Source: an uncultured delta proteobacterium
GTDB taxonomy: Bacteria > Myxococcota_A > Polyangia > Polyangiales > Polyangiaceae
Assembly (NCBI GenBank): GCA_963696385.1
Contig: CAVOKF010000004.1
Coordinates: 1,107,705 to 1,171,704, forward strand
Length of the DNA stretch: 64,000 nt
Reading direction: 5' to 3'
Positions 1 to 64,000 of this stretch are shown here, piece after piece. The notes beneath the pieces were generated by a model. The model saw only the letters and a program-made list of their open reading frames with translations, made no database searches and had not been told where the DNA came from. The translations under genes were made by a program, and so were the position numbers. Each line of letters opens with the position of its first letter. Positions within the stretch are counted from its first letter, which is position 1.

Positions 1-1773
1 CGCCCAGAGCGGGCCTCGATGACGAAGAAATCCCACCCGCTCTTGTGCGCGGGCGAATCGACGTGCGACCACGTCTCCCAGCCACGGCGCCTCCACGAGG
101 AGGAAAATGACAAAGAACGCGGCGCCGAAAAACCCCGTTACAAACGACCAGCTCACTGGAGTGGTAGGGCATGGGCGTCGCGGACAGCTGGCTGGGTCGA
201 CCGGTTCCCCCCCGATCCGGTCGGCGTCGATCTGCCAGAACGCGCCGTTTCCGATGAGCGAGATCCGCACGGCCGGAGGCGGCGCCGGGTCCCCAAGAAG
301 GGTTCGCGCCGCGTTGAAGACACTCCCGACCATCTCGTTCTTGAGCGACGTAGAGTGGTTATCGATGGCGGGGGGCACAGAATGGGCGACCAGCATCCCG
401 TTCAGGAATGGCGCATAATCCGGCGTCAGGTACCGGACATCGGTGCTTAGCGTGAAGAGCCGCACGTCAGGGAATTCGGAGCGAATACGCTGCGCGAGAA
501 AGACGACATCGAGCGCGTCGGTCGCGAGGATACCGATGAATCGCACATGCCTGGCGCTGAGACCACGCAGCACTTCGGCGAGGGCGAGATCGTGAGCGAC
601 GCCGGCGTTCTTCGAAAGCGCCGTGTCGGACGTGCCCTGAGCGAGCGGAGCGCCGTCGGGAGGCGCTGCACCGCTCGTGTCGCCGGTGCTGTCGACTGGG
701 TCAGAGTTCGGGGTGCGAATCGGAGCCAAGCTCGGGGGAAACTTGAGCTCGAGGAACTTCGGCTCCCTCTCCGCGCCGGCGGACCCGTAGCTCGTGAGGC
801 TTTCGGTGAGCAGCGCGATGTTGGGATCCCTGCCAGCTTCGCAGTGCCCGCCCCGCTGGCACAAAAAGAGACGCATCGCCGTCAAGAGGTCCGGGTCCTG
901 AGGCGTGACTGGCGAGTACGACACGCGGCCCTCTCCGTCGGAGGCGCCCGCCGCGATCCCTTTGACGGTGCTCGCGACGTCCGGGCTGGTCGCCGTCCCC
1001 GAAGCCACCGCAAATCGCCTGGTTCGGGGGGTCGCGTGTTTGCGGATGGCCGCAGCCAGAGACGCCGCAGTACCGGAGAACGTCGGTCCCACGATGCGGT
1101 ACTCGTCGCCTCCTTGCTTCGACGGCCACCAGGCCGCGAAATCGTCAACGAGGGTCAGCGCCCTCTCGAACTGCCTTTCTTGAAGCCCCCAGGTGGGCGT
1201 CTCACCCACGAGGAGCACGACAATGGCGTACGACGTTGCGGGATCGGTCTGCGGGCGATAGACCAAGACGCCCGGCTGCGTCCCCCAGCAACGACGCTGC
1301 CCGTGCGTCGTGGCGCGGCGTCCCGGCCACGGCAACCAGCCGCGGTCGCGAAGATACGACGAGCCACCGCTCGGGAAAGCGACGGCCTCCTGAACGCCCT
1401 CGACGACGGCATCGTAGTAGTCCGGGTATCCCGACTCGACCGGATCCGGCACGAGCGCGATCAAGTGCCTTAGCGGAGGCGCCTGCGCGTTGCCTTCGCC
1501 ACGCCCCGACACCGGGGCCACGGACGGCGTTGAGTAAAGAGCTTGGTAGCGCAAGAGGGCTCGCGTTCCCGCAGCACACGGATCCTCCGCGGCCGGCGAC
1601 TGCCCGTTCGTCTGGGTCTCGACGGCCGGTGCAGCGGCGCGCGTTTCGGCCGCTGGCGGTTGACCATCTACAGCCGCAGCCGCTGTGCGCGCCAACAGTC
1701 GAGATCCCGCTGGCGCCTGCGCCACCGCCAAGAGGGCCCCGACCCAGGAAACGAGCGAACTGAACCCCCTCAT
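1..1773 (-). CDS. Large secreted/membrane hypothetical protein; 3' end lies outside the window and it is absent from the ORF track
   Basis: Manual translation: ATG at 1773 preceded by GAGGAAG, frame open to base 1. MRGFSSLVSWVGALLAVAQ...LIALVPDPVESGYPDYYD...WLPW...PGVLVYR...LLVGETPTWG...ALDVVFLAQRIR..PDVRLF, with a TM segment near base 100-150. Confidence 0.75.
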   Translation of the reverse strand, partial: MRGFSSLVSWVGALLAVAQAPAGSRLLARTAAAAVDGQPPAAETRAAAPAVETQTNGQSPAAEDPCAAGTRALLRYQALYSTPSVAPVSGRGEGNAQAPPLRHLIALVPDPVESGYPDYYDAVVEGVQEAVAFPSGGSSYLRDRGWLPWPGRRATTHGQRRCWGTQPGVLVYRPQTDPATSYAIVVLLVGETPTWGLQERQFERALTLVDDFAAWWPSKQGGDEYRIVGPTFSGTAASLAAAIRKHATPRTRRFAVASGTATSPDVASTVKGIAAGASDGEGRVSYSPVTPQDPDLLTAMRLFLCQRGGHCEAGRDPNIALLTESLTSYGSAGAEREPKFLELKFPPSLAPIRTPNSDPVDSTGDTSGAAPPDGAPLAQGTSDTALSKNAGVAHDLALAEVLRGLSARHVRFIGILATDALDVVFLAQRIRSEFPDVRLFTLSTDVRYLTPDYAPFLNGMLVAHSVPPAIDNHSTSLKNEMVGSVFNAARTLLGDPAPPPAVRISLIGNGAFWQIDADRIGGEPVDPASCPRRPCPTTPVSWSFVTGFFGAAFFVIFLLVEAPWLGDVVARRFARAQERVGFLRHRGPLWA

Positions 1774-1882
1774 CGTCTCTTCCTCGCAATCCGGAAACGA
1801 CACTCACAAGCAGTGACTCGAATCGTGATGGAAGCTCATGCTGGGGTCGTGAGCTCGGCCGCGGACAACCGCCACGCGCGTG

Positions 1883-2968
1883 TCAGCCATTCGCCTCGGG
1901 AATCTTGAAACCGACGTAAGTGCCGCCACTGACGCCCATGAGCGCAAGCAGCGTGTCGCTGAATTGCGGCATGGAGAGGTCGCGCCATACGTCTACGATG
2001 AACAGCGTGGCGAGGATCGCCGTCCAGACCAGGATTTGCATTCGGTGAAGGGTCGGGCCATTGTCGTCGTTGAGAAGGTCCGCAAGAAAAGTGCTGTGCG
2101 AATATCGGAGCTTTTTGACTCGCTCACCGACAGGCGTAATCGCCCCGATTCCTTGCTCTTCGGGACGTGCTTGTGCGGCTGGCGGAGTCTTCGTGAGATT
2201 CTCCGCGAGAGCGGAGTCCTGCGCAGAGCCGACGAGCTTCGCCCCCATCGCGGTCGCCGCGGCTATGCCCATGAGGGCGAGGCACTGGGGCGTCACCGTG
2301 TCGGCCGACCCCGTCACCGTCCAGATAAGCAAAAAGGAGCAGACGACGAGCGCGGTCCACACAAACATCTGGAGCCGCCCGAGACTGAGGGATGTCCTCG
2401 GCCCCGCATCGAGGAGCATTCCCGCCTTGATCCCGAACCAGGAAGCAATTCCAAAAAAGAAAAGCAAAAAAATGCTGAGGACTCTCGCCAACCACGAGCT
2501 GCTGAAGTGGAGACGGATCGGATCGGGCGCACTCACGGTGGCCCCGTCGGGAGAGCCCGCGGCGATCGTGACGGCACGGTTCGACAGGACGGGGCCTAGG
2601 AGCCGACGCCAGGCGGCGTCATTCTCCGACGTCCTGTTGAGGGCAAAGAGAAACGTGTGCTCTTGGTCGAGCGCGCGACGAACGCTGATGCCTTTAATCT
2701 CGTTGTTGTCGAGGAAGATTGCGAGCGGCTGCGGGGGTGGAGATGAAAAAGTGACCGCGAGGTCGTCGCCCAGACGGACGTCGACCGTCATCGGGTTGTC
2801 GTTGACCGCGGTCTGATTGATCGCGAGAATCCTCAGCGCAGGGGGTAAAACGGCAACGGCGCCCGCCCCCTGGGACTGGGCGAACGCAGATCTTGCGATA
2901 ACGAAGGACAAGCTGCACGAGAGCACCCATACCCACCCGACTCGCGCATAGGTTTTGCCAATCCGCAT
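1883..2968 (-). CDS. Conserved hypothetical membrane protein (signal peptide, multi-TM C-terminus with an internally repeated SLxRxQ..W...LALMG motif)
   Basis: 361-aa ORF; SLGRLQMFVW...LALMGI and TLHRMQILVW...LALMGV repeats. Confidence 0.75.
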   Translation of the reverse strand: MRIGKTYARVGWVWVLSCSLSFVIARSAFAQSQGAGAVAVLPPALRILAINQTAVNDNPMTVDVRLGDDLAVTFSSPPPQPLAIFLDNNEIKGISVRRALDQEHTFLFALNRTSENDAAWRRLLGPVLSNRAVTIAAGSPDGATVSAPDPIRLHFSSSWLARVLSIFLLFFFGIASWFGIKAGMLLDAGPRTSLSLGRLQMFVWTALVVCSFLLIWTVTGSADTVTPQCLALMGIAAATAMGAKLVGSAQDSALAENLTKTPPAAQARPEEQGIGAITPVGERVKKLRYSHSTFLADLLNDDNGPTLHRMQILVWTAILATLFIVDVWRDLSMPQFSDTLLALMGVSGGTYVGFKIPEANG

Positions 2969-3243
2969 TCGTCGCCCCTTCTACCGGCCTCTCAAGGTCG
3001 TCTTGCGACTACCAACGCCACTGGCCGCATAGCCGGTGTTCCCTCGGTAGGTCCATTTCACGCGATTGCATGCCCGTACGACGCGATTCAATGCGCAGCC
3101 CTCTTGTTGCGGCTGCCCGATGTCATCGGTGCGCCGAATACGCAGGGAGCCGATCGAAGACGAGCTTTTCGACGAAGTGGGAGAGGCCGTACAATGGCTC
3201 ATTCGGAAAGAGAAGCCGCGGCAACCAACCGCATATGTTTCCG

Positions 3244-3984
3244 TCACGCGTTGGGCTGAGCGACCGGCGGAGGAATCAGAAATGCCAGCAGGTCGTTCTG
3301 CGCGTTGATTGCGGGGTTGACCAGGCTGCGATCAATACTCGCGCCATCTCGCGGAAACATGTATTGCCATAGAAGAACGGGTGCGCCCAGATCCGGTTTT
3401 GGAGCGACGAGCGCGTTATTCCAAGCCACAGGCTCTGCCTCGGTCAGGAGAGGGTGCGACATCCAAAGCCCGCTGCAAGGCACTCCGTGGGCCAGAGCCC
3501 GCGCCAATGCCGTCCAGGTCGCCGCGTCGCCCGGAAGACCGTAGACACATGGCAATAAGTCAACGTTCTTGCTTGCTTGGGCCAGACCGTCGACCCAACC
3601 GGTATAGTAATCTGTCGAAAGGCGTGACTGGCCGCTCCCCTCGACGTCGAGAAAGATGAAAAATTTGCCGCCTTGGTCCACAAGGTAACTCTCGCCAAAC
3701 GTGTCGATCACGTCAGACGCATTGGCTAGTCCGTCGCGTTGACCGGCCGCAACTCCGCCGCCCACGTTGTTCGTCTGGCGTGCAATGGGCAAGACCCGTA
3801 TGTTGTGAGCCGCCAAAACTGCGTCTTCGACGCGATGGCGGTACTCGACATCCCCGACGGTCTGGGGCGTCGAGAAGTACCTACCCCAAAATGCTGGGGC
3901 CACCCCGAGGACAGCCGTAGCGGATGTGATGAGGGCCTCGGTAACCGGGTATGCCGTGTCGGCACCCACCGTTCGATCGGGCAT
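3244..3984 (-). CDS. DUF1906 / Rv2525c-like glycoside hydrolase (putative peptidoglycan hydrolase)
   Basis: GADTA..., FWGRYF, IFLDVE, CVYG and LLWQY motifs typical of GH25-like DUF1906. Confidence 0.7.
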   Translation of the reverse strand: MPDRTVGADTAYPVTEALITSATAVLGVAPAFWGRYFSTPQTVGDVEYRHRVEDAVLAAHNIRVLPIARQTNNVGGGVAAGQRDGLANASDVIDTFGESYLVDQGGKFFIFLDVEGSGQSRLSTDYYTGWVDGLAQASKNVDLLPCVYGLPGDAATWTALARALAHGVPCSGLWMSHPLLTEAEPVAWNNALVAPKPDLGAPVLLWQYMFPRDGASIDRSLVNPAINAQNDLLAFLIPPPVAQPNA

Positions 3985-4265
3985 AGCGTTTTGCCTCCCC
4001 GCTCATTGCAAAGCATTCGGTCGCGCCGTTGTCAACGCCTGCTGCGACGCGTGGTCGCGGCATCCGGCAGTGGCTCGGCCTCTGGCCGGGGGGGCAGCCC
4101 ACTTTTCTGCTTCCCGGATGGCCTAGTTTCGGACCGCCGCGGTTTGTTTGTGCGGGCTTCTGGTGGCTGCGCCTGTCGACTGAACGACTGTCGGCGGTGG
4201 AATACGGCCTCCGGCACTGCAACGCGCGTGCAATTGCCTGCAATCGACCTGAGTGACGAGTATCA

Positions 4266-4365
4266 CTAGTACCCCGATTCCATGAAACGGAGGGGTGAGA
4301 CCACCCGATCCCGTCGGGAATATCGCGGAAAACGACCCTTCCATTCCGCGGAATCGAGGTACTAG
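4266..4365. mobile_element. 100-bp IS630-related MITE, copy 1
   Basis: TIRs CTAGTACCCCGATTCC...GGAATCGAGGTACTAG; identical sequence at 10162 and 17921. Confidence 0.85.
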
Positions 4366-4400
4366 ATTCCGCAGAGAAGCGGGAGTGAAACCAAGCCAAG

Positions 4401-4583
4401 GGCCAACCCGTCATCTCGCTGGATACGAAGAAAAAGGACCTGATCGGCGACTTTCACAACGAGGGCCAGGAGTGGCAGCGTGCGGGGTCGCCCGAGCCGG
4501 TGCGCGTTCACGACTTCATCGATCCCGAGCTCGGCAAGGCGATTCCCTATGGGGTGTACGACGTGGCCCGCAACGAAGGCTGG
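4401..4583 (+). pseudogene. ISAzo13-family transposase fragment
   Basis: GQPVISLDTKKKDLIGDFHNEGQEW...VHDFIDPELGKAIPYGVYD. Confidence 0.8.
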
Positions 4584-4909
4584 GCGCCCTACCGGGTTCT
4601 CCGGGGCGGCTACTTCTACTACACCGCGGCGTCCTTGCTTCCCCCGTACCGCAGCTACAGCTTCCCCTCGTACCGCTACTTGCTACTAGCCCATCGGCTT
4701 TCGTTGCGCCAGGACGCCGTGATGACACGTTGTGCCGCGTTCTTCGACTGACGGTTAGCGGTGTCTCTGGCGCCTACGGCCGCTTCACGAAGCGTCATGG
4801 CGGACCCCCTGGAGTAGGTCACGCAGTCGCCTGGCCCGTAGACCCAAGCCGTGATCCACAGCGCCATCTCCATCAGCGAGCCTGACGGGGACCCGCTTGT
4901 TGGCTCGGA

Positions 4910-5239
4910 TCAGACAACCGCGTCTTTGATGGCCTTCACCGGCCTGGCGCGAACGCCCTTGCTGGCGGGCTTCGCGGCGAACTTCTGCTTCTCTTTCGTG
5001 AACGGGTTGATGCCTTCCCGTGCGGGTCGGGCGGGCTTCTTGACCACCACGAACTTGGCGAATCCGGGCAGCACGAAGATGCCGGTTTTCTTGAGTTCCC
5101 GGTGACCCACTTCGACGAGCGTTTCGATCACCTGCTTGACCTGCTTGCGCGAGATTTCCTCGCCGCCCGCCTCTGTCACGGCTTGCAGGATTGCGCTTTT
5201 CGAAAGGGGTTTCTTCGCCGCGGTCGTCGCTTTGGCCAT
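4910..5239 (-). CDS. HU family DNA-binding protein
   Basis: LPGFAKFVVVKKPARPAREGINPFTKE HU/IHF arm signature; RBS AGGAG. Confidence 0.92.
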   Translation of the reverse strand: MAKATTAAKKPLSKSAILQAVTEAGGEEISRKQVKQVIETLVEVGHRELKKTGIFVLPGFAKFVVVKKPARPAREGINPFTKEKQKFAAKPASKGVRARPVKAIKDAVV

Positions 5240-5511
5240 GGTTCGGGTCTCCTGAGCTGCGTAGAAAGCGCCTTCGCGGTTTTCTCGTCAACACAAACAC
5301 CGAAAAAAAGCGCCGTTTTCCCCTTCGGCGGTCATTTCGCACGCCACAAGATCGGGCCCATTCGCGACGGGTGCTCGCGCCGCGTCAACCGGCGCCGCTC
5401 GAACGGAGCGGCCTTTGACACCTCTCGGACGAGCCTTACAGTGTGGGACGAGGCTGGCGGGGACGATGCGCGTCCCCCCCTGCGCCGGTCCTGCCGGCCT
5501 CGCCTTTTTTG

Positions 5512-5865
5512 TTACGGCATCGGTGACGAGGCGCTTTTCGAAGGGGCCGACGCGGACCGGACGAGATACTCGAGCCACGGGGCGAGGGTCAAAGCCGAGC
5601 GCCCCTTGGCGAGAATCTCGACGCCTCCGTCTTTGACCCGATGGTGCTGGTAGTGCGCGCGGGCGTTGCCCATGAAGCGCATCAGATCATCGGCGTCGGG
5701 GCGGGATACGGGGAAAATCTCGCGGTACTCATCCATCCGCGGTCGAAGACTGGGCGGGCACCACGATGCGGGGCCGAAATACATCCGCCAGGTATCGCCG
5801 TGCTCGCGGGCAATGAGCACGTCGAGAAAGGGCAATCGCTCGACCATGGGGCCGAAGGATACCAT
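5512..5865 (-). CDS. Hypothetical protein
   Basis: C-terminal part of ORF 5512..6006 has protein-like composition; no recognised motif. Confidence 0.4.
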   Translation of the reverse strand: MVSFGPMVERLPFLDVLIAREHGDTWRMYFGPASWCPPSLRPRMDEYREIFPVSRPDADDLMRFMGNARAHYQHHRVKDGGVEILAKGRSALTLAPWLEYLVRSASAPSKSASSPMP

Positions 5866-6049
5866 CGGCGCCAGGTGGCCAAAAGGCTCGGCCGGGGTCC
5901 ATTCGTTCGACGGCGACGTGCGGCGGGGTCGAGCGGTGCGCGCGTCCCGACGGCTCGGGCGCCGCGTTCGCCGGTCCCCCGCGCCGCGGTGCGATCCCGG
6001 GTTCATTCGCGCCGACGACCTCGGTCCCAGGGACCGAGTCGCTTGTCCA

Positions 6050-6439
6050 TCAGAACCAGTCCCGTCCGAAGCGGTCCTCCGTCAACGTTGCGGCCAGCAT
6101 GAAGCCATGCCGCTCGTAGAACGGCCGCGCTTGGTAATCGGCCGTTTCGAGTCGCAGCTTGTGACATCCGAGAGCCGCGCACCGCCGCTCGAACTCCTCG
6201 AGCAACTGCGAGCCGACTCGCGTGCGTGCGTGGTCGATCTTCACGAGCAGTTGGTTGAGCTCTCCCACTCCGCCGATCGCGACGCCGCACGCAACCCCCA
6301 CGGGGATTCCACGCGTGGCGACGAGCACAATCTCTCGCCGCGACCACGCGATGCCGATCGGCGCATCGTGAGGCGGCCATTCCACGTTCATGAACTCGGC
6401 AGCGGCGGTCGCCGTCCAATCGGAGATCTGAAGATCCAA
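6050..6439 (-). CDS. GNAT family N-acetyltransferase
   Basis: LLVKIDHARTRVGSQLL...LETADYQARPFYERHGF. Confidence 0.8.
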   Translation of the reverse strand: MDLQISDWTATAAAEFMNVEWPPHDAPIGIAWSRREIVLVATRGIPVGVACGVAIGGVGELNQLLVKIDHARTRVGSQLLEEFERRCAALGCHKLRLETADYQARPFYERHGFMLAATLTEDRFGRDWF

Positions 6440-6531
6440 GCGAGAGCCACGCTAGCGCCGCCCCGCGGCCGCGTCCGCCTCGCCGTACCATTGGATCTTG
6501 ACCGCGCGCGGCGCGGGCGACAGGATGGCCC

Positions 6532-6819
6532 GTGTCCACTTTGCCGCCGCGCGCGATCGACCCAGGCGCGCAACTTTCGTTGCATCGGGCCGACGAGGCG
6601 GTCATGCCCATCCACGACTCCGCATTCCGCTTGGCGGTCGACCTGCTTCGCGGCACCGTCCTCGAGTTTACGGACGGACTTCGGCGTCACTGGAAGGCCG
6701 ATCGCAACGGCCTCTACTGGCGCACGGACGGGAAAGCTGCACCCATCCTGGAAGGATGTGCCGCCGACGTTGCCATCGAGGTGCTCAAGCGGTGGCCCGA
6801 GCGGATAGAGGGCAAGTAG
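6532..6819 (+). CDS. Hypothetical protein
   Basis: 95-aa ORF with plausible composition; no motif. Confidence 0.35.
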   Translation: MSTLPPRAIDPGAQLSLHRADEAVMPIHDSAFRLAVDLLRGTVLEFTDGLRRHWKADRNGLYWRTDGKAAPILEGCAADVAIEVLKRWPERIEGK

Positions 6820-6992
6820 CCCGATCCCGTTGTTATTCCGCGTTCAGAACCGTCAGAGCCGATACACCTCGTCGGCCGCACCGTACGCTGCGTGGTCTTT
6901 GACGGGTACGCGTGCGAAGGGGGCGAAGCCGAGACCCGTGAGCACCTGTCGGCGGGCCTTTGACGTTAGTTAGCGTAGGTGCGTCAGTTCTC

Positions 6993-7586
6993 CTACCTCC
7001 AGCGGGTCAGCGGCGTATCGCCGCGAACGTAAAGGGGATGCCGTGGTTTCTTACCCTTGGTTGTGCCAAGGCACCAGATCGCTCGGTCTGCAAAAACGGC
7101 GTCGACTGCCCCGGCGCGGTGCCTATAGAGTCCGCGTGCGCCCCACGCCGCGACCACCGTAGTTGCGCGCTGGACCGCGCTCGCCAAGTGCTGGTCGTTC
7201 AAGGGCCCGATCGGGTCCCGAGCGATCTCGAGGCGACGAGGATCGTGCGTTCGGAGTGCGAACAGGTTGCACACCTCGAGCCGACCGAAACCCCAGCTTC
7301 GCCCGAAGGCCATACAGCGTCTCAAGGTCGGGTCGTCGATCGCGGCGTCCGCCCTGCTCGGATTGAGCATAACAAATAGGATCGTTCCGCTCGCCGAGGC
7401 GCTCAGGGTTCGCCAGAGGAGATATCGATAGGCCCCTTTGATGACGGCGCCGTGCCCGGCTGGTCCCGCGGGGACCGAATGTGTATCGGTGCGTCGCTGT
7501 GTCGTAAAGACGGGGTCGAGACCTGAAACCGTAAGCGGGGCGCGAGGAGAGACGGCGGACTTGGCAACTGGGGTCGGCCTCCTCAC
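6993..7586 (-). CDS. DUF1643 domain protein (true start probably nearer 7450)
   Basis: YRYLLWR, FVMLNPSRADA..DDPTLRRC, NLFALR, AAWG, PRHPLY. Confidence 0.85.
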   Translation of the reverse strand: MRRPTPVAKSAVSPRAPLTVSGLDPVFTTQRRTDTHSVPAGPAGHGAVIKGAYRYLLWRTLSASASGTILFVMLNPSRADAAIDDPTLRRCMAFGRSWGFGRLEVCNLFALRTHDPRRLEIARDPIGPLNDQHLASAVQRATTVVAAWGARGLYRHRAGAVDAVFADRAIWCLGTTKGKKPRHPLYVRGDTPLTRWR

Positions 7587-8185
7587 GATCGGGGCAGCCT
7601 AGCGCCACGGCGAAAGCGCGAGAGGGCGTTGACCCCGCACCCGCCGCCGACGTCCTCGGCACAAACTCCGAGGCGAAGCTGCCGCGCATTTGGACGCACA
7701 CCTCGCTCGGCTTGCGACGCGGCACGGCGTCAGGCGGCTGGGCGTTGGTGAGAAGTACCGTACCGGCGGGGTACTCGAGGAGATTCGCCGAAGACGGTGT
7801 CCGTATCGGTGCGCCCCTTGGCCCGAACGAGGGCACACGTCGCCCCAAGGCTCGAAGTCAGCCACGTCGGTCTTTTTGAGGAGGTTCCCGTCCATCCGCT
7901 TCTTGTCGAAGTGGATGGTGATGACCGTGCGCCGCCCGGCGGTCTCCGCCACGGACGCAGTTTCATCGCTCTTGATCCCCTAACGCGCCGCGTCTGACGC
8001 AGGGGGGGCAGGAATTGCTGACCACCTGGTGAATCATCACCAGGGTAATCTCTGACCCGATCGGGGCATAATAGTTAGTTATTTCCATTACTTCATTAGT
8101 GCTCGAGGATCCGGCACACGGCTGGCGCGCGGGTTGCCATAGAGGGTTTCCATGATCCAACGCCTCCGGTCCTTAACCCCGCAGG

Positions 8186-8443
8186 TCACGGAGATCGTCC
8201 TGCGGCTATCCGTGCAGGATGCATGAACGGCCCCACGCAACTACGTGCGTGGAAGACTGGAAGTGGCGGGATCGACGGCCGACCACCTTCGGCGTACATC
8301 GCGTCGAACACCGGCGACAGCTTCGCCAAGGCCTCGTCGGCAAGCTTCTTGATCGCCCCCAACGGGTGCGCCTGCGGCACCTGCGTCTCGGCGGGCGACA
8401 TCAGCATCAACATCGACGACTGCTTCTTGTCCTCGCCTCGCAT
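8186..8443 (-). pseudogene. IS5/IS1182-type transposase N-terminal remnant
   Basis: MRGEDKKQSSM...VPQAHPLGAIK...MYAEGGRPSIPP, after which similarity is lost. Confidence 0.8.
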
Positions 8444-8585
8444 CGTGAGCCGCAACGTAAGTTCCCTGCGGCAGATCTCGATCCCCTGCTCGTTTCTTTT
8501 CTTTCTCTCGCCACCATGGCGGGCGAGTGCCTCCAGTGCCGAGGGCGGTGACGGCCATCGACGGGGTATGGTCTTTCACAAGATC

Positions 8586-9296
8586 ATGTCATCCCCCAAG
8601 CGTCTCGCGAGGATCGCCGGTGTCCTCTACCTGTTCGTCGGCATCTTCGGCGGCTTCGCAGAGGGGTTCGTGGACCCCAAGATGTACGTCGCGGGCAACG
8701 CGACGGCCACGGCGGGGAACGTCGTTGCGAGCCCGGGACTCGTCCGCATGAGCGTCGTCGCTCATCTGCTCGACGGGACGTTCTTCGTGTTCCTGGCGAT
8801 GGCGCTCTACGTCCTGCTTGAGCACGTCAACAAGAACGTGGCGAGGGCGATGCTGGTCCTGGTCGCGCTCGCCACCGGCATCATCTGCCTCAATGCGGTC
8901 TTCCAGTTCGAGGGCTTGCGGGTCGCAACCGACAGCTCCTACGCGACCGCCTTTGGCACGGCGGGATCGAACGCCCTGGTGCTGCTCTTGCTCGACACCC
9001 AGCACTACGGCACGCTCAGCGCGCAGGTCTTCTTTGGCCTATGGCTCGTTCCGATAGGGTATCTCGCCTATAGATCGGCGCTGTTCCCAAGGTGGCTTGG
9101 CGCTCTGCTCATCGTGGGGGGCGTCTGCTACCTCGTGGACCTGCTCGCGGCGTTCCTGGTCCCCGCCTTCGGCCAGCAGATTCACGCCTTCGTGGTCATC
9201 CCGTGCGCAGTCGCCGAGATCTCGATGGTCGTGTACCTGCTCGTGGTTGGCGTGAAGACCGTGAAGCCAGACAAGCAAATCCCTGCCGCGACGTGA
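8586..9296 (+). CDS. DUF4386 family membrane protein
   Basis: ARIAGVLYL...FFGLWLVPIGYL..RSALFPRWLG; multi-TM. Confidence 0.85.
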   Translation: MSSPKRLARIAGVLYLFVGIFGGFAEGFVDPKMYVAGNATATAGNVVASPGLVRMSVVAHLLDGTFFVFLAMALYVLLEHVNKNVARAMLVLVALATGIICLNAVFQFEGLRVATDSSYATAFGTAGSNALVLLLLDTQHYGTLSAQVFFGLWLVPIGYLAYRSALFPRWLGALLIVGGVCYLVDLLAAFLVPAFGQQIHAFVVIPCAVAEISMVVYLLVVGVKTVKPDKQIPAAT

Positions 9297-9302
9297 ACGC
9301 AG

Positions 9303-9326
9303 GAGGCTTTTTCAGCAGCCTGCTAG
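9303..9326. repeat. Orphan IS5/IS1182-type terminal inverted repeat
   Basis: GAGGCTTTTTCAGCAGCCTGCTAG resembles typical ends of these families. Confidence 0.5.
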
Positions 9327-9336
9327 AAGCTAGAAG

Positions 9337-9552
9337 CTACAGGTCCTGCTGCTGGAGTCCGGTTTGCTTCGCAATCTTCGCCAGCATCACCGCCCCGATC
9401 TCATCGCCGCCGTGAAAGGCAAACGTAACCGGCGGCCAACCCGGACGCGCCAGTCGCCGATATGATCCCCGCTGCCGCGCCACCGTCCACCCAATCGGGA
9501 GCAACGCGGCGAGAACCCGGTCCGCACGCGTTGCCGGCCACTCGGCGCCCAA
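9337..9552 (-). CDS. hicA: HicA family toxin (catalytic His replaced by Tyr)
   Basis: GWTVARQRGSYRRL..VTFAFHGGDEIG..LAKIAKQTGL; TTG start directly after hicB. Confidence 0.8.
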   Translation of the reverse strand: MGAEWPATRADRVLAALLPIGWTVARQRGSYRRLARPGWPPVTFAFHGGDEIGAVMLAKIAKQTGLQQQDL

Positions 9553-9553
9553 G

Positions 9554-9772
9554 TCAGGCGGCCTCGCGCGTGTCGACTGTCATGCTCAAGAGCGTCTTGG
9601 CGTCGCGCTCTCCGTGTTCGACTTCATCAGCGAGCACGTTGTATGCGAGCGAGAGAGCCTTCGCCAGGGCTTGGTCGCGGCTCTCCCCGTAGACATGCAC
9701 GCCAGCCAGCTCCGGGACGCTGGCGATCCAGCGGCCATCGGTCTCGCGGTCGAATTCGACGGTCAACTTCAC
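9554..9772 (-). CDS. hicB: HicB family antitoxin (short, no DNA-binding domain)
   Basis: EFDRETDGRWIASVPELAGVHVYGESRDQA. Confidence 0.85.
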   Translation of the reverse strand: MKLTVEFDRETDGRWIASVPELAGVHVYGESRDQALAKALSLAYNVLADEVEHGERDAKTLLSMTVDTREAA

Positions 9773-10161
9773 GACCCAATCCTAGCGCGATCGCTGTGGA
9801 AGCGCGACAGCGCGAAGCACGAGTCGACTCGGGTGCACCAACTCGATCCGGTCGTTTCAACGACGGTCCTCGCTATCGAGTGCGTCGGCCCACGCGTCGA
9901 GGCCGTCGCTGGCAAGCGTGTCATCCTCGGCGCCGCCGACCGCAAGGCGCTTCAGGTCCCAGCGTGCGGGGTCGGGGCTCCAAGCTCGGGATCCCCCGCT
10001 CACGAAGAAAAGGAAGAGAGCCCTGGCTCAAGGACTTGACGGTCGTTCCATATCAGGGGCGTTCGCTGTCGCTGAAATGGCAAATCGAATTGAGCGCGCC
10101 CGTCAGCAGTGATGGTCGGGAAGAGGTGAGCGCCGACACGCGCGAAGTCGACGTGATGGCA

Positions 10162-10261
10162 CTAGTACCCCGATTCCATGAAACGGAGGGGTGAGACCAC
10201 CCGATCCCGTCGGGAATATCGCGGAAAACGACCCTTCCATTCCGCGGAATCGAGGTACTAG
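10162..10261. mobile_element. 100-bp IS630-related MITE, copy 2
   Basis: Identical to 4266..4365, CTAG at both ends. Confidence 0.85.
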
Positions 10262-10391
10262 TTGATGTCGCCGGCACCGTTTTGGCCGCCGGGCGCGGTC
10301 GACGGACCAAGTCGATTCGCCGCTGCAGTAACAACAGATGCCCCAAAGGGATCTTACTTTAGGCTGGGCCAGTGGTTGTAGATGCTGGAGG

Positions 10392-10814
10392 TCAGGCGCC
10401 CGCCGATCGCTCGATGAGGTCGAATCGGTTGCCGTAGAGATCCTCGAAGACGGCCACGGTGCCGTACGCCTCCTTCGTCGGCGGGCGCACGAACGTCACG
10501 CCTCGCGCGACGAGGTCGCGGTAGTCCCGCCAGAACTGATCCGTCTCAAAGAAGATGAAGACTCGGCCACCGGTCTGGTTTCCCACGCGGGTGATCTGCT
10601 CTGCCGAGACGGCCCGCGCGAGCAAAATGCCCGCACCTGTCGATCCCAGCGGACCCACGCGGACCCACCGTTTGCCGCCCCCGAGGTCCGTGTCTTCGAG
10701 TCGCTCGAAGCCGAGCTTGTCGACGTAGAACGCGAGGGCTTCGTCGTAATCGCGAACGACCACCGAGAATTGCGCGACGTGCTGGGGTATGGCGTTGCTG
10801 CTTGGATCGGTCAC
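10392..10814 (-). CDS. VOC/glyoxalase family protein
   Basis: VVVRDYDEALAFYVDKLGF...YGTVAVFEDLYGNRFDL; GTG start overlaps the upstream stop. Confidence 0.85.
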   Translation of the reverse strand: MTDPSSNAIPQHVAQFSVVVRDYDEALAFYVDKLGFERLEDTDLGGGKRWVRVGPLGSTGAGILLARAVSAEQITRVGNQTGGRVFIFFETDQFWRDYRDLVARGVTFVRPPTKEAYGTVAVFEDLYGNRFDLIERSAGA

Positions 10815-11262
10815 CCGCGCCGGGCTGCCTCGATGGTCGCAATGTCGATCTTCCTCATCGACATCATCGCCGCGAAGGCACGCTTCGCCTCCGCGCCGCC
10901 CGCTGCCAGGGCTTCCATCAGCGTACCAGGCGTGATCTGCCAAGAGAGCCCCCACCGGTCCTTGCACCAACCACAGGCGCTCTCCTGCCCGCCGTTGCCG
11001 ACGATCGCGTTCCAGTAGCGGTCCGTCTCCTTCTGATCTTCGGTGGAGACCTGGAAGGAGAAAGCCTCGCTGTGCTTGAACTGCGGGCCGCCGTTGAGAC
11101 CGAGACACGGGATCCCCAGGACGGTGAACTCCACGGTCAGCACGTCGCCTTCCTTGCCTCCCGGATACTCACCCGGTGCCCTGCGAACCGCGCGCACTTC
11201 GCTGTTGGGGAACGTGGCGGCATAGAAGCGTGCCGCCTCTTCGGCGTCCTTGTCGAACTCCC
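10811..11262 (-). pseudogene. PhnB-like VOC protein (3-demethylubiquinone-9 3-methyltransferase family), N-terminus apparently missing
   Basis: FDKDAEEAARFY...LNGGPQF...CGWCKDRWGLSWQI; no start codon between the upstream stop (11269) and this motif. Confidence 0.7.
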
Positions 11263-11268
11263 TCTCCG

Positions 11269-11760
11269 CTAGGCGGCCTCGCGCAGCGTCTTCTCGAGCT
11301 GGGCGAGCAACCCTCGCCAACCGTCTTCGCGGAGCTTCGCGCCGTCGGAGCGTTCGAAGAAGGCCGCTTGCTCAGTGAAGAGCAGGCGCGTCCCTCCGTC
11401 CGCAGCGGACAGCTCCACCGTGGCCAGCGACGTCGACATGCGGTAGTCGCCAATGAGCATGGAGTACGCGAAGACGATGCGCCGGTTAGGCACGATGTCG
11501 AGGTAGACGGTGTCGTTGCCCATCTTCGTGCCGGCGGGCGGTGCTCCCGCGGGACCACCGGCGAACGTAAAGCGGCTCTTTTCGCGACCGCCGACGCGAA
11601 AGTCGGCGGTGTACTCCTCGGAGGTAAATCCCTTCCCATCCATGAACCACCGACGCTTGAGCGCTGGGTCAGCGAAGGCCGCGAAGACACGCGCAGGCGG
11701 AGCGGGGTAGGTGCGTTCGATGGCGAAGGTGCTGTGCACGACGTGCTGTTCGTCTTTCAT
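11269..11760 (-). CDS. SRPBCC/AHSA1 domain protein
   Basis: HSTFAIERTYPAPPARVFAAFADP..KRRWF...GW. Confidence 0.88.
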   Translation of the reverse strand: MKDEQHVVHSTFAIERTYPAPPARVFAAFADPALKRRWFMDGKGFTSEEYTADFRVGGREKSRFTFAGGPAGAPPAGTKMGNDTVYLDIVPNRRIVFAYSMLIGDYRMSTSLATVELSAADGGTRLLFTEQAAFFERSDGAKLREDGWRGLLAQLEKTLREAA

Positions 11761-12125
11761 GGCTTCGTCCTCTTCTTGGGGTTGGGTGCTGACCGTTTCG
11801 AGTTGTCGTCTTCCGCGAGCAGCTCGCCTAGGCGGTCGAGCCGGCGCTCCCAAAGCGTGCGGCGCTCCGCGATCCAGCGTTCCGCGAGCTTCAAACCGTC
11901 GGGCTCCAGGCGACAGGTCCGAACGCGACCAACCTTCTTGCTTCGCACGACCCCGCTCTCTTCGAGGACTTGGAGATGCTGGACGATCGCAGCCAGGGTC
12001 ACGTCGAACGGCTGCGCCAGATCGCTGACGGACATGGGTCCCGCGCTGAGACGCTCCACAAGCGCCCTCCGCATGGGCTCGGCGAGCGCATGGAAGACGC
12101 GGCCGACCGCGGCATGGTTTAGCAT
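11757..12125 (-). CDS. ArsR/SmtB family transcriptional regulator
   Basis: VFHALAEPMRR...QHLQVLEESGVVRSKKVGRVR; ATGA overlap with the SRPBCC gene. Confidence 0.88.
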   Translation of the reverse strand: MLNHAAVGRVFHALAEPMRRALVERLSAGPMSVSDLAQPFDVTLAAIVQHLQVLEESGVVRSKKVGRVRTCRLEPDGLKLAERWIAERRTLWERRLDRLGELLAEDDNSKRSAPNPKKRTKP

Positions 12126-12174
12126 CGGATTGACTATGTGATCGCGCTCGTCAATTGTCAAGCGGTCGCTAAAG
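12118..12174. promoter_or_regulatory. Imperfect inverted repeat, candidate ArsR operator
   Basis: TTTAGC-N6-TTGAC ... GTCAA-N6-GCTAAA overlapping the ArsR start. Confidence 0.4.
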
Positions 12175-12467
12175 TGTAGTCCGGTGCGTTTGGCGGAGCT
12201 TGTTCGTGCCCGCATGCACCTGGCAGCGGGGATCGGAGACTGCGCCGAACATTCACTCGTGACGACGCCGACTCCACGGCGTCTCAGGTGGTTTCTGGGT
12301 GGTTTCTCCGCCCCGCCCCGACGGCTTCGGCCACCTGCCGGTCAGCCCACCGCCGACCCACCGAACCATTTTCCGGGGCCGGATAGACGTTGCCAAGGCA
12401 AGCGACCCCGAGTCTCCTCGAGCCGAAGGCTGGCGCTCGTACGGAGCGAGCGTCACGTCGCCGGCCT

Positions 12468-13376
12468 TTACTGCGCAGAGCGAACCGCCAGCTCCTTCGC
12501 CACTTCGACGAACAGACGCAGTGGTGGCGAGCGCCGCGCGACGCTGGGGAAGTAGAGGAAGAAGCCGGGGACCGTCGGCGCATAGCGTTCGAGCACCCGC
12601 TGCAGCCGGCCCATGCGTAGCCGCTCCAACACCATCGGCTCGAAGGCGTAGACGAGCCGTACCCCCTGTTCCGCGAGGGAGGCGTTCAACGAGGAGTCGT
12701 CGCTGACGACGCCCCCGTGAACCGGCACGCGCCAGTTCTTGCGGCCGCGCTCCAGCTCCCAGGCGTAGAGCGCCCCAGTCGTCCGCGAACGGAAGGTGAT
12801 GCACTCGTGGCGCAGGAGATCCTCCGGGCGTTCCGGGGTCCCGCGGCGCGCGAGGTAGTCGGGCGACCCTACCACCACGAAGCGGAACGGCTCCGTGAGC
12901 CGCACCTGCACCATGTCGCGCTCGATGGCCTCGCTGAGCCGGACCCCTGCGTCGTACCCCTCCGCCACGATGTCCACGAAGCGATCGTCGACCGCGACTT
13001 CGACCTCGACGCGCGGATAGCGGGTGCGAAACGTGGGAACCACGGGGTCGACGACGAGGGGGACGGCCACGCGAGGTACCGACAGGCGGACGCGACCGAC
13101 GACTTCCCCAGGTTGAGCGGACGCCTCGCTCAGCGCAGCGAGCGCAAGCCCCAACGCCGGACCCGCACTCTGCACGAGCCGCCGCCCCGCCTCCGTCACC
13201 GACACGCTCCGGGTCGTGCGGGCCAGAAGCACCACGCGAAGCTGCTCCTCGAGCTGTCGGACCGCCTGGCTGACCGCGGACCGGGTGACACCGAGCTCGC
13301 GCGCCGCACTGCTGAAGCTGCGCAAGCGTGCCACCGCAAGGAATGCCTGAAGCTGCGGGAAAGGAGCGGCGCTCAT
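12468..13376 (-). CDS. LysR family transcriptional regulator
   Basis: SFSSAARELGVTRSAVSQAVRQLE...RTTRSVSVTEAG. Confidence 0.92.
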   Translation of the reverse strand: MSAAPFPQLQAFLAVARLRSFSSAARELGVTRSAVSQAVRQLEEQLRVVLLARTTRSVSVTEAGRRLVQSAGPALGLALAALSEASAQPGEVVGRVRLSVPRVAVPLVVDPVVPTFRTRYPRVEVEVAVDDRFVDIVAEGYDAGVRLSEAIERDMVQVRLTEPFRFVVVGSPDYLARRGTPERPEDLLRHECITFRSRTTGALYAWELERGRKNWRVPVHGGVVSDDSSLNASLAEQGVRLVYAFEPMVLERLRMGRLQRVLERYAPTVPGFFLYFPSVARRSPPLRLFVEVAKELAVRSAQ

Positions 13377-13525
13377 GAAGCGAAGAGCGCTCGAGCTGGA
13401 GCCGATTGTCAAGCAGAGCTAAACAGGCCGTCGCCGAGATGGCGTCTAGTCCGCCGCCGGCAACGGGCGCATCTTCTTCGCGTCGGTCCGGTTCGTGCCC
13501 GAAGGCGCGTGAAGGAGGAGATGCC

Positions 13526-14388
13526 ATGAGCAAAAAGGTCTGGTTCATCACGGGCGCGGGTCGCGGCATGGGCGTCGACTTCGCAAAGGCGGCCCTGGCG
13601 GCCGGCCACGCCGTCGTGGCCACACGGGCCGGGACCCCGACCGCGTATCCAGAGCGCTGGGTCTGTCGAACGATCTGCTGGCCGTGAAGCTGGACGTCAC
13701 TCGACGCGCCGATGCCGAAGCGGCGGTGAGCGCCGGCGTCGATCGGTTCGGGCGCATCGACGTGCTGGTCAACAACGCGGCCAGCTTCTACGCCGGTTAC
13801 TTCGAGGAGCTGTCGCCGGAGCAGATGGATCGGCAGCTGGCGGCGAGCCTCACTGGACCCATGAACGTCACCCGCGCCGTCCTGCCGGTGATGCGCAAGC
13901 AGCGCTCGGGACACGTCATCGCGATCTCCTCCTCGGCGGGCCTCACGGGCTTCGAGTTCTGCAGCGCCTACGCGGCGTCGAAGTTCGGCCTCGAGGGGTG
14001 GATGGAGTCGCTCGCGCCCGAGGTCGCGCTGTTCGGCATCGCTACCACTATCGTCAACCCCGGGTTCTTCCGTACGGAGCTCCTCTCGGAGCAATCGACG
14101 AGCTACGCCGAGCCGTCGATCAGCGACTACAGCGAGCGCAGAGCGAAGCAGCTCGAGTTCTGGGGAGCCCAGAACGGCAAGCAGGGGGGCGACCCCGCAA
14201 AGCTCGCGAAGGCCCTCATCACCCTCACCGACCAGGAGCGCCCACCGCTGCGCTTCATCGCGGGGGCCGATGCGATCGGGACGGCCGAGCAGACGGTCGC
14301 CACGCTTCGGCAGCAGATCGATGCGTACCGCGGCTTATCCTCCTCGCTCGCGTTCGACGAGGCCGTCACGGCCCGTAGCTCGAAGTAG
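13526..14388 (+). pseudogene. SDR oxidoreductase, frameshifted near 13625
   Basis: WFITGAGRGMG in one frame; [13 protein letters not shown] in another. Confidence 0.85.
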
Positions 14389-14413
14389 TCGGACGAAGGG
14401 AGCAGGTACGAAC

Positions 14414-15054
<641 letters not shown>

Positions 15055-15099
15055 CCGACGGCGAGCCTCGGAGGCGAAGCCGAACGAAAGGAAAGCACA

Positions 15100-15660
15100 A
15101 TGAAGAGCGTCGTCGTCGTCACCGGTGCGGGCTCGATCGGCCAAGCGATCGCCCGTCGCGTCGGCGCGGGGAAACACGTTCTGCTCGCCGACCTGCGCGC
15201 GGAGAACGCGAAGGCGGCCGCCGACGTGATGAGCAACGCCGGGTTCGAGGTCAGCACCGCGACCGTCGACATCTCCTCGCGCGAGTCGATCCACGAGCTC
15301 GCCCTTGCGGCGACGAAGCTCGGTGAGGTCACGGGGGCGATTCACGCGGCCGGCGTGTCCCCCTCGCAAGCGTCGCCGGCGACGATCCTCAAGGTCGACC
15401 TTTACGGCACCGCCGTCCTGCTCGAGGAGTTCGGGAGCGTCATCGCGCGAGGCGGGTCCGGCGTGGTCATCGCGTCGCAGTCGGGCCATCGTCTGGGAGC
15501 GCTAAGCGCGGAGCAAGACAAGGCGCTCGCAACGACGGCCCCCGAGCAGCTGCTCTCGCTTCCGTTCCTCCAGCCCGAGCAGGTGAAGGACTCGCTGCAC
15601 GCCTACCAGCTCGCCAAGCGCGAGAACTCGCTTCGCGTCATGGCGGAGGCGGTGCGGTGG
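15100..15660 (+). pseudogene. SDR oxidoreductase, C-terminally truncated
   Basis: TGAGSIG, HAAGVS, YQLAK; similarity stops after EAVRW. Confidence 0.75.
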
Positions 15661-15845
15661 GCAATCCTCTCGCGGCCAAAAGACGTTGGACCCGGCGCTG
15701 TGGCCGTGCGCGGACCCCTTCACGGCGAGCGCATCGACTTGAGCGCGCAGCCGAACATGGTAATGTTGTTCGGAACATTCCCTACAGCTTGCCGATGCTG
15801 CGACACCTCGATCCCGCTGACCGTCAGGCGCAAGTCGCTCGTACC

Positions 15846-16040
15846 ATGACCGACCAAGACGTTGCCCGCAACACGCGCGCGGTTGCGCATGCAATCGGGC
15901 AGCAGAAGCTCGAGGGCTTGACGGTGCCGGCGGTGACGGAGCGCGACTTGTACCGAGTGGCACGCGGCGAGATGCCTCTCACCGAGGCCATCCGCAACGT
16001 CTACGCCCAGTTCGGGAATGTCCCGGTATTCCAGCCTTGA
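15846..16040 (+). CDS. VbhA-like FicA antitoxin
   Basis: 64 aa, AIGQQKLEG inhibitory-motif-like segment and GEM; overlaps the Fic gene start. Confidence 0.7.
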   Translation: MTDQDVARNTRAVAHAIGQQKLEGLTVPAVTERDLYRVARGEMPLTEAIRNVYAQFGNVPVFQP

Positions 16041-16604
16041 CCCGTACCTCGATCCGGCGTCCGGGGCTCTGAAAAACCGTTTTCGGCATTACCGACGAAC
16101 CGACCCTTGAGGCCGCAGAGGCCTCTCTCGTCGCGCTGCGCTCCTACGAACTCGCGCGGCAGCCCATCCCGGGTGCCTTCGATCTCGCGCATCTGCAAGC
16201 CATCCACCGCCACCTGTTCGGCGATGTCTATGCATGGGCGGAGCAGCTTCGCACGATCGACATCGCCAAGGGCGGCAACGCACCACGCTTACATCGCGAC
16301 CGCCGCCGCGCCGATCTTCGCACAGCTCGCGCGCGAGAGGCATTTGACGGGGCTAGCGCCAGCGGCTTTCAGCGGCCGGGCGGCCCACTACCTGGGAGAG
16401 GTCAATGCATTGCACCCGTTTCGCGAAGGCAATGGACGTGCGCAACGCGAGTTCGTGAGTCATCTGGCCCATTCGAACGGCTACTACGTTGCCTGGGAGT
16501 ACATCACCGCTTCGGACATGCTGGAGGCCTCGATCGAAGCCTTCCGAGGCGATGTGTCAAAGCTCGCGGCGATGGTCCACGGCAATCTGAGTCGCAGCGG
16601 TTAG
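16018..16604 (+). pseudogene. Fic/VbhT-like toxin, two apparent frameshifts
   Basis: DPYLDPASGALKN, HLQAIHRHLFGDVYAWA and HPFREGNGRAQR are split across frames. Confidence 0.85.
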
Positions 16605-16722
16605 GCCGCCGCCCCAAGAAAGACGCCCGGAACGTGGGCGCGTACGTCTCGTTCGGTGGAGCGAGTCGATGGCGTCGTCACCTCCGCTGCGGATCCGCAC
16701 GTGAGCTTGGGCTCGAAGGACG

Positions 16723-17924
16723 CTAGTACCTCGAATCCATTGACGCGACGGGTTTTGCTTTCCATGGCGACGAGGGCGTGCTCCATGGTGGGCCATGAAA
16801 AAGCGCTACGTAGTGAATCTGACGGTGGACGAGCGGGCGGCGCTGACGCAGCTCGTGAAGCGTGAGCGCGTCTCGGGCCTGAAAAGGCTTCGCGCAAGCA
16901 TTTTGCTGAAAGCCGACGAAGGGCTGACCGATCAGGAAATCTCGGACGACTTGGAGGCCGGGCTCGTCACGGTGGAGCGCGTGCGCAAGCGCTGCTGCGA
17001 GCGCGGCGTCGAAGCGTGCCTGGAGCGCAAGCCCCAAGACACCCCGTCGCGGCCGCGAAAGCTCGACGGGGCCTCGGAGGCGCGGCTGGTTCAGAATCGC
17101 TTGCAGTGAGCCGCCCGCAGGGCGGGCACGGTGGACCATCTCGCTTCTCGCGGACCGACTCGTCGAGCTGAAGGTGTTCGACTCCGTCAGCCCGAGCACG
17201 GTCCAGCGCGGTCTAAAAAAAACGAAATCAAGCCCTGGCTTGTAGAGCGCTTCTGCATTCCGCCTGAGGAAAACGCGGCGTTCGTAAAGTGCATGGAGGA
17301 TGTGCTCGACGTTTACCATCGACCCTATGATCCGGACCGGCCGCAGGTCTGTCTCGACGAGACCAGCAAGCAGTTGCTCGAGCACACCCGCCAGCCCGTT
17401 CCTGCGAGCCCCGGCACACCGGCCCGCGTCGATGACGAATACAAGCGGTGCGGCACAGCCAACATCTTCGCTGCCGTGGAACCGCTGACCGGGCAATCCG
17501 TCGTCGAAGTGACCGAGCGACGCACGGCCGTCGACATGGCGCATTTCTTAGCCCGCCTGTCCGACGAGACCTACGCAACCGCGACCGTCATCGTCTTGGT
17601 CATGGACAACCTCAACATCCACGATCTTTCGTGCCTGTACGAAGCATTCGCGCCCAAAGAGGCTCGTCGTCTGGTCGAGAGGTTCGAGGTTCACCACACC
17701 CCCAAGCACGGCAGTTGGCTCAACGTCGCCGAAATCTTCCTCTCGACCCTATCGATACAGTGTCTCGACCAGCGCGTCGGCAGCATCGGCGCGCTCCACA
17801 CGATCGTCTCCGCGTGGCAGGCTTCGCGACCCGACCGCAAGGTCAACTGGCGCTTCACCACGGCGGACGCACGCATCAAGCTGCGCCGCCTCTACCCTTC
17901 CATTCCGTAGAATCGGGGTACTAG
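16723..17924 (+). mobile_element. IS630 family insertion sequence
   Basis: Ends CTAGTACCTCGAATCC / GAATCGGGGTACTAG; HTH orfA plus DDE orfB. Confidence 0.92.
16795..17910 (+). CDS. IS630 transposase (programmed -1 frameshift at A8 17215-17222; extra base near 17096)
   Basis: CLDE, MDNLNIH, TPKHGSWLNVAE; KKNEIKPW slippery site. Confidence 0.88.
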
Positions 17925-18017
17925 TACCCCGATTCCATGAAACGGAGGGGTGAGACCACCCGATCCCGTCGGGAATATCGCGGAAAACGACCCTTCCATT
18001 CCGCGGAATCGAGGTAC
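17921..18017. mobile_element. IS630-related MITE, copy 3, abutting the IS630 right end
   Basis: Shares CTAG 17921-17924 with IS630; right end lacks the terminal TAG. Confidence 0.85.
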
Positions 18018-19043
18018 CGACAGGATGATCACGTGATCGAGGCACTCGCGGCGGACGCTCCCCAGAAATCGCTCGCAGACCGCGTTCATTAACGGCGCCC
18101 GCACGGCGGTCCGCACGACACGGGCACCGGCACCTGCGGCGATGCGGTCGAAGCCCGCGCCGAACTTGTCATCGCGATCTCGGATGATGAACTGCGGACC
18201 GCACCCGAACGGCGTCGCGTTGCGAATCTGCTGCGCGGTCCACGCCTGCGTGGGAGCGCGCGTCACCGACACCTGCACGACGCGCTTGGCGTTCACGTCG
18301 ACGATGAAGAACGCGTAGATGGGACGGAACCAGATGTCGTAGATCTGAAGGAAGTCGCACGCCCACACGGTGTGGTTTCGCAGGAAGGTCCGCCAGCGTT
18401 GTCCCGGGCGCGGCGCGACGGGCCCCGCGGCGCCTCGCATGTACCGTTGCACCGTGCGCTTCGCGATGCCGACGCCGAGCTTCAAGAGCTCGCCTCGAAT
18501 CCGCTCGGCTCCCCAGAGCCGGTTCTCGGTCGCCATGCGGCGGATGAGCGTTACGACGTCCGGCGCGAGACGCGGTTCGCGCGGACCGGCCCGGCGGGAC
18601 TTCCGCCGCCAGAACAATCGGAACCCCTCCCGGTGCCATCACAGGACGGTCTCGGGCTTGAGCACGAGCAGGGCCTGGCGCCACTGGGAAAGAAAGCTCG
18701 CCAGGAGCACGATCAGGCCTCGCTCGTGGGTGCGCAGAACAGGGCGTTTGACCGCGCGCGAGGCGACGATGAGCTGCTGGCGAAGAAGCACGTTCTCGGC
18801 GACCAGCTCGGCCCGGGAGCGGGTGAGATCGGCGATGAAGCCGCTCGCGACGCCCGAGGGCCGGCATGCGTCGCCAAGCGCCCTCATCGCCCGGGCTGCC
18901 ACGCCGGCGAGCATTGCCCGAAGCCGAGAGCCAGACGAGCAAGGCACCGCGCGATCCGAGCCGATCCGACGCCGATCATCAAGGCTTGTTCCGACGAGAA
19001 TCCTGAGCGATCGTGCGGCGGAGGAGGGAAGTAGCCAGGACAG
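18018..19043 (-). pseudogene. Integrase-core (rve) transposase, frameshifted near 18640 and 3'-truncated by the MITE
   Basis: LVAENVLLRQQL, KPETVL, ENRLWGAERIRGEL, WACDF, IRDRDDKF, NAVCERFLGSVRRECLDH. Confidence 0.85.
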
Positions 19044-19945
19044 CCATCGGCCGCATGGCGCTTTCCGACGTTCCGCAAGCCACATTCGTAGCGTCCTCGA
19101 AGAGGCTGCGGCCAAGGGTCTGCTGCGCAAGACCGCGTCCGACCTGCGCGGCGTGCTTCACCGGTCTTTCGGGCCTTCGCCGCTCCGGTCTACGTGCCCG
19201 GTGGCTGATTGGTCAGTCTCGCGATCTCCAAGAAATCGCCTGCTTCGCGGTACCAGATCCAGAGGTTGAGGCCGCGCACCTGCCGCACGTGCACCAGCGT
19301 CACCACTCCGCGCGCATCGGCCGGCTCCAGGATCGTCATCGCGTCGCCATGCCCCGGTAACGTCTCGGACGTGCACAGTGCGACAATCGTCGCAGCGATC
19401 GCACGCGACTCCGGCGAGTGCTTAATGATACCGATCGCGGTGCGACGAGCGAGAAACCGCGGGCTCAGTCGAGGCGTTCGGGCCACGCGCCGGTCTCTAC
19501 CCAGTGCTGAAGCTCGTCCGCCGTCAGCTCGACACCCTCACCGCGGTCGAGCTCTGCCAGTCCGGCGCGAATTTCCGCCTCGTCATCGGCCGAGGGGCTG
19601 ACGAGCTCAGGATTCGGTCGCGCGCGGGGAGCCATCGCCCAAAGGTAGCACGCTACGCGGAGTGAGCGACTCTGTCGATCCGCCGCCCGGCATTGGAGAC
19701 GGGTCAGCCATCGTCGAGCATCTGCAGCACTGTCCTGGCTCCTTGGGCTGTCCGGCGGCTTCGCGGGCGCATGTGGAAGTCGAGCTAATTAGATCGCGTC
19801 GGCTCCGCGCGGTTGGCTCTTGTTGCGGGGTCGATCGCCCGTCGCGCGCGTGCCCGCGGCGAGCAACTCGTGAGGGCTGCCGGACCGTCGCAGGCGTAGC
19901 TGCAAAGGCCCACGGGCCCCGCGCCGCCAACGCGAATGGCCCCTG

Positions 19946-20437
19946 TTACGACGGGGCATGATGCGACTGGTCCTGGTCGCGCTTCACCGCCGTTTCCGCA
20001 GCAGCCGCCGCTGTGAGCTCCGCGTCGTCGCCGATGCTCTCGTGCGGCAAGTCGTCAAGAAATCGGCGGCCCCCGGAAAACTGTTCGGCGACGTGCTCCA
20101 CGAACTGCTTGTAGCGGCCTTCGGCGTTCGCTCGCGCCGCCTTCTTGCCGTCATCGGGGATGTTTGGTGTGTGCGCAAACCAAACGCGGAGGAAGACCGC
20201 AAACGCCTCCGACAGAAACTCGCGCTGGCCGCGAGCTACCGCGCGACCGAGTCGGTCCAGGCGCCGCAGGACGAGCGTGGCGTCGCTCGTGCCATCGAGG
20301 TACTGCTGGACGGCGGCTAGAACGACGGCGCTCACGGTCGAATCCGTCGCCGCACAGAATCGGTCAAGACGCTTGGAGACTTCCACGTCCACATAGGGTT
20401 GCAGCCGCACGCGGCCACGTCGCACGAGTTTGGTCAT
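19946..20437 (-). CDS. CopG/RHH-type protein resembling those of Tn4371-like conjugation modules
   Basis: N-terminal RHH-like segment; RRLDRLGR...EAFAVFLRVWFAHTP...AEGRYKQFVE. Confidence 0.65.
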   Translation of the reverse strand: MTKLVRRGRVRLQPYVDVEVSKRLDRFCAATDSTVSAVVLAAVQQYLDGTSDATLVLRRLDRLGRAVARGQREFLSEAFAVFLRVWFAHTPNIPDDGKKAARANAEGRYKQFVEHVAEQFSGGRRFLDDLPHESIGDDAELTAAAAAETAVKRDQDQSHHAPS

Positions 20438-20924
20438 CAGGAAGCTCCTTCTTGGCGGCGGAAAGCTCGCAATGGGCCGGCCCAGGGCCGCCGATCGGCG
20501 ACCAATCGATAAACTCCGCAGCGTCGTACTCGGTCGACACCCGGAGCCCAGCACGAGACGGCACCAGCAGCGACAAGAAGTGTTAACGCACGCATGGGCC
20601 CTCCGCGGCGGTCGAAAACGCCCGCCTCTCCGCCCGAACACCACTCGCCAGAAAGCCCGGGCGGTTGGAACGGACAGCCAATATGAGTCCCATACTCGCT
20701 TCCGTCAAATGCGATATCAACGTTCACTCCGAGCCAATCACCGGCGGGGTTGGCCACGACGCGATGCACAGCGATCCACCCGCGGACGACGGTCAAAGCG
20801 ACTAGCCGAGGTAGGTGGTCAATTACTGACCATGGGTCAAGTCAAACCCGCCTTTCGAGGGATGCTGCACCGCTTTTAACAAGTATAACAGCAACTTATC
20901 ATACTCATGGGCATGATAAGCATA

Positions 20925-20940
20925 TGGCACGATCTTTGCG
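20925..20940 (+). promoter_or_regulatory. Sigma54 (-24/-12) promoter
   Basis: TGGCACGATCTTTGCG (GG-N10-GC), preceded by the inverted repeat CTTATCAT-N10-ATGATAAG at 20895-20920. Confidence 0.7.
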
Positions 20941-21047
20941 GTTGACGCGACCGGTGCACTGATCAAATGGTTAGAAGCGTCGTTCTGCCTGACTCCCGAT
21001 CGGGCACCACGGCACCGGATGGTGCCCGTTGGTCGGAAGAAACCCCC

Positions 21048-22454
21048 ATGAATAACCACGAATATCCGACTCCCACGTTTCCGTTGGAATCCTCAATCAT
21101 CATGGTCAAAGGCGGGCGCCTCGAGGCCGAGGATGGTTCCCAGTCGCTCGCCATCCATGACGAACTCAAGATCGTGGGACGTGCCCGCGATAGCGCCCTG
21201 CGCGTCAACCACGAGACGGTCAGTCTGGTGCACGCCGAATTGCAGGCCACGCCCAAAGGGGTGCGCCTTAAGGATCGGCGGTCACGCAACGGCACCTTCG
21301 TTTCGCACCGAGGCGACGAGACGCAGATCGAAGAGGTGTACTTGGTTCGGCCGTGCGGGGTTCGCTTCGCTGCCAAGCGGTTTCGCTTCGTTCCGGAACT
21401 GCCGGAGTCCGTCGTCGTTTGTACGGAAACGCGGTTCAGAGGCCTGCTTGGTACGACGCCCGAGATGCAGGACCTTTTCTCCCGGATCGAGCGCCACGCG
21501 TGGGGTTCTCTGTCGATCTTCATTGGCGGAGAGACCGGCACGGGAAAGGAGCGTGTGGCTCGTGCCATTCACGAAGCAAGTTCGAGGTCTCGTAAACCGT
21601 TCGTGGCCATCAACTGCGCAGCCGTATCGCCTAACTGTCTCGAGAGCGAACTGTTCGGACATGTTCGAGGCGCGTTCACGGGGGCGGACCGAAATCACCC
21701 GGGTGTTTTTGTCGAGGCGGACGGTGGAACTCTCTTCTTCGACGAGGTCGCTGAAATGAGCCGCGACATGCAAGTGAAATTGCTCCGCGTTCTCCAAGAG
21801 CATGAGGTCCGGCCCGTCGGTGGCACCCCGCGCAAAGTGGACGTCCGAACTCTCTTCGCGACCCACGTCGATCTTGCGGCGGCCGTGAACCAGCGCCTAT
21901 TTCGACACGACTTGTACCACCGCATCACCCAGGCGCGCATGGAGATCCCGCCACTTCGCCGTCGGCTCGATGATTTACCGCTGCTGCTGGAGGACATTCT
22001 GCGGGACCTGAAACGTCCCGACGTGACGTTCGACGAGGCGGCCATGGAGCTGTTACGGGCGCGCAATTGGCCAGGCAACGTCCGCGAGTTGCACTCGGTC
22101 GTGGCGTGCGCTCTCGACGGCTTCTCAGGGTCGAGGCTTACGCCCCAAGAGCTCAGCGCGAGCCTACCATCCGCCCAGCCGCTCCGCCGCGAGACGGGCG
22201 AGTACGATGCGGCGAAAGACGAATTCGATCGGCAGTACTACGAAGCCAAGTACTTTGAGCATCACGGCAACGTTTCGCAGATCGCGCGAGCCGCTGGCAA
22301 GGACCGAGCGACGGTGAGAGCGGCGCTCCGGCGGTTTGTCTTGCTTGAGCCCCCTGCGGCACCCCAAGCACCCCCATTGCTGAACCATCGCCCACCCGAG
22401 CGGTGGTTTCTTCCGACTCGGTTCGTGCGGAAGGGCGCGCGCGCTTCGCCGTGA
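21048..22454 (+). CDS. FHA domain sigma54-dependent Fis-family activator
   Basis: FHA (VGR..VSLVHA..SRNGT), GETGTGKE, GAFTGA, FFDE, WPGNVREL, C-terminal HTH. Alternative start at 20967. Confidence 0.92.
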   Translation: MNNHEYPTPTFPLESSIIMVKGGRLEAEDGSQSLAIHDELKIVGRARDSALRVNHETVSLVHAELQATPKGVRLKDRRSRNGTFVSHRGDETQIEEVYLVRPCGVRFAAKRFRFVPELPESVVVCTETRFRGLLGTTPEMQDLFSRIERHAWGSLSIFIGGETGTGKERVARAIHEASSRSRKPFVAINCAAVSPNCLESELFGHVRGAFTGADRNHPGVFVEADGGTLFFDEVAEMSRDMQVKLLRVLQEHEVRPVGGTPRKVDVRTLFATHVDLAAAVNQRLFRHDLYHRITQARMEIPPLRRRLDDLPLLLEDILRDLKRPDVTFDEAAMELLRARNWPGNVRELHSVVACALDGFSGSRLTPQELSASLPSAQPLRRETGEYDAAKDEFDRQYYEAKYFEHHGNVSQIARAAGKDRATVRAALRRFVLLEPPAAPQAPPLLNHRPPERWFLPTRFVRKGARASP

Positions 22455-22638
22455 ACTCGTATGCGCAGGCGGCACCAATCGAGCGAGAGCTTCAGCGGCG
22501 CCCTCGTCGTGGTCCACCGCACGGCGGGATCGTGATCCACGGCACGGCCTGAAGGGGCGGCCGCGGGCGGCGGGATCGTGATCCAGGGGGGCGCCGTGGA
22601 ATGCGCGATCGAGGGCGTCTCGCCGGACGCTGGCGTCG

Positions 22639-23109
22639 ATGTCCAGGCGTCGATGCAGCGAGTGCCGGAAGTGGTTCACGCCTGCCGTGAGCGCGCTCGA
22701 TCACCAAGTCGTGTGCGGAGAGGGGTGCCGCGGCCAGCGCCGCAACCGTCAGGCGCGCCGGAGGCGGCGCAACGACCTGGACGAGCAGCGGGCCGACGAG
22801 CGCGCACGCCAGCAAAGGTGCCGGGACGGCGCCAAGGCAGCCGGATGTCACGAGCTACCCTCGGACGGCAACAGCGTGGATTTATTGCGTAAAGTACAGC
22901 AGATCGTGGACAAGGCCGCGAGCCTGTCACGAGCTACCCTCCGCCGCGATCTGGGGCGAATTCTGCGGAAAATCGGCCCTTTTGGGCCCGCCAAAGTGGA
23001 CAGAGCGGGCCTATGTCACGAGCTACCCTGCGCGCTGGAAGCTGGGGAAAACGGCTGCCGATCGGGCCTGGACCTGGACAGCGTCACGGGCCGGTCTCGT
23101 GCCGGGTGA
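22639..23109 (+). CDS. Cys-rich hypothetical protein inside IS21
   Basis: CSECRKWF...VCGEGCR; coupled to the next ORF by a GTGA overlap. Confidence 0.55.
   Translation: MSRRRCSECRKWFTPAVSALDHQVVCGEGCRGQRRNRQARRRRRNDLDEQRADERARQQRCRDGAKAAGCHELPSDGNSVDLLRKVQQIVDKAASLSRATLRRDLGRILRKIGPFGPAKVDRAGLCHELPCALEAGENGCRSGLDLDSVTGRSRAG
22846..23029 (+). repeat. Three perfect 16-bp direct repeats TGTCACGAGCTACCCT
   Basis: At 22846, 22925 and 23014; conserved in the second IS21 copy. Confidence 0.9.
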
Positions 23110-24023
23110 CGAGTCGTGGTGGATTCGCGGCCGTGACCGCCGCTGCTCAAGCCGAGCGCCTCGTCGCCGTCGCCGATCTCGGCGAGGGCCTGTCGCGGCT
23201 GCGCCTCGCCGACGCCTGCGCGCTGGCCGCCATGCGCGCGTCGCTCAAGCAGCACGGCCAGCTCTCCGCCGTGCGCGCGTTCGAGCGGGATGGCGCCGTC
23301 GAGATCTTCGACGGCTTCAAGCGGCTACGCGCCGCGCGAGGGCTGGGCCTTCGCGATCTGCGCGCCGTCGTCACCGACCTTGGCGCCGTCGATGCCACCG
23401 TGCAGATGCGCGAGCTGCACGCTGGCCGCGGGCTCACCGCGCTCGAGGAGGCGTGGATCGTGCGCGCCCTGCATCGAGAGCATCACGTGACGCAAGGGGC
23501 GATCGCTGCGCTGCTTCGTTGCCACAAGAGCTGGGTCTGTCGCCGCCTGATGCTGGTCGAAGCGCTCGATTCGTCGGTCCAAGCCGACGTTCGACTCGGG
23601 CTGCTCGCGCCGCGGGCAGCGATCCTCGTCGGCGCGTTGCCACGTGGCAACCAGCCGGCGGTCTCCGCGGTCGTCATCCGTCGCGGGCTCACCGTGCGGC
23701 AGACGGCCCTCTTGGTGCGCGAGCTCGCGGACGACTCGGGGCCGGGGCATGAGGCGGTGCTGGCGCGCTGGCGCGACGGGGGTCGGCCTGCGCGCCGCGG
23801 CCGCCCACGCACGGCAAGGAGCATCGCCGAGACAATCGCGCTCGACGTGACGACCATTCGACGGAGCGCGGGGCGACTTCAGGCCTGTTTGGCCGGGATG
23901 CCGCTCGACGCGTTGGGACCCGCCGCCGACGTCGTGGGCCCCGATCTCAGCAACCTCCATGGCGTGTTGGGCGGCCTGATGAAAACGATCACCGCCGTGA
24001 CCGAGAGAGCGAGCAGGGCATGA
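23106..24023 (+). CDS. ParB/Spo0J-like protein (ParB N-terminal domain plus HTH)
   Basis: SLKQHGQLSAV...IFDGFKRLRAA (Box II-like), LTALEEA, TQGAIAALLRCHKSWVCRRL. Confidence 0.8.
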   Translation: MTSRGGFAAVTAAAQAERLVAVADLGEGLSRLRLADACALAAMRASLKQHGQLSAVRAFERDGAVEIFDGFKRLRAARGLGLRDLRAVVTDLGAVDATVQMRELHAGRGLTALEEAWIVRALHREHHVTQGAIAALLRCHKSWVCRRLMLVEALDSSVQADVRLGLLAPRAAILVGALPRGNQPAVSAVVIRRGLTVRQTALLVRELADDSGPGHEAVLARWRDGGRPARRGRPRTARSIAETIALDVTTIRRSAGRLQACLAGMPLDALGPAADVVGPDLSNLHGVLGGLMKTITAVTERASRA

Positions 24024-25594
24024 CGGTGCACTGGCGCTCTCGCGAGGAATTGATCCACCAGGTCGTCGTGTTGACGGCCCAGGGGATGAGCCGGCGCGCC
24101 ATCACGCGGGCGCTGGGGGTCAGTCGGAACACGATCGAGAAGATCCTTCGGACCCACGGTCGCGAGCGCGACGACGGGCACGCCGCGCTGGCCGCTGCGC
24201 CCGTGCGCGCGCCGCGTTCCCGCAAGATCGACGCCTACCAGGGTCGCGTGAGCGAGTTGCTCGCGCGCTACCCGGACATCACCGCGCAGCGCGTGCTGGA
24301 GATCCTCAAGGACGAGGGATTCCAAGGCGGCTACACCGCCGTCAAGAAGCAGATGCGGCGCGTGCGGCCAGCGGCCAAGCCGACGCCGAGCCTCGAAGCT
24401 CCGGTGTTCGGACCGGGTGAGATGGCCGAAAACGATTGGTCGCCCTACACGCTCACGTATACGACCGGCCTCTCCGAGACTGTGCAGCTGTTCTCGTACG
24501 TCCTGGTCTATTCGAAGCGCAAGTCCTTCGACGTCTTCGGCTCGCCGGACTTGTTCGCGCTCATGGACGGCCACGAGCGCGCCTTCGCGCGCTTCGGCGG
24601 CTGCGCCGCGGGCTGCAAGTACGACAGCCAAAAGCCCGTCGTGCTCCGGTGGGAAGGCCACCAGCCCATCTACAATCCTCGGTATCTCGCCTTTGCCGCG
24701 CACTACGGCATTCAGCCCGCCGCCGTGCGAGGAAAACCCAACGCCAAGCCGCGCGTCGAACGCAGCTTCTGGGAGCACGAGCGATCGTTTCTCAACGGCC
24801 GCTCATTTCGCGATCGCGACGACTTCGCCGCGCAGCTCGCCGACTGGCTCGTTCGCGTCGTCGACCCGCGCAAGCGTCACGGGCTGTCCGCCCTCGATCG
24901 GTTTCGCGACGAGGCGCCTCATCTGCGGCCGCTGCCCAAGCATCCGTACGACACCGCCCGGGTCACGTATCGACTCTGCAGCATCGACGGGTACGTCGAA
25001 TGGCTCGGTAACCGCTACGCCGTGCCGTACGACCATGTGACCGACTTCCTGCCGCTGCGCATCACGCAGACGGAGCTGTTCGTCTACGGGCCGAATCTCG
25101 CTTGCCTGGCGCGCTATGAGCTGCGACCGCGCGGACGCGGCGACAAGATCGATCCGCTCGGGCTGCATCCTCGCCCAGAGAGCCGGTCGCCCATCGACGT
25201 CGACAAGCTGCGCGCCACCTTCGAGCAGATGGGCGACGGGGCCGCCGCGTTCCTGCTCCAGCTCTCGGGCGCCCACGTGACCCGTGTCTGGACCCACCAC
25301 GCCCGGCAGATCCTGCTCTTGCGTGCCCGCTACGACAGCGCCGACGTCGACGCCGCCCTCGCGCACGCCGTTCGGTTCGGCGCGCTCGACGCGGCCTCGG
25401 TCGAGCGCATCCTCGCCCGACGCGCTCCGCCCCGGACCCTCGACGAGTACGTCGCCGAAGACACCGCCAAGCGCATCGATGACGCGCTCGGTCCCGTCGT
25501 CACACGCCCCCGCGATCTGGCCGAGTACGACGCTCTGCCGCTCGCCACCCGCCGCCCCGTGGAGACCGCCGATGGCCAAGACCAAAACGGATAA
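24020..25594 (+). CDS. istA: IS21 transposase
   Basis: N-terminal HTH, PGEMAENDW, YDSQK, AKPRVER, NRYAVP. Confidence 0.92.
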   Translation: MTVHWRSREELIHQVVVLTAQGMSRRAITRALGVSRNTIEKILRTHGRERDDGHAALAAAPVRAPRSRKIDAYQGRVSELLARYPDITAQRVLEILKDEGFQGGYTAVKKQMRRVRPAAKPTPSLEAPVFGPGEMAENDWSPYTLTYTTGLSETVQLFSYVLVYSKRKSFDVFGSPDLFALMDGHERAFARFGGCAAGCKYDSQKPVVLRWEGHQPIYNPRYLAFAAHYGIQPAAVRGKPNAKPRVERSFWEHERSFLNGRSFRDRDDFAAQLADWLVRVVDPRKRHGLSALDRFRDEAPHLRPLPKHPYDTARVTYRLCSIDGYVEWLGNRYAVPYDHVTDFLPLRITQTELFVYGPNLACLARYELRPRGRGDKIDPLGLHPRPESRSPIDVDKLRATFEQMGDGAAAFLLQLSGAHVTRVWTHHARQILLLRARYDSADVDAALAHAVRFGALDAASVERILARRAPPRTLDEYVAEDTAKRIDDALGPVVTRPRDLAEYDALPLATRRPVETADGQDQNG

Positions 25595-26435
25595 ACCAGA
25601 CTCCAATGACCGGGTGACCGGCCCGGCCTCTGACGAGGCCGTCGTGGTGATCGATCGCCTGCGCCGGCACCTCGGCTACTTGGGCCTCTCCCATACGCTC
25701 TCCACGCTCGACGACTGGCTCGCGTGGGCCACCCGCGAGCGACCCGGACACACCGCCCTGCTCGAGCACGTCCTGGCCGCTGAGGTCAATCACAAGTCGG
25801 CCGCACGCCTGGACCGGCGTATCCGGGTCAGCGGCCTGGTCGAGCGAAAGACACTCGAGGCCTTCGACTGGGACTTCCAACCCTCGATCGACAAGAGCCT
25901 CGTGCTGGAGCTCGCCCGCCTCGACTTCGTCAGGCGCCACGACGACCTGGTCATCACGGGAAAGAGCGGCACCGGCAAGAGTCACATCCTCAAGGCTCTC
26001 TCCCTGCGCGCCTGCGTGCAGGGCATCTCCCTGCGCTACGCGCGGTGCGTCGACCTGCTCGCCGACCTGCACGCCGGCCTCGCCGACGGCACCTACCCCC
26101 GACGCCTGAAGGCCTGGGCACGACCCGACCTGCTCGTCATCGACGACGTCGGCCTGGGGCAGGTGCGCCAGCGCGACGACGAGCCCACCGCCGCCCATAC
26201 TCTCTTCAACCTCGTCGATCGCAGGCACGGCAAGCTCTCGACCGCGGTCACCTCCAATATCGATTTGCGCCAGTGGGGACGCTACCTGGGAGACGCGACC
26301 GTCGCCGCCGCCATTCTCGATCGGCTCGCCATGCATGCCATTCGTATCGACATCGACGGACCGAGCTACCGCCAGCACGTCGCTGCCGAGCGTGCCGGCA
26401 AGCCGGTCGCACCCACTCGGGCGACGGCGCCGTGA
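25572..26435 (+). CDS. istB: IS21 helper ATPase
   Basis: GKSGTGKS, LLVIDDVG, TSN, AILDRL. Confidence 0.93.
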   Translation: MAKTKTDKPDSNDRVTGPASDEAVVVIDRLRRHLGYLGLSHTLSTLDDWLAWATRERPGHTALLEHVLAAEVNHKSAARLDRRIRVSGLVERKTLEAFDWDFQPSIDKSLVLELARLDFVRRHDDLVITGKSGTGKSHILKALSLRACVQGISLRYARCVDLLADLHAGLADGTYPRRLKAWARPDLLVIDDVGLGQVRQRDDEPTAAHTLFNLVDRRHGKLSTAVTSNIDLRQWGRYLGDATVAAAILDRLAMHAIRIDIDGPSYRQHVAAERAGKPVAPTRATAP

Positions 26436-26746
26436 GGCGCCCGCGCCGCGTTCCACCCGCTCCGCCTCCGCCCCGCGTCCCGGACCTCGTCGTCGCGCCG
26501 GAGCTCGCCTCCATCATTCTGCTCGAACACGCGCTCGACCTCGCTGCCGACGCGCTCTTGGCCGAGCACCAGACGCTCATCGACGACTTCCATAGGCCAC
26601 GCGACCAAGGCCCTGTCGTCTTCCTCGCCCACACGATCTGCCGCAGGGCCGCCACCTTGCGCGAAACGCTCTGGCGCTACCGCCACGCCGTCCGCGAAGC
26701 GGCGATGCCACCCGCGCACGATCCCACCGACGACAACACCTTCTGA
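26432..26746 (+). CDS. Hypothetical protein inside IS21, downstream of istB
   Basis: GTGA overlap with istB; intact in both copies. Confidence 0.55.
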   Translation: MRRPRRVPPAPPPPRVPDLVVAPELASIILLEHALDLAADALLAEHQTLIDDFHRPRDQGPVVFLAHTICRRAATLRETLWRYRHAVREAAMPPAHDPTDDNTF

Positions 26747-26981
26747 TAGCCGGACTCCCGCACTGAGCCGCGGGCCCGAGCGCTCGCGAGTCCTACCGGC
26801 GTCTTGGCGGTTCCCCCCTTCGCCCGGCCGAGCACCTCGGGGTGAGCCACTGGCCCTGACGCGCGCCCTTTCCGATAGCCAGGGGTGGGTCACGATCCCG
26901 CCGCTGCCGCCACCCCGACCCCGGCGACGGGTGGATCACTTCGGTCGCCAGAAGTGGATCACTCTAAAGGCGCCGCTGAAG

Positions 26982-27355
26982 GTTTCGGTGCGGAACTCCG
27001 GCAGGCCGTGGAGAATCGCGCCGAGACGCTGCGGCAACTGGGCATCGAGCCCGACGACCCGAGTCGGCTTGCCGCTCTGCGCGAGCGCGAGCGGAGGGCG
27101 GTAGGAGAACAAATGGCGGCGAGCTTGGGGCAGAAATTTGTCGGGCGTATGCCGGAGCGCTTCCGCGGGCGCGTTGAAATCCGCGTGGCGCCCGGCGGCT
27201 TCTCGTACGCCGTCATCTCCGACGGTTCGCGCTTCGGCGTGATGGAGACCACGGCGTCGCTGCGCGCCCTGCGAGGCAAGTCGGTCGTGCTCGCCCGTGA
27301 CTCCAAAGGCAGGCTCGTCGTTCGCCCGGATCTCGACCGAGGGCTCGGGCGCTGA
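26982..27355 (+). pseudogene. C-terminal remnant of a DUF3363/VirD2-like relaxase, cut by IS21
   Basis: GFGAELRQAVENRAETL...LAALRERE...YAVISDGSRF...DRGLGR. Confidence 0.65.
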
Positions 27356-27591
27356 CCCTGCGGGCAACGCGTCACCCGAAGCGCGTGGCCTCGATGTCCT
27401 TAGCGCGAAGGACACGGTCGGGACAACCGAGCCGCGGCCGCTGCAGTCGTCGCAACGGGATCCTGGTCGTCCGCTGCCGGTCGACAGCTGGAAACCATGG
27501 GCCATCTGCGGCCTCATCGCCGCAAACGTGGCGATCTTCGCATTCGAGGTCGCCCAGACGAGCAGCTTTCTCCGGTCGGGCTCGAACGGGG

Positions 27592-27888
27592 TCAAGCACG
27601 CGTTGCCGCCTTCCAGCACGCGGCCAGCCAGGCCCGCTCGGTGGCTCCGAGGACGACGCCGGGAACCGCTCCCTCCACGACGGCATGTGGGCGCTCCCAT
27701 CCCGCATCGCCCAGCGACAACGTTCCCGCTTGGCGGGTGCGGTCGTACACGAAGATCGCCTGCTCGCCGTGCTCGTTCTCGAAGTAGCCGAGATAGTAGT
27801 GGTTTGGCTCGGAGTCGTCGATCGCGGGAGGCGCGCCGCACGCGTCGGCGTGATGGTTCGTGACGCGGAAGATCGCCTGCTCACTCAT
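27592..27888 (-). CDS. Conserved hypothetical protein
   Basis: NHHADACGAPP...YLGYFENEHGEQAIFVYDR...GDAGW...WLAACW. Confidence 0.6.
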   Translation of the reverse strand: MSEQAIFRVTNHHADACGAPPAIDDSEPNHYYLGYFENEHGEQAIFVYDRTRQAGTLSLGDAGWERPHAVVEGAVPGVVLGATERAWLAACWKAATRA

Positions 27889-27937
27889 GGTCGCACCGAG
27901 CCTGGTCGGAGCGCAGATGGCATGTCAAGGGCCCGTT

Positions 27938-28029
27938 CAAAGCCTGCCGGTCGACGAAGAGCCGCGGAAGTCGGCGCGGAAACATATCGCGTTTTAGGGG
28001 CGTCCACTGTCGGTTCAGAGTCCCATTTG
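27938..28029 (-). repeat. dif-like repeat, site A (core 27977-28004, spacer AACGCG)
   Basis: Reverse complement reads GACGCCCCTAA-AACGCG-ATATGTTTCCG. Confidence 0.85.
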
Positions 28030-28424
28030 GCGTCCCCGAGGGCGCCAAGCTGGCCGCTCGGCAAGCTGCGGAGGGCCAGCGGAAGCAGTTTGTGGCGCAC
28101 CTTGCCGACCGGTTCTCGGATGGCCACCGCTTCACGGACGGTTTGCCGCAAGGGGGCGACGGCGGAGAGGACGAGCCCGGGCCCGCATAGGATGGTTTGG
28201 CGTTGGGTCGACCGCGAGAGGGAGGTCCGCGGTCGTGACTGTCGTGACCGACTCGATGGCGGCAGACGTGCGGTCCCGCATCGGTCTGCGGGAGGCCAAC
28301 GGCGACGACCGCTGCGGTGGCCGCGTCACCCCCGGGACAGGACCGGGTCACCCGACGCGGATGGCTTTCGCCGTGAAATCCAGTCGCGTGAGCGTGGCAC
28401 GAAAATGGGCGTGTTCGAGCGCCC

Positions 28425-30127
28425 GTGGCTGCTCTCGCGCCCGCCTACGTTCCCCGTCGCCCGACCGAAACGGTCCTGTACGGATTGGTGCGCGAGAATC
28501 TGGAATCGTTTCTCGCGTACGCGCGTGAGAACTACGAGGGAGGGCTACCGCGCTACGTGGAAGCGGAGCTGCGCGCGTACTTGAATTGCGGCGTATTGCG
28601 TGCGGATTTACGCGCTGCCACTGCGACTCATGCGGCCGCGACTTGCTTGTGGCCTTTAGCTGCAAGGGAAGATCTCTCTGCCCCAGTTGCTGCGGCAGGC
28701 GTATGGCCAACACGGCTGCCCACTTGGTCGACCGAGTCTTGCCCGACGTCCCTGTGCGGCAATACGTTCTGTCGCTCCCGTACGAGCTGCGCAAGCTTGC
28801 GGCGTTAAAGGCCGACGTTCTCACAGCCCTGGGCCGCATCTTCGTCGAGGCCATCTTTGCCCGCTACCGCGCTCGCGCCCAGCGCGAGGGCCTCGAGGAT
28901 GCGCAGTGCGGAGCGGTAACCTTTGTTCAACGCTTCGGCAGTCTGAATCTCAACGTGCATTTTCACGTGTTGGTGCTCGATGGCGTCGTGACCCGGGACC
29001 CGGACCGTCGTGTGCTCTTTCATCCGGCGGCCGCTCCGACGCCGGTCGAGTTCGAGGTGCTGGTCGAGCGTGTGATGAACCGCAGCGTGGCGTGGCTGCG
29101 CCGCCACGGCCATGTGCAGGACACGCCGCTCGAAGAGCGCTCGAACGAGCCGCCGGCGCAGACTGCCCTCGACGCGTGCGCGGACATCGCCATGGGCCGC
29201 GGCACAGTCGCAACCTTGTCGAACGACGACGACGGGTCGAAGGACGACGACCGCGAGGCGCGGCCCGACGGGCTCGTCGGCGCGGTCGAGCGAGACGGGT
29301 TTAATGTGCATGCCGGGGTCCGGATCGAAGCGGGCGACCATCTGGGTCGCGAACGACTGGCGCGTTACGGCGCGCGACCTCCGCTCTCGCTCGAGCGACT
29401 TCGCAGGTTGCCCGGCGGGCGGGTGGCCTATCGACTGAAGTACGTCCGTCGCGGCCGAGGCAAGTACAGAATCATGACTGGCCTGGAGTTCATGGCCCGC
29501 TTGAGCGCGATCATTGCGCCGCCTCGGTATCCGTTGGTGCGCTACAGCGGAGTGCTCGGGCCACACTCGAGCTGGCGACGCGACGTGGTGCCGAAGCCGC
29601 GCAAGACGGCTCCCGCCTGCCACCGCGCGCCCACCCCACCGCTGAGCTCGGCCAAGCCGGTCACCGGCGCAATGACGCACCCGGGCTCCGCGCTTCCCGG
29701 GGCGGCGGCGCCGACAGCGGGAAATGTCGAGAGTGCTCCGGCGCCGGCCGCCAGTTCCTCGGCGAAGGCGGGTCTGTCCGCGCTCCCCATCTTCGCGCAT
29801 GGGGGCGAGGTCATCCCGCTCACGCCCAATGTGCTTGCTGTCAGCCACTGGGAACGGCTGCTCGGCGGCGCCATCTACGCGGCCTCGCCGCGCGTGGACT
29901 GGCCCACGCTCTTGAAACGAACGTTTGACGTGGACGTTCTGCAATGTCCGAAGTGCCACGGCCGACTGCGGGTGCTCGCCGTGATCACCGAGCGCGAGCC
30001 GGTGCGCCAGGTCCTCGCCCATCTCGGCCTGCCGACCGAGGCGCCGCCCGTCGCCCGGGCGCGCGACCCGACTGACGACGCGCAAGACCCCGAGCCGTCG
30101 GATCAACTCGAGCTGCAGCTCGCGTGA
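28425..30127 (+). CDS. IS91/ISCR-like Y2 (HUH) transposase, frameshift near 28598
   Basis: Zn-binding CxxC/FSCKGRSLCPSC, RQYVLSLP, QRFGSLNLNVHFH, YGARPP, RYSGVL, C-terminal CPKC. Confidence 0.9.
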
Positions 30128-30193
30128 ACGACCGGCCCCGAGAGCGGCGCCGATGCGGCGCCGCGCGGGCGACGTGCGCTTTGGATATGTTCG

Positions 30194-30301
30194 AAATCGG
30201 TTCGCCGCTCGGTGACAACGGAAGCCCCTAAGACGCGATATGTTTCCGCGCCCGCTTCCGCGGGCTCTTCGTCGACCGACAGCTTTGGGCTTACTACTCG
30301 C
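30194..30301 (+). repeat. dif-like repeat, site B (core 30221-30248, spacer GACGCG)
   Basis: GAAGCCCCTAA-GACGCG-ATATGTTTCCG...CTACTCGC. Confidence 0.88.
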
Positions 30302-30793
30302 CCGCGTCCGTCGCAGCGTCGGGAATGGTGCTTCCTTCGACGGTCGCGGACGCTGAGCAACCGCACGCGAACACCGCAACAAGCAAGATGCCGTGCGCTA
30401 TTCTTCGATCCATCGGAACCACCCTTCCGGTCACGCCCCCCGGCGCTGGCGCGCGCGAGGGTTCTCATCACACTACCCGCGTCTATCCAACTCTTCGAGC
30501 CACTGCGTCGCTGCGGCGACGAAAGCGCGGCCCTCGGCACTCGGCACGATGGATCGCTACGCCGACCGTGCGCCGTTTGTAGCTGGCCCGGTCCCTGAAG
30601 CGCACGAACGCGGTCACGTATTCGTGTGCCTGTCCACCGTTCGGGCCGGCGCCGTCGTAGTAGCGACACGGGGTGGGGCTTCGTCCGCCAGGAAAAAGGC
30701 CGGCCCGGGGGGGTCATCGCCTGCCCTTGCCAATCCGAAGCTCGCTTTCGAGCGTCACGAAGGCCATCGCGGAGCGACGCGCCCCGTTCACGC

Positions 30794-30821
30794 CGTAAAC
30801 AATCTCAACTTTAGGGGGCGA
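30794..30821 (-). repeat. Degenerate dif-like core overlapping the toxin stop codon
   Basis: TCGCCCCCTAA-AGTTGA-GATTGTTTACG. Confidence 0.45.
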
Positions 30822-31197
30822 GCGGCTCTGGCCACCATTCGCGGAAATCGTGGGCTGAAAGCTTCTCTCGGGCACCGGCGCGGGCGAGAAGCTGAAGCTT
30901 TTCCCACAGGACCAGCGGGCATCGAATGGGGGGTGTCTCGCGGCACTCGAGCTCGTCGACACGTCGCACGTGCAGTGCGCTTTGATAAAAGTACGTCTTC
31001 TTGCTCAACCGGAGCGGCTTGTTGGCTCGCCGTTCCGGGTCCACCACCTCGTGCGGAATATCCCGGGGGCCGGTTCCGGTCCCCGAAAGGACGAGCGCTC
31101 GGGTTCCGTCGGCCGACAACCTGATCACGATGGCCGGATGCGGCTCTCCGCCAGAGTTTGGGACGATCCAAACCTTGTCGGCAATGTGCAGGGTCAT
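30811..31197 (-). CDS. Putative PemK/MazF-like toxin
   Basis: DKVWIVP..GEPHPAIVI...ALVLSGTGT...LRLSKKTYF; directly coupled to the upstream gene. Confidence 0.5.
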   Translation of the reverse strand: MTLHIADKVWIVPNSGGEPHPAIVIRLSADGTRALVLSGTGTGPRDIPHEVVDPERRANKPLRLSKKTYFYQSALHVRRVDELECRETPPIRCPLVLWEKLQLLARAGAREKLSAHDFREWWPEPLAP

Positions 31198-31995
31198 CTA
31201 CTGGATCGTTGCCGTCTCAGTGATGTACGCTTCAAAGAGAGCCTCGCCTTCGTTGTGATCGCTGATGATCTGCTCTTGTCGGAAACGCTGATCGGAAGGT
31301 ACGAGGTCTTCAGGTACGCCAGCGTCGCCGTACATCATTGCGAGCATGCGGACCACCGAACGCTCGCCCTTGACCCAGCCTCGCGCGACGGCTTCAGTAA
31401 GCCAACGCGGCGGCGATGGGCGATCCGAAAGGACGAGGTCCACGAGTGCCGCCAGGCACGCGGTACCCTGCGCGTGCGCCAGAACGGCGTTGAGCAAGGG
31501 AATTGGAAGAGCGTAAAGATCGAAGCCCTCCCAGGCAGCCCCGCTAGCCTTAGGGTCAGGAGCCGAACGAGCATGCCGTCCGAACAAGCCGGAGATAACC
31601 GCGCCGATTCTGAGCCCCGCGAGCAGATCCGTGACGAGCCCGCTCTCCTCCGGCACCTTCGCGCACACGGCTCGCATGAAAGTCACCGGATCGGCAATCC
31701 TGGCAAAGCGACCTGCGTACAAGGTCGCCGAGACCGTCCGTGCGGACTGGGAGGCTTGCAGGTCGTTCGCCTGGGCATCGAGAATGTCGAGGAAATCGGC
31801 CTCGTCTGCCGCGGTCCAGACAAGCGAGCCGATGACGCGTGCCGTTCTGCGCGCTTCGTCGATTGACGAAGGTGACTTGCTCCTCCGAAGATGCGCCTTC
31901 TGAACCCGGCGTTCATGGCGGTTCACGACTGATAGCCCGAGCAGCCACTTCTTTTCGGCCGCGTAGTCGTCAGATAGCTGCGCCAGCGCGTTCAT
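31198..31995 (-). CDS. Hypothetical protein, partner of the PemK-like gene
   Basis: 265-aa ORF whose TAG abuts the next ATG. Confidence 0.6.
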   Translation of the reverse strand: MNALAQLSDDYAAEKKWLLGLSVVNRHERRVQKAHLRRSKSPSSIDEARRTARVIGSLVWTAADEADFLDILDAQANDLQASQSARTVSATLYAGRFARIADPVTFMRAVCAKVPEESGLVTDLLAGLRIGAVISGLFGRHARSAPDPKASGAAWEGFDLYALPIPLLNAVLAHAQGTACLAALVDLVLSDRPSPPRWLTEAVARGWVKGERSVVRMLAMMYGDAGVPEDLVPSDQRFRQEQIISDHNEGEALFEAYITETATIQ

Positions 31996-32047
31996 CGGTC
32001 GTGGAATTCTAGCACGCGGAATTGGCCTGCGTTTTCGCTGTCGCACG

Positions 32048-32154
32048 GCGAGTACTAAGCCCAAAGTGCGTCGGTCGACGAAGAGCCCGCGGAGGCGGGC
32101 GCGGAAACATATCGCATCTTAGGGGCTTCCGTTGTCACCGAGCGGCGAAAGATT
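32048..32154 (-). repeat. dif-like repeat, site C (core 32102-32129, spacer GATGCG)
   Basis: Near-identical inverted copy of site B. Confidence 0.88.
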
Positions 32155-32350
32155 AGATGAACCGGTGGCGGCGCGTCCTGGACCGCCAGGCACGCCGCGC
32201 GGCACGGGTGCCGCAGCCTCGAGATCGATCGCGGGGCGTCTCGAGAGCAGCCCCCGTGCCGGTCGTCGGTCATCGAAAATAGCGACCGACCTCCCGCTGG
32301 ATTATCCATCCGACACCCCGGCGTGCTCAAAGGCACAAAGCGAAGTGGGG

Positions 32351-32460
32351 GCGAGTAGGCGGCGCAAAGCTTGTCGGCCGACGAAGAGACGCGGAAACCG
32401 CCGCGGTCACATAAAAGGCCTTTGGGGCGCTCGTTGTCATTGAAAGCGCCGTCCCAATTG
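32351..32460 (-). repeat. dif-like repeat, site D (core 32404-32431, spacer GGCCTT)
   Basis: AGCGCCCCAAA-GGCCTT-TTATGTGACCG...CTACTCGC. Confidence 0.8.
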
Positions 32461-32489
32461 CGCACCGCCGTCCCGCTTCACGGTGCGCT

Positions 32490-32599
32490 CAAATCGGTTC
32501 GCCGATTCAGCGATAACGAACGCCCCTAAGACGCGATATGTTTCCGCTGGGTCTTCCGCTGCTCTTCGTTGACCGATACCCTTTCGACTGGCTACTCGC
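32490..32599 (+). repeat. dif-like repeat, site E (core 32519-32546, spacer GACGCG)
   Basis: CAAATCGGTTCGCC...AACGCCCCTAA-GACGCG-ATATGTTTCCG...CTACTCGC. Confidence 0.88.
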
Positions 32600-32774
32600 C
32601 AATTGAGCGTTCGCCGATTCGAGTCGGAGGTTGGCTGGTCCCCATCGATGATGATCTGCTCCGAGGTGCCCGCTCGCCTCTCCGGCGCATCGCGAACTTC
32701 CTGCGCGCGCGCCGTAACCGTCCGGCCGGGCCCGCACTTGATTTAGGGGCAGAAAGCGCGGTGCGATCGGGGGC

Positions 32775-33095
32775 ATGGGACGCGAGCGTCGGTCGCGAGT
32801 CTGGTGGTCAAGCCGAGTGGCGCGTTGGCGGCGCAGCGGGCTTACGGCGCGGCAATTCGCAGAGAGCGAAGGGCTTTCGGTGTTCTCGCTTCGGTGGTGG
32901 TCGAGCCAGTTGGCTCGTGATAACCGTGCGGAGCACGGTGCGTCGGCGATCGAGCCGATCGAGATCACCGTCGAGGGGCGTCAGGCCGGCCGCGAACTGG
33001 TCGAAGTCGTGGTCGGCGCGGCGACGATCCGCTGCGAGCGGGGGACGGACGTCGGATACATTGCGGCGCTGGTTCGTGCGATCGCGGGTGCATGA
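32775..33095 (+). CDS. tnpA: IS66 accessory protein TnpA
   Basis: WRRSGLTARQFAESEGL..LRWW. Confidence 0.85.
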   Translation: MGRERRSRVWWSSRVARWRRSGLTARQFAESEGLSVFSLRWWSSQLARDNRAEHGASAIEPIEITVEGRQAGRELVEVVVGAATIRCERGTDVGYIAALVRAIAGA

Positions 33096-33457
33096 CGGTG
33101 TTCGGTTTCTCGCCTCACGTTCGCGTGTACCTCGCGTCGCAGCCGGTCGACATGCGTGCAGGCCACGACAGTCTGTTCGCGATCGTGAAGAGCTGGGACC
33201 TGAATCCGTTCAGCGGGGACCTGTTTGCGTTCGTTGGGAAACGACGAGACCGGGTGAAGATTTTGGTGTGGCACCGCGGGGGATTTTTATTGGTCTACAA
33301 GCGGTTGGAAAGAAATCGATTTCGGATCCCTGCGATCCAGCCGGGAACGCGGACGGCGATGCTCGATGCGACGCAGCTGGCGATGTTGCTCGATGGCATC
33401 GACGTCCAACACGTTCAACGCCCCGCGCTGTGGCAGCCTCCGGGTCTGGCGCGCTGA
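33092..33457 (+). CDS. tnpB: IS66 accessory protein TnpB
   Basis: PVDMR..., LFAFVGKRRDRVKILVW, KRLE. Confidence 0.92.
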   Translation: MTVFGFSPHVRVYLASQPVDMRAGHDSLFAIVKSWDLNPFSGDLFAFVGKRRDRVKILVWHRGGFLLVYKRLERNRFRIPAIQPGTRTAMLDATQLAMLLDGIDVQHVQRPALWQPPGLAR

Positions 33458-33564
33458 GCCCCGTCGCGGCCCTGTGTGTCCATTGGACACTTTGTCGCTG
33501 AAATCGTCGTCGGCCCCCACGCTAAGCCTTTTAATCTGCGCGGCGATGGTGCACGAAAAGGATC

Positions 33565-35169
33565 GTGGTTGATGCGCGAGACGTCCGCATCGCGAAGCTT
33601 GTGGAGCTGCGCAAGCGCGCCGAAGAGCGTGAGCGACAACTGGGCGAGATCGTCGCGCAGCAGCAGACGCTGATCGCTGCGCAGCAGCAACTCATCGCCG
33701 AGCTGCAGCGTCGACTGTCCGAGCAAGATGCGCAGCAGAAGGCGCGCGCCGAAGAGATGAAGGCCGAGATCGACCGGCTGGAGCGGCAACTGTTGGGCCC
33801 GAAGACCGAGCGGACCCACGTTCCGCCGATCGACGCCGAGCTTCGCAACACCGAACCGATGACCGACGAAGAGCGCGCGCGCCGTCGCGAAGAGATTGCA
33901 CGCAAGCGACGCGAACGCGCACTCGCGAAGAACGCCGCGATGGCCGTCGAGCAGGTCGAGTACCCGGTACCCGAATCGATGAAGCCGTGCGCTCATTGTG
34001 GCGGCGTGCATGCGCGAGCTCTCGAGCCCGAGCAGAGCACGACGTACGAGTACAAGCCGGGTCACTTCATCCGTCGTGTGCACAAGCGGCAGAAGCTCGC
34101 ATGCAGCTGCGGCCAGTCCATCGTGACGGCGCCGCCGCCTCCGAAGCTCGTCGTCGGTGGACAGTACGGCTTCGGGTTCGCCGCATTCCTCATCGTGGAG
34201 AAGTGCGCCGACTCGATTCCCATTCATCGCATTGAGAAACGATTCGGCCGACTTGGGATCCCGATCTCGCGCAGCACGATGAACGATCTCGTTTACAAGG
34301 CTGCCGAGATTGTTCGACCGCTCGTCGCTCGACTGCAGACGCGAATCGCGGCTCTCGAAGTCGTGCTCGCCGACGAGACCTCGATGCGCTTGCAGGACCG
34401 TCCCAAGCGCGGCTTTGTCTGGGTGTTTCACGGTCACGATGAAGTCAGCGGCGGCAAGCTTGTTCTGTATGCCTTCGCCGTCGATCGAAGCGGCGACACG
34501 CCGGCGAAGATCCTGGGTGGCACTCGCGGCACTCTCGTGGTGGACGGATACACGGGGTACAACCAGGTGACCGACCCGCTCGGACGCGCGCGCGGCGGAT
34601 GCTGGAGCCACATGCGCAGAAAGCTCTTCGAGGCGCGCTCCACCCGTGCGGCCGAGGACATCGACCCCGCGCTCGGGATCATCCGCGAGATCTTTCGTGT
34701 CGAACACGACGCGACCGAGCAGAAGATCGTCCGCACTCCGGCCCATCTCGAGCTGCGAAATGCGCGTAGCGCTCCGCTGGTCGAGCAATTCTTTCAGTGG
34801 GCCGAACACAAGAAGGTCGAGGTCCTTCCGAAGGGCCCGCTCGGCGAGGCGCTCGGTTACGCGATTAACCAACGCGCTCGACTCGAGCTTTTCTTGTCGG
34901 ATCCGCGTATTCCGATGCACAACAACGGCTCAGAGTCCCGCTTACGCGTTATTGCTCTGGCTCGCCATACGTACCTTTTCTTCGGACATCCACTCGCGGG
35001 CAAAAACTTCGCGGGGCTCTACTCGCTCGTCGGCTCCTGCATCGCCAACGAAGTCGAGCCGACGGAGTATCTCACCGACGTACTTGCCCGAGTCCGCGAC
35101 GCAACGACCGACGAGCAGCTCGACGCGCTGCTACCCGATCGGTGGGCGCCACACGGTCCAGCGCCCTGA
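33565..35169 (+). CDS. tnpC: IS66 transposase TnpC
   Basis: Coiled coil, CAHCG, ADET, VDGYTGY, CWSHMRRK, HNNGSE. Confidence 0.93.
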   Translation: MVDARDVRIAKLVELRKRAEERERQLGEIVAQQQTLIAAQQQLIAELQRRLSEQDAQQKARAEEMKAEIDRLERQLLGPKTERTHVPPIDAELRNTEPMTDEERARRREEIARKRRERALAKNAAMAVEQVEYPVPESMKPCAHCGGVHARALEPEQSTTYEYKPGHFIRRVHKRQKLACSCGQSIVTAPPPPKLVVGGQYGFGFAAFLIVEKCADSIPIHRIEKRFGRLGIPISRSTMNDLVYKAAEIVRPLVARLQTRIAALEVVLADETSMRLQDRPKRGFVWVFHGHDEVSGGKLVLYAFAVDRSGDTPAKILGGTRGTLVVDGYTGYNQVTDPLGRARGGCWSHMRRKLFEARSTRAAEDIDPALGIIREIFRVEHDATEQKIVRTPAHLELRNARSAPLVEQFFQWAEHKKVEVLPKGPLGEALGYAINQRARLELFLSDPRIPMHNNGSESRLRVIALARHTYLFFGHPLAGKNFAGLYSLVGSCIANEVEPTEYLTDVLARVRDATTDEQLDALLPDRWAPHGPAP

Positions 35170-35621
35170 ACCACTGGGGCGCAGCGCAACTCCCGCAATC
35201 CCCGAACGCGTCGCGCGTCGTCACGTCGATGCAGAGTGTCGCGCGAGTCCGCGACGCGACCCCAGCACGACGTGCCGCTATCCATACGAGCGCAGCGCCT
35301 CGCCTCTGCCCCCCTGAACCACTGGCCTGAAGTCGCCAAGCATGGTCGCGCTCTGTTGCGGCCGCGGCAACGACGTCAACGCGACGATGCTCTTGGCGTG
35401 CTCGCCAACAATCGCGACGAGTACTGGGACAAGAAGCTCGCCGCCGATACTTGGCAGGGGCCTCATCGCGGGAAAGGCCCGCCCCCTGAACCATTCTTGG
35501 ACTCAGGTCAACAGCGGGGCGCGCCGGACGCTTACCGCGCGCCGGAACGAGCCATGGCCTCGTCGCTCAGATTTCCGCGCTCCCTGCGAGCGACATCGCC
35601 GGCTCAATCTCTATTCGATGC

Positions 35622-36836
35622 TTATTCGATGCTTGCTCGGGCGATCAGCTCGTCCGGGCGTTCGTTTAGGAGCTCCGAGCAGGTACCGCCGATGGCGTAC
35701 GACGCGATTTCTTGTTTGAGAACACGCACGAGTGACCCGTCGAGCTCGGATCGAAATATAGCAAAAAGTCGTTCTGCAGGGCCCTCCGGATCCTTCGTGG
35801 CGAACACTACCCGTCGCAGGGATATGTTGTTTCTCAAGCCGGCAGCGATCAGGTACTTGAAGTGCCCGTCAGAGGCTGGAATTGAGAAACCGAGGATACC
35901 GATCCGAGTCGCATCGGTGAGGGCTTTCACCGCGTCGTCCCACACGAAGGCCAATGCGCCGTCGAAGTTTTTCTGCCAGGTCGGCGGAACAATCAAAGGG
36001 ACGTATCGGGCCCCCAAAAGGTCTCGGTACGTCTCGTAATCCTTCAGGAGCCTCGTGTCCGGGATCTGGCTTCGCGGATTATCGGATCCGCTCGGGCGCG
36101 CCCAATTTATCGAGCCGTGCAGTTTGAGCAGTTTGACGCAGCGCTCGTGCGAGGGCCGCTTCTCGTCGTTCGCATCGATCGTACCATAGTTCCAGTCGAT
36201 ACCGAGCGCGGTCAGCGCGGTTTCGATGACCAAGTCGTAGTTGAACGTAATGATCGTAATGCGGCGGCGCGGGTCGTCGGCCCAGACGCGGCCGGTCAAG
36301 AAGGCGTAGGTCAACTCGCTCAGGGAACGGTCGATGATAACGATCGGTTGCTGGGGCGCGTTGATCGGCATGGGCCCGCGCATAGTCGCCGCGATTGTCT
36401 GCGTCGGTTGTTCGTCTGCCACATGCTGCCAGGACGGGGGTGCCGTCCAGCTTGGACCACTGTTTCGAGGAACACCCACTTTTCCGTGTGCAGCGCGAAA
36501 CCCGGCCGAATAGTCGAGAGTCGACGCGATGGCGATCTTGACGTCGTCCATCAGGCCATTGCTTTCGCTGGCGGCTGCGAGACTGAACAGTTCCTCGATG
36601 TTCTCCGGATCCACTTGGACGCGGTAGGCGGCTGACGCGATCTCGTGCCGAAACGCCAAGACGTTCTGTATCGCCCTCTGCTCGCGCTCGCGACCGTCTT
36701 GGTCGTCAAGCCAGTCAAGTGCGTCTCGCATGCGATTGAGAAAGTTCGCGACGACCGGCATGCCTGCGTCGACCGAGGCGCCCGCGCCAAGGATGTAGAC
36801 GACATTGTGATTGTAAAGGTCAGGTCCCATGCCCAT
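35622..36836 (-). CDS. SIR2-like (SIR2_2) domain protein, probable defence NADase
   Basis: ILGAGAS..AGMP, ITFNYD, LKLHGSINW, IVPPT, ILGFS. Confidence 0.85.
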   Translation of the reverse strand: MGMGPDLYNHNVVYILGAGASVDAGMPVVANFLNRMRDALDWLDDQDGREREQRAIQNVLAFRHEIASAAYRVQVDPENIEELFSLAAASESNGLMDDVKIAIASTLDYSAGFRAAHGKVGVPRNSGPSWTAPPSWQHVADEQPTQTIAATMRGPMPINAPQQPIVIIDRSLSELTYAFLTGRVWADDPRRRITIITFNYDLVIETALTALGIDWNYGTIDANDEKRPSHERCVKLLKLHGSINWARPSGSDNPRSQIPDTRLLKDYETYRDLLGARYVPLIVPPTWQKNFDGALAFVWDDAVKALTDATRIGILGFSIPASDGHFKYLIAAGLRNNISLRRVVFATKDPEGPAERLFAIFRSELDGSLVRVLKQEIASYAIGGTCSELLNERPDELIARASIE

Positions 36837-37103
36837 TCGGATCGCGAGCGTAACTGGAGCCGCCGAATCTTGCTGCCGCCGGCGAGTGCCCGGGGCCAAG
36901 GGTCGCCAGCGATCCGGCGAAGGCGATACGCGGATCAGCCGGTGGCGATACGTTCTGTACGGCGCGCTGTCGGGTCACGCAACCGAGAATCGTGGGGCAA
37001 AGCCGAGTCCTCCAGAACCAGTGCCCCAGTGCCCTGTAGTGGGCGGAGCGAACGCCCGGGTCATCTCGGTCATCTCGGAACCGCTGCCCGAGTCAGGCGA
37101 GCT

Positions 37104-37146
37104 CAAATCGGCCGCTCGGTGACAACGGAAGCCCCTAAGACGCGAT
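37104..37146 (+). repeat. dif-like repeat, site F left half (cut by IS4)
   Basis: CAAATCGG...GAAGCCCCTAA-GACGCG-AT followed directly by IS4. Confidence 0.85.
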
Positions 37147-38622
37147 CATAAGTTGGTACTTAGGGATTCGGGATGGCGCTCGCTACCACACAAGTGCGAG
37201 TGGCTCGAGGCCCATAGCGAGACGTCCGCGCTTTCGATCGCGAGCAGGATGAGCGCGGCGCGCGTTGGAATCGAGGAACTTGAGCGCTTCGGCGAGGGCA
37301 CGACGCAATTGGCGCGGTGAGTCGAGGAGGCCGCGGAGGACATCGTCGAAGTAATGCTTGCCGGACGCGGCGGCTCGCTGGGTCGAAAGCTCCACCCCCA
37401 GCGACGCTTCCGCGAAGTGTGCGAGCGAGCGTTTCAGAAGGGCTGCGAGCAGGCTCGCCCATATCATCGCTTTCGCGATAGCGGCCTTGCCCGTATCGAA
37501 GGCATGAAGGTTGGCGTGAGATTTGAACTCTTTGAACAGGAGTTCCACCTGCCAGCGGAGGCGATACAAGCCGGCCACGTCGGCGGCGGAGAAGCGCTTG
37601 CGAGCGAGGTTGCTGTGCAGGTACACGAACGTCTTCGCGTTGCGCTTGCCGCGCTTGTAGATCGCCACAATTCGCCCGCGATACACGAATGAATTCGCCT
37701 GCCATTCGATGTCGAGATCGACCGTGTGGGCCGGAAGCAGGTCCCAGTTCAACTTCTGGCCGAGCAACTTGGGGATGGATTTGCCGGCGCTGTCGAAAGC
37801 GGCCCGAATGGTGGGTCGAATGTTTTTGGTTCCGCGGACGATGAAGGCGCCGCCCGCTTGGTCGACGTCGAAAAAGAATTTTCGCTCCTCGTACCCTCGG
37901 TCGGCCAGAAAGAGCCGCTCGCGAAGACTCGCGGCCTCGGGACGGTAGGTTCGCTCGGTCTCCTTGTCGGCCGTCAGGGCGACGATGCGCACATCGTCTT
38001 GGAGCAGACTCATCGTGACGTGCAGTTCCACGGCGGCAGGCGAGATTTTTGTAAAGCGGCCCGGCCATGTGCCTTTCAAGTCGTCCTTGAGCGCGAACGA
38101 CGTCCCGTCGTGAATGACGATGTCCCGAAAGGTCGACAGTTTGGGGGACACGGCGTGCAGAACCGGCTGGCTCATCTTCTGTACCGTCGCTTCCAGCAGC
38201 ATCCGAAACATCTCTGGAAAGGACGCTTGCGCGAGCCGGTTGTGAAAGGGCTTATATCGCAGCGAAAGGCCCGCGAATTTCCGGAACGTCCGCAGAATAT
38301 CGGCCAACCACTTGGCGTGGCCCGACCCGAGCGTCGACAGCACCGCCACGACCATCGCCAGCGGCATCACCTTGCGCACTCGCCGTAGCCAGCCGCTACG
38401 TCTCGCGATCGCGGTCACCTCCTCCTCGCCGAGTACTTCCGTAAGCCGTTTCGCATACACGCCGACTCCGGCGCGTGTACTGTTTGATCCGTGCATCGGG
38501 GGTCTCCTTTCGCGTTGTCTCACAACAGCGTCTAGAGAATCCCCGATGCCTTTGACTATCCAATTCGTGCACTATGCACGTAAGTGATCGAGATCACTCG
38601 GGAAATAAAGATCCTACCTATG
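37147..38622 (-). mobile_element. IS4 family element
   Basis: IRs CATAAGTTGGTACTT / CATAGGTAGGATCTT (reverse complement). Confidence 0.9.
37183..38496 (-). CDS. IS4 family transposase
   Basis: HDGTSF, LADRGY, YRLRWQVELLFKEFKS (YREK motif). Confidence 0.93.
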   Translation of the reverse strand: MHGSNSTRAGVGVYAKRLTEVLGEEEVTAIARRSGWLRRVRKVMPLAMVVAVLSTLGSGHAKWLADILRTFRKFAGLSLRYKPFHNRLAQASFPEMFRMLLEATVQKMSQPVLHAVSPKLSTFRDIVIHDGTSFALKDDLKGTWPGRFTKISPAAVELHVTMSLLQDDVRIVALTADKETERTYRPEAASLRERLFLADRGYEERKFFFDVDQAGGAFIVRGTKNIRPTIRAAFDSAGKSIPKLLGQKLNWDLLPAHTVDLDIEWQANSFVYRGRIVAIYKRGKRNAKTFVYLHSNLARKRFSAADVAGLYRLRWQVELLFKEFKSHANLHAFDTGKAAIAKAMIWASLLAALLKRSLAHFAEASLGVELSTQRAAASGKHYFDDVLRGLLDSPRQLRRALAEALKFLDSNARRAHPARDRKRGRLAMGLEPLALVW

Positions 38623-38694
38623 AACGGGTTATATGTGACCGCCGCGGTTTCCGCGGCTCTTCGTTGATCGATACGCTTTCGACCGGCTACTCGC
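38623..38694 (+). repeat. dif-like repeat right half (spacer CGGGTT)
   Basis: IS4 end followed by AA-CGGGTT-ATATGTGACCG...CTACTCGC. Confidence 0.85.
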
Positions 38695-38876
38695 TCCTTG
38701 CCTCCCCGCCATCGCGAGGACCGTCATCGACGCCACAACATCGCGACGACCGTCGCATATTCCGGCGTGGCTCAGGCTGTCGTTCCAATGTAGCATCGCG
38801 ACGTGAGGGGACCCTTGTCAATCGCCGTCCAGACCGCGACAGCCGCGGCGCGCAATTGGCGCTGGTAGCTACCGGC

Positions 38877-39557
38877 ATGGCGCTCATCTCCTGCCCGGAC
38901 TGCGGCCGCTCGGTATCGGATGCTGCCGTCGCGTGCGGCGGCTGCGGGCTTCCGATTGCCGGCCATTTCGTTCATCCGCAGTCGCGGCCCCGCTGGTACC
39001 ACACCACTGTTGTCGTCGGGCTGGCGCTGTTGCTTGTCTATCCAATCGGTCTGCTTCTGCTCTGGACCGATCGAAGGACGAAGGGATCCACGAAGGCGTT
39101 GGCCACCGTGCTGTTCGGTTTGCTGTTCATGGCGGTCATGCGCGGCGCATCGTCTGACCACGTCGCTTCGTCGACGAGCGACGGTTCGCGGGGACAATCG
39201 ATCCTTCACGCTATGGTGAACCGGGACCAAGCACCCACCGCCAACACCTACGCCGTGCCGCTTTCCACGCTGCTCGGCGAGTATTCGGATAACGAAGTGC
39301 GCGCTGACGTTCGCTATAAACAACATTGGATTCGGACCTCGGGGATCGTCGGCGAGGTCAAAAAGGACATCACGGACAGTCCCTTTGTGACCATTGGTAA
39401 TGGCAGCGAATTTCAGATCCCGGTTGTCCAGTGCTTGCTTGCGGATGATCAAGTCGCCCGGGCCGCAAGCTTTTCGAAAGGAGATCGGGTCAAGATCGTC
39501 GGGCGAGTCGACGGCCTCATGATGAACGTAATCATGAGGGATTGTCGGTTCGAGTAA
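38877..39557 (+). CDS. Zinc-ribbon + TM + tRNA_anti-like OB-fold protein
   Basis: MALISCPDCG..CGGCG; two TM segments; EYSDNEVRADVRYK...KGDRVKIVG. Confidence 0.75.
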   Translation: MALISCPDCGRSVSDAAVACGGCGLPIAGHFVHPQSRPRWYHTTVVVGLALLLVYPIGLLLLWTDRRTKGSTKALATVLFGLLFMAVMRGASSDHVASSTSDGSRGQSILHAMVNRDQAPTANTYAVPLSTLLGEYSDNEVRADVRYKQHWIRTSGIVGEVKKDITDSPFVTIGNGSEFQIPVVQCLLADDQVARAASFSKGDRVKIVGRVDGLMMNVIMRDCRFE

Positions 39558-39602
39558 CGGGAGGAAGGTGTCACCGGCGGCGACTCACGCTTGCCGACCT
39601 GC

Positions 39603-39712
39603 CAAATCGGTTCGCCGATTCAGCGATAACGAACGCCCCTAAGACGCGATATGTTTCCGCGCCCGCTTCCGCGGCTCTTCGTCGACCGACGCACTTTGGG
39701 CTTACTACTCGC
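39603..39712 (+). repeat. dif-like repeat, site G (core 39632-39659, spacer GACGCG)
   Basis: Full-length copy. Confidence 0.88.
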
Positions 39713-39714
39713 TC

Positions 39715-40287
39715 GTAAAGCGGCCCGGCCATGTGCGTTTCAAGTCGTCCTTGAGCGCGAACGACGTCCCGTCGTGAATGACGATGTCCCGAAAGGTCGA
39801 CAGTTTGGGGGACACGGCGTGAAGAACCGGCTGGCTCATCTTCTGTACCGTCGCTTCCAGCAGCATCCGAAACATCTCTGGAAAGGACGTCTTCGCGAGC
39901 CGGTTGTGAAAGGGCTTATATCGCAGCGAAATGCCCGCGAATCTCCGGAACGTCCGCAGAATATCGGCCAACCACTTGGCCTGGCCCGACCCGAGCGTGG
40001 ACAGCACCGCCACGACCATCGCCAGCGGCATCACCTTGCGCACGCGCCGTAGCCAGCCGCTACGTCTCGCGATCGCGGTCACCTGCTCCTCGCCGAGTAC
40101 TTCCGTAAGCCGTTTCGCATACACGCCGACTTCGGCGCGTGTACCGTTCGATCCGTGCATCGGGGTCTCCTTTCGCGTTGTCCCACAACACCGCGTCTAG
40201 AGAATCCCCGATGCCTTTGACTATCCAATTCGTGCACTATGCACGTAAGTGATCGACATCACTCGAGAAATAAAGATCCTACCTATG
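39715..40287 (-). mobile_element. Truncated second IS4 copy (5' end only)
   Basis: Highly similar to 38051-38622; cut at the site G right end. Confidence 0.9.
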
Positions 40288-40335
40288 ATAACCCGTTAGG
40301 GGCTTCCGCCGTCGCTGTAATGGCGAACCGATTTG
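40288..40335 (-). repeat. dif-like repeat, site H left half (spacer CGGGTT)
   Basis: Reverse complement reads CAAATCGGTTCGCC...GAAGCCCCTAA-CGGGTT-AT followed by IS4. Confidence 0.85.
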
Positions 40336-40846
40336 GTATCCACTGCACGAATCGGCGAGTAGCCGGTCGTTGAGCAGTTCGCCAATTTGGTCCGCCTTCA
40401 GCTCGAACCTCCCGTTGGCGGTTGGCCCATAAGAAGTCCTATGTGAAGACGGCTCCCTTGCCAGCTCGCGCCCGCTTGCACGGCCTATCCGCCCGAGTCG
40501 TCGCCGAAAGAAGGGCAGTCCACGAGCCGCTGGCGAGAGTTCTTAGGCCGCTCGCCGCTCAAGCAGGGCCTGCTGGCAGCAAGGCCCTTGCGCCAGCTCC
40601 ACGGTGCGCATCTCTTGGTCGACGACTTGCAGGGACATCAGGGGTCGAAGTGTGCCTGCACGCAAGCGTCTGCCGGGAAACACCGCGCTAATGGTGAGAA
40701 GCCCAACAGAATCAAGTAGGTCGTAGAGGAAGCACCTCAAAAACATCCCCATTTAGCGTTTCGCGAAATACCTGGCTGCGCTCTTGCATCTGCAAAACCG
40801 AGCGGGGCGGTGGATACCGATCAGTGACCGCAAGGGAGTGACTCCG

Positions 40847-42070
40847 ATGACCGAAAGACTGGCTCAGTTCGGCGACTACCAGAACGAGATCTACAACGCG
40901 GGATTGCACGGAACATTGCCGGGCTTCCCGATGGTCTATGCGGAGCTGGAAGCGAGAGGGACGAGAGCCCTGTCTCCTTCCGTGCTCTCCTTCGTCGCGG
41001 GAGGCGCTGGCGACGAACTGACCCAACGCAACAACGTCGACGCGTTCCAACGGTGGGGTCTGATTCCGCGCATGCTCGTCGGGGCGACCAAGCGAGATCT
41101 CTCCGTGCAGTTGTTCGGAATGACGTTCCCGTCCCCACTTCTCATGGCTCCGATTGGCGTCATCGGAGTGTGCGCACAAGACGGGCACGGCGATCTGGCC
41201 ACAGCCGAGGCGGCGGCGCGCAGCGGCGTTCCGATGATCGCGTCAACGCTGTCCGTCGATCCGATGGAGGACGTGGCCCGCCGCTTCGGGGGGACGCCAG
41301 GTTTCTTTCAGCTCTACACCCCTACCGACCGGGACCTGGCCGCGAGCTTCGTCCATCGGGCGGAAGCCGCGGGCTTCAAAGGGATTGTCGTCACTCTCGA
41401 TACGTGGATCACCGGTTGGCGTCCGCGCGATCTGGCCGGCAGCAATTTCCCTCAACTGCGAGGACACTGCTTGGCCAACTACACCTCCGATCCCGTATTC
41501 AAGGCGCGCCTTGGTAAGGACCCCCTAAGCGACATGTCTGCGGCTGTGAAGCTTTGGACAGAGGTATTCGGCAATCCACTGACCTGGGAGGACCTGCCCT
41601 GGCTACGCTCGCTCACGAAGCTGCCGTTGCTGCTCAAGGGCATCTGTCATCCCGACGATGTCCGCCGCGCGAAGGGCGGAGGGGTGGACGGAATCTACTG
41701 TTCCAATCATGGTGGCCGACAGGCCAACGGCGGGCTGGCTACACTCGACTGCCTACCGGATCTCGTGGAGGCGGCAGATGGTATGCCCGTGCTCTTCGAC
41801 TCCGGCGTCCGTTCCGGCGCCGACGTGGTTAAGGCCCTCGCCCTGGGCGCCACCGCGGTCGGCATCGGCCGGCCGTATGCTTACGGTCTCGCGATTGGCG
41901 GCGTCGACGGCATCGTTCACGTCTTGCGTACCGTCCTCGCGGAGGCCGACCTAATGATGGCCGTTGATGGCTATCGTAGTCGGGCGGACCTGACGCCAGC
42001 GTGTCTGCGCCTCATTTGCAACTGCTTCGCAACTGTGTCGACAATGACCAGAGGGCGCGAGCATGAATAG
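40847..42070 (+). CDS. FMN-dependent alpha-hydroxy acid oxidase (lactate 2-monooxygenase family)
   Basis: [43 protein letters not shown]. Confidence 0.92.
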
Positions 42071-42533
42071 CGTGTGGGTTCTCGTTTGCGATGCCGCAAA
42101 GGCAAGGGTCTTCGATGTGCGCGAAGGAGGGGCGTCGTGGCGTCTCGTGTCGGAGACTTTCCACGCTGGCTCGCGTAGCAAAGCCGCCGCCCTCGCTGGG
42201 GACCGGTCGGGGAGCCGCTCGTCTCAGGGTCGATCCGTGCACCACAACGCGCTCGCGCGCGCGTTATCGCCGAAGGAGGTCCAAAAGGAACACCTCGCCC
42301 ACGAGCTTGGAAGGACGCTCGACCAGGCGGTACGCTCGTCCGAGTTCGAGCACTGGGTGCTCGTCGCGCCGCCGCACTTCGTCGGATTGATCGAGAGCGA
42401 GCTGAGCCCCGCGCTGAAGAAGAGCCTTCTGACGACGGTGGGCGAGGACTTGAACCACCTCGATCAGCGCGCCCTGGAAGAAACGCTCCGCGAGAGCGTT
42501 CGCGTTCCCCTCGACCAGCAGGACGGGGCCTAG
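42063..42533 (+). CDS. Host attachment protein family (AtsE/baeRF-like)
   Basis: [13 protein letters not shown]...LVAPPHFVG...EDLNHL. Confidence 0.8.
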
Positions 42534-42535
42534 CG

Positions 42536-43656
42536 ATGTCCGCTTTGGGGAGCACTCTGGACGGGACGGCGATCCCCCGCTTCACCGCTGTCGACGTCTC
42601 CGGTGACGACGACAGTTGGTTCGCCAAGCTGGCATCGGCCTATCTTGCGAAGCGCCTGACGCGCGCCCGTGTGGCCCAGGCTGCCGGCACCGCCACGGAA
42701 TCCGAACGTGCAGAGACAGCGATACGTGCCGCCTGCGTAAAGTGCGCACTGACGGGCGCCGGCTCGGGCACGGTGACCACAGCAGCCGAGCTCTTGACGG
42801 CCGAGTCCGGCGGCTTTGCAGCTCTCGTCACCGTTCCCGTGGCAGCACTGACGATCGGGGGCGAGATGGTTTTCCGCGCGGTCGTGCACCTTGGTCTCGC
42901 ATGCGACCTCGCCGAGATATTCGGCGTGCCTTTCGATGCCCGGGACCGCACCGCGTTCTGGCGCCTCTGTGCCCTCGCCTTCCGCGTGCCCTCTGACGGC
43001 GGCGGGCGGCCGACCTGGGACAGCAGCTCGTGAAGCGGATGCTGCAACCCGACGAGGACATCGGCTCCAGCATCGGCTCGATGCTGCTCAGCGAGAGCCT
43101 CCTGCGCAACATCGTGCCGGTCGTGGCACCGGTGACGTCCTCGCTGGCGAACTGGAGGATGACCCGCAGGCTCGGCGACACGGTCACGAGGTACATGCGC
43201 TACCACCGCGCGTTTCGTGACGAGATGTTGGAAGTCGGCTCTCGTTGCGCCGCGCATTTCGGCCTGCTCGCCGAGGGGCTCTGGTTTCTCTTCAGCGCCG
43301 ACGGACGTCTGAGCCCGGAAGAGACCGGCGTGCTCGCGTATCTCGTCAGGCTCCTCCCTTCCGACGAGCGCGCTGTCGTGATGGCAAGGTTCGTCGAGGA
43401 CGAGTACGGATGGATGCAGCGACTCGCCGAGCTCCCGGAGAACGAGCGCGACGACTTCTTTCAAGCGCTCGAGATCGCGGCGACCGTCGACACGGTCGTC
43501 ACGCTGCCCGAGCGCCGGATCCTGCGCGGCGCCGCGCGCGCTCTCCGACGGAGTTACGACGACGCGCGCATCGCCCAGATGGTCAAGGACTTCGGCGATG
43601 TGGGTGTGCTGCGAGCCGAAAAAGGGGCGCGGGCAAGGCAGGCCGGTCGTGGGTGA
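42536..43656 (+). pseudogene. Hypothetical membrane protein with TerB-like C-terminus, frameshifted near 42990
   Basis: Two abutting ORFs; ADGRLSPEE and VDTVVTLPERRIL TerB-like motifs. Confidence 0.55.
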
Positions 43657-44197
43657 CGACGGACTGCCGCTCGATCGGTGGGCGAATTTTTACGTCATCA
43701 CGTCGACGGCAGCTGCAACCCTCGTCGGGCTGCTCTTCGTGGTCATCACCCTAGCAGCCGAACGCGCGCCTGCCAGTCAGGCAGGTAAGATCCGTCTGTA
43801 CCTCACTCCTACCGTCGTCTACTTGGCGTCGGTGCTGTACTTCGCCGCTGCGCTGGCGTTCCCCACTCAGTCGCGGCTATCGACAGCCATCTGCTGTTGC
43901 CTCGGGGGTGCGGCCGGCGTCGTCTACCCGCTCTCCATGCTCTTCCACAGCGGCGGTGCCAGTCGATTCTACGAGCGCGCAGACGTGTTCTACTACGTTG
44001 TGTCGCCCGCAGCCGCATACGCTCTGGTCATCGTAGGCGGCGCGATGCTGATGCATACACCGCAGCGCGGCCTGACTGTCGTGGCCGTCGGCGTGTTCGC
44101 GTTCATCGTGATCGGCCTACGCAATGCGTGGGCGATCGTCGTGGATCTCGTGGCCCGGCGCCATTTCGGGAAGGAGGCCGACGATCGCGAGCGTTAG
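43598..44197 (+). CDS. Hypothetical membrane protein (true start probably near 43649)
   Basis: WANFYVITSTAAATLVGLLFVVITL...GLRNAW. Confidence 0.7.
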   Translation: MWVCCEPKKGRGQGRPVVGDDGLPLDRWANFYVITSTAAATLVGLLFVVITLAAERAPASQAGKIRLYLTPTVVYLASVLYFAAALAFPTQSRLSTAICCCLGGAAGVVYPLSMLFHSGGASRFYERADVFYYVVSPAAAYALVIVGGAMLMHTPQRGLTVVAVGVFAFIVIGLRNAWAIVVDLVARRHFGKEADDRER

Positions 44198-44198
44198 C

Positions 44199-46115
44199 CT
44201 GAAGTTCCTGAACCAAAATCGCCGAAGTTCGCGATCTTGCTGTGGAATCGGCAAAATTGACCCGAAATGTAGGCATGTAAACAGATAGAAATAGCTTTCC
44301 ATTATCGATTCGATGTGCATGATGCGGAGGCATGTACATCGCAACCGTGCCGAACCGCGGCTCTCCACCGGCGATCCTGCTGCGCGAGTCGTATCGAGAG
44401 GGCGGACGGGTCAAGTCGCGCACGCTGGCGAACCTGTCGTCGTTGACGGAAAAGCAGGTGGAGGGGATGCGGCGAGCGCTCCGCGGGGAGCCCTTGTTTG
44501 GCCCGGACGGGCCGATCCGAAAGGTGCGCGACCAAAGCCACGGTGCGGTCGACGCCGTTCGGCAAGTCATTCGCAAGTTGGGGCTCGAGGTCCTCATCGA
44601 CCGACAACCAAGCCGCCAGCGCGATCTGGTGATGGCCCTGTTGGTGGCGCGCATCACCGATGCCCAGAGCAAGCTCGCGACGACGAGGGCCTGGAAGACC
44701 ACGACCCTGCCCGAAGACCTCGGGATCGCGGATGCGACCGAAGATGACCTGTACGACGCCATGGATTGGCTCTTCGAGCGGCAGGACGCGATCGAGAAGA
44801 AGTTGGCGACGCGTCACCTGCGCCAGCAAGGGTTGGTGCTCTACGATCTGTCATCGAGCTATTTTGAAGGACACCAATGTCCGCTTGCCAAGTTCGGATA
44901 CAACCGCGATGGCAAGAAGGGCAAGCTGCAGGTCAACTATGGCCTTCTCACCGATGAACGGGGCTGTCCCATTGCGGTCCAGGTTTACGAGGGAAACGCA
45001 TCCGATTCGACGACGCTCCTCGACCAGGTGGAGCGTGTTCGATCCGACTTCGGGATTGACGGATTCGTGATTGTGGGTGACCGCGGGATGATCACGGAGA
45101 AACAGATTTCGTCGCTTCGCAAAACCGGTGGGATGACCTGGGTTACCGCGCTCAAGAGCGGTCGCATTCGATCCCTCGTGCACTCGGGCGTTCTGCAACT
45201 CGGACTCTTCGACGAACGCAATCTGTTTTCCGTGCGGGACCCAAAACTTGCCGGTGAGCGGTTGATCGCATGCAAGAACCACGATCTCGCACGATTGCGC
45301 GCACACAAGCGCCAGAGCCTTGTCGACGCGACACGCAAAGAACTCGACGCGGTGCAGAGAATTGTGGCTCGCGGAAAGCTGGTGGGCAAAGCAGCGATCG
45401 GGCTACGGATCGGAAAAGTGATCAACAAGCATAAGGTGGCCAAGCACTTCTTACTCGAAATCCATGATTCCACATTCGAGTATCGCCTCCGCGAGGATCG
45501 CATCGCAGAGGAGGCAGCACTCGACGGCGTATACGTGATTCGTACGTCCTTGAGCCAAGAGTCGACCAGCGACGAACAGGCCGTTCGCCATTACAAGAAG
45601 CTCGCGAATGTCGAACGCGCATTCCGATCCATCAAGACGATCGACTTGAAGGTGCGCCCCATTCACCACCACTTGGAAAACCGAGTCCGAGCGCACATCT
45701 TCCTGTGCACGCTCGCTTTCTACGTGGAGTGGCACATGCGCGAAGCGTGGCGACCGGTCCTCTTCTCGGACGAGGACCAGGCTGCCAAGAACACGAGAGA
45801 CCCGGTCGCGCCGGCCACCCGGTCGCCCGGTGCACTCGATAAGGTCGCCACCAAGCGAAGCGAGGACGGGGCGCCCGTCCACAGCTTCCGTACCCTTCTC
45901 GCCGATCTCGCCACGATCACCCGAAGCACCTTCGCGCCCGTCGGAGCCGACAACGAAGGCCAGACTTTCACCATGCTGACCGTCCCGTCACCCGAGCAAG
46001 CGAGAGCCCTCCAGCTACTTGAAGCCATCGCCGTGTAGGCAGTAACTCAGGCCGCGATTTCGACGGGTCCAGGGAAAATAGGCCGAATTGTGTCCCGGCG
46101 GGCGGGGAACTTCAG
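44199..46115 (+). mobile_element. IS1634 family element
   Basis: IRs CTGAAGTTCC / GGAACTTCAG; 6-bp TSD GTTAGC. Confidence 0.93.
44332..46038 (+). CDS. IS1634 transposase
   Basis: LYDLSSSYFEG, GYNRDGK, VGDRGM, YKKLANVERAFR, RPIHH. Confidence 0.93.
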   Translation: MYIATVPNRGSPPAILLRESYREGGRVKSRTLANLSSLTEKQVEGMRRALRGEPLFGPDGPIRKVRDQSHGAVDAVRQVIRKLGLEVLIDRQPSRQRDLVMALLVARITDAQSKLATTRAWKTTTLPEDLGIADATEDDLYDAMDWLFERQDAIEKKLATRHLRQQGLVLYDLSSSYFEGHQCPLAKFGYNRDGKKGKLQVNYGLLTDERGCPIAVQVYEGNASDSTTLLDQVERVRSDFGIDGFVIVGDRGMITEKQISSLRKTGGMTWVTALKSGRIRSLVHSGVLQLGLFDERNLFSVRDPKLAGERLIACKNHDLARLRAHKRQSLVDATRKELDAVQRIVARGKLVGKAAIGLRIGKVINKHKVAKHFLLEIHDSTFEYRLREDRIAEEAALDGVYVIRTSLSQESTSDEQAVRHYKKLANVERAFRSIKTIDLKVRPIHHHLENRVRAHIFLCTLAFYVEWHMREAWRPVLFSDEDQAAKNTRDPVAPATRSPGALDKVATKRSEDGAPVHSFRTLLADLATITRSTFAPVGADNEGQTFTMLTVPSPEQARALQLLEAIAV

Positions 46116-46150
46116 GTTAGCCCGAGGCGCACGCGGCGGCGCTGCTGCGT

Positions 46151-47110
46151 TCAACGGTACGCTGCCTCGCTCGCGAGGTACTGGAGGTCGTGCGACATGA
46201 GATTCGCGACCTCGCTCACCGAGCTCAACATGTCCGCGCGGTGAGTGAGACCGTCCGCGTCGTATGTGCCTCCGTCTCCGAAATAGAGGGCCACGAGCCC
46301 GGGCGCAGGGTGCGCAGCGTCGTCCCCGAGCCAACCCGATTCCTTCCAGCCCTGAACGAGGTAGTCCCGCCGCGAGCGCTCGCGGTTCTCCGTGAGCTCG
46401 GGGCGACTCAGGTATGCCCATACCGACTCGGGGAAGTCGGAGTGTGCGTCGCCTCGCCACACCTGGCCGAGGATGTCGCGCGGGTGCCGGAAGGTGGTCG
46501 TGCGGTGCACTTGGAGCGTCGCAACGCCGAAGGTACCCGCGGCGACGCCGCCCCCGATGCCCACCACGCCCGCGGGCGTCTGGTTCTTTTCGGAGATCGC
46601 GAGAACGCCCCCGGCGATGGCCGTTCCCGCGCTCAGCACCAGCGAATACGCCGTGAGCCTGCGAGTCTGGCGCTCCTCGGCATCGCGTAGCTCGGCCGCG
46701 ACGTGATTGGCACGCCCTTCCTCGCAGTCGATGTTGGCTACGACGCTCGACACGTCGAGCATGGCGACGGCGATGACGTCATTCACCTGTCCGCGCAAGT
46801 CGGCGGTCTCCGCCCGGGGTGAGCCGCGAGCCTCCGCCTCCGCGAGCCGCTCGAGCGGATCGAGCGCCCCGATCCAGCGAGCGGTATCGATGGCGCGCGG
46901 CGTGTACCCACGCACCTCGACGGCGTGCGTTGTCGGGCTCGCCACATCGGGAGTCGGAAACGCGCCGGGGCGGAGCGGCAGCGGCGACGCACAGTAGGTC
47001 CCTTCTCGCAGGCTGCGCGCGAGCATGGGCTCCGGGCCGAGAACGCACGAGGTGGTGAGGAGCAGCGCGACTGCACAGGTCGAGCGGACGGGCAGATCCA
47101 TGGCGAGCAT
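46151..47110 (-). CDS. Hypothetical lipoprotein/membrane protein
   Basis: ALLLTTSC lipobox-like segment; two glycine-rich TM segments. Confidence 0.6.
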   Translation of the reverse strand: MLAMDLPVRSTCAVALLLTTSCVLGPEPMLARSLREGTYCASPLPLRPGAFPTPDVASPTTHAVEVRGYTPRAIDTARWIGALDPLERLAEAEARGSPRAETADLRGQVNDVIAVAMLDVSSVVANIDCEEGRANHVAAELRDAEERQTRRLTAYSLVLSAGTAIAGGVLAISEKNQTPAGVVGIGGGVAAGTFGVATLQVHRTTTFRHPRDILGQVWRGDAHSDFPESVWAYLSRPELTENRERSRRDYLVQGWKESGWLGDDAAHPAPGLVALYFGDGGTYDADGLTHRADMLSSVSEVANLMSHDLQYLASEAAYR

Positions 47111-47481
47111 TGGGAAGGTCTGCCATCCGGCACAGTCAAGCGCGAGCCCACTGTTCCGGGAAACCCCGTCGCACGGCCGGTCCTGGAGCCAATTCGCAGG
47201 TCGCATCCTGACACGTCACCCGGCCCGACCGTCGATCCCGACGACGGGCGCCGATGGAACGCCTCGTTCGTCATTGCTAAGTGCGCGCGGTGCTGCGCTA
47301 CCCAGGCGACGGAGGCGGGGGGCGCAACCTGGCGAGCGACGGTGCCAGCTGCGACCTGGTTGTCCGACAGGCGAAGAGACCTTCCTCTCCAGGCGGTGAG
47401 CCTCGCGGCCTGGCCTGCGGCCAGGATGAAAGAGCCGAAGGAGCGCTTGAAATTCCGCCTCAGGCGCGTGAAGGTTCCCCG

Positions 47482-48399
47482 ATGTCGAGCGATCCGCTCT
47501 CCGACGTTCTCCGCCTGACCGAGGCGCGCTCGGTGGTGTCCGGCGGCTACGCGGTGGGTGGCGCTTGGGGATTCCACACGGCAGCGCCGGGCTTGGTGTC
47601 CTTCGCGGCGATCGCTCGCGGCACGTGCTGGGGGCGCCTTGATGGGGCGAAGGAGGCGACGCGGCTCGAGGCCGGGGACGTCGGGCTGCTCTCGGGTCGC
47701 GACGGGTGGACGATTGGGAGTAGCCCCACCGCGCCGGCCATCGACGTCACCCACCACGAGAAAGAGAGCTCCGGCATCGTCCAGCTAGGCCCGAGGTGCG
47801 ACTGCGTCGTGATCTTCGGGCGGGTGGCGCTGAATCCATCGAGTGCGGCGCTGCTCACGGAAGTGCTGCCCGCGTCCGTGCTCGTCCGTGCATCCTCGAC
47901 GAGCGCTCCTTCGCTACGGTGGCTCATCGAGGCGCTGCTCGCGGAGCAGACGTCGAGCACCCCAGGCGCGAGCGTCGCGTCGGAAAAGCTCGCCGAGCTC
48001 ATCTTCGTGCAGATCCTCCGCGAGGAACTCGATGCCGCGACGCTTCCGCCCGGCTGGCTCCGCGCCATGCGCGACCAGCGAATCGTCCGGGCTCTGCGCG
48101 CCATGCACGAGGACCCGGCTCGAGCCTGGACGCTGGACGAACTCGCCACGGAGGCGGCGATGTCGCGCACCCGCTTTGCGGTGGCCTTCAAGGCCACCGC
48201 TGGCGTCGCGCCCCTCACCTACCTCACCGAGTGGCGCATGCGCCTAGCGCAGCGCGCGCTCCGCGACGAGGCGACGCCCATCCGCCAGCTCGCCGAGACC
48301 TTCGGCTACGCGTCGGAGAGTGCGTTCAGCAGCGCCTTCAAGCGGGTGGTCGGGGTCTCGCCGCGCGACTTCCGCAGTATCCCGCCCACCGACACCTGA
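47482..48399 (+). CDS. AraC family regulator with cupin_6 domain
   Basis: DPLSDVL...WTLDELA..AMSRTRF...GYASESAFS. Confidence 0.9.
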   Translation: MSSDPLSDVLRLTEARSVVSGGYAVGGAWGFHTAAPGLVSFAAIARGTCWGRLDGAKEATRLEAGDVGLLSGRDGWTIGSSPTAPAIDVTHHEKESSGIVQLGPRCDCVVIFGRVALNPSSAALLTEVLPASVLVRASSTSAPSLRWLIEALLAEQTSSTPGASVASEKLAELIFVQILREELDAATLPPGWLRAMRDQRIVRALRAMHEDPARAWTLDELATEAAMSRTRFAVAFKATAGVAPLTYLTEWRMRLAQRALRDEATPIRQLAETFGYASESAFSSAFKRVVGVSPRDFRSIPPTDT

Positions 48400-48473
48400 A
48401 GTTGGAACGCTGGCGCGAGTCTTCGGTACGCCCGCGCATTCCGGTACGGGAGCCCGGGCGACATCATTCGTCC

Positions 48474-49505
48474 ATGCGAGTGTTCATCACCGGAGGCGCG
48501 GGCTGGGTCGGTTCGGAGGTCATCCGCCAGCTCGTCAAGGGAGGTCACGACGTCACCGCGCTCGTGCGGAGCGTCCCTGGCGTCGAGAAGGTGACCAACA
48601 GCGGCGCCCGGGCGCTCGAGGGCAATCTCACGGACACTGGGATACTGCGCGCCGCCGCTGAGGAAGCCGACGCGGTGATCCACTGCGCCTTCAACCATGC
48701 CTTCTCCGGGCTCGACATGATGGGGATGATCGCCGTGCGCCTCTCGGGGATCGCGGGGTTCGCCCGGATCTCGCCAGCGGCTCGCCTCGACCTGAACGCG
48801 ATCGAGGCGCTCCTCGACGGCATCGCCGCGAGCACCTCGCCCACGAAGGCCCTCGTCTCGACCTCAGGCATCGCATGCATAGCGCCCGGCCGAGTTGGCA
48901 CCGAGGACCTGCCGGCCAGCCCGAGGGCCTCGGCAGCCTGGCGCGTCGCGAGCGAGCGGCTCGCTCTCTCGGGCCCGAGCAGTGGGGTGCGCACTGCCGT
49001 GGTGCGCCTGCCTCCGTCCGTCCACGGCGTGGGCGACAAGGGCTTCGTCCGCATGTACGTGGACCTCGCGCGCAAGAAGGGGGTCTCGGCCTGGGTGGGA
49101 GCAGGCGAGGGGCGCTGGTCGGCTGTACACCGCGATGACGCGGCAGCGCTCTATTGCCTCGCGGTCGAGGGCCTGGCGAATGGTGCCGTCCCCGGCGGCA
49201 CGGTGCTCCATGGCGTGGCCGATGAGGGGATTCCGTTCCGAGACATCGCGACCACCATCGGCGAGCGCCTCGGCCTCGGGCCGGCCTCGCCAGCTCCGCG
49301 CGGCCACTTCCCGATGTTCCTGCGCTTGGTCGCGGCGCAGGACGCGCCGGCGACTTCGGACATCACGCGGAAGCTCACAGGCTGGCGCTCAACGCGCCCC
49401 GGCCTCCTCGACGACGTACGCAGCGGCGCGTACGGAAGCCTTGCCGCAAGCCCGAGTGACGGCGGCGCCGGTGTCCCGCGTTCGAGCGTCGCCAACTCGC
49501 TGTGA
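48474..49505 (+). CDS. NAD-dependent epimerase/dehydratase (extended SDR)
   Basis: MRVFITGGAGWVG, VIHCAF, VRLPPSVHG, AVHRDDAA. Confidence 0.88.
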   Translation: MRVFITGGAGWVGSEVIRQLVKGGHDVTALVRSVPGVEKVTNSGARALEGNLTDTGILRAAAEEADAVIHCAFNHAFSGLDMMGMIAVRLSGIAGFARISPAARLDLNAIEALLDGIAASTSPTKALVSTSGIACIAPGRVGTEDLPASPRASAAWRVASERLALSGPSSGVRTAVVRLPPSVHGVGDKGFVRMYVDLARKKGVSAWVGAGEGRWSAVHRDDAAALYCLAVEGLANGAVPGGTVLHGVADEGIPFRDIATTIGERLGLGPASPAPRGHFPMFLRLVAAQDAPATSDITRKLTGWRSTRPGLLDDVRSGAYGSLAASPSDGGAGVPRSSVANSL

Positions 49506-49739
49506 AGGCCGCGCCGCCCGTGACGGCCAAGCGCGCCACAGTGAGGCATATCCGCTTCGATCTTCACGCCCGGATGTTTGTCGCCGGGCAGAAGCTCAAG
49601 GTGCGCTTTACCCCAAGAGCTTTACGCGACGAGGCGCGAGCGACCGATAGATCGCCTGGTCCGAACCTTGCATTGGCTCCCCACGCGACATGTACCGACG
49701 TGTGTAGCCGCCACATTGCGGCATCAGGTGGGTGGTAGA

Positions 49740-50582
49740 ATGCGAACAGCCGCGGCAAAGAGCGAACTCGCGCGAGACGACGCAGAAGGCAGCGTTCTCC
49801 CCGCGAACCTGCCGGGAGTGGAAGTGGTCGAGCGCAATCGGATTTCAACTGCGAAAGAAGGAATCACGGAGGCCTATACGATCGCGCTCAAGACTGAGGC
49901 CACGTGCGTCACACGCGCCCGGTACCGACGTCGACACTACGAGGGCATCGGGTTTGTGCTGATGGAACCCGGGGAAACGTTCACAGTGGCTCCGACGGAC
50001 CTGCCGACGTCGAGTCGCGTCCTATGCCTGGACCCGACGCTTGTTTCACAAATTGCGCTCCAGCACTGCGGACGAGAGACCGACATTCACTGGCGCGTAT
50101 TCCAGGCGCATGCGCCGTCCCTGAGAGCAGAAATGTTCGCCATGATAGCGGCGCTCCCTGCACTTTCCTGCCTTGACGCCCAAGCACGGCTGTCATGCTT
50201 CATTGGGACGCTCATCACGCGGTTTGCGGAGCCGGCAGCAGGCACGAAGGATGACCACGCGCCAATGGTTGGTATTGGCCGCGCGCGCGACCTGTTGCAT
50301 GCGCGGTCCAGCGAGGCGGTAACGCTCGACGACCTTGTCCGGGCGGCCGAATGCAGCACGACGCAACGGTTGATTCGAGGCTTCCGAAGGGCGTTCGGCT
50401 TCACGCCGCATCAGTACCTTACACACCTCCGTCTTCAGCGAGCACGCGATCTACTTAGGCGCGGTTGCGACTGCGGAGAAACGGCACACGCTGTTGGGTT
50501 CTATGACCAGAGCCAACTGAACCGCCACTTCGTAAAGCACCTCGGGGTCACACCCGGGACATACGCGAGGGATGTGAGCTAA
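49740..50582 (+). CDS. AraC family transcriptional regulator
   Basis: FRRAFGFTPHQY...VGFYDQSQLNRHF..GVTPG. Confidence 0.88.
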   Translation: MRTAAAKSELARDDAEGSVLPANLPGVEVVERNRISTAKEGITEAYTIALKTEATCVTRARYRRRHYEGIGFVLMEPGETFTVAPTDLPTSSRVLCLDPTLVSQIALQHCGRETDIHWRVFQAHAPSLRAEMFAMIAALPALSCLDAQARLSCFIGTLITRFAEPAAGTKDDHAPMVGIGRARDLLHARSSEAVTLDDLVRAAECSTTQRLIRGFRRAFGFTPHQYLTHLRLQRARDLLRRGCDCGETAHAVGFYDQSQLNRHFVKHLGVTPGTYARDVS

Positions 50583-50657
50583 CGAGCGCAGACTGGTCGG
50601 CGCCTCCGTTCGATCACCGGCGAACGGCAGTCAGGTGGGCGGTGAACCGTCTGTGGC

Positions 50658-51502
50658 TGATCTTCACCCGCTCCGGTGGACAGCGTGACTATGCCGCAAT
50701 CGCCGCGACTCGTGCCCTCAATTCGAATTCGATCGGACTGACGTAGTCGAGATGCGAGTGGAGCCGCGCGACGTTCTAGAAAGCTCGACGCAGCCGCCAA
50801 TCGACGTCTGCGCTTGCTGGCGCGTCGCGTACCGTTCGTCGTCGACGAGCTCGGCGCATAGGGTCGCGGAGAAGCGCTCAGCGACGGCATCGTCCCAGCA
50901 ATCACCTTTTCGGCATGCTCCGGATTGTCGCGTGCGACGTGAGTGCGCGGCGGTAATCGTCGCTGGCGTGGGGGGCTGCCGCGGTCGGTGTGGTGCACGA
51001 GACGACAAGCACGAAGCGGCGAGCGCGCACGGCGCCGTCGAGCGGGCGCAGAGCGAGGACCGTGTCGTTCGTTGCACTTATCGCCCAGCCGACGGCGCGA
51101 GTAGAGGTCGAGCAGCACTGCGAGGTACGCCCATCCCTCGTCGGTCGCGATGTACGTAATGTCGCCCGCCCAAGCCATGTTCGGCGCCGCAGGAGTGAAG
51201 TCGCGCTCGATGATTTTTGGCGCGATCGGGTTCCCATTTCGACGCGGCGCGCATTTCGCCCAAGTCGAACCGATTGTGCGGTCCTACTACTCCTCCTGCG
51301 TGAGCGCGTGGCGAGTGCGCGTCGACGACCGATGGGAGATGGCGAACATGCGAGCGAGACTACACCTGGACGGCCACCGCAACGGTGGCGATCGGACCTC
51401 AAGCGGTCCTCGCTACTCCGGACATTGGAAGGCGGAGGGTCGCTTCCGCGGATGGTCCTCCCGGCGAGATGGAGTGTCTACATATGACCCGATGCGCCTG
51501 CA
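50658..51502 (-). mobile_element. Degenerate, internally deleted IS3-family element
   Basis: WAGDITYIATDEGWAYLAVLLDLYSR, HHTDRGS, GDCWDDAVAE across frames; TG...CA-type ends. Confidence 0.8.
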
Positions 51503-51520
51503 CCCGTGGAGTCGTACTCA

Positions 51521-52402
51521 ATGAAGCTCATGACTCCGAAAACAATCCTCGCAGTCGGCGCAGCTGGACAGTTTGCCGGCCTCGCCGTGGCAGCGCTGAG
51601 CCAGCGAGGCGCGAGGGTCCGAGGCCTTGTTCGAAACGCCGCACAAGGGAGTGAGGCGCAGCGACTCGGAGCGGCAGAGGTAGTAATCGGCGATCTGCGC
51701 GATCTTCGTAGCGTGGATGCGGCGCTCGCCGGCGTCGACGCGGTCTTCTACATCGCGCCCGCATTTCTCCCAGACGAGGCAGAGGTCGGGAAGCGCTTCG
51801 TAGACGCGGTAGTGCGTTCCGGCGCGCGGCGTATCGTTTTCTCCTCGGTCATTCATCCGGTGCTCGCGGAGCTCGTGAATCACGCGGCGAAGGCGCCCGT
51901 CGAGGCGGCGATCCTCGACTCAGGCCTGGAGTACGCCCTTCTCCATCCGGCGCTCTACTTCCAGAACTACGCCCGCGCGTGGCCGAAGGTGGTCGAGACC
52001 GGAGTGCTCGGCGAGCCCTGGTCTGCCGAGAGCCGGTTCTCGCGTGTCGACTACCGCGATGTGGCGGACGTCGCCGCGATCGCGCTCGTCGAAGACCGGC
52101 TCCTATGTGGAACGTTCGAGCTGTGCGCTGACGGCAAGCTGAACCGGGAGGATGTCGCGGGGTTGATCGCCGACGTCACCAGGCGCGAGATCCGCGCCGT
52201 CAGGATCGATCCCGACACGCTCGGTGACGAAGCCGACGCGATGCGACCGATGTTCGCCCACTACGACCACCATGGCTTGGTCGGGAGCGCGCTCACGCTC
52301 CACGCCATTCTGGGCCGCGAGCCCCGGACGCTTCGCGCTTACTTCGAAGAGCTCGCTCGGGAGAGCGAGCGTGGAACCAAGGCGCCTCACCGCGCTAGCT
52401 GA
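51521..52402 (+). CDS. NmrA family NAD(P)-binding protein
   Basis: ILAVGAAGQFAG, GDL, FSSVIHP, VDYRDVA. Confidence 0.85.
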   Translation: MKLMTPKTILAVGAAGQFAGLAVAALSQRGARVRGLVRNAAQGSEAQRLGAAEVVIGDLRDLRSVDAALAGVDAVFYIAPAFLPDEAEVGKRFVDAVVRSGARRIVFSSVIHPVLAELVNHAAKAPVEAAILDSGLEYALLHPALYFQNYARAWPKVVETGVLGEPWSAESRFSRVDYRDVADVAAIALVEDRLLCGTFELCADGKLNREDVAGLIADVTRREIRAVRIDPDTLGDEADAMRPMFAHYDHHGLVGSALTLHAILGREPRTLRAYFEELARESERGTKAPHRAS

Positions 52403-52418
52403 AGGAAAGGCTGCCAAC

Positions 52419-53159
52419 ATGAAGACCGGTCGCGTTGTTGTCGTCACTGGGGCCGCCGGGGGAATGGGTGCGCTCATCGTTCGCCGCTTTCTCTCCAACG
52501 GCGATGCTGTCATCGCAACCGACACCGAGGAGAGCGCGCTCGCGCGGCTCCGCGTGGCCGAAGGGCACGGGGGCAAGCTCCTCACGTTCGCAGGCGATAT
52601 CGCGAAGGAAGAAGACTGCGATCGACTCGCCGCGTTCGCCCGGTGAGAGGTCGGTCAGGTCGACGTGCTCGTCAACTGCGCCGGGTTCTTCCCGGTCCGC
52701 GCCTCCGAACAGATCACCGCCGCGGACTGGAAGAAGGTAATCGACATCAACCTCACCGGCGTCTTCTTCATGACCAAGGCGGTCCTTCCCCTGATGAAGG
52801 GGCGAGGATGGGGTCGGATCATCAACGTCGGCTCCGGCTCGATGTTCGACGGTGTTGGCGAGCAGGTCCACTACGTCGCGGCGAAGGCTGGCGTTGTCGG
52901 CTTCGCGCGCTCTTTGGCGCGTGCCGTCGGAGCAGACGGTATCACCGTCAACACGATGACTCCCGGCCTTACCGTCACCCCGCGCGTGAAGGAGCTCATT
53001 CCTAAGGCGCTCCTGGACGAACAGATCGCGACCCGCGCCATCAAGCGCGAGGAGGTTCCGGAGGATGTTGTGGGCTCGGTGTCCTTCCTCGCATCGCCCG
53101 ACGCCGACTTCATCTCGGGTCAGACGCTGAACGTCGACGGCGGCAAGCACATGGGCTGA
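52419..53159 (+). pseudogene. SDR oxidoreductase, frameshift near 52645
   Basis: TGAAGGMG in one frame; NCAG..YVAAKAG..VDGG in another. Confidence 0.85.
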
Positions 53160-53211
53160 GCAAGAACCAACGTTGCTCACGTCACCACCAGTCAAGCGGA
53201 AGGAAACCATC

Positions 53212-53531
53212 ATGAAATCGGCCCATTTCAAGCCGGAGACGAGCGCACTCGTCTTGATCGACCACCAAGTCGGCACGTTGCAGCTCGTGAAAAACCTGCC
53301 TTCCGACGTGTCTCTTCGCAACACCGTCAACCTCGGAAAGGCGGCGAAGGCGCTCGGCATGCCGGTCGTGATGACGTGTAGCCAAGAGGACCGCATCCAA
53401 GGGCCGATCGCGCCATCGCTTCAGCGTGTCCTTCCCGAGGCGTACGAGAAACGCATCCGACGACAGGGCGTCGTCAACGCGTGAAGCGATCCGAAGTTCC
53501 GGCAAGCTGTTGTGGACACCGGCCGAAAGCT
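53212..53531 (+). pseudogene. YcaC-like isochorismatase hydrolase, nonsense codon and truncated at site I
   Basis: ALVLIDHQ...VNA*SDPKFRQAV..TGRK (TGA where the conserved W is expected). Confidence 0.8.
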
Positions 53532-53642
53532 CAAATCGGTTCGCCGATTCAGCGATAACGAACGCCCCTAAGACGCGATATGTTTCCGCGCCCGCCTCCG
53601 CGGGCTCTTCGTCGACCGACGTGCTTTGGGTTTACTACTCGC
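53532..53642 (+). repeat. dif-like repeat, site I (core 53561-53588, spacer GACGCG)
   Basis: Full-length copy, near-identical to site G. Confidence 0.88.
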
Positions 53643-53665
53643 TCGGCGCCGCCATTCTCGCTCAG

Positions 53666-53902
53666 ATGGCGAGCGATCCCGACAAGGCGTGGGTCGGGGT
53701 GGGATGGCGTCAGTACATGCACTGGTTCGCCGACGTCGAACAACGCTTGACGTCGGGCGCGACGACGGCTCGCGCCCTGATTCGAGCGGCAGAAAAGAAC
53801 TGGCTGACGCTCGAAGAGAACGACGTGTTCATGGAGGAGAAGACGAACGACGGCGAGTGGCTACGGCCATGGCTCCGCGCCGTCGTCGAGTTCAACAAGT
53901 AG
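53666..53902 (+). CDS. Small hypothetical protein or 3' gene fragment
   Basis: 78-aa ORF directly after site I. Confidence 0.35.
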   Translation: MASDPDKAWVGVGWRQYMHWFADVEQRLTSGATTARALIRAAEKNWLTLEENDVFMEEKTNDGEWLRPWLRAVVEFNK

Positions 53903-54048
53903 AGCTTGAGGCCGCCCCGGCTCGATGGTGGAGACGCGTCGCAAGCGGTGCTCTCGTTCGGCGTCGTCCCGGTCCCCACGCACGCGCCGCACGGGAGCAT
54001 GGCCGCGGGTGGCGCTTGGGGGACGGCGCGACGAGACCCGAATGACGA

Positions 54049-54643
54049 CTAAGGCACTTGGAAGTCTTGGCGGACCGTGAGACCGCACGAGAGGTATTCC
54101 GCCTCGAGGGGCGGGTGCTTGCTCGCCAAGTCGCCGTCCAGGTCGCAGAAGATGAGCTCCCGCTCGCCGGCCGTGAGGAGATCGGTGGCCTTCGAGAGAA
54201 CCGCTCCTAGGACCATCTCGTCGAACGGCTTGAGGGATTTCACCGTGAAGACCTTGAGCGTCCGAGCGACTACTGCGGGTGACGGATTCGATCCGCTCCA
54301 TGGCCCCGACGGCCGTCTGGATTTGCTGCTCGAGCGTCGAAAGCGCCGTCTTTCGATCGGCGTCGGCGAGGTCGCGAAGCTTTTCGATTTCGCCCTTGCT
54401 GAAGAGCGTCCGATCGGCGAGCCATCGTCGCAGCGCGAACTTCATCATCGCGTCCGTGAAGCCGAGGTCCTCGCGGATGATCCGGTCGCTCAACGTGCGC
54501 CACACCTCCGACTGGGAGCACCAGGGCACGTAGAGGCGAAGGTTGACGCCGTCGTTGCGTGCGAACAGCTTCTGCGCGTCTTTTGACGGCGAGGGGCGGA
54601 GCAGTTCAACGAGGAAGTTCGTCTCGACGAAGACGTGCTTCAT
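54049..54643 (-). pseudogene. PIN-domain protein, frameshift near 54280
   Basis: MKHVFVETNF, conserved E (SQSEV), PFDEMVL, FCDLDGDL. Confidence 0.7.
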
Positions 54644-54653
54644 CTGCGCGTCT

Positions 54654-55058
54654 CTAGGCCACCTGGCGGACGTGGGACCCCGAGACGGCGGGCACGATGT
54701 CCGTGATGAACGGAGCTGCGATCGCACCATCCATCGGCAGTGCGGCATTCCACCCCGCTGCCATCGACCGGAGCCAGTCGAGCACGCGCTGATCGAGGGA
54801 GCGCTGGGCCGCCGGAACCCGGGTCAGGAGCGGGTCCGTGGCGACTCGGCCATCCTCTTCGAGAGAAGCAGGCTCAAGCGACGTGTAGGTGTCGCGGATG
54901 ATCACGCACTCGTTCGCGTCGAAAAGAAGGCCGTTCGGGCAACCCAACCCAACCATTCGCTCCTTTAGTTGGGCGATGGTCGCGTCGTCGATCCTCGCCG
55001 TTGTTTCGACGACCAGCGCCGGCCGCGAATCGGGGGGGTGCGTCACCAGGAAGATCAT
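54654..55058 (-). CDS. Hypothetical protein upstream of the PIN gene
   Basis: 134-aa ORF ending 10 bp before the PIN start. Confidence 0.6.
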   Translation of the reverse strand: MIFLVTHPPDSRPALVVETTARIDDATIAQLKERMVGLGCPNGLLFDANECVIIRDTYTSLEPASLEEDGRVATDPLLTRVPAAQRSLDQRVLDWLRSMAAGWNAALPMDGAIAAPFITDIVPAVSGSHVRQVA

Positions 55059-55243
55059 TCCCCCAGCTTAATGCTCGACCGGCCCAAAAGCACGCTGCTC
55101 CGTGCGCGCGGGCCGTCGGGCCCGCACCGCGTAAGCGCGCCTCTGCTCACTTCTCTGCCCATCGACCACGGGCTCGCTCCAGAACGCCTCGCCGAGCCGA
55201 TCGTGCTCGACGACAGCGCTCGAGCCGGTGTGGAATGTGGCGG

Positions 55244-55440
55244 ATGGCCTGGTCCCCCTACCAAACCGCCTTGCGCAACGCTCTGGCGTCGCTGTTTCCT
55301 GACCGCGAGGACACCCGCGACCTGCTTGACGAGGCGGGGATCCCCGTCGCCCAGGTCGCTCTGGGCCATCGCCCAGCGTCGAACTGGCATGCGGCGATTC
55401 GCGAAGCAGCCAACCAAGGGAAGCTCGAGGCTCTCGTCGC
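55244..55440 (+). pseudogene. Effector-associated domain (EAD1-like) fragment
   Basis: LRNALASLFPD...DEAGI...NWHAAIREAANQGKLEALV; stops at the repeat boundary CAAATCGG. Confidence 0.65.
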
Positions 55441-55459
55441 CAAATCGGACTCTGAACCG
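55441..55459 (+). repeat. Left-end fragment of the repeat family (site J) at the IS110 junction
   Basis: CAAATCGGACTCTGAACCG versus site A CAAATGGGACTCTGAACCG. Confidence 0.55.
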
Positions 55460-55855
55460 GTGGCGTGGGCAAGGGTTTTCGCGCAGAGAGTTTTCTTTTT
55501 TTCGTTTCGGAGTGAGCTGGGTTCTTAGAATTCAATGGACGTTTCCCTTCTCGGCGCTTGAGGGCGCCGGAGCACGGTGACAGTAAGGGGAGCGCTCCGA
55601 ACGCGCGGCTTGGCGAGCTACCTCTCGATTGACTCTTCACGTTCATCGGGCAGCGAAGTTCGCGTCCAAGGCCCGAGACGTAGATTTGGATTCGAAGCGG
55701 TGGAACGAGACGCAATTTTTCGCACGAAGTACAGTCACGTCTCCACCGGAGCGGAGATCGCAAGAGCTTCTACCAATTTGTCGCGTTCAACGTTCCTCCA
55801 GATGGGGTGCTCTTAGGCTACGCGCTCAAGGCGCATCGGAGACAGTCGTGACGAT

Positions 55856-56788
55856 TCATGTCATGGCGACGTCCTCCGAAATCTTGTTGCGGCGAGGAGC
55901 CCGCCGTTGGAGTTTCTTGGCGGAGCGTTCGAGCGCCTCCGCATTCGCGTTTTTCGAACGAGCCTCTCTGCGAGTGCCCTTTGCGCTCGCCTTGGCCTGT
56001 CCCACCGGATCGTAAGCGGTGCCGTCGCGCCACATCGCCCAGAGGACGCCGGCGAGTTTTCGTGCGATGGCGATGGCGGCGATTCTCTTGCCTCGCGTCT
56101 TGGCGATGCGGTCGCCCCACTGGCGAATCGGGTCGTCCATGTCGCGTGACCTGAGGATGAGCCACGCCGCTTGGACGAGCATTTTTCTCGCATACGTGTT
56201 GCCCTGCTTGGTGATCGAGCCTAGGCGCCGCTTTTCAGGTCCGCCTGTCGTCAACTCCGACGGCACCAAACCAAGGTACGCTCCGACTGCCTGCGCATTG
56301 CGAAAGCGCTTCGCCTCGTCGATCACCGAAACGAAGGTGGACGCCACGATAAGGCCGACGCCAGGAGCGGTGGCGAGAAGTTTCGTGATGGGCTCACGCA
56401 TCGCCATCTCCGAAAGCGTCCGTTCGACCTTGGTGAGCTCTTCTTCGACTCCGACGAGCACGGCAAGGAGCGGCGCGATGAGCGTGCTCGTCGCGTCGTC
56501 GAGCGAGCTCTCGCGAACCTTGTTCACAAAGTTCTCGGTTGTGCATGTGGGAAGGAGCACGCCTGCCGCGCGCCCGAGCCCGCGTATCGTCGTCACATAC
56601 TGCGCACGTGTTTCGACCAGCGCGCCGCGCACGCTCAACTGCGCGCGAAGGGCTCGGCGGGCGGGAGACAGAATGTGCGCCTCGGGGATCCGTCCTTGGT
56701 CTACGGCACGTGCGGCCGCCTCAGCATCGAGAGCATCGTTTTTGCGCTTGTGATGCGCGACGCCCATCGCACGCACCCGCGTCGTATC
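55856..56788 (-). pseudogene. IS110 family transposase, 5'-truncated by IS66
   Basis: KNDALDA, APGVG, AYLGLVP..TTGG, GSITKQGN, AIARKLA. Confidence 0.9.
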
Positions 56789-56849
56789 GTAACCGCTGCA
56801 TAGAGAGGCGTTCTTCCGCGGGGTTCGATTCGTGGGCAAGCTGGGGCGC

Positions 56850-57233
56850 ATGACGAAGGAGACGGAAGCGAAGTGGGTGGAGCGCATACGGGAATGGCGG
56901 GCGAGTGGACTTTCTGCCGAGAATTTCGCGAGGACCAAGGGGTACAAGGCGTCGACGCTGTGTTGGGCAGCGTCGCAAGTGCGGCGCTCAGCCGAGTTAG
57001 CTGCGCCGACGTCGCCGCGTTCAGGGGAAGCACAAGGCGGGGGACGGGCAGAGCGGCAGACACCGTTATCCAGCAAGGCGCCGCGGTTTTTGCCTGTGCG
57101 TCCGCGTGCTGCCGAGATGACGGTTGCGGAGATGGTCGTCGAGATCGGCGCGGCACGGGTCCGTGTGCTTCGCGGGTTTGATGCGTCGCTTCTCGGTGAG
57201 GTGGTCCGCGCGCTGGGAGGGAGCTCCCGATGA
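56850..57233 (+). CDS. tnpA: IS66 TnpA
   Basis: WVERIREWRASGLSAENFA. Confidence 0.85.
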   Translation: MTKETEAKWVERIREWRASGLSAENFARTKGYKASTLCWAASQVRRSAELAAPTSPRSGEAQGGGRAERQTPLSSKAPRFLPVRPRAAEMTVAEMVVEIGAARVRVLRGFDASLLGEVVRALGGSSR

Positions 57234-57592
57234 TCCCGGCCGGGGTACAGGTCTTCGTGGCACTCGAGCCGGTGGACATGCGGTGTGGATTCGAGCGTCT
57301 CTCGGCGATGGTTCGCGAGCGTATGGGGTACGAGCCGCGCAGCGGGGCGCTCTTCGTTTTTGTCGGTCGCCGCCATCAGCTCGTGAAGATACTTTTCGCC
57401 GACGCGACGGGGATATGCGTGTTTGCGAAGCGTCTCGACAAGGGAGTATTTTCACTTCCCGCGTCGCCGGCAGCGGACGCGTCGCACATCGAAGTCGACG
57501 AGGCCACGCTGGATGCGCTGCTGGATGGTCTGCAGATCGCGCCATCGCCCGAGACGTCCACGCGACCCTCGCGCCGACCTCGCGTGCACTGA
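57230..57592 (+). CDS. tnpB: IS66 TnpB
   Basis: PVDMRCGFERL, LFVF..VKILF, KRLD. Confidence 0.92.
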   Translation: MIPAGVQVFVALEPVDMRCGFERLSAMVRERMGYEPRSGALFVFVGRRHQLVKILFADATGICVFAKRLDKGVFSLPASPAADASHIEVDEATLDALLDGLQIAPSPETSTRPSRRPRVH

Positions 57593-57658
57593 CTCGCAGG
57601 CGCGAAAAAGTCACGACGAGCTATGGACAGCAATCTCTGAATTGCATACAAGACGTGC

Positions 57659-59461
57659 GTGCTGGACGCGCGGAGTGCGCAATCCCAACAAGACGACGAG
57701 CGCTTCGTCGCAATGGCAAGCGAAGTCGCGTCGCTGCGCGGCGATAACGCGTCGCTGCGTGGCGAGCTCGAGAAGGCCCAAGACGCGCTCGCCAACTTGC
57801 GTGTCCGATATCGTCAATTGCTCGAGGAGCTTCACCTGCTCAAGCGACGTCTGTTCGTCGCGAAAGCCGAGCGCCTCGACGATATCGCCGACGCGCAGCT
57901 GGCCTTCGACAAGCTCCTGGCCGAGACGCAAGCCATCAAGAAGGTGCTCGACGCCGCCGCCCCATCGGACGAGCCGAAAGAGGCCGCCTCGCCTGCGCCG
58001 AGCGATAAGCCGCGCGAGCGGACGAGAAATACGGCTCCGACGGGCCGGCGCGATCTCTCCAAGTGCGACTTGCCCGAGATTCGTGTCGAACTGTCCGACC
58101 CCCAGCTCGAGGGAAAGGCCGAGCGAATCGGGGTCGAGGAGACCTCGCGCGTGGCTTTCGAGCGCGGCGGATACCGGCGCCTGATCGTCGCGCGCGTCGT
58201 GTACAAGGAGCCCGAGCCAAGCCCACCCCCTCCCACCGAGGGCCCGACCGACGGGCGGATCCCGGCTGCGCCGACGGAGCCGTCGTACCGGTTCATTACC
58301 GCGCCGATGCCCAAAGAGATCATGGCGCGAGGCATGCTCGCGCCATCGATGATCGCCCACGTGCTCGCCATCAAGTACGTCCTGGGCGTTCCCTTCTATC
58401 GCTACGAGCAGCAATGCGCGCACGAAGGCTTTGCCCTCGATCGCGGCACGATGTGCCGGTACTCCGAGCACGTCGGCGCAACCCTCGGCTGCATCGTCGA
58501 GGCGGCGCGCAAAGAGGCCATCGCGACCGCGTTCTGCTTGTCCACCGACGCCACCGGCGTCGCGATTCAGCCCATCCCCCTGCACGACGGAACACACCAG
58601 CCCTGTCGCAAGGGACACTTCTTCGTCACGCTCGCCGACAAGGATCACGTCTTTTTCGACTTCCAGCCCAAGCACACCAGCCTCGCGGTCTGGCAGATGT
58701 TCAAGGGGTTCTCCGGCTACGTGCAGGCCGACGCCCACGCGATCTACGACGCGCTTTTCAAGGGCCTCCCCCCCGACGGCGCCGACGACAAGCCCGGCGA
58801 GTGCGGCCCGCCGCCGATCGAGGTCGGATGCTTTTCGCACGCGCGCCGCAAGTACTGGGAAGCCGCCGTCTGCAAGCACCCGCTCGGCCTCCAAGGGGTC
58901 CGTCTCATCGACGCCATCTTCGACGCCGACCGCAAGCTCGCGAAACTCGCGCCCGCTCAGCGCAAGGCGCAACGCGACCGAACCGTGCGCCCGCTCGTCG
59001 ACGCCTTCTTCACGTGGGCCCGCGCCGAGCACGAAAAACGCCCCGAGCGCGGGCTCGTCGCCACCGCCCTCGGATACTCCATTCGCCACGAGAAGGCGCT
59101 CCGCCGTTTTCTCGACGACGGTAGGCTCCGCATGGACAACAACTCCGCGGAGCGCGAGTTGAAGGTCATCGCCGTCGGCCGCCGCGCATGGTTGTTCTAT
59201 GGCTCCGACGACCACGCGGGGGCTGCCGGCAACACCCTGTCGCTCATCGCCTCGTGCAAGCTCCACCGACTCGACCCCGAGCTGTACCTCACGGAGATCA
59301 TCCGCATCCTGCCGTACTGGCCCCGTGACCGGTACCTCGAGCTCGCCCCGAAGTATTGGGCCGCCACGCGCGCACGACTCTCGCCCGACGAGCTCAAGCT
59401 GCCGCTCGGGCCTATCACCGTGCCTCCGCCCCCCTCGAAAGAGCAGACCTCGTCGAACTGA
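57659..59461 (+). CDS. tnpC: IS66 TnpC
   Basis: TDATG, QADAH, CFSHARRK, DNNSAERELK. Confidence 0.93.
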   Translation: MLDARSAQSQQDDERFVAMASEVASLRGDNASLRGELEKAQDALANLRVRYRQLLEELHLLKRRLFVAKAERLDDIADAQLAFDKLLAETQAIKKVLDAAAPSDEPKEAASPAPSDKPRERTRNTAPTGRRDLSKCDLPEIRVELSDPQLEGKAERIGVEETSRVAFERGGYRRLIVARVVYKEPEPSPPPPTEGPTDGRIPAAPTEPSYRFITAPMPKEIMARGMLAPSMIAHVLAIKYVLGVPFYRYEQQCAHEGFALDRGTMCRYSEHVGATLGCIVEAARKEAIATAFCLSTDATGVAIQPIPLHDGTHQPCRKGHFFVTLADKDHVFFDFQPKHTSLAVWQMFKGFSGYVQADAHAIYDALFKGLPPDGADDKPGECGPPPIEVGCFSHARRKYWEAAVCKHPLGLQGVRLIDAIFDADRKLAKLAPAQRKAQRDRTVRPLVDAFFTWARAEHEKRPERGLVATALGYSIRHEKALRRFLDDGRLRMDNNSAERELKVIAVGRRAWLFYGSDDHAGAAGNTLSLIASCKLHRLDPELYLTEIIRILPYWPRDRYLELAPKYWAATRARLSPDELKLPLGPITVPPPPSKEQTSSN

Positions 59462-59537
59462 ACGACCGTCGTTCACGCACGCGAAGATGCCCCTTGCCCC
59501 TTCGGCACGCCATAACGCCTCTTCGTGCAGCGCTTAC

Positions 59538-62500
59538 GCGGCGCCTTTAGAGTGATCCACTTCTGGCGACCGAAGTGATCCACCCGTCGCCGGGGTCGGG
59601 GTGGCGGCAGCGGCGGGATCGTGACCCACCCCTGGCTATCGGAAAGGGCGCGCGTCAGGGCCGGTGGCTCACCCCGAGGTGCTCGGCCGGGCGAAGGGGG
59701 GAACCGCCAAGACGCCGGTAGGACTCGCGAGCGCTCGGGCCCGCGGCTCAGTGCGGGAGTCCGGCTATCAGAAGGTGTTGTCGTCGGTGGGATCGTGCGC
59801 GGGTGGCATTGCCGCTTCGCGGACGGCGTGGCGGTAGCGCCAGAGCGTTTCGCGCAAGGTGGCGGCCCTGCGGCAGATCGTGTGGGCGAGGAAGACGACA
59901 GGGCCTTGGTCGCGTGGCCTATGGAAGTCGTCGATGAGCGTCTGGTGCTCGGCCAAGAGCGCGTCGGCAGCGAGGTCGAGCGCGTGTTCGAGCAGAATGA
60001 TGGAGGCGAGCTCCGGCGCGACGACGAGGTCCGGGACGCGGGGCGGAGGCGGAGCGGGTGGAACGCGGCGCGGGCGCCTCACGGCGCCGTCGCCCGAGTG
60101 GGTGCGACCGGCTTGCCGGCACGCTCGGCAGCGACGTGCTGGCGGTAGCTCGGTCCGTCGATGTCGATACGAATGGCATGCATGGCGAGCCGATCGAGAA
60201 TGGCGGCGGCGACGGTCGCGTCTCCCAGGTAGCGTCCCCACTGGCGCAAATCGATATTGGAAGTAGCGTACGCGGTCGAGAGCTTGCCGTGCCTGCAATC
60301 GACGAGGTTGAAGAGAGTATGGGCGGCGGTGGGCTCGTCGTCGCGCTGGCGCACCTGCCCCAGGCCGACGTCGTCGATGACGAGCAGGTCGGGTCGTGCC
60401 CAGGCCTTCAGGCGTCGGGGGTAGGTGCCGTCGGCGAGGCCGGCGTGCAGGTCGGCGAGCAGGTCGACGCACCGCGCGTAGCGCAGGGAGATGCCCTGCA
60501 CGCAGGCGCGCAGGGAGAGAGCCTTGAGGATGTAGTTCTTGCCGGTGCCGCTCTTTCCCGTGATGACCAGGTCGTCGTGGCGCCTGACGAAGTCGAGGCG
60601 GGCGAGCTCCAGCACGAGGCTCTTGTCGATCGAGGGTTGGAAGTCCCAGTCGAAGGCCTCGAGTGTCTTTCGCTCGACCAGGCCGCTGACCCGGATACGC
60701 CGGTCCAGGCGTGCGGCCGACTTGTGATCGACCTCAGCGGCCAGGACGTGCTCGAGCAGGGCGGTGTGTCCGGGTCGCTCGCGGGTGGCCCACGCGAGCC
60801 AGTCGTCGAGCGTGGAGAGCGTATGGGAGAGGCCCAAGTAGCCGAGGTGCGGGCGCAGGCGATCGATCACCACGACGGCCTCGTCAGAGGCCAGGCCGGT
60901 CACCCGGTCATTGGAGTCTGGTTTATCCGTTTTGGTCTTGGCCATCGGCGGTCTCCACGGGGCGGCGGGTGGCTGCGCGGCAGAGCGTCGTACTCGGCCA
61001 AATCAGCCGGGGGCGTGTGACGACGGGACCGAGCGCGTCATCGATGCGCTTGGCGGTGTCTTCGGTGACGTACTGGTCGAGGGTCCGGGGCGGAGCGCGT
61101 CGGGCGAGATGCGCTCAAAGAGGCCGCGTCGAGCGCGCCGAACCGAACGGCGTGCGCGAGGCCGGCGTCGACGCCGGCGCTGTCGTAGCGGGCACGCAAG
61201 AGCAGGATCTGCCAGGCGCTGGTGGGTCCAGACACGGGTCACGTGGGCGCCCCAGAGCTGGAGCAGGAACGCGGCGCCCGTCGCCCATCTGCTCGAAGGT
61301 GGCGCGCAGCTTGTCGACGTCGAGGGCGACCGGCTCTCTTGGCGAGGATGAGCCAAGCGGGTCGATTTGTCGCGCGTCCGCGCGGTCCAGCTCATAGCGC
61401 GCAAGGCAAGCGAGTTCGGCCCGTAGACGAACAGCTCCGTCTGCGTGATGCGCAGCGGCAGGAAGTCGGTCACATGGTCGTACGGCACGGCGTAACGGTT
61501 ACGGAGCCATTCGACGTACCCGTCGATGCTGCAGAGTCGATCGTGACCCGGGCGGTGTCGTACGGATGCTTGGGCAGCGGCCGCAGAGGAGGCGCCTCGT
61601 CGCGAAACCGATCGAGGGCGGACAGCGCGTGACGCTTGCGCGGGTCGACGACGCGAACGAGCCAGTCGGCGAGCTGCGCGGCGAAGTCGCGCGATCGCAA
61701 ACAGGAGGCCATTAAGAAGATCGCTCGTGCTCCCGAGAAGCTGCGTCGACGCGCGGCTTGGCGTTGGGTTTTCCTCGCACGGCGGCGGGCTGAATGCCGT
61801 AGTGCGCGGCAAAGGCGAGATACCGAGGATTGTAGATGGCTGGTGGCCTTCCCACCGGAGCACGACGGGCTTTGGCTGTCGTATTCAGCCCGCGGCGCAG
61901 CCGCCGAAGCGCGCGAAGGCGCGCTCGTGGCCGTCCATGAGCGCGAACAAGTCCGGCGAGCCGAAGACGTCGAAGGACTTGCGCTTCGAGTAGATCAAGA
62001 CATACGGGAACAGCTGCACAGTCTCGGAGAGGCCGGTCGTATACGTGAGCGTGTAGGGCGACGAATCGTTTTCGGCCATCTCACCCGGTCCGAACACCGG
62101 AGCTTCGAGGCTCGGCGTCGGCTTGCCGCTGGCCGCACGCGCCGCATCTTTCTTGACGGCGGTGTAGCCGCCTGGAATCCCTCGTCCTTGAGGATCTCCA
62201 GCACGCGCTGCGCGGTGATGTCCGGGTAGCGCGCGAGCAACTCGCTCACGCGACCCTGGTAGGCGTCGATCTTGCGGGAACGCGGCGCGCGCACGGGCGC
62301 AGCGGCCAGCGCGGCGTGCCCGTCGTCGCGCTCGCGACCGTGGGTCCGAGGATTTCTTGATGGTGTTCCGACTACCCCCAGCGCCCGCGTGATGGCGCGC
62401 CGGCTCATCCCCTGGGCCGTCAACACGACGACCTGGTGGATCAATCCTCGCGAGAGCGCCAGTGCGCCGTCATGCGCCGCTCGCTCTCTCGGTCACGGCG

Positions 62501-64000
62501 GTGATCGTTTTCATCAGGCCGCCCAGCACGCCATGGAGGTTGCTGATCGGGGCCGACGACGTCGGCGGCGGGTCCCGACGCGGCAAGCGGCATCCCGGCC
62601 AAACAGGCTTGAGGTCGCCCCGCGCTCCGTCGAAGGGTCGTCACGTCGAGCGCGAATCGTCTCGGCGATGCTCCTTGCAATGCGTGGGCGGCCGCGACGC
62701 GCAGGCCGACCCCCGTCGCGCCAGCGCACCAGCACCGCCTCGTGCCCCGGCCCCGAGTCGTCCGCGAGCTCGCGCACCAAGAGGGCCGTCTGCCGCACGG
62801 TGAGCCCGCGACGGATGACGACCGCGGAGACCGCCGGCTGGTTGCCACGTGGCAACGCCCGACGAGGATCGCTGCCGCGGTGCGAGCAGCCCGAGTCGAA
62901 CGTCGGCTTGGACCGACGAATCGAGCGCTTCGACCAGCATCAGGCGGCGACAGACCCAGCTCTTGTGGCAACGAAGCAGCGCAGCGATCGCCCCTTGCGT
63001 CACGTGATGCTCTCGATGCAGGGCGCGCACGATCCACGCCTCCTCGAGCGCGGTGAGCCCGCGGCCAGCGTGCAGCTCGCGCATCTGCACGGTGGCATCG
63101 ACGGCGCCAAGGTCGGTGACGACGGCGCGCAGATCGCGAAGGCCCAGCCCTCGCGCGGCGCGTAGCCGCTTGAAGCCGTCGAAGAAATCTCGACGGCGCC
63201 ATCCCGCTCGAACGCGCGCACGGCGGAGAGCTGGCCGTGCTGCTTGAGCGACGCGCGCATGGCGGCCAGCGCGCAGGCGTCGGCGAGGCGCAGCCGCGAC
63301 AGGCCCTCGCCGAGATCGGCGACGGCGACGAGGCGCTCGGCTTGAGCAGCGGCGGTCACGGCCGCGAATCCACCACGACTCGTCACCCGGCACGAGACCG
63401 GCCCGTGACGCTGGGCAGGTCCAGGCCCGATCGGCAGCCGTTTTCCCCAGCCTCCAGCGCGCAGGGTAGCTCGTGACATGGGCCCACTCTGTCCACTTTG
63501 GCGGGCCCAAAAGGGCCGATTTTCCGCAGAATTCGCCCCAGATCGCGGCGGAGGGTAGCTCGTGACAGGCTCGCGGCCTTGTCCACGATCTGCTGTACTT
63601 TACGCAATAAATGCACGCTGTTGCCGTCCGAGGGTAGCTCGTGACATCCGGCTGCCTTGCCGCCGTCCCGGCGCCTTTGCTGGCGTGCGCGCTCGTCGGC
63701 CCGCTGCTCGTCCAGGTCGTTGCGCCGCCTCCAGCACCGCCTCGACGGTTGCGGCGCTGGCCGCGGCACCCCTTCTCCGCACACAACTTGGTGATCGAGC
63801 GCGCTCACGGCAGGTGTGAACCACTTCCGGCACTCGCTGCATCGACGCCTGGACATCGACGCCAGCGTCCGGCGAGACGCCCTCGATCGCGCATTCCACG
63901 GCGCCCCCCTGGATCACGATCCCGCCGCCCGCGGCCGCCCCTTCAGGCCGGGCCGTGGATCACGATCCCGCCGTGCAGTGGATCACGACGAGGGCGCCGC
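59538..64000 (-). mobile_element. Second, inverted copy of the five-ORF IS21 element with many indels
   Basis: Reverse complement of about 22495-26976; istA and the ParB-like gene are fragmented. Confidence 0.93.
60079..60945 (-). CDS. istB: IS21 helper ATPase, copy 2
   Basis: Near-identical to 25572..26435. Confidence 0.9.
   Translation of the reverse strand: MAKTKTDKPDSNDRVTGLASDEAVVVIDRLRPHLGYLGLSHTLSTLDDWLAWATRERPGHTALLEHVLAAEVDHKSAARLDRRIRVSGLVERKTLEAFDWDFQPSIDKSLVLELARLDFVRRHDDLVITGKSGTGKNYILKALSLRACVQGISLRYARCVDLLADLHAGLADGTYPRRLKAWARPDLLVIDDVGLGQVRQRDDEPTAAHTLFNLVDCRHGKLSTAYATSNIDLRQWGRYLGDATVAAAILDRLAMHAIRIDIDGPSYRQHVAAERAGKPVAPTRATAP

Follow-up and report, generated by a model that had tools for sequence, protein, structure and literature searches.

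Repeats of about 110 bp in a Polyangiaceae genome are most likely parts of a rolling-circle element of the IS91 type and mark the seams of cassette arrays

The window analyzed here, a stretch of 64,000 nucleotides from a Polyangiaceae MAG (G000), carries copies of a ~110-bp repeat (hereafter module) in both orientations, and raises the question of which machinery spreads such a repeat and the genes lying between its copies. A preliminary description interpreted the modules as dif-like sites at which Xer recombinases exchange gene cassettes. Of this interpretation, the part concerning the seams of exchangeable blocks holds, while the Xer/dif mechanism is not supported: we conclude that the repeats are most likely parts of an IS91-type element of the rolling-circle kind and mark the seams of cassette arrays, rather than being dif/Xer sites. 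Window coordinates are those of contig C4 minus 1107704.

Repeat modules and the blocks between them

An nhmmer profile built from seven window copies gave 103 matches genome-wide, which cluster where mobile elements are abundant. The repeat itself is real: nhmmer recovered 10 of the 13 places originally listed for it, with the same orientations and with the copy that is split, while the remnants claimed at 30794, 40355 and 55441 were absent both from the nhmmer search (E<0.01) and from two motif scans. The window contains seven intact module cores and three half copies; the core pattern matched seven times against 0.00 expected (100 shuffles), and a motif of the right half five times, again against 0.00 expected. 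The ends proposed for the module, (T/C)CAAATCGG ... CTACTCGC, were borne out, and so was a variable spacer between conserved arms, which is true of 94 distinct full-length copies. In these, the sequences on either side of the spacer, CCCC.AA and TATGT, hardly vary, and the spacer windows, with an entropy of ~1.04-1.11 bits, rank in the top six for variability among 107 windows of six columns, although three further stretches of the module match the spacer in variability. The spacer columns show statistical linkage to columns of both arms, and the mosaic pattern of the sequence runs across the whole module, as gene conversion would give.

The roughly 100 copies are unbiased in orientation relative to genes, modules in head-to-tail tandem were found, and the module is present in one of the 24 other genomes of the same genus that were searched. 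Its two ends are unlike each other and form no terminal inverted repeats, and no target duplication was seen at the flanks of 37 full copies, which does not fit a MITE of the TIR type. Nor does the module look like a structured non-coding RNA, since no Rfam family reached the gathering score across the 64 kb and no conserved fold was detected (six module folds with z = -1.43 to +0.61; alignment fold of ~-1 kcal/mol or weaker with insert columns removed).

Within the window, a weak partial module lies at 10051-10096 (-; nhmmer). The module at 27925..28030 (-; nhmmer 92 bits, and alignments), with a degenerate 3' (outer) end, truncates a small ORF that in other copies is found upstream of the transposase gene discussed below. 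A full module at 30194..30301 (+; nhmmer 30187-30304, and alignment) directly follows the IS91-like element. Metagenome contigs are polymorphic at the 3' edge of this module (30301), where the homology of L039, L082 and L015 to the window breaks off. The cargo block beyond it (30302..32047, -) lies between two inversely oriented modules and encodes two ORFs of 128 and 265 aa that matched nothing in Pfam or PADLOC. It recurs with 99.5% identity in metagenome contigs L015, L039, L041 and L082, beside a different neighbour. The next module (32046..32148, -; nhmmer) stops at position 17 of the profile, where an IS110-family element has inserted. A 195-bp remnant of an IS110-family element end lies at 32156..32350 (strand not assigned); this remnant is 98-100% identical to DNA adjoining five 377-aa IS110-type genes, the family of which was assigned by Pfam. 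Two full modules follow, both recovered by nhmmer and the core pattern: a divergent variant with the spacer GGCCTT (32349..32464, -) and one at 32485..32602 (+).

Further cargo includes a protein with a SIR2-like domain (35622..36899, -; Pfam SIR2_2), which matches PADLOC SIR2 models down to 1.1e-13 and is of a type known from defence systems. On the + strand, a module is split into a left half (37100..37146) and a right half (38627..38696), both detected by nhmmer and derived from different module variants, by an IS4-like DDE insertion sequence of 1476 bp inside the core (37147..38622, -; Pfam DDE_Tnp_1). This IS has 11 full copies, nine of them with a 10-bp duplication and six touching module cores; the window copy is a recombinant, because its two flanking 10-mers differ. 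The cassette that follows encodes an OB-fold (tRNA_anti-like) domain protein (38856..39557, +; Pfam 6.8e-19), and a full module lies at 39602..39716 (+; nhmmer, core and right-half motifs). A 574-bp partial copy of the DDE insertion sequence (39715..40288, -) adjoins the left half of a module (40290..40337, -; nhmmer), at the place of which metagenome contigs L064 and L011 have a full module. The last full module lies at 53527..53645 (+; nhmmer, core pattern). The labels "PemK-like" and "PIN" pairs, given earlier to other cargo genes, found no Pfam support at E<=0.05.

The modules do lie at seams of exchangeable blocks, as had been proposed: besides the 30302-32047 block (99.5%), a copy of the OB-fold cassette (C6:46694-47535, 94.5% identity) adjoins a module of another array. 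Homology also breaks at a module edge between L025 and C7:116194 and between L093 and C7:1383534. In the related genome G122, a 3.9-kb duplicate of 100% identity and one of 1.3 kb stop exactly at a 5' or 3' module edge, beyond which the other copy has non-module DNA. Breaks at the module are sharp, and at the G000 loci that were checked none fell inside the core except where an IS had inserted, the remainder being at the outer edges.

The module adjoins an IS91-like transposase gene across genera

The "transposase cassette" of the preliminary description does contain a transposase gene, but its IS91-type identity had been overlooked, as had the fact that its 3' end always abuts a repeat. The 513-aa ORF (28586..30127, +) encodes an IS91-family Y2/HUH transposase (Pfam Y2_Tnp 2.4e-23, Zn_Tnp_IS91 1.4e-11), in which the motifs HFH (HUH) and YRLKY are both present. 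The non-coding 3' end of the IS91-like element (30128..30193, +; six-copy alignment, motif scan, contig loose ends at 30192) holds a perfect palindrome with 7-bp arms and terminates in ...CTTTGGATATGTTCG at the module edge. All eight close matches to this 3'-end motif in G000 run straight into the 5' edge of a module, always at ...TG(T/G)TC|, and for each of the six tblastn hits extending to the C-terminus of the transposase a module lies ~65 bp downstream. A linked Y2/HUH transposase with a Zn-binding domain is a feature of the IS91 family, as is the lack of both target duplication and terminal inverted repeats.

Relatives of the transposase occur in three other Polyangiaceae genomes (G006, G122 and G295, with 66%, 57% and 47% amino acid identity, respectively), which have the same transposase-module layout, each with its own diverged module of ~100-113 bp. 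These cognate modules are multi-copy (41 matches in G122, 20 in G295 and 11 in G006), and the modules of the different genomes have diverged in parallel with their transposases. Every examined array is headed by the transposase gene, and the modules are mostly co-oriented with it: 18/22 on the + strand in array A and 15/15 on the - strand in array B of G122, 4/4 in contig C2 of G295 and 3/4 in contig C8 of G006. In G000, 7/8 modules of contig C4 and 14/18 of contig C6 are co-oriented, while orientation is mixed overall.

Other mobile elements land preferentially in the module as well: an IS4-like IS, an IS110-type IS and two group II introns, and in G122 an element that combines an integrase of the Xer/IntI-like type with a Y2 transposase and occupies a single, fixed position of the core in at least nine of ten copies. 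No close relative of this element was found in G000.

How the modules may act

On this evidence, we lean towards regarding the modules as miniature, transposase-less rolling-circle ends, which would serve as cleavage and joining points that let cargo blocks accrete and shuffle. The module could have originated as the right-terminal ~110 bp of an IS91-family element freed as a solo copy, or as a mini-element of its ends. The Y2 transposase would then cut one strand at both sharp module edges, that is, between a G-N-T-C-like tetranucleotide and (T/C)CAAAT at the 5' edge and 3' of CTACTCGC at the other, and DNA would be joined at these edges without target duplication. The DNA between the right edge of a module and the left edge of the upstream module would be copied out, then inserted next to another module, and because any inter-module DNA could be copied and re-inserted in this way, mostly co-oriented arrays would accrete after the transposase gene; we infer both the direction of copying and the manner of array growth. 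The outcome would resemble the one-ended gene capture of ISCR/IS91, in an integron-like layout.

Several observations count against this reading. A left end of the G000 element was sought and could not be defined. The N-terminus of the window transposase is frameshifted by a 1-nt gap relative to intact copies of 567-569 aa elsewhere. Where IS and module meet, the tetranucleotide reads G(T/G)TC in 8/8 cases in G000 and GCTC or GGTC in the relatives, but solo modules, which retain only its last one or two bases (Y-C), are preceded by GCTC, TCTC, ..CC and similar, never by GTTC. The resemblance of the IS 3' region to the right half of the module is weak, as 557 (G000), 35 (G122), 141 (G295) and 1494 (G006) of 2000 shuffles reached the observed score. 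Among 248 module hits (G000 plus external loci, assembled contigs), not one had an empty-site counterpart. In addition, IS copies that are 91-98% identical adjoin quite different module variants, which an IS landing beside pre-existing modules would explain just as well as the module being the element's own end. Finally, the rolling-circle model gives no role to the core, with its conserved arms and its variable spacer; given this arm-spacer-arm conservation and the insertion of the integrase+Y2 element there in G122, the core may be a tyrosine-recombinase site.

Modules acting solely as such sites, with host XerC/D or a relative crossing over in the 6-8-bp spacer, cassettes moving as circles, and the IS91-like element and other IS as "site hunters", is an account that we consider quite improbable. 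It would explain why strongly conserved arms surround a stretch whose variability is among the highest in the module, why direct-repeat arrays such as those of G122 exist (they are expected from serial integration of circles), why a Xer/IntI-like integrase element occupies a fixed core position in G122, and why near-identical IS copies lie beside differing modules, which suits hunting; dif-hunting IS families are on record (PMC10132070). No tyrosine recombinase is encoded in the window, as had been noted, but the host encodes two Xer-like ones, namely its two highest-scoring Phage_integrase genes (C3:320375 and C3:186117, ~310 aa), the products of which are presumably XerC/D, to judge from size and score. 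On the other hand, rearrangement breakpoints in the central spacer, which this mechanism had been held to leave, were not seen: at the core-break loci checked in G000 an IS had inserted in every case, the breaks facing non-module DNA fall at the outer edges, and linkage does not drop at the spacer. A transposase at the head of every examined array is unexpected from random hunting, module sequence tracks the transposase between genomes, none of five genomes has an integron integrase above the cut-off, and the junctions of the G122 integrase element are also compatible with the IS91-type tetranucleotide CTTA/CTTG. In the pdif model, the sites flanking a module alternate in inverted orientation, an arrangement contradicted by the direct arrays of G122 (18/22 and 15/15). 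A host chromosomal dif was not found for comparison: an inner-palindrome scan gave four hits, two of which are one module copy, and the GC skew was uninformative in this search. The best remaining candidate, at C7:603464, looked promoter-like and was present in 0/30 other genomes of the same genus.

A composite unit, in which an IS91-type end carries a working tyrosine-recombinase site in mid-module, so that edge cutting and core crossover would both reshuffle cassettes, appears unlikely to us, if less easily dismissed. It shares all the support of the rolling-circle reading and would account for the otherwise unexplained conservation of the core and for the integrase+Y2 elements in the G122 cores. 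Yet there is no direct sign of crossover in the core, that element has no close relative in G000, and the conserved core could merely bind the transposase or a host factor. Very improbable, in our view, is an inert but abundant module, for example a relic regulatory or partition-type site from the backbone of a plasmid or ICE, that attracts IS and spreads only with host DNA and homologous recombination. The lack of an empty site among the 248 hits, the gene-conversion-like mosaicism over the whole repeat and the five kinds of mobile elements targeting it would fit such a site. The sharp module edges against unrelated DNA, the head-to-tail tandems, the ~100 copies without orientation bias relative to genes, the presence in only 1/24 other same-genus genomes searched and the link to the transposase gene, fixed across genera, would not.

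Relation to known systems

The layout resembles that of integron attC arrays and CALINs, in which a recombination gene at the head is followed by cassettes separated by ~100-bp repeats, and like attC the module is targeted by IS110/IS1111-type elements, group II introns and integrase-bearing IS91 elements. Unlike integrons, the arrays have no IntI, the module has no attC-like hairpin, cassette genes lie in both orientations and many cassettes are multi-gene. An attC identity is not supported, with 0/5 genomes over the cut-off of TIGR02249 and no single-strand palindrome fold (z -1.43 to +0.61).

ISCR elements capture genes by rolling-circle read-through without needing a second defined end, and leave orphan ends at mosaic junctions. 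The arrays described here are similar in that cargo adjoins an IS91-type end, orphan ends lie at mosaic junctions and capture would proceed without a second defined end, but we know of no ISCRs that build arrays of a dedicated ~110-bp module. As in the pdif modules of Acinetobacter, short conserved sites with an 11-6-11-like core bound small accessory gene modules, and the targeting of these sites by insertion sequences parallels the IS1202 family (PMC10132070). They differ from pdif in size (110 bp versus 28 bp), in their tie to an HUH transposase, in breaks at the outer edges and in the direct rather than alternating orientation in G122; no host dif was identified with which to match them.

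The closest parallels lie within the IS91 family. According to PMC13181058, its members produce no target duplication, have subterminal palindromes and a GTTC/CTTG/CTCG tetranucleotide beside oriIS or at terIS, and mini-elements of 89+82 bp transpose; IS801 yields right-end miniatures of 229-679 nt that start at a tetranucleotide (PMC3189936). Like IS91, IS801 and IS1294, the system described here has a Y2/HUH transposase with a zinc-binding domain, and neither target duplication nor terminal inverted repeats; it also shares the palindrome near the end and short transposase-less units with a common right terminus, and may share the G-T-T-C-type tetranucleotide at the junction (PMC13181058 and PMC3189936). 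No description of such module arrays was found in the searched literature on IS91 or on arrays. What sets the system apart from the IS91 family is a fixed ~110-bp module in ~100 copies, positioned after a first ori-like IS end, together with long, co-oriented, transposase-headed arrays and a conserved arm-spacer-arm core.

A repeated module of about 110 bp and its distribution

A repeat search, a MAFFT alignment and two motif scans all recovered the ~110-bp module in the window, with seven intact cores observed by motif scan against 0.00 expected by chance. An nhmmer search with a profile built from seven window copies placed it at 27925(-), 30187(+), 32046(-), 32349(-), 32485(+), 37100/38627(+, split), 39602(+), 40290(-, half) and 53527(+). 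These positions agree with those listed in the preliminary description, and the repeat array proposed there is real and far above chance; three remnants that it also listed were not recovered in the window. The module starts with (T/C)CAAATCGG and ends with CTACTCGC. In the genome containing the window (G000; 8 contigs, 6.94 Mb), the same profile gave 103 matches at E<0.01, 74 of them at E<1e-10, with 51 covering at least 100 profile positions. They are concentrated in mobile-element-rich regions, mainly close to contig ends.

The modules of G000 are intergenic and their orientation is unbiased with respect to genes. Among 62 copies, upstream genes within 400 bp were in the same orientation in 24 cases and opposite in 21, and downstream genes within 400 bp in 20 and 23 cases, respectively, counts that rest on a crude purpose-made gene finder and on which a promoter, terminator or gene-linked element was rejected. 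No Rfam family matches the module, the folds of three copies on both strands had z-scores of -1.43 to +0.61, and the alignment fold was close to zero; these results exclude both a structured RNA and an attC-like hairpin. Stems discerned by eye in the left part of the module fall in different registers among variants and give no case for hairpin covariation. A protein-coding repeat, considered for reverse-strand ORFs seen by eye, was dropped because these ORFs stop short of the conserved sequence and some variants contain stops. The module lacks terminal inverted repeats, its flanks show no target duplication, and a search of 248 module matches in G000 and external loci revealed no empty site. 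No integron integrase above the family cut-off was detected in five genomes.

Besides G000, one of 24 other genomes of the same genus contained the module, and two more gave matches of only 27-29 nt in the same search. A scan of genome contigs returned 17 module loci, of which 16 belong to a single Polyangiaceae MAG and the last to contig L018 of an Acidobacteriaceae MAG, and a metagenome scan returned 86 stretches with the module. Positions 2081-5753 of L018 are 99% identical, modules included, to a 3.7-kb stretch of G000 (C6:44675-48348), so either the contig was misbinned or the stretch was transferred very recently. In four external contigs (L050:1403-1572; also L013, L042 and L084), a 170-bp sequence with spacer-like 8-mers on its flanks lies between the left and right module halves. 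Partial copies occur in G000 at C2:75401, C2:119289, C7:94439, C6:58462 and C6:48247, where fragments lie beside a number of orphan right halves; the sequence could be a longer form of the module or a small inserted element.

The IS91-like element and the arrays downstream of it

The gene at 28586-30127, originally described as a transposase cassette, does encode a transposase, and is more precisely a Y2/HUH IS91-type gene abutting a module (Pfam Y2_Tnp 2.4e-23, Zn_Tnp_IS91 1.4e-11; HFH and YRLKY motifs present). The window copy has an N-terminal frameshift, and intact copies of 567-569 aa are found on contigs C4 and C6 of G000, for example at C4:36433-38136. The 3' non-coding region of this element contains a perfect palindrome and the terminus ...CTTTGGATnTG(T/G)TC, and the module begins at the very next base. 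When G000 was scanned for this end motif, a module followed all eight close matches and none of the remaining 27, which carry 3-4 substitutions each and look like chance matches. The left end of the element in G000 is not definable: similarity is lost within a small ORF upstream of the gene, and the upstream sequence contains nothing module-like. The resemblance between its 3' region and the right half of the module is mostly not significant. Near-identical copies of the element adjoin quite different module variants, so that an IS that lands next to modules and a module that is the IS's own end are indistinguishable.

The small ORF is present upstream of the intact Y2 genes (C4:35819-36330 and C6), with a remnant in the window at ~28030-28500 that is interrupted by the inverted module at 27925-28030. 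It is conserved at the protein level only (51% over 136 aa), has an N-terminus judged by eye to be ribbon-helix-helix-like, and is possibly the equivalent of IS91 orf121.

Across 301 genomes of the order, 125 contain transposase relatives at E<=1e-30, and three Polyangiaceae genomes were looked at in detail: G006 (66% identity), G122 (57%) and G295 (47%). In each, the transposase gene is followed by ~40-70 bp terminating in G-N-T-C and then by a module of ~100-113 bp, which has the same layout as that of G000 and a much diverged sequence. Cognate copies in the same genome number 11 in G006, 20 in G295 and at least 41 in G122. The two G122 arrays each start directly after a transposase gene and extend downstream, with 18 of 22 modules on the plus strand in one and 15 of 15 on the minus strand in the other, and with cassettes of 0.3-11 kb that hold genes in both orientations. 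No module lies within ~5 kb upstream of either array-head gene, nor further upstream among the genome-wide matches listed. A transposase at the head of co-oriented modules is also seen on contig C2 of G295 (4/4) and contig C8 of G006 (3/4). The arrangement is looser in G000 (7/8 on contig C4, 14/18 on contig C6); in the window, relative to the transposase gene, five modules downstream are in plus and three in minus orientation, and one upstream is in minus. Arrays reach ~130 kb. Synteny over one G122 module, searched across 90 further genomes from the family, gave only single-gene matches at scattered places, a weak hint that the adjoining cargo blocks are unrelated to each other.

Breaks of homology, the core and inserted elements

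The cargo block at 30302-32047 recurs at 99.5% identity in three external contigs (L039, L082 and L015) that diverge exactly at the module 3' edge (30301), while a fourth (L041) retains the module, and both alleles at 30301 are visible in metagenome contigs from the four public runs compared. The window stretch was present in 20 of 24 listed runs, always as assembled contigs. In the four runs, some contigs terminate at modules, and the assembled contigs contained no interpretable circle or excision joint. Breaks were also observed at the 3' edge of the module at G000 C7:116194 (against L025) and at the 5' edge of that at C7:1383534 (against L093). G122 carries a 3.9-kb duplicate, 100% identical, of which one copy starts at a module's 3' edge and the other ends at another module's 5' edge, with non-module DNA at the counterpart of each edge; a 1.3-kb duplicate in this genome also terminates at a module 5' edge. 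The histogram of break positions is fuzzy because alignments continue into similar repeats.

The preliminary description had placed a Xer crossover in the spacer of the core. Every core break checked in the G000 modules coincides with an inserted element. Left and right module variants assort as a mosaic in which linkage falls off slowly: Cramér's V averages 0.38-0.50 within module blocks, 0.41 from left block to core and 0.39 from core to right block, without a drop at the spacer. The proposed crossover is thus not supported. The conserved arms and variable spacer noted at the outset do hold across 94 distinct copies: of 107 windows, those of the spacer rank within the six with the highest variability, and the flanking stretches, CCCC.AA and TATGT, are nearly invariant. 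This pattern plays no part in the rolling-circle model, which leaves it unexplained. G000 encodes two Xer-like proteins; a host dif was not found in it, hence the core had no dif for comparison.

A 2.3-kb IS91-type element of G122 (C3:5221652-5223433 and at least nine further copies; also at locus L156:6652-8430) bears on the same question. It encodes a tyrosine recombinase (271 aa, Xer/IntI-like; Phage_integrase 1.8e-39) together with a short Y2 transposase (319 aa), and at least 9 of 10 copies lie at an identical site within the core. This fixed insertion suggests that a recombinase may read the core, but the junctions are also compatible with an IS91-type CTTG/CTTA tetranucleotide, and G000 lacks a close relative of the element. 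A tyrosine-recombinase role is therefore kept as a possible rival or added layer. The end of the element repeats 9 of 12 bases of the adjoining core arm.

Other mobile elements also occupy the module, which is a landing pad for at least five kinds. A 1476-bp IS4-like DDE IS (window 37147-38622, partial at 39715-40288; G000 C7:1397665, C6:108748, C8:878418, C5:728478 and others) has 11 full copies, of which nine have a 10-bp target duplication (resembling T-T/A-A...T-A/T) and six touch module cores. The two 10-mers flanking the window copy are unlike each other, and this copy therefore arose by recombination between two IS copies. An IS1202-type 'dif hunter' is unlikely given its Pfam DDE_Tnp_1 domain and 10-bp duplications; the IS1202 family has 5-bp duplications and a TnsB-like enzyme, according to PMC10132070. 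An IS110-family element with a 377-aa DEDD transposase interrupts six module copies at an identical site, after ...AAATC (window 32156-32350, a 195-bp end remnant; G000 C4:1019403, C2:23318, C6:22337, C6:105769 and C6:114413). Two kinds of group II intron with RVT_1 and maturase domains (G000 C6:20647-22020, C7:1370378-1371751, C7:1357096-1358442 and C2:76113-77381) each occupy a fixed position, at ~27 of the profile on the module strand and at ~101 on the opposite strand.

The cargo of the window includes a SIR2-like and an OB-fold gene, whereas the proposed PemK-like and PIN pairs had no Pfam match at E<=0.05. Left of the region, a stretch of ~980 bp (26000-26982) is 97-99% identical in eight other places of G000 and is therefore another multi-copy element; a fragment of the relaxase-associated DUF3363 (26885-27352) adjoins it. 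Further ISs of the window lie at 32775-35169, 44332-46038 and 55856-57376, and consist, respectively, of an IS66-family unit (TnpB_IS66 + DDE_Tnp_IS66), a DDE_Tnp_1 gene of 568 aa and an IS110-family gene of 506 aa.

A possible gene-capture platform and its relation to known systems

For the IS91 family, published work describes an absence of target duplication, a GTTC/CTTG-type tetranucleotide beside oriIS, and cleavage of terIS at CTCG or GTTC. Palindromes are located subterminally, end sequences of 89+82 bp are sufficient for transposition, and a single-stranded circle is the active intermediate (PMC13181058). For IS801, frequent right-end 'miniatures' of 229-679 nt that start at a tetranucleotide have been reported, with neighbouring DNA occasionally carried along (PMC3189936). 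The modules resemble such miniatures in a short, fixed form. Abstracts of openly searchable work on IS91 ends or arrays and on pdif modules mention no arrays of such modules with an IS91-type gene at their head.

We tentatively consider, as a doubtful possibility, an integron-like gene-capture platform of the Polyangiaceae that is run by an HUH (IS91-type Y2) transposase, with modules cut at both edges and the core as a tyrosine-recombinase layer. The transposase gene would head the array, its own 3' end serving as the entry point, and the ~110-bp modules would be dual cleavage sites at which cassettes could be excised as single-stranded circles and integrated with a fixed orientation. A second layer, for host Xer or for the integrase+Y2 elements of G122, would lie in the dif-like core.

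IS91 and ISCR elements drag neighbouring genes along, and how they assemble mosaic regions is, to our knowledge, poorly understood. Here, a defined unit of ~110 bp, with ~100 copies in one genome, forms the borders of accessory genes, including defence-type ones. Should the transposase indeed cut at both edges, integron-like cassette arrays would have a second, mechanistically different origin, and rolling-circle gene capture a tractable substrate for study. The sites had been regarded as dif/Xer-like; a dif-like appearance alone is insufficient for calling a Xer site. Overall, the module system would work in a way similar to gene capture by IS91 and ISCR elements, and its arrays resemble an integron in appearance. 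The module differs from pdif sites in the position of homology breaks and in its orientation within arrays, and from attC in the lack of a hairpin and of an integron integrase above the family cut-off.

Follow-up and report, generated by a model that had tools for sequence, protein, structure and literature searches.

Genes and repeat copies at the locus

The window, i.e. the whole stretch of 64,000 nucleotides that was analyzed, contains a gene for an HUH-Y2 transposase of the IS91/ISCR family on the forward strand (28425-30127). Pfam analysis revealed the domains Y2_Tnp (83.5 bits) and Zn_Tnp_IS91 (44.6 bits), and the protein is 36-37% identical to the transposases of ISCR1 and ISVsa3. The NCBIfam scores were under both curated cut-offs (239 versus 925 for ISCR clade Ia, and 85 versus 125 for IS91). 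The gene is frameshifted near position 28595, resulting in two ORFs (28425-28808 and 28586-30127), and the open frame comprises 532 aa, compared to 578 and 585 aa in sister copies. One extra T after position 28595 was present in the contigs from all four metagenome runs. An earlier note on this DNA had described the transposase as in need of frame repair, and this proved to be correct. A left-end region precedes the gene (28296-28424, + strand); the blastn alignments of the four in-genome copies start at about 28296-28306. Downstream of the gene, a conserved 3'-UTR box, GTGCGCTTTGGATATGTTC(G) (30174-30193, + strand), ends in the tetranucleotide GTTC.

Five copies (A to E) of one repeat of about 110 nt are located in the window. 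A profile search with nhmmer yielded 95 matches in the 6.9-Mb genome of this soil myxobacterium, a number far beyond chance, and 50 of these matches are nearly complete. The places of the repeats, the sequences shared between them, and a hairpin in the spacer between D and E had been recognized before, and all were confirmed; copy C had been left unnamed. Module A (27921-28030, - strand), identified by its nhmmer match and by alignment, belongs to a diverged subfamily, has its dif-like core at 27977-28004, and has a degenerate terminus, in which CCCTTGACATGCC replaces CTACTCGCC. Module B (30194-30302, + strand) is the right-end (oriIS) module of the window's IS copy, and the homology between IS copies stops at 30301-30304. 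Its dif-like core (30221-30248) consists of GAAGCCCCTAA/GACGCG/ATATGTTTCCG (arm/center/arm).

Module C (32047-32149, - strand, core at 32102-32129) is 98% identical to B over 80 nt; its first 8 nt are missing owing to the insertion of an IS110-family element between CAAATCGG and TTCGCC. The first approximately 200 bp of this 1.78-kb element (32150-32349, + strand) are left and are cut off by module D; over 213 bp, this fragment aligns with five further genomic copies at 98.6-100% identity, and metagenome contigs continue into an intact IS110-family element at 32352. Module D (32350-32459, - strand) belongs to the AATTGGG subfamily and has the core AGCGCCCCAAA/GGCCTT/TTATGTGACCG (32404-32431). 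It is separated by a spacer (32460-32490, no strand assigned) from module E (32491-32600, + strand, core at 32519-32546), which belongs to the AAATCGG subfamily. The start CAA(A/T)TGGGAC is common to A and D, and AAATCGGTTCGCC is common to B and E. The spacer contains GCGCACCG...CGGTGCGC, and its hairpin is built from the GTGCGC(TC) extensions that precede both D and E.

Two cargo ORFs are encoded on the reverse strand (30811-31197 and 31198-32064), with the start of the second one more likely near 31995. They matched no Pfam or NCBIfam family and are single-copy in the genome, blastn having retrieved the self-match alone. Further downstream, an IS4-family element of 1477 bp (37147-38625) splits a module (37100-38695, + strand) into a 5' half (37100-37146) and a 3' half (38626-38695), which are from different subfamilies. 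Solo modules follow at 39603-39714 (+ strand), in the same orientation as B and E, and at 53528-53644 (+ strand), the co-oriented final member of the window's array.

The repeat is the right end of an ISCR-like element

The earlier note had found no ISCR-type oriIS after the stop codon. However, module B itself ends in TTT-N6-(C)CTAC-TCGCC (terminus at 30285-30302), and comparison with the ends of ISCR1 and ISCR2 revealed the same motif and the same spacing. The oriIS is located about 175 nt past the transposase stop and has the terminus TTT-N6-CCTAY-NC; an oriIS 167 bp past the CDS has been reported for IS91-like elements (PMC5737581). Each copy of the transposase gene in the genome, fragments included, is followed about 60 nt past its stop by a module in (+) orientation, and the homology between IS copies stops at the module terminus in this genome as well as in G098, G014, G276, and G001. 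The element has no long terminal inverted repeats, and its left ends are variable. The same layout was observed in all 18 homologues from other genomes (38-91% identity), i.e. a GCTTTGGA-like box, GNTC, 100-150 nt, and a CCTAYNCNCC-type terminus. The terminus is degenerate at some of these loci (CCTGATCTCC in L052), and that of L062 was lost at the contig end. ISCR1 and ISCR2 also contain an AAATCG / ATTGGG motif about 95-127 nt before their ends, like the module start. Judged by these comparisons, the repeat is the last approximately 110 nt of an ISCR-like IS91-family element, namely its right end with the ISCR-type oriIS TTT-N6-CCTAC-TCGCC. Ordinary IS91-type ends are thus present, because the repeat is the element's own oriIS end.

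Alternatively, the module could be an independent repeat, such as an Xer-type cassette boundary or a REP/attC-like site, that is merely targeted by the IS91-like element at GNTC. The junction of IS body, GTTC, and module does resemble a canonical IS91 insertion ('oriIS|GTTC'), the box before GTTC is similar to the box before the terminus, and two other IS types, of the IS110 and IS4 families, have inserted into modules. In addition, subfamilies are swapped and the identities of IS bodies and modules are discordant: cp1, the window's copy, is 96.9% identical to cp2 overall and 89% in the module, and 91.4% identical to cp3 overall and 95% in the module, which indicates that modules recombine or are swapped. 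However, a co-diverged module is present in all 18 homologues from many genera, in five genomes the module end is the common end point of the IS copies, and the ISCR-type CCTAY at the right distance from the stop is the module terminus and not the GTTC box. Moreover, the module shares its start motif with ISCR1 and ISCR2, the genome contains no integron integrase, and the modules are clustered in mobile-element islands and not scattered along the chromosome. An independent origin of the module is thus quite improbable.

The upstream inverted copy does not bound the element

The earlier note had proposed that the inverted dif-like sites A and B bound an autonomous element, that D-E is its non-autonomous miniature, and that both were integrated by Xer recombination, like IMEX elements. 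Inverted copies indeed flank the transposase gene in cp1 and also in cp4, where the distance is different, and the sites carry a dif mimic. Furthermore, folding predicted that the entire D-E stretch forms one long hairpin of about -70 kcal/mol, which recalls the attP of the CTX phage, which is folded as well. Nevertheless, the sister copies largely refuted this model. The upstream inverted module is lacking in cp2 and cp3 (two of the four in-genome copies) and in L039, the closest foreign homologue (91% identical), and in cp4 its position differs from that in cp1. It had also been stated that A and B bracket only the transposase, but the AAAT end of module A is joined to the interior of an upstream gene X, a putative ribbon-helix-helix protein gene, of which a 3' remnant is left (28031-28190, + strand). 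Copy comparison and translations revealed that gene X is intact upstream of the transposase gene in cp2, cp3, and L039. As far as the sequences tell, module A does not mark an end of the element but truncates the neighboring gene X, and its degenerate terminus also speaks against the model.

The miniature was partly retained: repeat copies without a transposase gene are numerous, but D-E does not represent a reduced A...B, because D and E were assigned to different subfamilies and represent the sole head-to-head pair with a spacer of at most 50 bp among the 95 matches. The proposed dif-like integration found no counterpart, i.e. none of the 95 matches in the genome places an IS or module at the host dif, and junctions produced by Xer were not found. 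In the flanks of the homologues the framing pair was absent, at odds with the proposed architecture, whereas the downstream repeat was kept, showing that the transposase is not a passenger. Together with the standard ISCR-type oriIS at the end of module B, these results make an element bounded by inverted dif-like sites highly improbable.

Most modules are solo copies and form co-oriented arrays

The 3' UTR of the IS precedes 8 of the 95 module matches; most copies are solos. G098 contains at least 41 module matches versus 3-4 transposase copies, and at least 21 matches were found in G288. The solos of each genome match that genome's own IS module. The solos occur mainly in co-oriented arrays downstream of transposase copies, both here and in another genus. 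In this genome (G000), the 60 kb downstream of the four IS copies contain 18 co-oriented and 6 opposite modules, and the 60 kb upstream contain 3 co-oriented and 12 opposite ones. For G098, the numbers downstream were 30 co-oriented and 2 opposite, and there were none upstream among the 41 matches listed.

Boundary statistics revealed that solo modules start at the point that, in the IS, directly follows the GTTC of the 3'-UTR box. The module 5' end is preceded by YC, with C at -1 in 46 of 50 cases and Y at -2 in 48 of 50, which is at variance with the strand polarity given in textbooks. Beside the oriIS, the canonical IS91 target tetranucleotide is absent, and the 3' flanks of the modules are variable. 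An empty site was found neither in the genome nor in genus-wide searches. At several solos, the 5' junction lies inside a recognizable sequence, the continuation of which is missing on the 3' side, and simple insertion is therefore not demonstrated.

The module core resembles the dif site of its own host

The host uses its dif site to untangle its chromosome. Compared with the degenerate textbook dif consensus, the window copies had 9-11 mismatches, which is not significant, because 10 or fewer were also obtained for 13% of random windows. Compared with the host's own probable dif, inferred like those of the other genomes from conservation and synteny, 15-17 of the 22 arm positions were identical (17 for module D), whereas only 1 of 1500 random 230-nt windows reached at least 15. 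Across genomes, the arm identities of module cores with the own-host dif were 15-19 of 22. Seven or fewer mismatches to the dif consensus were found in 6 of 18 homologue modules versus 0 of 720 control windows, and module cores account for 18 of the 21 non-self genome sequences with the greatest similarity to the host dif arms. The same XerC-arm variant occurs in the host dif and in the resident module, i.e. CCCCTAA in G000, CCGATAA in G240 and G360, and TCGCATAA in G098, G244, and G030; the module arm in G103, TTGCATAA, is one mismatch away from TCGCATAA. Among 44 unique module copies, the arms are conserved and the center is variable; the module centers (GACGCG, GGCCTT, and others) are unlike GGAACA, the center of the host dif. 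In several modules the XerC arm is more strongly conserved than the XerD arm, and XerC-like and XerD-like genes are present in the genome. These results uphold the dif-likeness claimed before and support the view that the central 28 nt of the module (XerC arm, 6-nt center, XerD arm) imitate the host's own dif and follow its host-specific variants. Such a transposon end would be an unexpected link between two DNA-moving systems, IS91/ISCR transposition and Xer/dif.

The likeness to dif might also exist without Xer function, and the core might be a subterminal palindrome or a binding site for the transposase or another host factor. Xer crossovers are expected in the central region of a site, and the break in linkage among module blocks lies outside of it, at about position 30; Xer-type junctions were not found. 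Some related modules (L042, L046, L074) have no recognizable core, the motif ATAA-N6-TTAT is itself palindromic, and two imperfect subterminal palindromes are described for the oriIS regions of IS91 and IS801 in PMC13181058. On the other hand, the arms of L048 and L063 are non-complementary (TTCC opposite ATAA), yet they match dif arm by arm, the cores follow the host-specific XerC-arm variants in three states, and the ends of ISCR1 and ISCR2 show only background similarity to the E. coli dif (11-13 of 22). We therefore regard a core devoid of Xer function as rather unlikely.

Proposed explanation

We favor, with a probability of about 0.72, the explanation that each of the sites is a copy of the module at the right end of an ISCR-like rolling-circle IS of the IS91 family, that solos and arrays are generated by the transposase, and that the core is a host dif mimic. 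The autonomous element would begin at about 28300, comprise the HUH-Y2 transposase gene and the conserved 3' box with its final GTTC, and end with the module. The window copy is frameshifted, and the enzyme could be provided in trans by the intact copies cp2 and cp3. By analogy to IS801, the transposase would start at oriIS; an early stop at the internal GNTC would move the bare module, and an early stop at the next upstream oriIS would move a 'cargo plus module' unit. Moved units might land beside existing oriIS ends, which would generate co-oriented arrays downstream of IS copies. The XerC/XerD proteins of the host may bind the module, and their most plausible roles would be to resolve the tandems or cointegrates that arise from rolling-circle and one-ended transposition, or to exchange units between modules. 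Integration of the element at the chromosomal dif is unlikely.

Comparison with known systems

The element shares with ISCR elements (ISCR1, ISCR2/ISVsa3) and the IS91 family (IS91, IS801, IS1294) an HUH-Y2 transposase with the IS91 zinc-binding domain, the position and terminus of oriIS, the lack of long terminal inverted repeats, and variable left ends. It differs in that oriIS is not followed by a GTTC/CTTG target, a host dif mimic is present in the right end, in contrast to those of ISCR1 and ISCR2, and the bare right-end module occurs in about 90 copies and in arrays. Like IMEX (the phages CTX, VGJ, and TLC, and the GGI) and plasmid Xer sites (cer, psi), it is mobile, has no recombinase of its own, and carries a site that imitates the host dif; in IMEX attP sites, too, conservation is stronger in the XerC arm than in the XerD arm. 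Unlike IMEX, it is neither located at the chromosomal dif nor flanked by hybrid dif sites, and, as far as its anatomy shows, it would move by its own HUH transposase.

Bardaji et al. (2011, PMC3189936) showed in vivo transposition of IS801 right-end fragments with lengths of 229, 360, and 679 nt. These are likewise oriIS-end fragments that start at an internal tetranucleotide and are moved in trans by the transposase, but they were transient trap-assay products of 229-679 nt and are rare in genomes. Here, a single fixed unit of 110 nt is found in dozens of copies in at least three genomes, and the tetranucleotide itself is not carried along. In the 'sandwich' units of ISCR28, two sequential oriIS ends enclose and capture genes, and a site for a tyrosine recombinase is reported either at the ISCR gene or directly behind it (PMC12772301). 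That site is an attC of the integron type, for which the source states 'data not shown', whereas the present one mimics dif and the genome has no integron integrase. As in the pdif modules of Acinetobacter and the dif-targeting IS1202-family elements (PMC10132070), dif-like sites are dispersed in mobile DNA with gene units between them, and insertion sequences land in these sites. However, pdif sites are bare 28-mers in alternating orientation, whereas the site described here is embedded in a 110-nt transposon end and its orientation is mostly direct.

The repeat and the transposase of the window

Reading and alignment of window positions 27500-33200 confirmed five copies of one repeat of about 110 nt, termed modules here. 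Modules A (27921-28030), C (32047-32149) and D (32350-32459) lie on the minus strand, modules B (30194-30302) and E (32491-32600) on the plus strand, and B and C are 98% identical across 80 nt. A profile of the five copies gave 95 matches in the genome that carries the window (G000, 6.9 Mb, 8 contigs, numbered with the prefix C), 50 of them near full length. The repeats described in the earlier note are therefore real.

The open reading frames between A and B matched the Pfam models Y2_Tnp (83.5 bits, cut-off 20.9) and Zn_Tnp_IS91 (44.6 bits, cut-off 26.3). The product is thus an HUH-Y2 transposase with an N-terminal zinc-binding domain, the combination that defines the IS91/ISCR group. It scored under the cut-offs of the NCBIfam equivalog and clade models and is 36-37% identical to the transposases of ISCR1 and ISVsa3/ISCR2; the closest named relative of the locus is found in a Polyangiaceae MAG. 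The gene of the window (28425..30127, plus strand) is frameshifted, with an open frame of 532 aa versus 578 and 585 aa in sister copies. Metagenome contigs from 4 of 4 runs contain one additional T after position 28595.

The repeat as the right end of the insertion sequence

Four long transposase copies were found in G000 using tblastn, in addition to fragments: copy 1 in the window, copy 2 at C4:36433, copy 3 at C6:130997 (minus strand), and copy 4 at C2:127124, which is interrupted. About 60 nt past every transposase stop lies a plus-oriented repeat, and pairwise blastn showed that homology among the copies stops at its outer end (30301-30304). On the left side, the four copies align only from about 28296-28306; the upstream contexts differ, and neither a clean boundary nor the subterminal palindrome of a distinct terIS was defined there. 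Copies 1 and 3 share extra left sequence because both sit behind homologous copies of a gene termed X. As module A of copy 1 is joined to the interior of gene X, it is not the left end of the element. The proposal that A and B form the inverted frame of the element had to be abandoned: copies 2 and 3 and L039, the locus of a 91%-identical homologue, lack an upstream inverted module, and copy 4 has one at another distance.

Homologues of the transposase are present in 195 of 401 genomes of the order, and the 3' flanks of 18 homologue loci (38-91% identity) were read. All 18 contain a GCTTTGGA-like box and then GNTC, which is followed by an A in 17 of them. A CCTAYNCNCC-type terminus lies 100-150 nt beyond GNTC; it is degenerate in some loci (CCTGATCTCC in L052) and was lost to the contig end in L062. 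Within each of four genomes (G098, G014, G276 and G001), the alignment of the IS copies stops exactly at this terminus. The module of G000 ends with TTT-N6-CCTAC-TCGCC, 175 nt past the transposase stop. The right ends of ISCR1 (GGTTTATACTTCCTATACCC) and ISCR2 (GCGTTTATTCTTCCTATACG), read from two plasmids, lie about 230 nt past the stop. They share the pattern TTT-N6-CCTAY-NC, with the same motif and spacing, with modules D (GCTTTGCGCCGCCTACTCGCC) and B (GCTTTGGGCTTACTACTCGCC). The outer end GCGAGTAG, for which the earlier note suggested a similarity to the IS91 terminus, was compared here with the ends of ISCR1 and ISCR2. For IS91-like elements, a 17-bp oriIS has been described 167 bp past the coding sequence (PMC5737581), versus 175 nt here. 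Taken together, the ISCR1/ISCR2-like terminus, the co-terminating copies and the oriIS distance identify the repeat, at the level of sequence, as the right-end module that carries oriIS in an ISCR-like element of the IS91 family. An ISCR-type oriIS, which had been thought to be missing, is therefore present, its terminus matching the ISCR1 and ISCR2 ends.

In ISCR1 and ISCR2, the oriIS terminus is preceded, at a distance of about 127 nt and 95 nt, respectively, by the sequences CCAAATCGAACC and GGATTGGGTTGC (L107, 2636-2652; L108, 2634-2650). The module has two start motifs, CAAATCGGTTCGCC and CAATTGGGACGGC, to which these sequences are similar, and thus a right-end unit of about 110 nt may be old within the ISCR group.

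Gene X encodes a putative ribbon-helix-helix protein of about 150 aa without a match to a Pfam family. It is located directly upstream of the transposase in copy 1, where it is truncated (28031-28190), and intact in copy 2 (C4:35795-36265), copy 3 and L039; a further locus of it in the window is 19946-20644 (minus strand). In copy 2 it follows a coupling-protein-like gene, both gene readings having been made by eye. The orf121 gene is part of IS91, and gene X could likewise be part of the IS, or it could belong to a conjugative element in which this neighbourhood is preferred. A mosaic of mobile DNA surrounds the locus at 24020-27355 and 32775-36899, comprising an IS21 element with IstA/IstB-like genes (24020-26435), a DUF3363 remnant (26885-27355), an IS66 element (32775-35169) and a SIR2-like gene (35622-36899).

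Solo modules and co-oriented arrays

The 3' UTR of the IS precedes just 8 of the 95 matches, and the remaining ones are solo modules. The matches cluster in contig ends and mobile-element islands. The 5' edge of the solos is sharp: they start with AAAT(C/G)GG or AATTGGG, at the point that directly follows GNTC in the parent IS. Before this edge, C was found at position -1 in 46 of 50 copies and T or C at -2 in 48 of 50, and positions -3 and -4 were random. At the 3' edge the copies read CTACTCGC(C/T), or variants of it that are specific to subfamilies, and unrelated sequence follows.

The same arrangement was observed in another genus. G098 contains at least 41 module matches versus 3-4 transposase copies (40 of 92 candidates were scored for this count), and its solos are 94-100% identical to the module of its own IS, which differs from that of G000. 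In G288, of the same genus, at least 21 matches were obtained. A search with the E copy retrieved no module in 200 other sampled genomes of the order, with at most four candidates scored per genome and with G288 and G319 outside the sample. Each solo comprises nothing but the oriIS end, and its sequence matches the full-length IS resident in its genome, as is expected of miniature right-end derivatives of IS91-family elements.

The modules are not randomly distributed around the IS. In the 60 kb downstream of the four IS copies of G000, 18 modules are co-oriented and 6 opposite, and in the 60 kb upstream the numbers are 3 and 12. All three IS copies of G098 head downstream arrays (30 co-oriented versus 2 opposite), no upstream modules were among the 41 listed, and one module pair is directly tandem. 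The array of the window has the order B, C and D (both minus), E, a split module at 37100/38626, and modules at 39603 and 53528. Between them lie two unknown genes, the IS66 element, the SIR2-like gene, an OB-fold gene, and dehydrogenase and regulator genes.

Identities of the bodies and the modules are discordant among the IS copies. The 5' junctions of several solos lie in recognizable sequence (gene X or another module), the continuation of which is missing on the 3' side, and therefore rearrangements between copies must be common. Pairing of flanks within G000 yielded no empty sites, and two genus-wide searches with solo loci gave only other mobile DNA. Target-site duplications were not apparent around the modules. 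The metagenome contigs (4 runs, 4 studies) break at the repeats and contained no interpretable excision or inversion joint; apparent joints turned out to be other module copies. One contig of 2755 nt (run X3, record 22) covers 30301-32085; exactly at the terminus of B it departs from the window and runs on for about 977 nt of dissimilar sequence. It points to a variant in the population with a different left neighbour of the two-gene segment.

Module cores and the probable host dif

The central 28 nt of the module, termed the core, resemble dif, with a XerC arm, a 6-nt centre and a XerD arm. Compared with a degenerate textbook consensus of dif, the window copies have 9-11 mismatches, which is not remarkable because 10 mismatches or fewer also occur in 13% of random windows of 130 nt. 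The E. coli dif was read at the K-12 locus. Among the 18 homologue modules, six have at most 7 mismatches, versus none of 720 control windows; these six cores all lie 70-140 nt past the stop, and five share the same orientation.

A candidate dif of G000, AAGGCCCCTAA-GGAACA-TTATGTGAACT, is located at C3:50569-50596; the cumulative skew of this contig peaks about 40 kb away. Upstream of it is a gene with a UvrD-type-helicase-like C-terminal translation, as judged by eye. G288 has the site with 100% identity across 36 nt, its flanks being 93% identical; G240 and G319 have related sites at this locus, and G360 has one at a distance of 9 kb. It was not found with up to 3 mismatches in 60 family genomes, and it was retained as the candidate because of its synteny within the genus. 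The two best-looking candidates by the textbook consensus, C7:603464 and C5:38499, were discarded, as they were unconserved in five relatives. Six further genomes (G098, G103, G244, G276, G322 and G030) have one site each outside IS modules, (A/T)TCGCATAA-GAT..A-TTATGT(A/T)AACT, with the centre TTATGA in G030. Conservation and synteny make the located sites the probable host dif.

The XerC arm of the probable dif of the genus varies unusually between species (GGCCCCTAA, GCCGATAA and CCCGCTAA; loci C3:50569-50596, L112, L114, L115 and L128). In G319 two dif-like sites are separated by about 190 nt, and in G288 the site is flanked on either side by additional DNA, which gives the impression of small Xer-dependent elements residing there.

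The cores matched the probable dif of their own host at 15-19 of 22 arm positions and followed host-specific variants. The G098 module, ACTTCGCATAA-GATGGA-TTCCGTAAACT, agrees with the dif of that genome, AATTCGCATAA-GATACA-TTATGTAAACT, at 19 of 22. CCGATAA is found in the modules of G240 and G360 and also in the dif of these hosts, and CCCC(T/A)AA is common to the G000 modules and their host dif (15-17 of 22). Of 1500 random 230-nt windows of G000, one reached at least 15, and module cores account for 18 of the 21 G000 sequences within 5 mismatches of the dif arms. The ISCR1 and ISCR2 ends agree with the E. coli dif at only 11-13 of 22 positions. An exception is L039 of G319, which has a core of the G000 type; this fits a recent transfer. 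The core is absent from some related modules. In sequence terms, the view that the sites are dif-like was thus borne out. Outside any module, the window contains a dif-like site at 40424-40448 (GGCCCATAAGAAGTCCTATGTGAAG) with 4 mismatches to the host dif arms, the only non-module match that close.

In a set of 44 unique G000 copies, conservation is highest at the arm positions, and the centre is variable (GACGCG, GGCCTT, GGCGTT, CCCGTT and others) and unlike the dif centre. G000 encodes XerC-like (310 bits) and XerD-like (314 bits) proteins that score just below the equivalog cut-offs. The probable host dif itself is free of a module or IS: on C3 the module profile matches once, at 483 kb, and the transposase has no match in the vicinity of C3:50569. 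The blocks of the module, a 5' block of about 30 nt and a 3' block of about 80 nt, reassort, with the linkage break at about position 30. This is the outer edge of the XerC arm, away from the centre, and Xer exchange is therefore not supported. Junctions made by XerC/XerD were not seen, and apparent half modules, considered as Xer-made hybrid sites, turned out to be halves of modules split by an IS4-family element of 1477 bp. The combination of a rolling-circle enzyme with a Xer site thus survives in a different form, the element architecture originally proposed for it being wrong. The dif mimic may serve in the resolution of tandem or cointegrate products, in the exchange of units, or as the site of a host factor at the origin.

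Other insertion sequences within modules

An IS110-family element of 1.78 kb with a 465-aa open frame has a fixed insertion point in the module, between CAAATCGG and TTCGCC. It is represented at 32150-32349 in the window, at C6:114304-116190 and by four more copies; the 5-6 copies are 98.5-99.7% identical. The sequence at its far end, CGGTTCAGAGT, is similar to that with which modules of the A-type subfamily begin. A related IS110-family copy at 55856-57376 has a Transposase_20 match.

The IS4-family element (DDE_Tnp_1) occupies 37147-38625 and has about 20 copies or fragments in G000. It generates a duplication of 10 bp (AAGACGCGAT or AACGGGTTAT) that has the dif-like core of the module at its centre. 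Of the complete copies, about half reside in module cores and the remainder at other TAA-N6-8-TA sites, and thus targeting is not strictly core-specific. Four modules (e.g. C4:46435 and C2:103535) contain a tandem TAAGACGCGAT duplication that looks like an excision footprint of this element.

A possible mechanism and its implications

Elements of the family have the layout terIS, tnpA, oriIS, with oriIS as the starting point of transposition; the last 82 bp of IS91 are sufficient, and failure of termination is frequent (PMC13181058). Right-end fragments of IS801 of 229, 360 and 679 nt, which start at an internal tetranucleotide, transpose in vivo (PMC3189936), and two sequential oriIS ends of ISCR28 are said to capture the intervening gene (PMC12772301). 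From these family properties we infer an early-termination origin of the solos and cargo capture. A bare module would be the product of early termination at an internal GNTC site, subsequently mobilized in trans. Units of cargo plus module, bounded by two co-oriented origins, would be mobile and would pile up beside existing origins.

The flanks do not fully agree with this scheme. A GTTC, CTTG or GTCC target abutting oriIS is absent, the sequence past the terminus being variable in 50 copies. GNTC is instead found before the module inside the IS, and YC before solos is the sole flank preference. YC on the 5' side would imply a strand polarity opposite to that of textbook IS91, a misfit to the model, and the tandem copies and junctions gave no settled cleavage position or strand polarity.

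The most far-reaching interpretation is that XerCD and an ISCR-like transposon jointly run an integron-like cassette system in Polyangiaceae. Each 110-nt module would be an origin and terminator for the HUH transposase as well as a Xer recombination site. Units would be captured by ori-to-ori rolling-circle transposition and stacked in co-oriented arrays behind the IS, and XerCD would later excise, exchange or resolve them at dif mimics that co-evolve with the host dif. We consider this complete scheme, including capture, stacking and Xer exchange, to be unlikely, with a probability of roughly one in five.

IS91/ISCR elements play a major part in moving accessory and resistance genes, and the processing of their circular or tandem products is poorly understood. 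Judged from its sequence, the element described here is a member of this family with a non-canonical feature set, and the apparent dif covariation between modules and hosts is unexpected and directly testable. An ISCR-like origin end that copies the host dif and tracks its changes predicts a direct role of XerCD in rolling-circle transposition, either in multimer or cointegrate resolution or in cassette exchange. In addition, a bare oriIS end may behave like a non-autonomous element that reaches high copy numbers and builds up arrays of genes. In the annotation of myxobacterial genomes, repeats of this kind are easily confused with attC, REP or MITE sequences.

Comparison with known systems

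Imperfect palindromes of about 110 nt in direct arrays prompted us to consider an integron or CALIN. This reading was rejected because there is no integron integrase and the repeat is an IS end: the 96%-complete G000 has no TIGR02249 match above the cut-off, and inspection by eye revealed no GTTRRRY/RYYYAAC pair, as in the R''/R' core sites of attC, at the module ends. A consensus fold was essentially lacking on either strand for 44 unique copies (RNAalifold, DNA parameters), and the folds of single copies differ between subfamilies, so that no structural claim is made.

IS91-family miniature derivatives are mobilized by the transposase in trans; copy number, subfamily structure and arrays are what is seen here. 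In REP/RAYT systems (REPINs), a Y1 RAYT is flanked by inverted REPs, and doublets occur chromosome-wide. In contrast, the transposase here is of the IS91-type Y2 class, there is one doublet in 95 matches, and the copies are clustered in mobile-element islands.

A full-text literature search, judged on titles and abstracts, found no IS91/ISCR end linked with a dif mimic. In the sul4 paper, Xer is mentioned in the form of xerC and xerD as tree outgroups. A tyrosine recombinase of integron-like type is encoded by some of the IS91 elements themselves (bioRxiv 10.1101/542381), and the nearest report to a dif mimic at an IS end describes attC sites at the ends of ISCR28 (PMC12772301). IMEX are integrated by XerC/XerD at the chromosomal dif and are flanked by dif and hybrid sites, whereas the element described here is absent from the candidate dif; the feature that it has in common with IMEX is a dif-like site that matches the probable dif of its host.

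Follow-up and report, generated by a model that had tools for sequence, protein, structure and literature searches.

In the 64,000-nt stretch of soil myxobacterial DNA analysed here (the window), two copies of an insertion sequence (IS) adjoin halves of a repeat whose core resembles a dif site, and their junctions fall at the same place in that core. Does the Xer-type site, or a protein bound to it, direct the insertion, as the initial annotation had proposed, or does the IS have a target preference of its own that this core satisfies?

The IS element and the dif-like unit

IS copy 1 (37147..38622, minus strand, 1476 bp), identified by Pfam and NCBIfam matches, the YREK motif and comparison of 12 full-length copies, contains a single ORF, the 446-aa transposase gene at 37183-38523 (minus strand), and encodes no dedicated targeting protein. 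The transposase matches the Pfam model PF01609 (DDE_Tnp_1) with 64.4 bits (cut-off 23) and the NCBIfam model NF033592 'IS4 family transposase' with 183.1 bits (cut-off 115). At residue 320 (Y320), it carries YRLRWQVELLFKEFK, which follows the Y-(2)-R-(3)-E-(6)-K (YREK) pattern defined for the IS4 family in the family survey (PMC2266710). The IS ends (CATAAGTTGG... and ...CCTACCTATG, the latter end reading CATAGGTAGG... as the reverse complement) form imperfect terminal inverted repeats with a 5'-CA start. The curated models, the YREK motif, the ~10-bp target duplication, the single ORF and the 5'-CA inverted repeats all agree with the IS4 family, and the element is a new member of this family with a defined target consensus (see below). 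Furthermore, CAT plus a T at position 15 at both ends, the length of 1476 bp and the 10-bp duplication correspond to the ISH8 subgroup, for which Table 1 of the survey gives ends CAT-----------T, 10-bp duplications and 1400-1800 bp (PMC2266710); this placement is tentative, based on end and duplication features. ISH8 and, as annotated in plasmid records, ISPa13, ISPa12, ISApu1 and ISApu2 have the same ends, duplication and size, whereas the identity to every named element is low (28-30% to annotated ISH8 and 34-40% to ISPa13/ISApu1/ISApu2 for the transposase). This IS4-family element, with its ISH8-subgroup features, CAT...ATG ends and DDE/YREK transposase, is in our view probably active.

The repeat is a 112-bp unit with ~85 copies, present in only 2 of the 101 genomes searched. 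Its cores read GCCCCTAA-N6-ATATGTGACC or GCCCCTAA-N6-ATATGTTTCC and have the layout of a Xer site, in which a 6-bp spacer separates arms of ~11 bp. The core is closely similar to a candidate chromosomal dif, GCCCCTAA-GGAACA-TTATGTGAAC at C3:50570-50593, which is single-copy outside the units, lies between convergent ORFs close to the cumulative GC-skew maximum of its contig, and is also present in 12 further genomes of the genus (two of them unpublished, G010 and G027), where the arms are conserved and the spacer varies. This likeness supports the label "dif-like" that the initial annotation had given to the putative site. The genome encodes XerC-like and XerD-like recombinases (best NCBIfam scores of 310 bits for XerC and 314 bits for XerD), both just below the equivalog cut-offs, the XerD-like one passing the subfamily model NF001399; outside the window, PF00589 matches 31 times in the genome. 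Among the 51 ORFs of the window, a Pfam scan found no tyrosine recombinase, and Rfam gave 0 matches over the whole window at gathering thresholds. The left and right arms are mosaic among units, which, together with the Xer-like genes, hints indirectly that XerC/XerD may recombine the core. The CGGGTT spacer is a subfamily trait, found intact at C4:52905 and as the one-base variant CGAGTT at C1:407003. An integron attC or hairpin site was rejected, as RNAalifold with DNA parameters predicted no conserved structure from 55 unit copies (-0.6 and 0.0 per strand). A cassette-like order of ORF and unit found no support: with a crude ORF filter, a co-oriented high-GC3 ORF ends within 150 nt upstream of 12 of 55 units, and a convergent ORF lies downstream of just as many (12/55). 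The units are also tied to an IS91-like element.

Insertion register and independent insertions

The left half of a unit with a GACGCG spacer (37103..37146, plus strand; nhmmer match C4:1144807-1144850, profile 5-53) ends in the 10-mer AAGACGCGAT at 37137-37146 and is directly followed by IS copy 1 from 37147 (first bases CATAAG). At the other end of copy 1, ...CCTACCTATG runs up to 38622, and next to it, at 38623-38632, lies AACGGGTTAT, the first 10-mer of the right half of a different unit with a CGGGTT spacer (38623..38696, plus strand; nhmmer match C4:1146328-1146400, profile 45-117); this half-unit has 72/72 identity with the right flank of a cleanly duplicated copy, C8:878418. The following ORF (38574..39557, plus strand, from the ORF listing), whose true start is probably downstream of 38623, contains a tRNA_anti-like (OB-fold) domain (PF12869, 67 bits, residues 176-324) and lies between two units, the second being an intact, unoccupied unit of the GACGCG type (39602..39716, plus strand; nhmmer, 125 bits). 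The right end of the latter, ...CTACTCGCTC, meets IS copy 2 at position 905 of the element. Copy 2 is a remnant spanning IS positions 905-1476 (39717..40287, minus strand; BLAST 96.7% over 575 bp) that retains the N-terminal part of the transposase (ORF 39705-40160); by the informative-site table, its IS lineage is more divergent than that of copy 1. Its terminal ...CCTACCTATG at 40287 adjoins ATAACCCGTT (40288-40297), which reads as AACGGGTTAT in reverse complement and makes up the first bases of the reversed left half of a CGGGTT-type unit (40288..40337, minus strand; nhmmer match C4:1148041-1147993, profile 4-52), with 48/48 identity to the flank of another cleanly duplicated copy, C7:1397665.

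All three junctions thus fall at CCCCT|AA-N6-AT|ATGT of the repeat core (bars mark the cuts), confirming the common register that had been noticed from the window. As the initial annotation saw, both CGGGTT halves adjoin one and the same IS end, the one where the transposase gene starts. They are, however, not the two halves of one split site: CGGGTT is shared by a whole subfamily of units, and the same IS end on both halves is impossible from one insertion or from IS-IS homologous recombination, so that two insertions in opposite orientation are required. The mismatched flanks of copy 1 (GACGCG vs CGGGTT), already ascribed to later rearrangement, are real; IS-IS homologous recombination and deletions after insertion would produce both these flanks and the truncated copy 2. 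No contig of four public metagenome runs compared with 36700-39600 bridges the locus without the IS; in the same runs, the IS occurs in multiple copies with a large variety of flanks, and contigs with unoccupied GACGCG- and CGGGTT-type units are present.

Genome-wide, BLAST gave 20 IS loci, 12 full-length (94-100% identity) and 8 partial, one 51-bp match of 84% being left out as spurious. Ten of the 20 have at least one end in a ~112-bp unit, always at the register T|AA-N6-AT|A, and beyond the unit the different copies have unrelated flanking sequence. Perfect 10-bp duplications surround 9 of the 12 full-length copies, 4 in units and 5 elsewhere. The four clean cases in units, where the duplication is AA + spacer + AT, bear out the proposal that it is centred on the 6-bp spacer. 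Relative to the unit, the IS is found in both orientations: in this genome, 3 insertions are forward and 7 reverse, and other contigs add 2 of each (5 and 9 in total). The unit-borne copies of this genome comprise two IS lineages, two spacer types and two orientations, so that no fewer than 7 of the events are independent. In the sister genome G003 and in a metagenome contig, the IS lies in units of a third spacer type, GATGCG. The G003 insertion forms an empty/filled pair with the window: the unoccupied GATGCG unit at 32046..32159 (minus strand) has an orthologue in G003 that holds the same IS at the same register, ...CCTACCTATG being joined directly to AAGATGCGATATGTG, and the 1500 bp of G003 past the IS end align at 99.6% to window positions 32120->30620, where the locus is empty.

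Could the repeat halves be longer IS ends, or an assembly artefact? The co-occurrence of IS and unit in the same two genomes is all that speaks for this, and it is refuted by the 10 loci with no unit sequence at their ends, by ~55 near-full units that contain no IS, and by the same junction types in independent public assemblies and runs, which leave this explanation hardly any probability.

Target consensus and strength of the hot spot

The remaining 10 of the 20 loci in this genome lie in unrelated DNA, as do 25 of the 29 unique IS junctions in public contigs. The initial annotation had held that most copies in unrelated sequence would speak against directed targeting; judged in this way, the flanks do not support it, half of the loci in this genome and most of the public junctions being outside units. 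For duplications around complete copies, 6 loci in the public contigs were long enough; in five, no far end was recognisable where its distance was expected, and the flanks of the sixth (L117) did not match. The non-unit sites have in common a palindromic consensus, (C/T)T|AR-N6-YT|A, which we derived from 24 non-unit junctions from public contigs (positions 1-10 were counted symmetrically). A at position 1 and T at position 10 occur in 39/48 each, position 2 is G (24) or A (18), position 9 is C (24) or T (18), and T precedes the cut and A follows it in 18/24 each. At position 12, the non-unit sites have G or A, the T of the dif-like core occurring in only 1/24. Within this genome, 4 of 6 non-unit sites match T|A-N8-T|A, a motif found just 1191 times in 6.94 Mb. 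One copy, C7:1416005, has a T-arm-like flank, and a tRNA gene as its target was rejected because ARAGORN found no tRNA in the empty reconstruction or the occupied sequence.

The unit core is only a half-perfect match to this consensus, since its position 9 is A and not Y. A position-weight model of these junctions nevertheless predicts which units are hit. The T|AA unit cores score 5.3-6.3 in this model, and only 1621 positions genome-wide score 5 or higher. The A|AAG unit subfamilies, with A rather than T before the cut, score 0.4-1.8 and carry no IS (0 in ~10 A|AAG units vs 10 in ~58 T|AA units, a difference that alone is not statistically significant). Since the T|AR-N6-YT|A consensus of unrelated sites by itself accounts for the register, the insertions are no independent sign that the repeat has its functional centre in the spacer, contrary to what had been proposed.

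Taken as a whole, the data are, in our judgement, probably best explained by an intrinsic palindromic target preference that makes the units a recurrent, register-exact and non-exclusive hot spot. The IS transposase would make staggered cuts 10 bp apart, and the preference would reside in the transposase itself, (C/T)T|A-R-N6-Y-T|A representing two CTAR-like half-sites spaced by one helical turn. At 66% G+C, the genome has little TA. The unit core, GCCCCT|AA-spacer-AT|ATGT, has TAA and (T/A)TA at the inner arm ends exactly 6 bp apart, as in Xer-type sites, so that the cuts fall 2 bp inside each arm and AA + spacer + AT is duplicated. Because many near-identical units are located in mobile-element-rich, mostly dispensable islands that house IS copies, they would be hit recurrently and in either orientation. 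A second, unrelated element of 1917 bp with 6-bp NTTAGN duplications is also inserted in a unit, at CCTAAG, so that more than one element is attracted by the TA-containing core.

Using an additive position-weight target model as the null, the expected unit share is 0.9% genome-wide and 2.9% in non-coding DNA, which was masked by a crude ORF + GC3 rule instead of a gene caller. For the islands, the expected share is 6.9%, or 12% in their non-coding part, and this control is partly circular as the islands were delimited by the units themselves, some of which are IS-split. The observed share is 10/20 loci, or 10/17 island loci (50-59% vs 1-12% expected); 10/17 against the 12% of the island non-coding null, the best-placed of these, gives a binomial probability of 7e-6, and the provably independent events only, 7/14 against 12%, give 7e-4. 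The unit is a real hot spot and a non-exclusive target, used ~5- to 50-fold above the additive sequence model, and some factor beyond this model remains behind the excess.

This factor might be a protein: XerC/XerD or another unit-bound protein would bend or mark the core, and the transposase would favour it beyond its sequence fit. Xer-type complexes bend DNA at the spacer. The size of the excess, the resemblance to the candidate dif, the XerC-like and XerD-like recombinases of the genome and the symmetry of the cuts about the spacer are all in line with such assistance. Nevertheless, the use of both orientations (5 forward, 9 reverse) gives no hint of a mechanism whose direction a recombinase would set; at least half of the copies are in non-dif-like DNA with only TAR/YTA ends in common; dif-like units that have no T before the cut are never used; and the IS, with its single ORF, brings no dedicated targeting protein. 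We therefore regard protein assistance as improbable. Of the site- or recombinase-directed targeting proposed initially, the recurrent, register-exact insertion into units holds, while direction by the site is countered by the unrelated sites with their own consensus and by the use of both orientations. Just as doubtful is that the IS evolved to exploit Xer-type sites, with Xer proteins on the 112-bp units bending the spacer and presenting it to the transposase. On this reading, T|AR-N6-YT|A would be the inner core of a dif site, and the Xer-bent spacer would account for the 5- to 50-fold excess. If true, insertion would split and silence a unit, and the IS would thereby modulate the Xer-driven shuffling of island modules in this myxobacterial lineage.

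Alternatively, there may have been few true insertions into units, and the IS may then have spread from unit to unit as the ~45-65 bp arms underwent homologous recombination or gene conversion, while other insertions were purged and the apparent preference inflated. Within one spacer type and orientation, the duplications are indeed identical and the unit arms near-identical; the copy 1 flanks are recombinant and the IS copies mosaic in the informative-site table; and 4 of 6 reconstructed empty sites of non-unit insertions are intergenic, as expected with loss of genic insertions. However, the at least 7 combinations of lineage, spacer and orientation in this genome are not interconvertible by conversion, G003 and metagenome contigs add further spacer variants, and the 7 events alone still exceed the expectation (7/14 vs 12%). 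Spread and survival are thus an unlikely main cause, if a slightly better candidate than a bound protein. With an intrinsic preference of the transposase, the excess use of units may reflect a recognition of sequence or shape that is not additive, together with local hopping and survivorship.

Related systems and implications

Palindromic target preference is known for other IS4-family elements, IS231A, IS10/Tn10 and IS4 itself. The present IS shares with them the single DDE/YREK transposase, a duplication that spans roughly one helical turn, and a symmetric consensus giving hot spots; the consensus here is different, (C/T)T|AR-N6-YT|A, and the target used most is a dif-like unit present in many copies. 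Elements of other families, IS1397/ISKpn1 in BIMEs and IS110-type elements in REP sequences, also insert at an exact register into intergenic repeats that are interspersed in the genome. These elements are near-exclusive for their repeat, whereas the present IS accepts many other sites besides its hot spot. For the IS4 family, the 2008 survey describes ~10-bp duplications. It gives insertion specificity for IS231 as well as, within the target arms, for certain members of the IS4 and IS4Sa subgroups, and no apparent target specificity for ISH8-subgroup insertions (PMC2266710).

The IS1202 family (ISAjo2, ISAba71, ISAba32) targets multi-copy pdif/dif sites in Acinetobacter, inserting 5 bp outside the XerC arm in one fixed orientation with 5-bp duplications and a TnsB-like transposase (PMC10132070). 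The likeness is the recurrent insertion of an IS at many-copy Xer-type sites. The IS described here has none of the three insertion features: it enters the site centre, 2 bp into each arm, in both orientations and with 10-bp duplications, belongs to the IS4 family and uses unrelated sites about equally. The open-access literature found on Acinetobacter plasmids, at the level of titles and abstracts, describes no IS4-family element inside a dif site, which is no proof of absence.

These results provide a clear symmetric consensus for an IS with ISH8-subgroup features, a subgroup for which the 2008 survey found no target specificity (PMC2266710). They also call for caution in annotation, as in a high-G+C genome poor in TA, a palindromic, TA-rich preference of the IS itself can mimic recombinase-directed targeting of Xer sites, and register-exact insertion in a repeat alone is no proof that the repeat, or a protein bound to it, directs the insertion. 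The units may be a more interesting object than the IS.

IS4-family insertions in dif-like units

The 1476-bp element (hereafter the IS) is represented in the window by copy 1 (37147-38622), which has the imperfect inverted ends CATAAGTTGG... and ...CCTACCTATG, and by a truncated copy 2 of a separate IS lineage (39717-40287; IS positions 905-1476 by BLAST). Copy 1 contains a single gene on the minus strand, and its 446-aa product carries a DDE_Tnp_1 domain (Pfam scan) and the Y-2-R-3-E-6-K motif and passes the NCBIfam IS4-family model (183 bits vs. a cut-off of 115). This transposase shares 34-40% identity with ISPa13/ISApu-type and 28-30% with ISH8 transposases (plasmid records). According to PMC2266710, ~10-bp duplications are the IS4-family hallmark and insertion specificity is noted for some subgroups; the ISH8 subgroup, whose CAT...T15 ends, 10-bp duplication and size all match the IS, is reported there to have no apparent target specificity.

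The initial annotation had placed three IS junctions of the window at the spacer of a dif-like repeat, and the window sequence bears out their positions and their single register, CCCCT/AA-N6-AT/ATGT, where slashes mark the IS cuts. The observation extends genome-wide: BLAST located 20 IS loci, 12 full-length and 8 partial (a 51-bp, 84% match was left out of the count), of which ten have an end inside a ~112-bp repeat unit, always in this register, and ten lie in unrelated DNA. Perfect 10-bp duplications surround 9 of the 12 full copies, and the duplications are clean at four unit-borne loci (ATCGCGTCTT, ATAACCCGTT twice and AACGGGTTAT). Since the flanks outside the unit differ between copies and show no relatedness, the unit-borne loci are not segmental duplications. 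They comprise three forward and seven reverse copies, two types of spacer and two lineages of the IS (~6% apart), and therefore represent no fewer than seven events that recombination could not derive from one another. Furthermore, a unit occupied in the same-genus genome G003 is empty here at 32046-32159, and the two loci are orthologous (99.6% identity over 1500 bp).

The CGGGTT 10-mers of the window had been read as the two halves of one split site. This does not hold, as both are joined to the transposase-start end of the IS. A single insertion leaves one half at each IS end, and homologous IS-IS recombination preserves the attachment of flank to end; thus, the halves stem from a pair of oppositely oriented insertions, each into its own unit of the CGGGTT type. 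The CGGGTT spacer characterizes a subfamily of units: an intact example is at C4:52905 (C1-C8 denote contigs of this genome), C1:407003 has the one-base variant CGAGTT, and occupied examples with clean duplications are at C6:108748, C7:1397665 and C8:878418. The mismatched flanks of copy 1 (left GACGCG, right CGGGTT, both forward), also recognized in the initial annotation, fit IS-IS recombination; the reciprocal product of this putative exchange was not found.

At C7:1434134-1436381, a full IS copy is flanked by an exact 386-bp direct duplication (386/386), with the usual register of the unit at one edge. Such very long target duplications are reported for IS1634 and IS1549 (cited in PMC2266710).

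The dif-like unit and its neighbours

Thirty regex-defined copies were used to build a profile, which gave 97 matches in the 6.94-Mb genome; these correspond to ~85 loci, of which 55 are near full length. The units have sharp ends (CAAATCGG... and ...CTACTCGC), form several subfamilies in which the left and right arms are mosaic, and cluster in islands amounting to 11% of the genome. Neither a conserved hairpin nor an Rfam match was found for the unit, and among 100 relatives searched only G003 contains both unit and IS. The genome encodes XerC-like and XerD-like proteins and has one additional site, a candidate chromosomal dif (C3:50570-50593, GCCCCTAA-GGAACA-TTATGTGAAC), flanked by convergent ORFs and close to the cumulative GC-skew maximum of its contig. 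Its counterparts in 12 other same-genus genomes (two, G010 and G027, unpublished) are single-copy in most cases; their arms are conserved and their spacer varies, and the backwards control pattern had no matches in those 12. Judged by sequence, the unit core is dif-like beyond loose similarity.

Five unit right halves (C6:58555, C7:94438, C2:119384, C6:48246 and C2:75396) are joined at the core to another conserved left arm, ...CAATCGCCTATTATT/TATGTGAC, which reaches ~160-400 bp upstream; these hybrids have the look of products of site-specific recombination. In six IS-free units, precisely the stretch targeted by the IS is duplicated in tandem (C2:103534-103659, C4:46441-46566, C2:74009-74131, C4:81331-81439, C6:60041-60148 and C7:1383863-1383983). 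The two 10-mers are separated by T in three, A in one and AT in one, and the sixth is degenerate, giving 11-, 11- and 12-bp duplications with a common dyad; they resemble footprints of excision, or longer staggers, from this IS or another element.

In four truncated copies, the IS stops exactly at the outer boundary of either a unit or a short fragment of a unit's left arm (CAAATCGG... in three, ...CTACTCGCTC in one; 39716/39717 of the window, C4:48590/48591, C2:103658/103659 and C6:107548/107549), with IS break points at 905, 1096, 1287 and 1215. Genome-wide, seven IS remnants retain the transposase-start end and only one the other end. The outer ends of the unit seem to be recombinogenic in their own right.

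Other elements also meet the unit. An IS91-family transposase gene (Y2_Tnp and Zn_Tnp_IS91) has a same-orientation unit ~68 bp past its stop at all six loci (window 28586-30127, with the unit at 30192-30303; C4:36604-38314; C2:129999-131608; C6:129108-130826; C7:1399142-1399591; C7:1420973-1421707). In the four copies compared, homology stops at the right end of the unit, and the adjoining units are of different subfamilies; the unit may be either the terminus of the element or a neighbour that it prefers. A second, unrelated IS of 1917 bp (window 44199-46115; C6:97156-99072) codes for a DDE_Tnp_1 protein of 568 aa and generates 6-bp duplications of consensus NTTAGN (GTTAGG, GTTAGC, CTTAGG, ATTAGA). 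It has four full copies, of which one interrupts a unit at CCTAAG. The window as a whole (1-64000) is a mobile-element-rich island with IS66 (two sets), IS21 IstB, IS110-type, IS630-type (DDE_3), Mu-like and IS91-like transposase genes. The IS has a SIR2_2-domain gene (35622-36899) and a Fic-domain gene (16107-16604) beside it.

Target preference and excess use of units

An exact 18-nt IS-end query against collections of one genome per species and JGI metagenomes returned 43 true IS ends at 29 distinct junctions. Four are in units (two forward, two reverse, including a third spacer type) and 25 are outside. The non-unit junctions (n = 24, one that repeats a site of this genome being left out) have a symmetric consensus, (C/T)T/A-R-N6-Y-T/A, and four of the six clean non-unit sites of this genome fit T/A-N8-T/A, a motif with only 1191 genomic occurrences, of which 49 are inside units. 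On an additive position-weight model of these 24 sites, the unit core scores 5.3-6.3 and the candidate dif 5.9, with only 1621 positions genome-wide scoring ≥5; unit subfamilies with an A/AAG core score 0.4-1.8 and are without IS. Any Xer-type site supplies TAA and (T/A)TA 6 bp apart. The non-unit consensus and the fit of the unit core to it indicate that the register is set by the IS's own 10-bp-staggered palindromic preference.

Unit use exceeds the prediction from sequence fit. When every genome position was weighted by the additive 24-site model, the expected unit share was 0.9% for the whole genome, 2.9% for non-coding DNA (a crude ORF and GC3 rule), 6.9% for islands, themselves defined by the units, and 12% for island non-coding DNA. 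The observed share is 10/20 loci, or 10/17 in islands (binomial tail vs. 12%, 7e-6); the seven provably independent events alone give 7/14 (tail 7e-4). This excess could come from non-additive sequence or shape recognition, local hopping of the IS, survivorship (four of the six non-unit sites are intergenic), unit-to-unit conversion, or a unit-bound protein. The site- or recombinase-directed targeting proposed in the initial annotation is partly supported, and recombinase-assisted capture appears unlikely. The IS1202 family, as described in PMC10132070, has its insertions 5 bp outside the XerC arm, all in the same orientation and with 5-bp duplications, and differs from the IS in insertion position, orientation rule and duplication length. 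Our search of the open-access literature found no relevant report of an IS4-family element within a dif site. The IS is a new member of the IS4 family; its target is a defined palindrome, and the centre of the dif-like units is its strong, non-exclusive hot spot.
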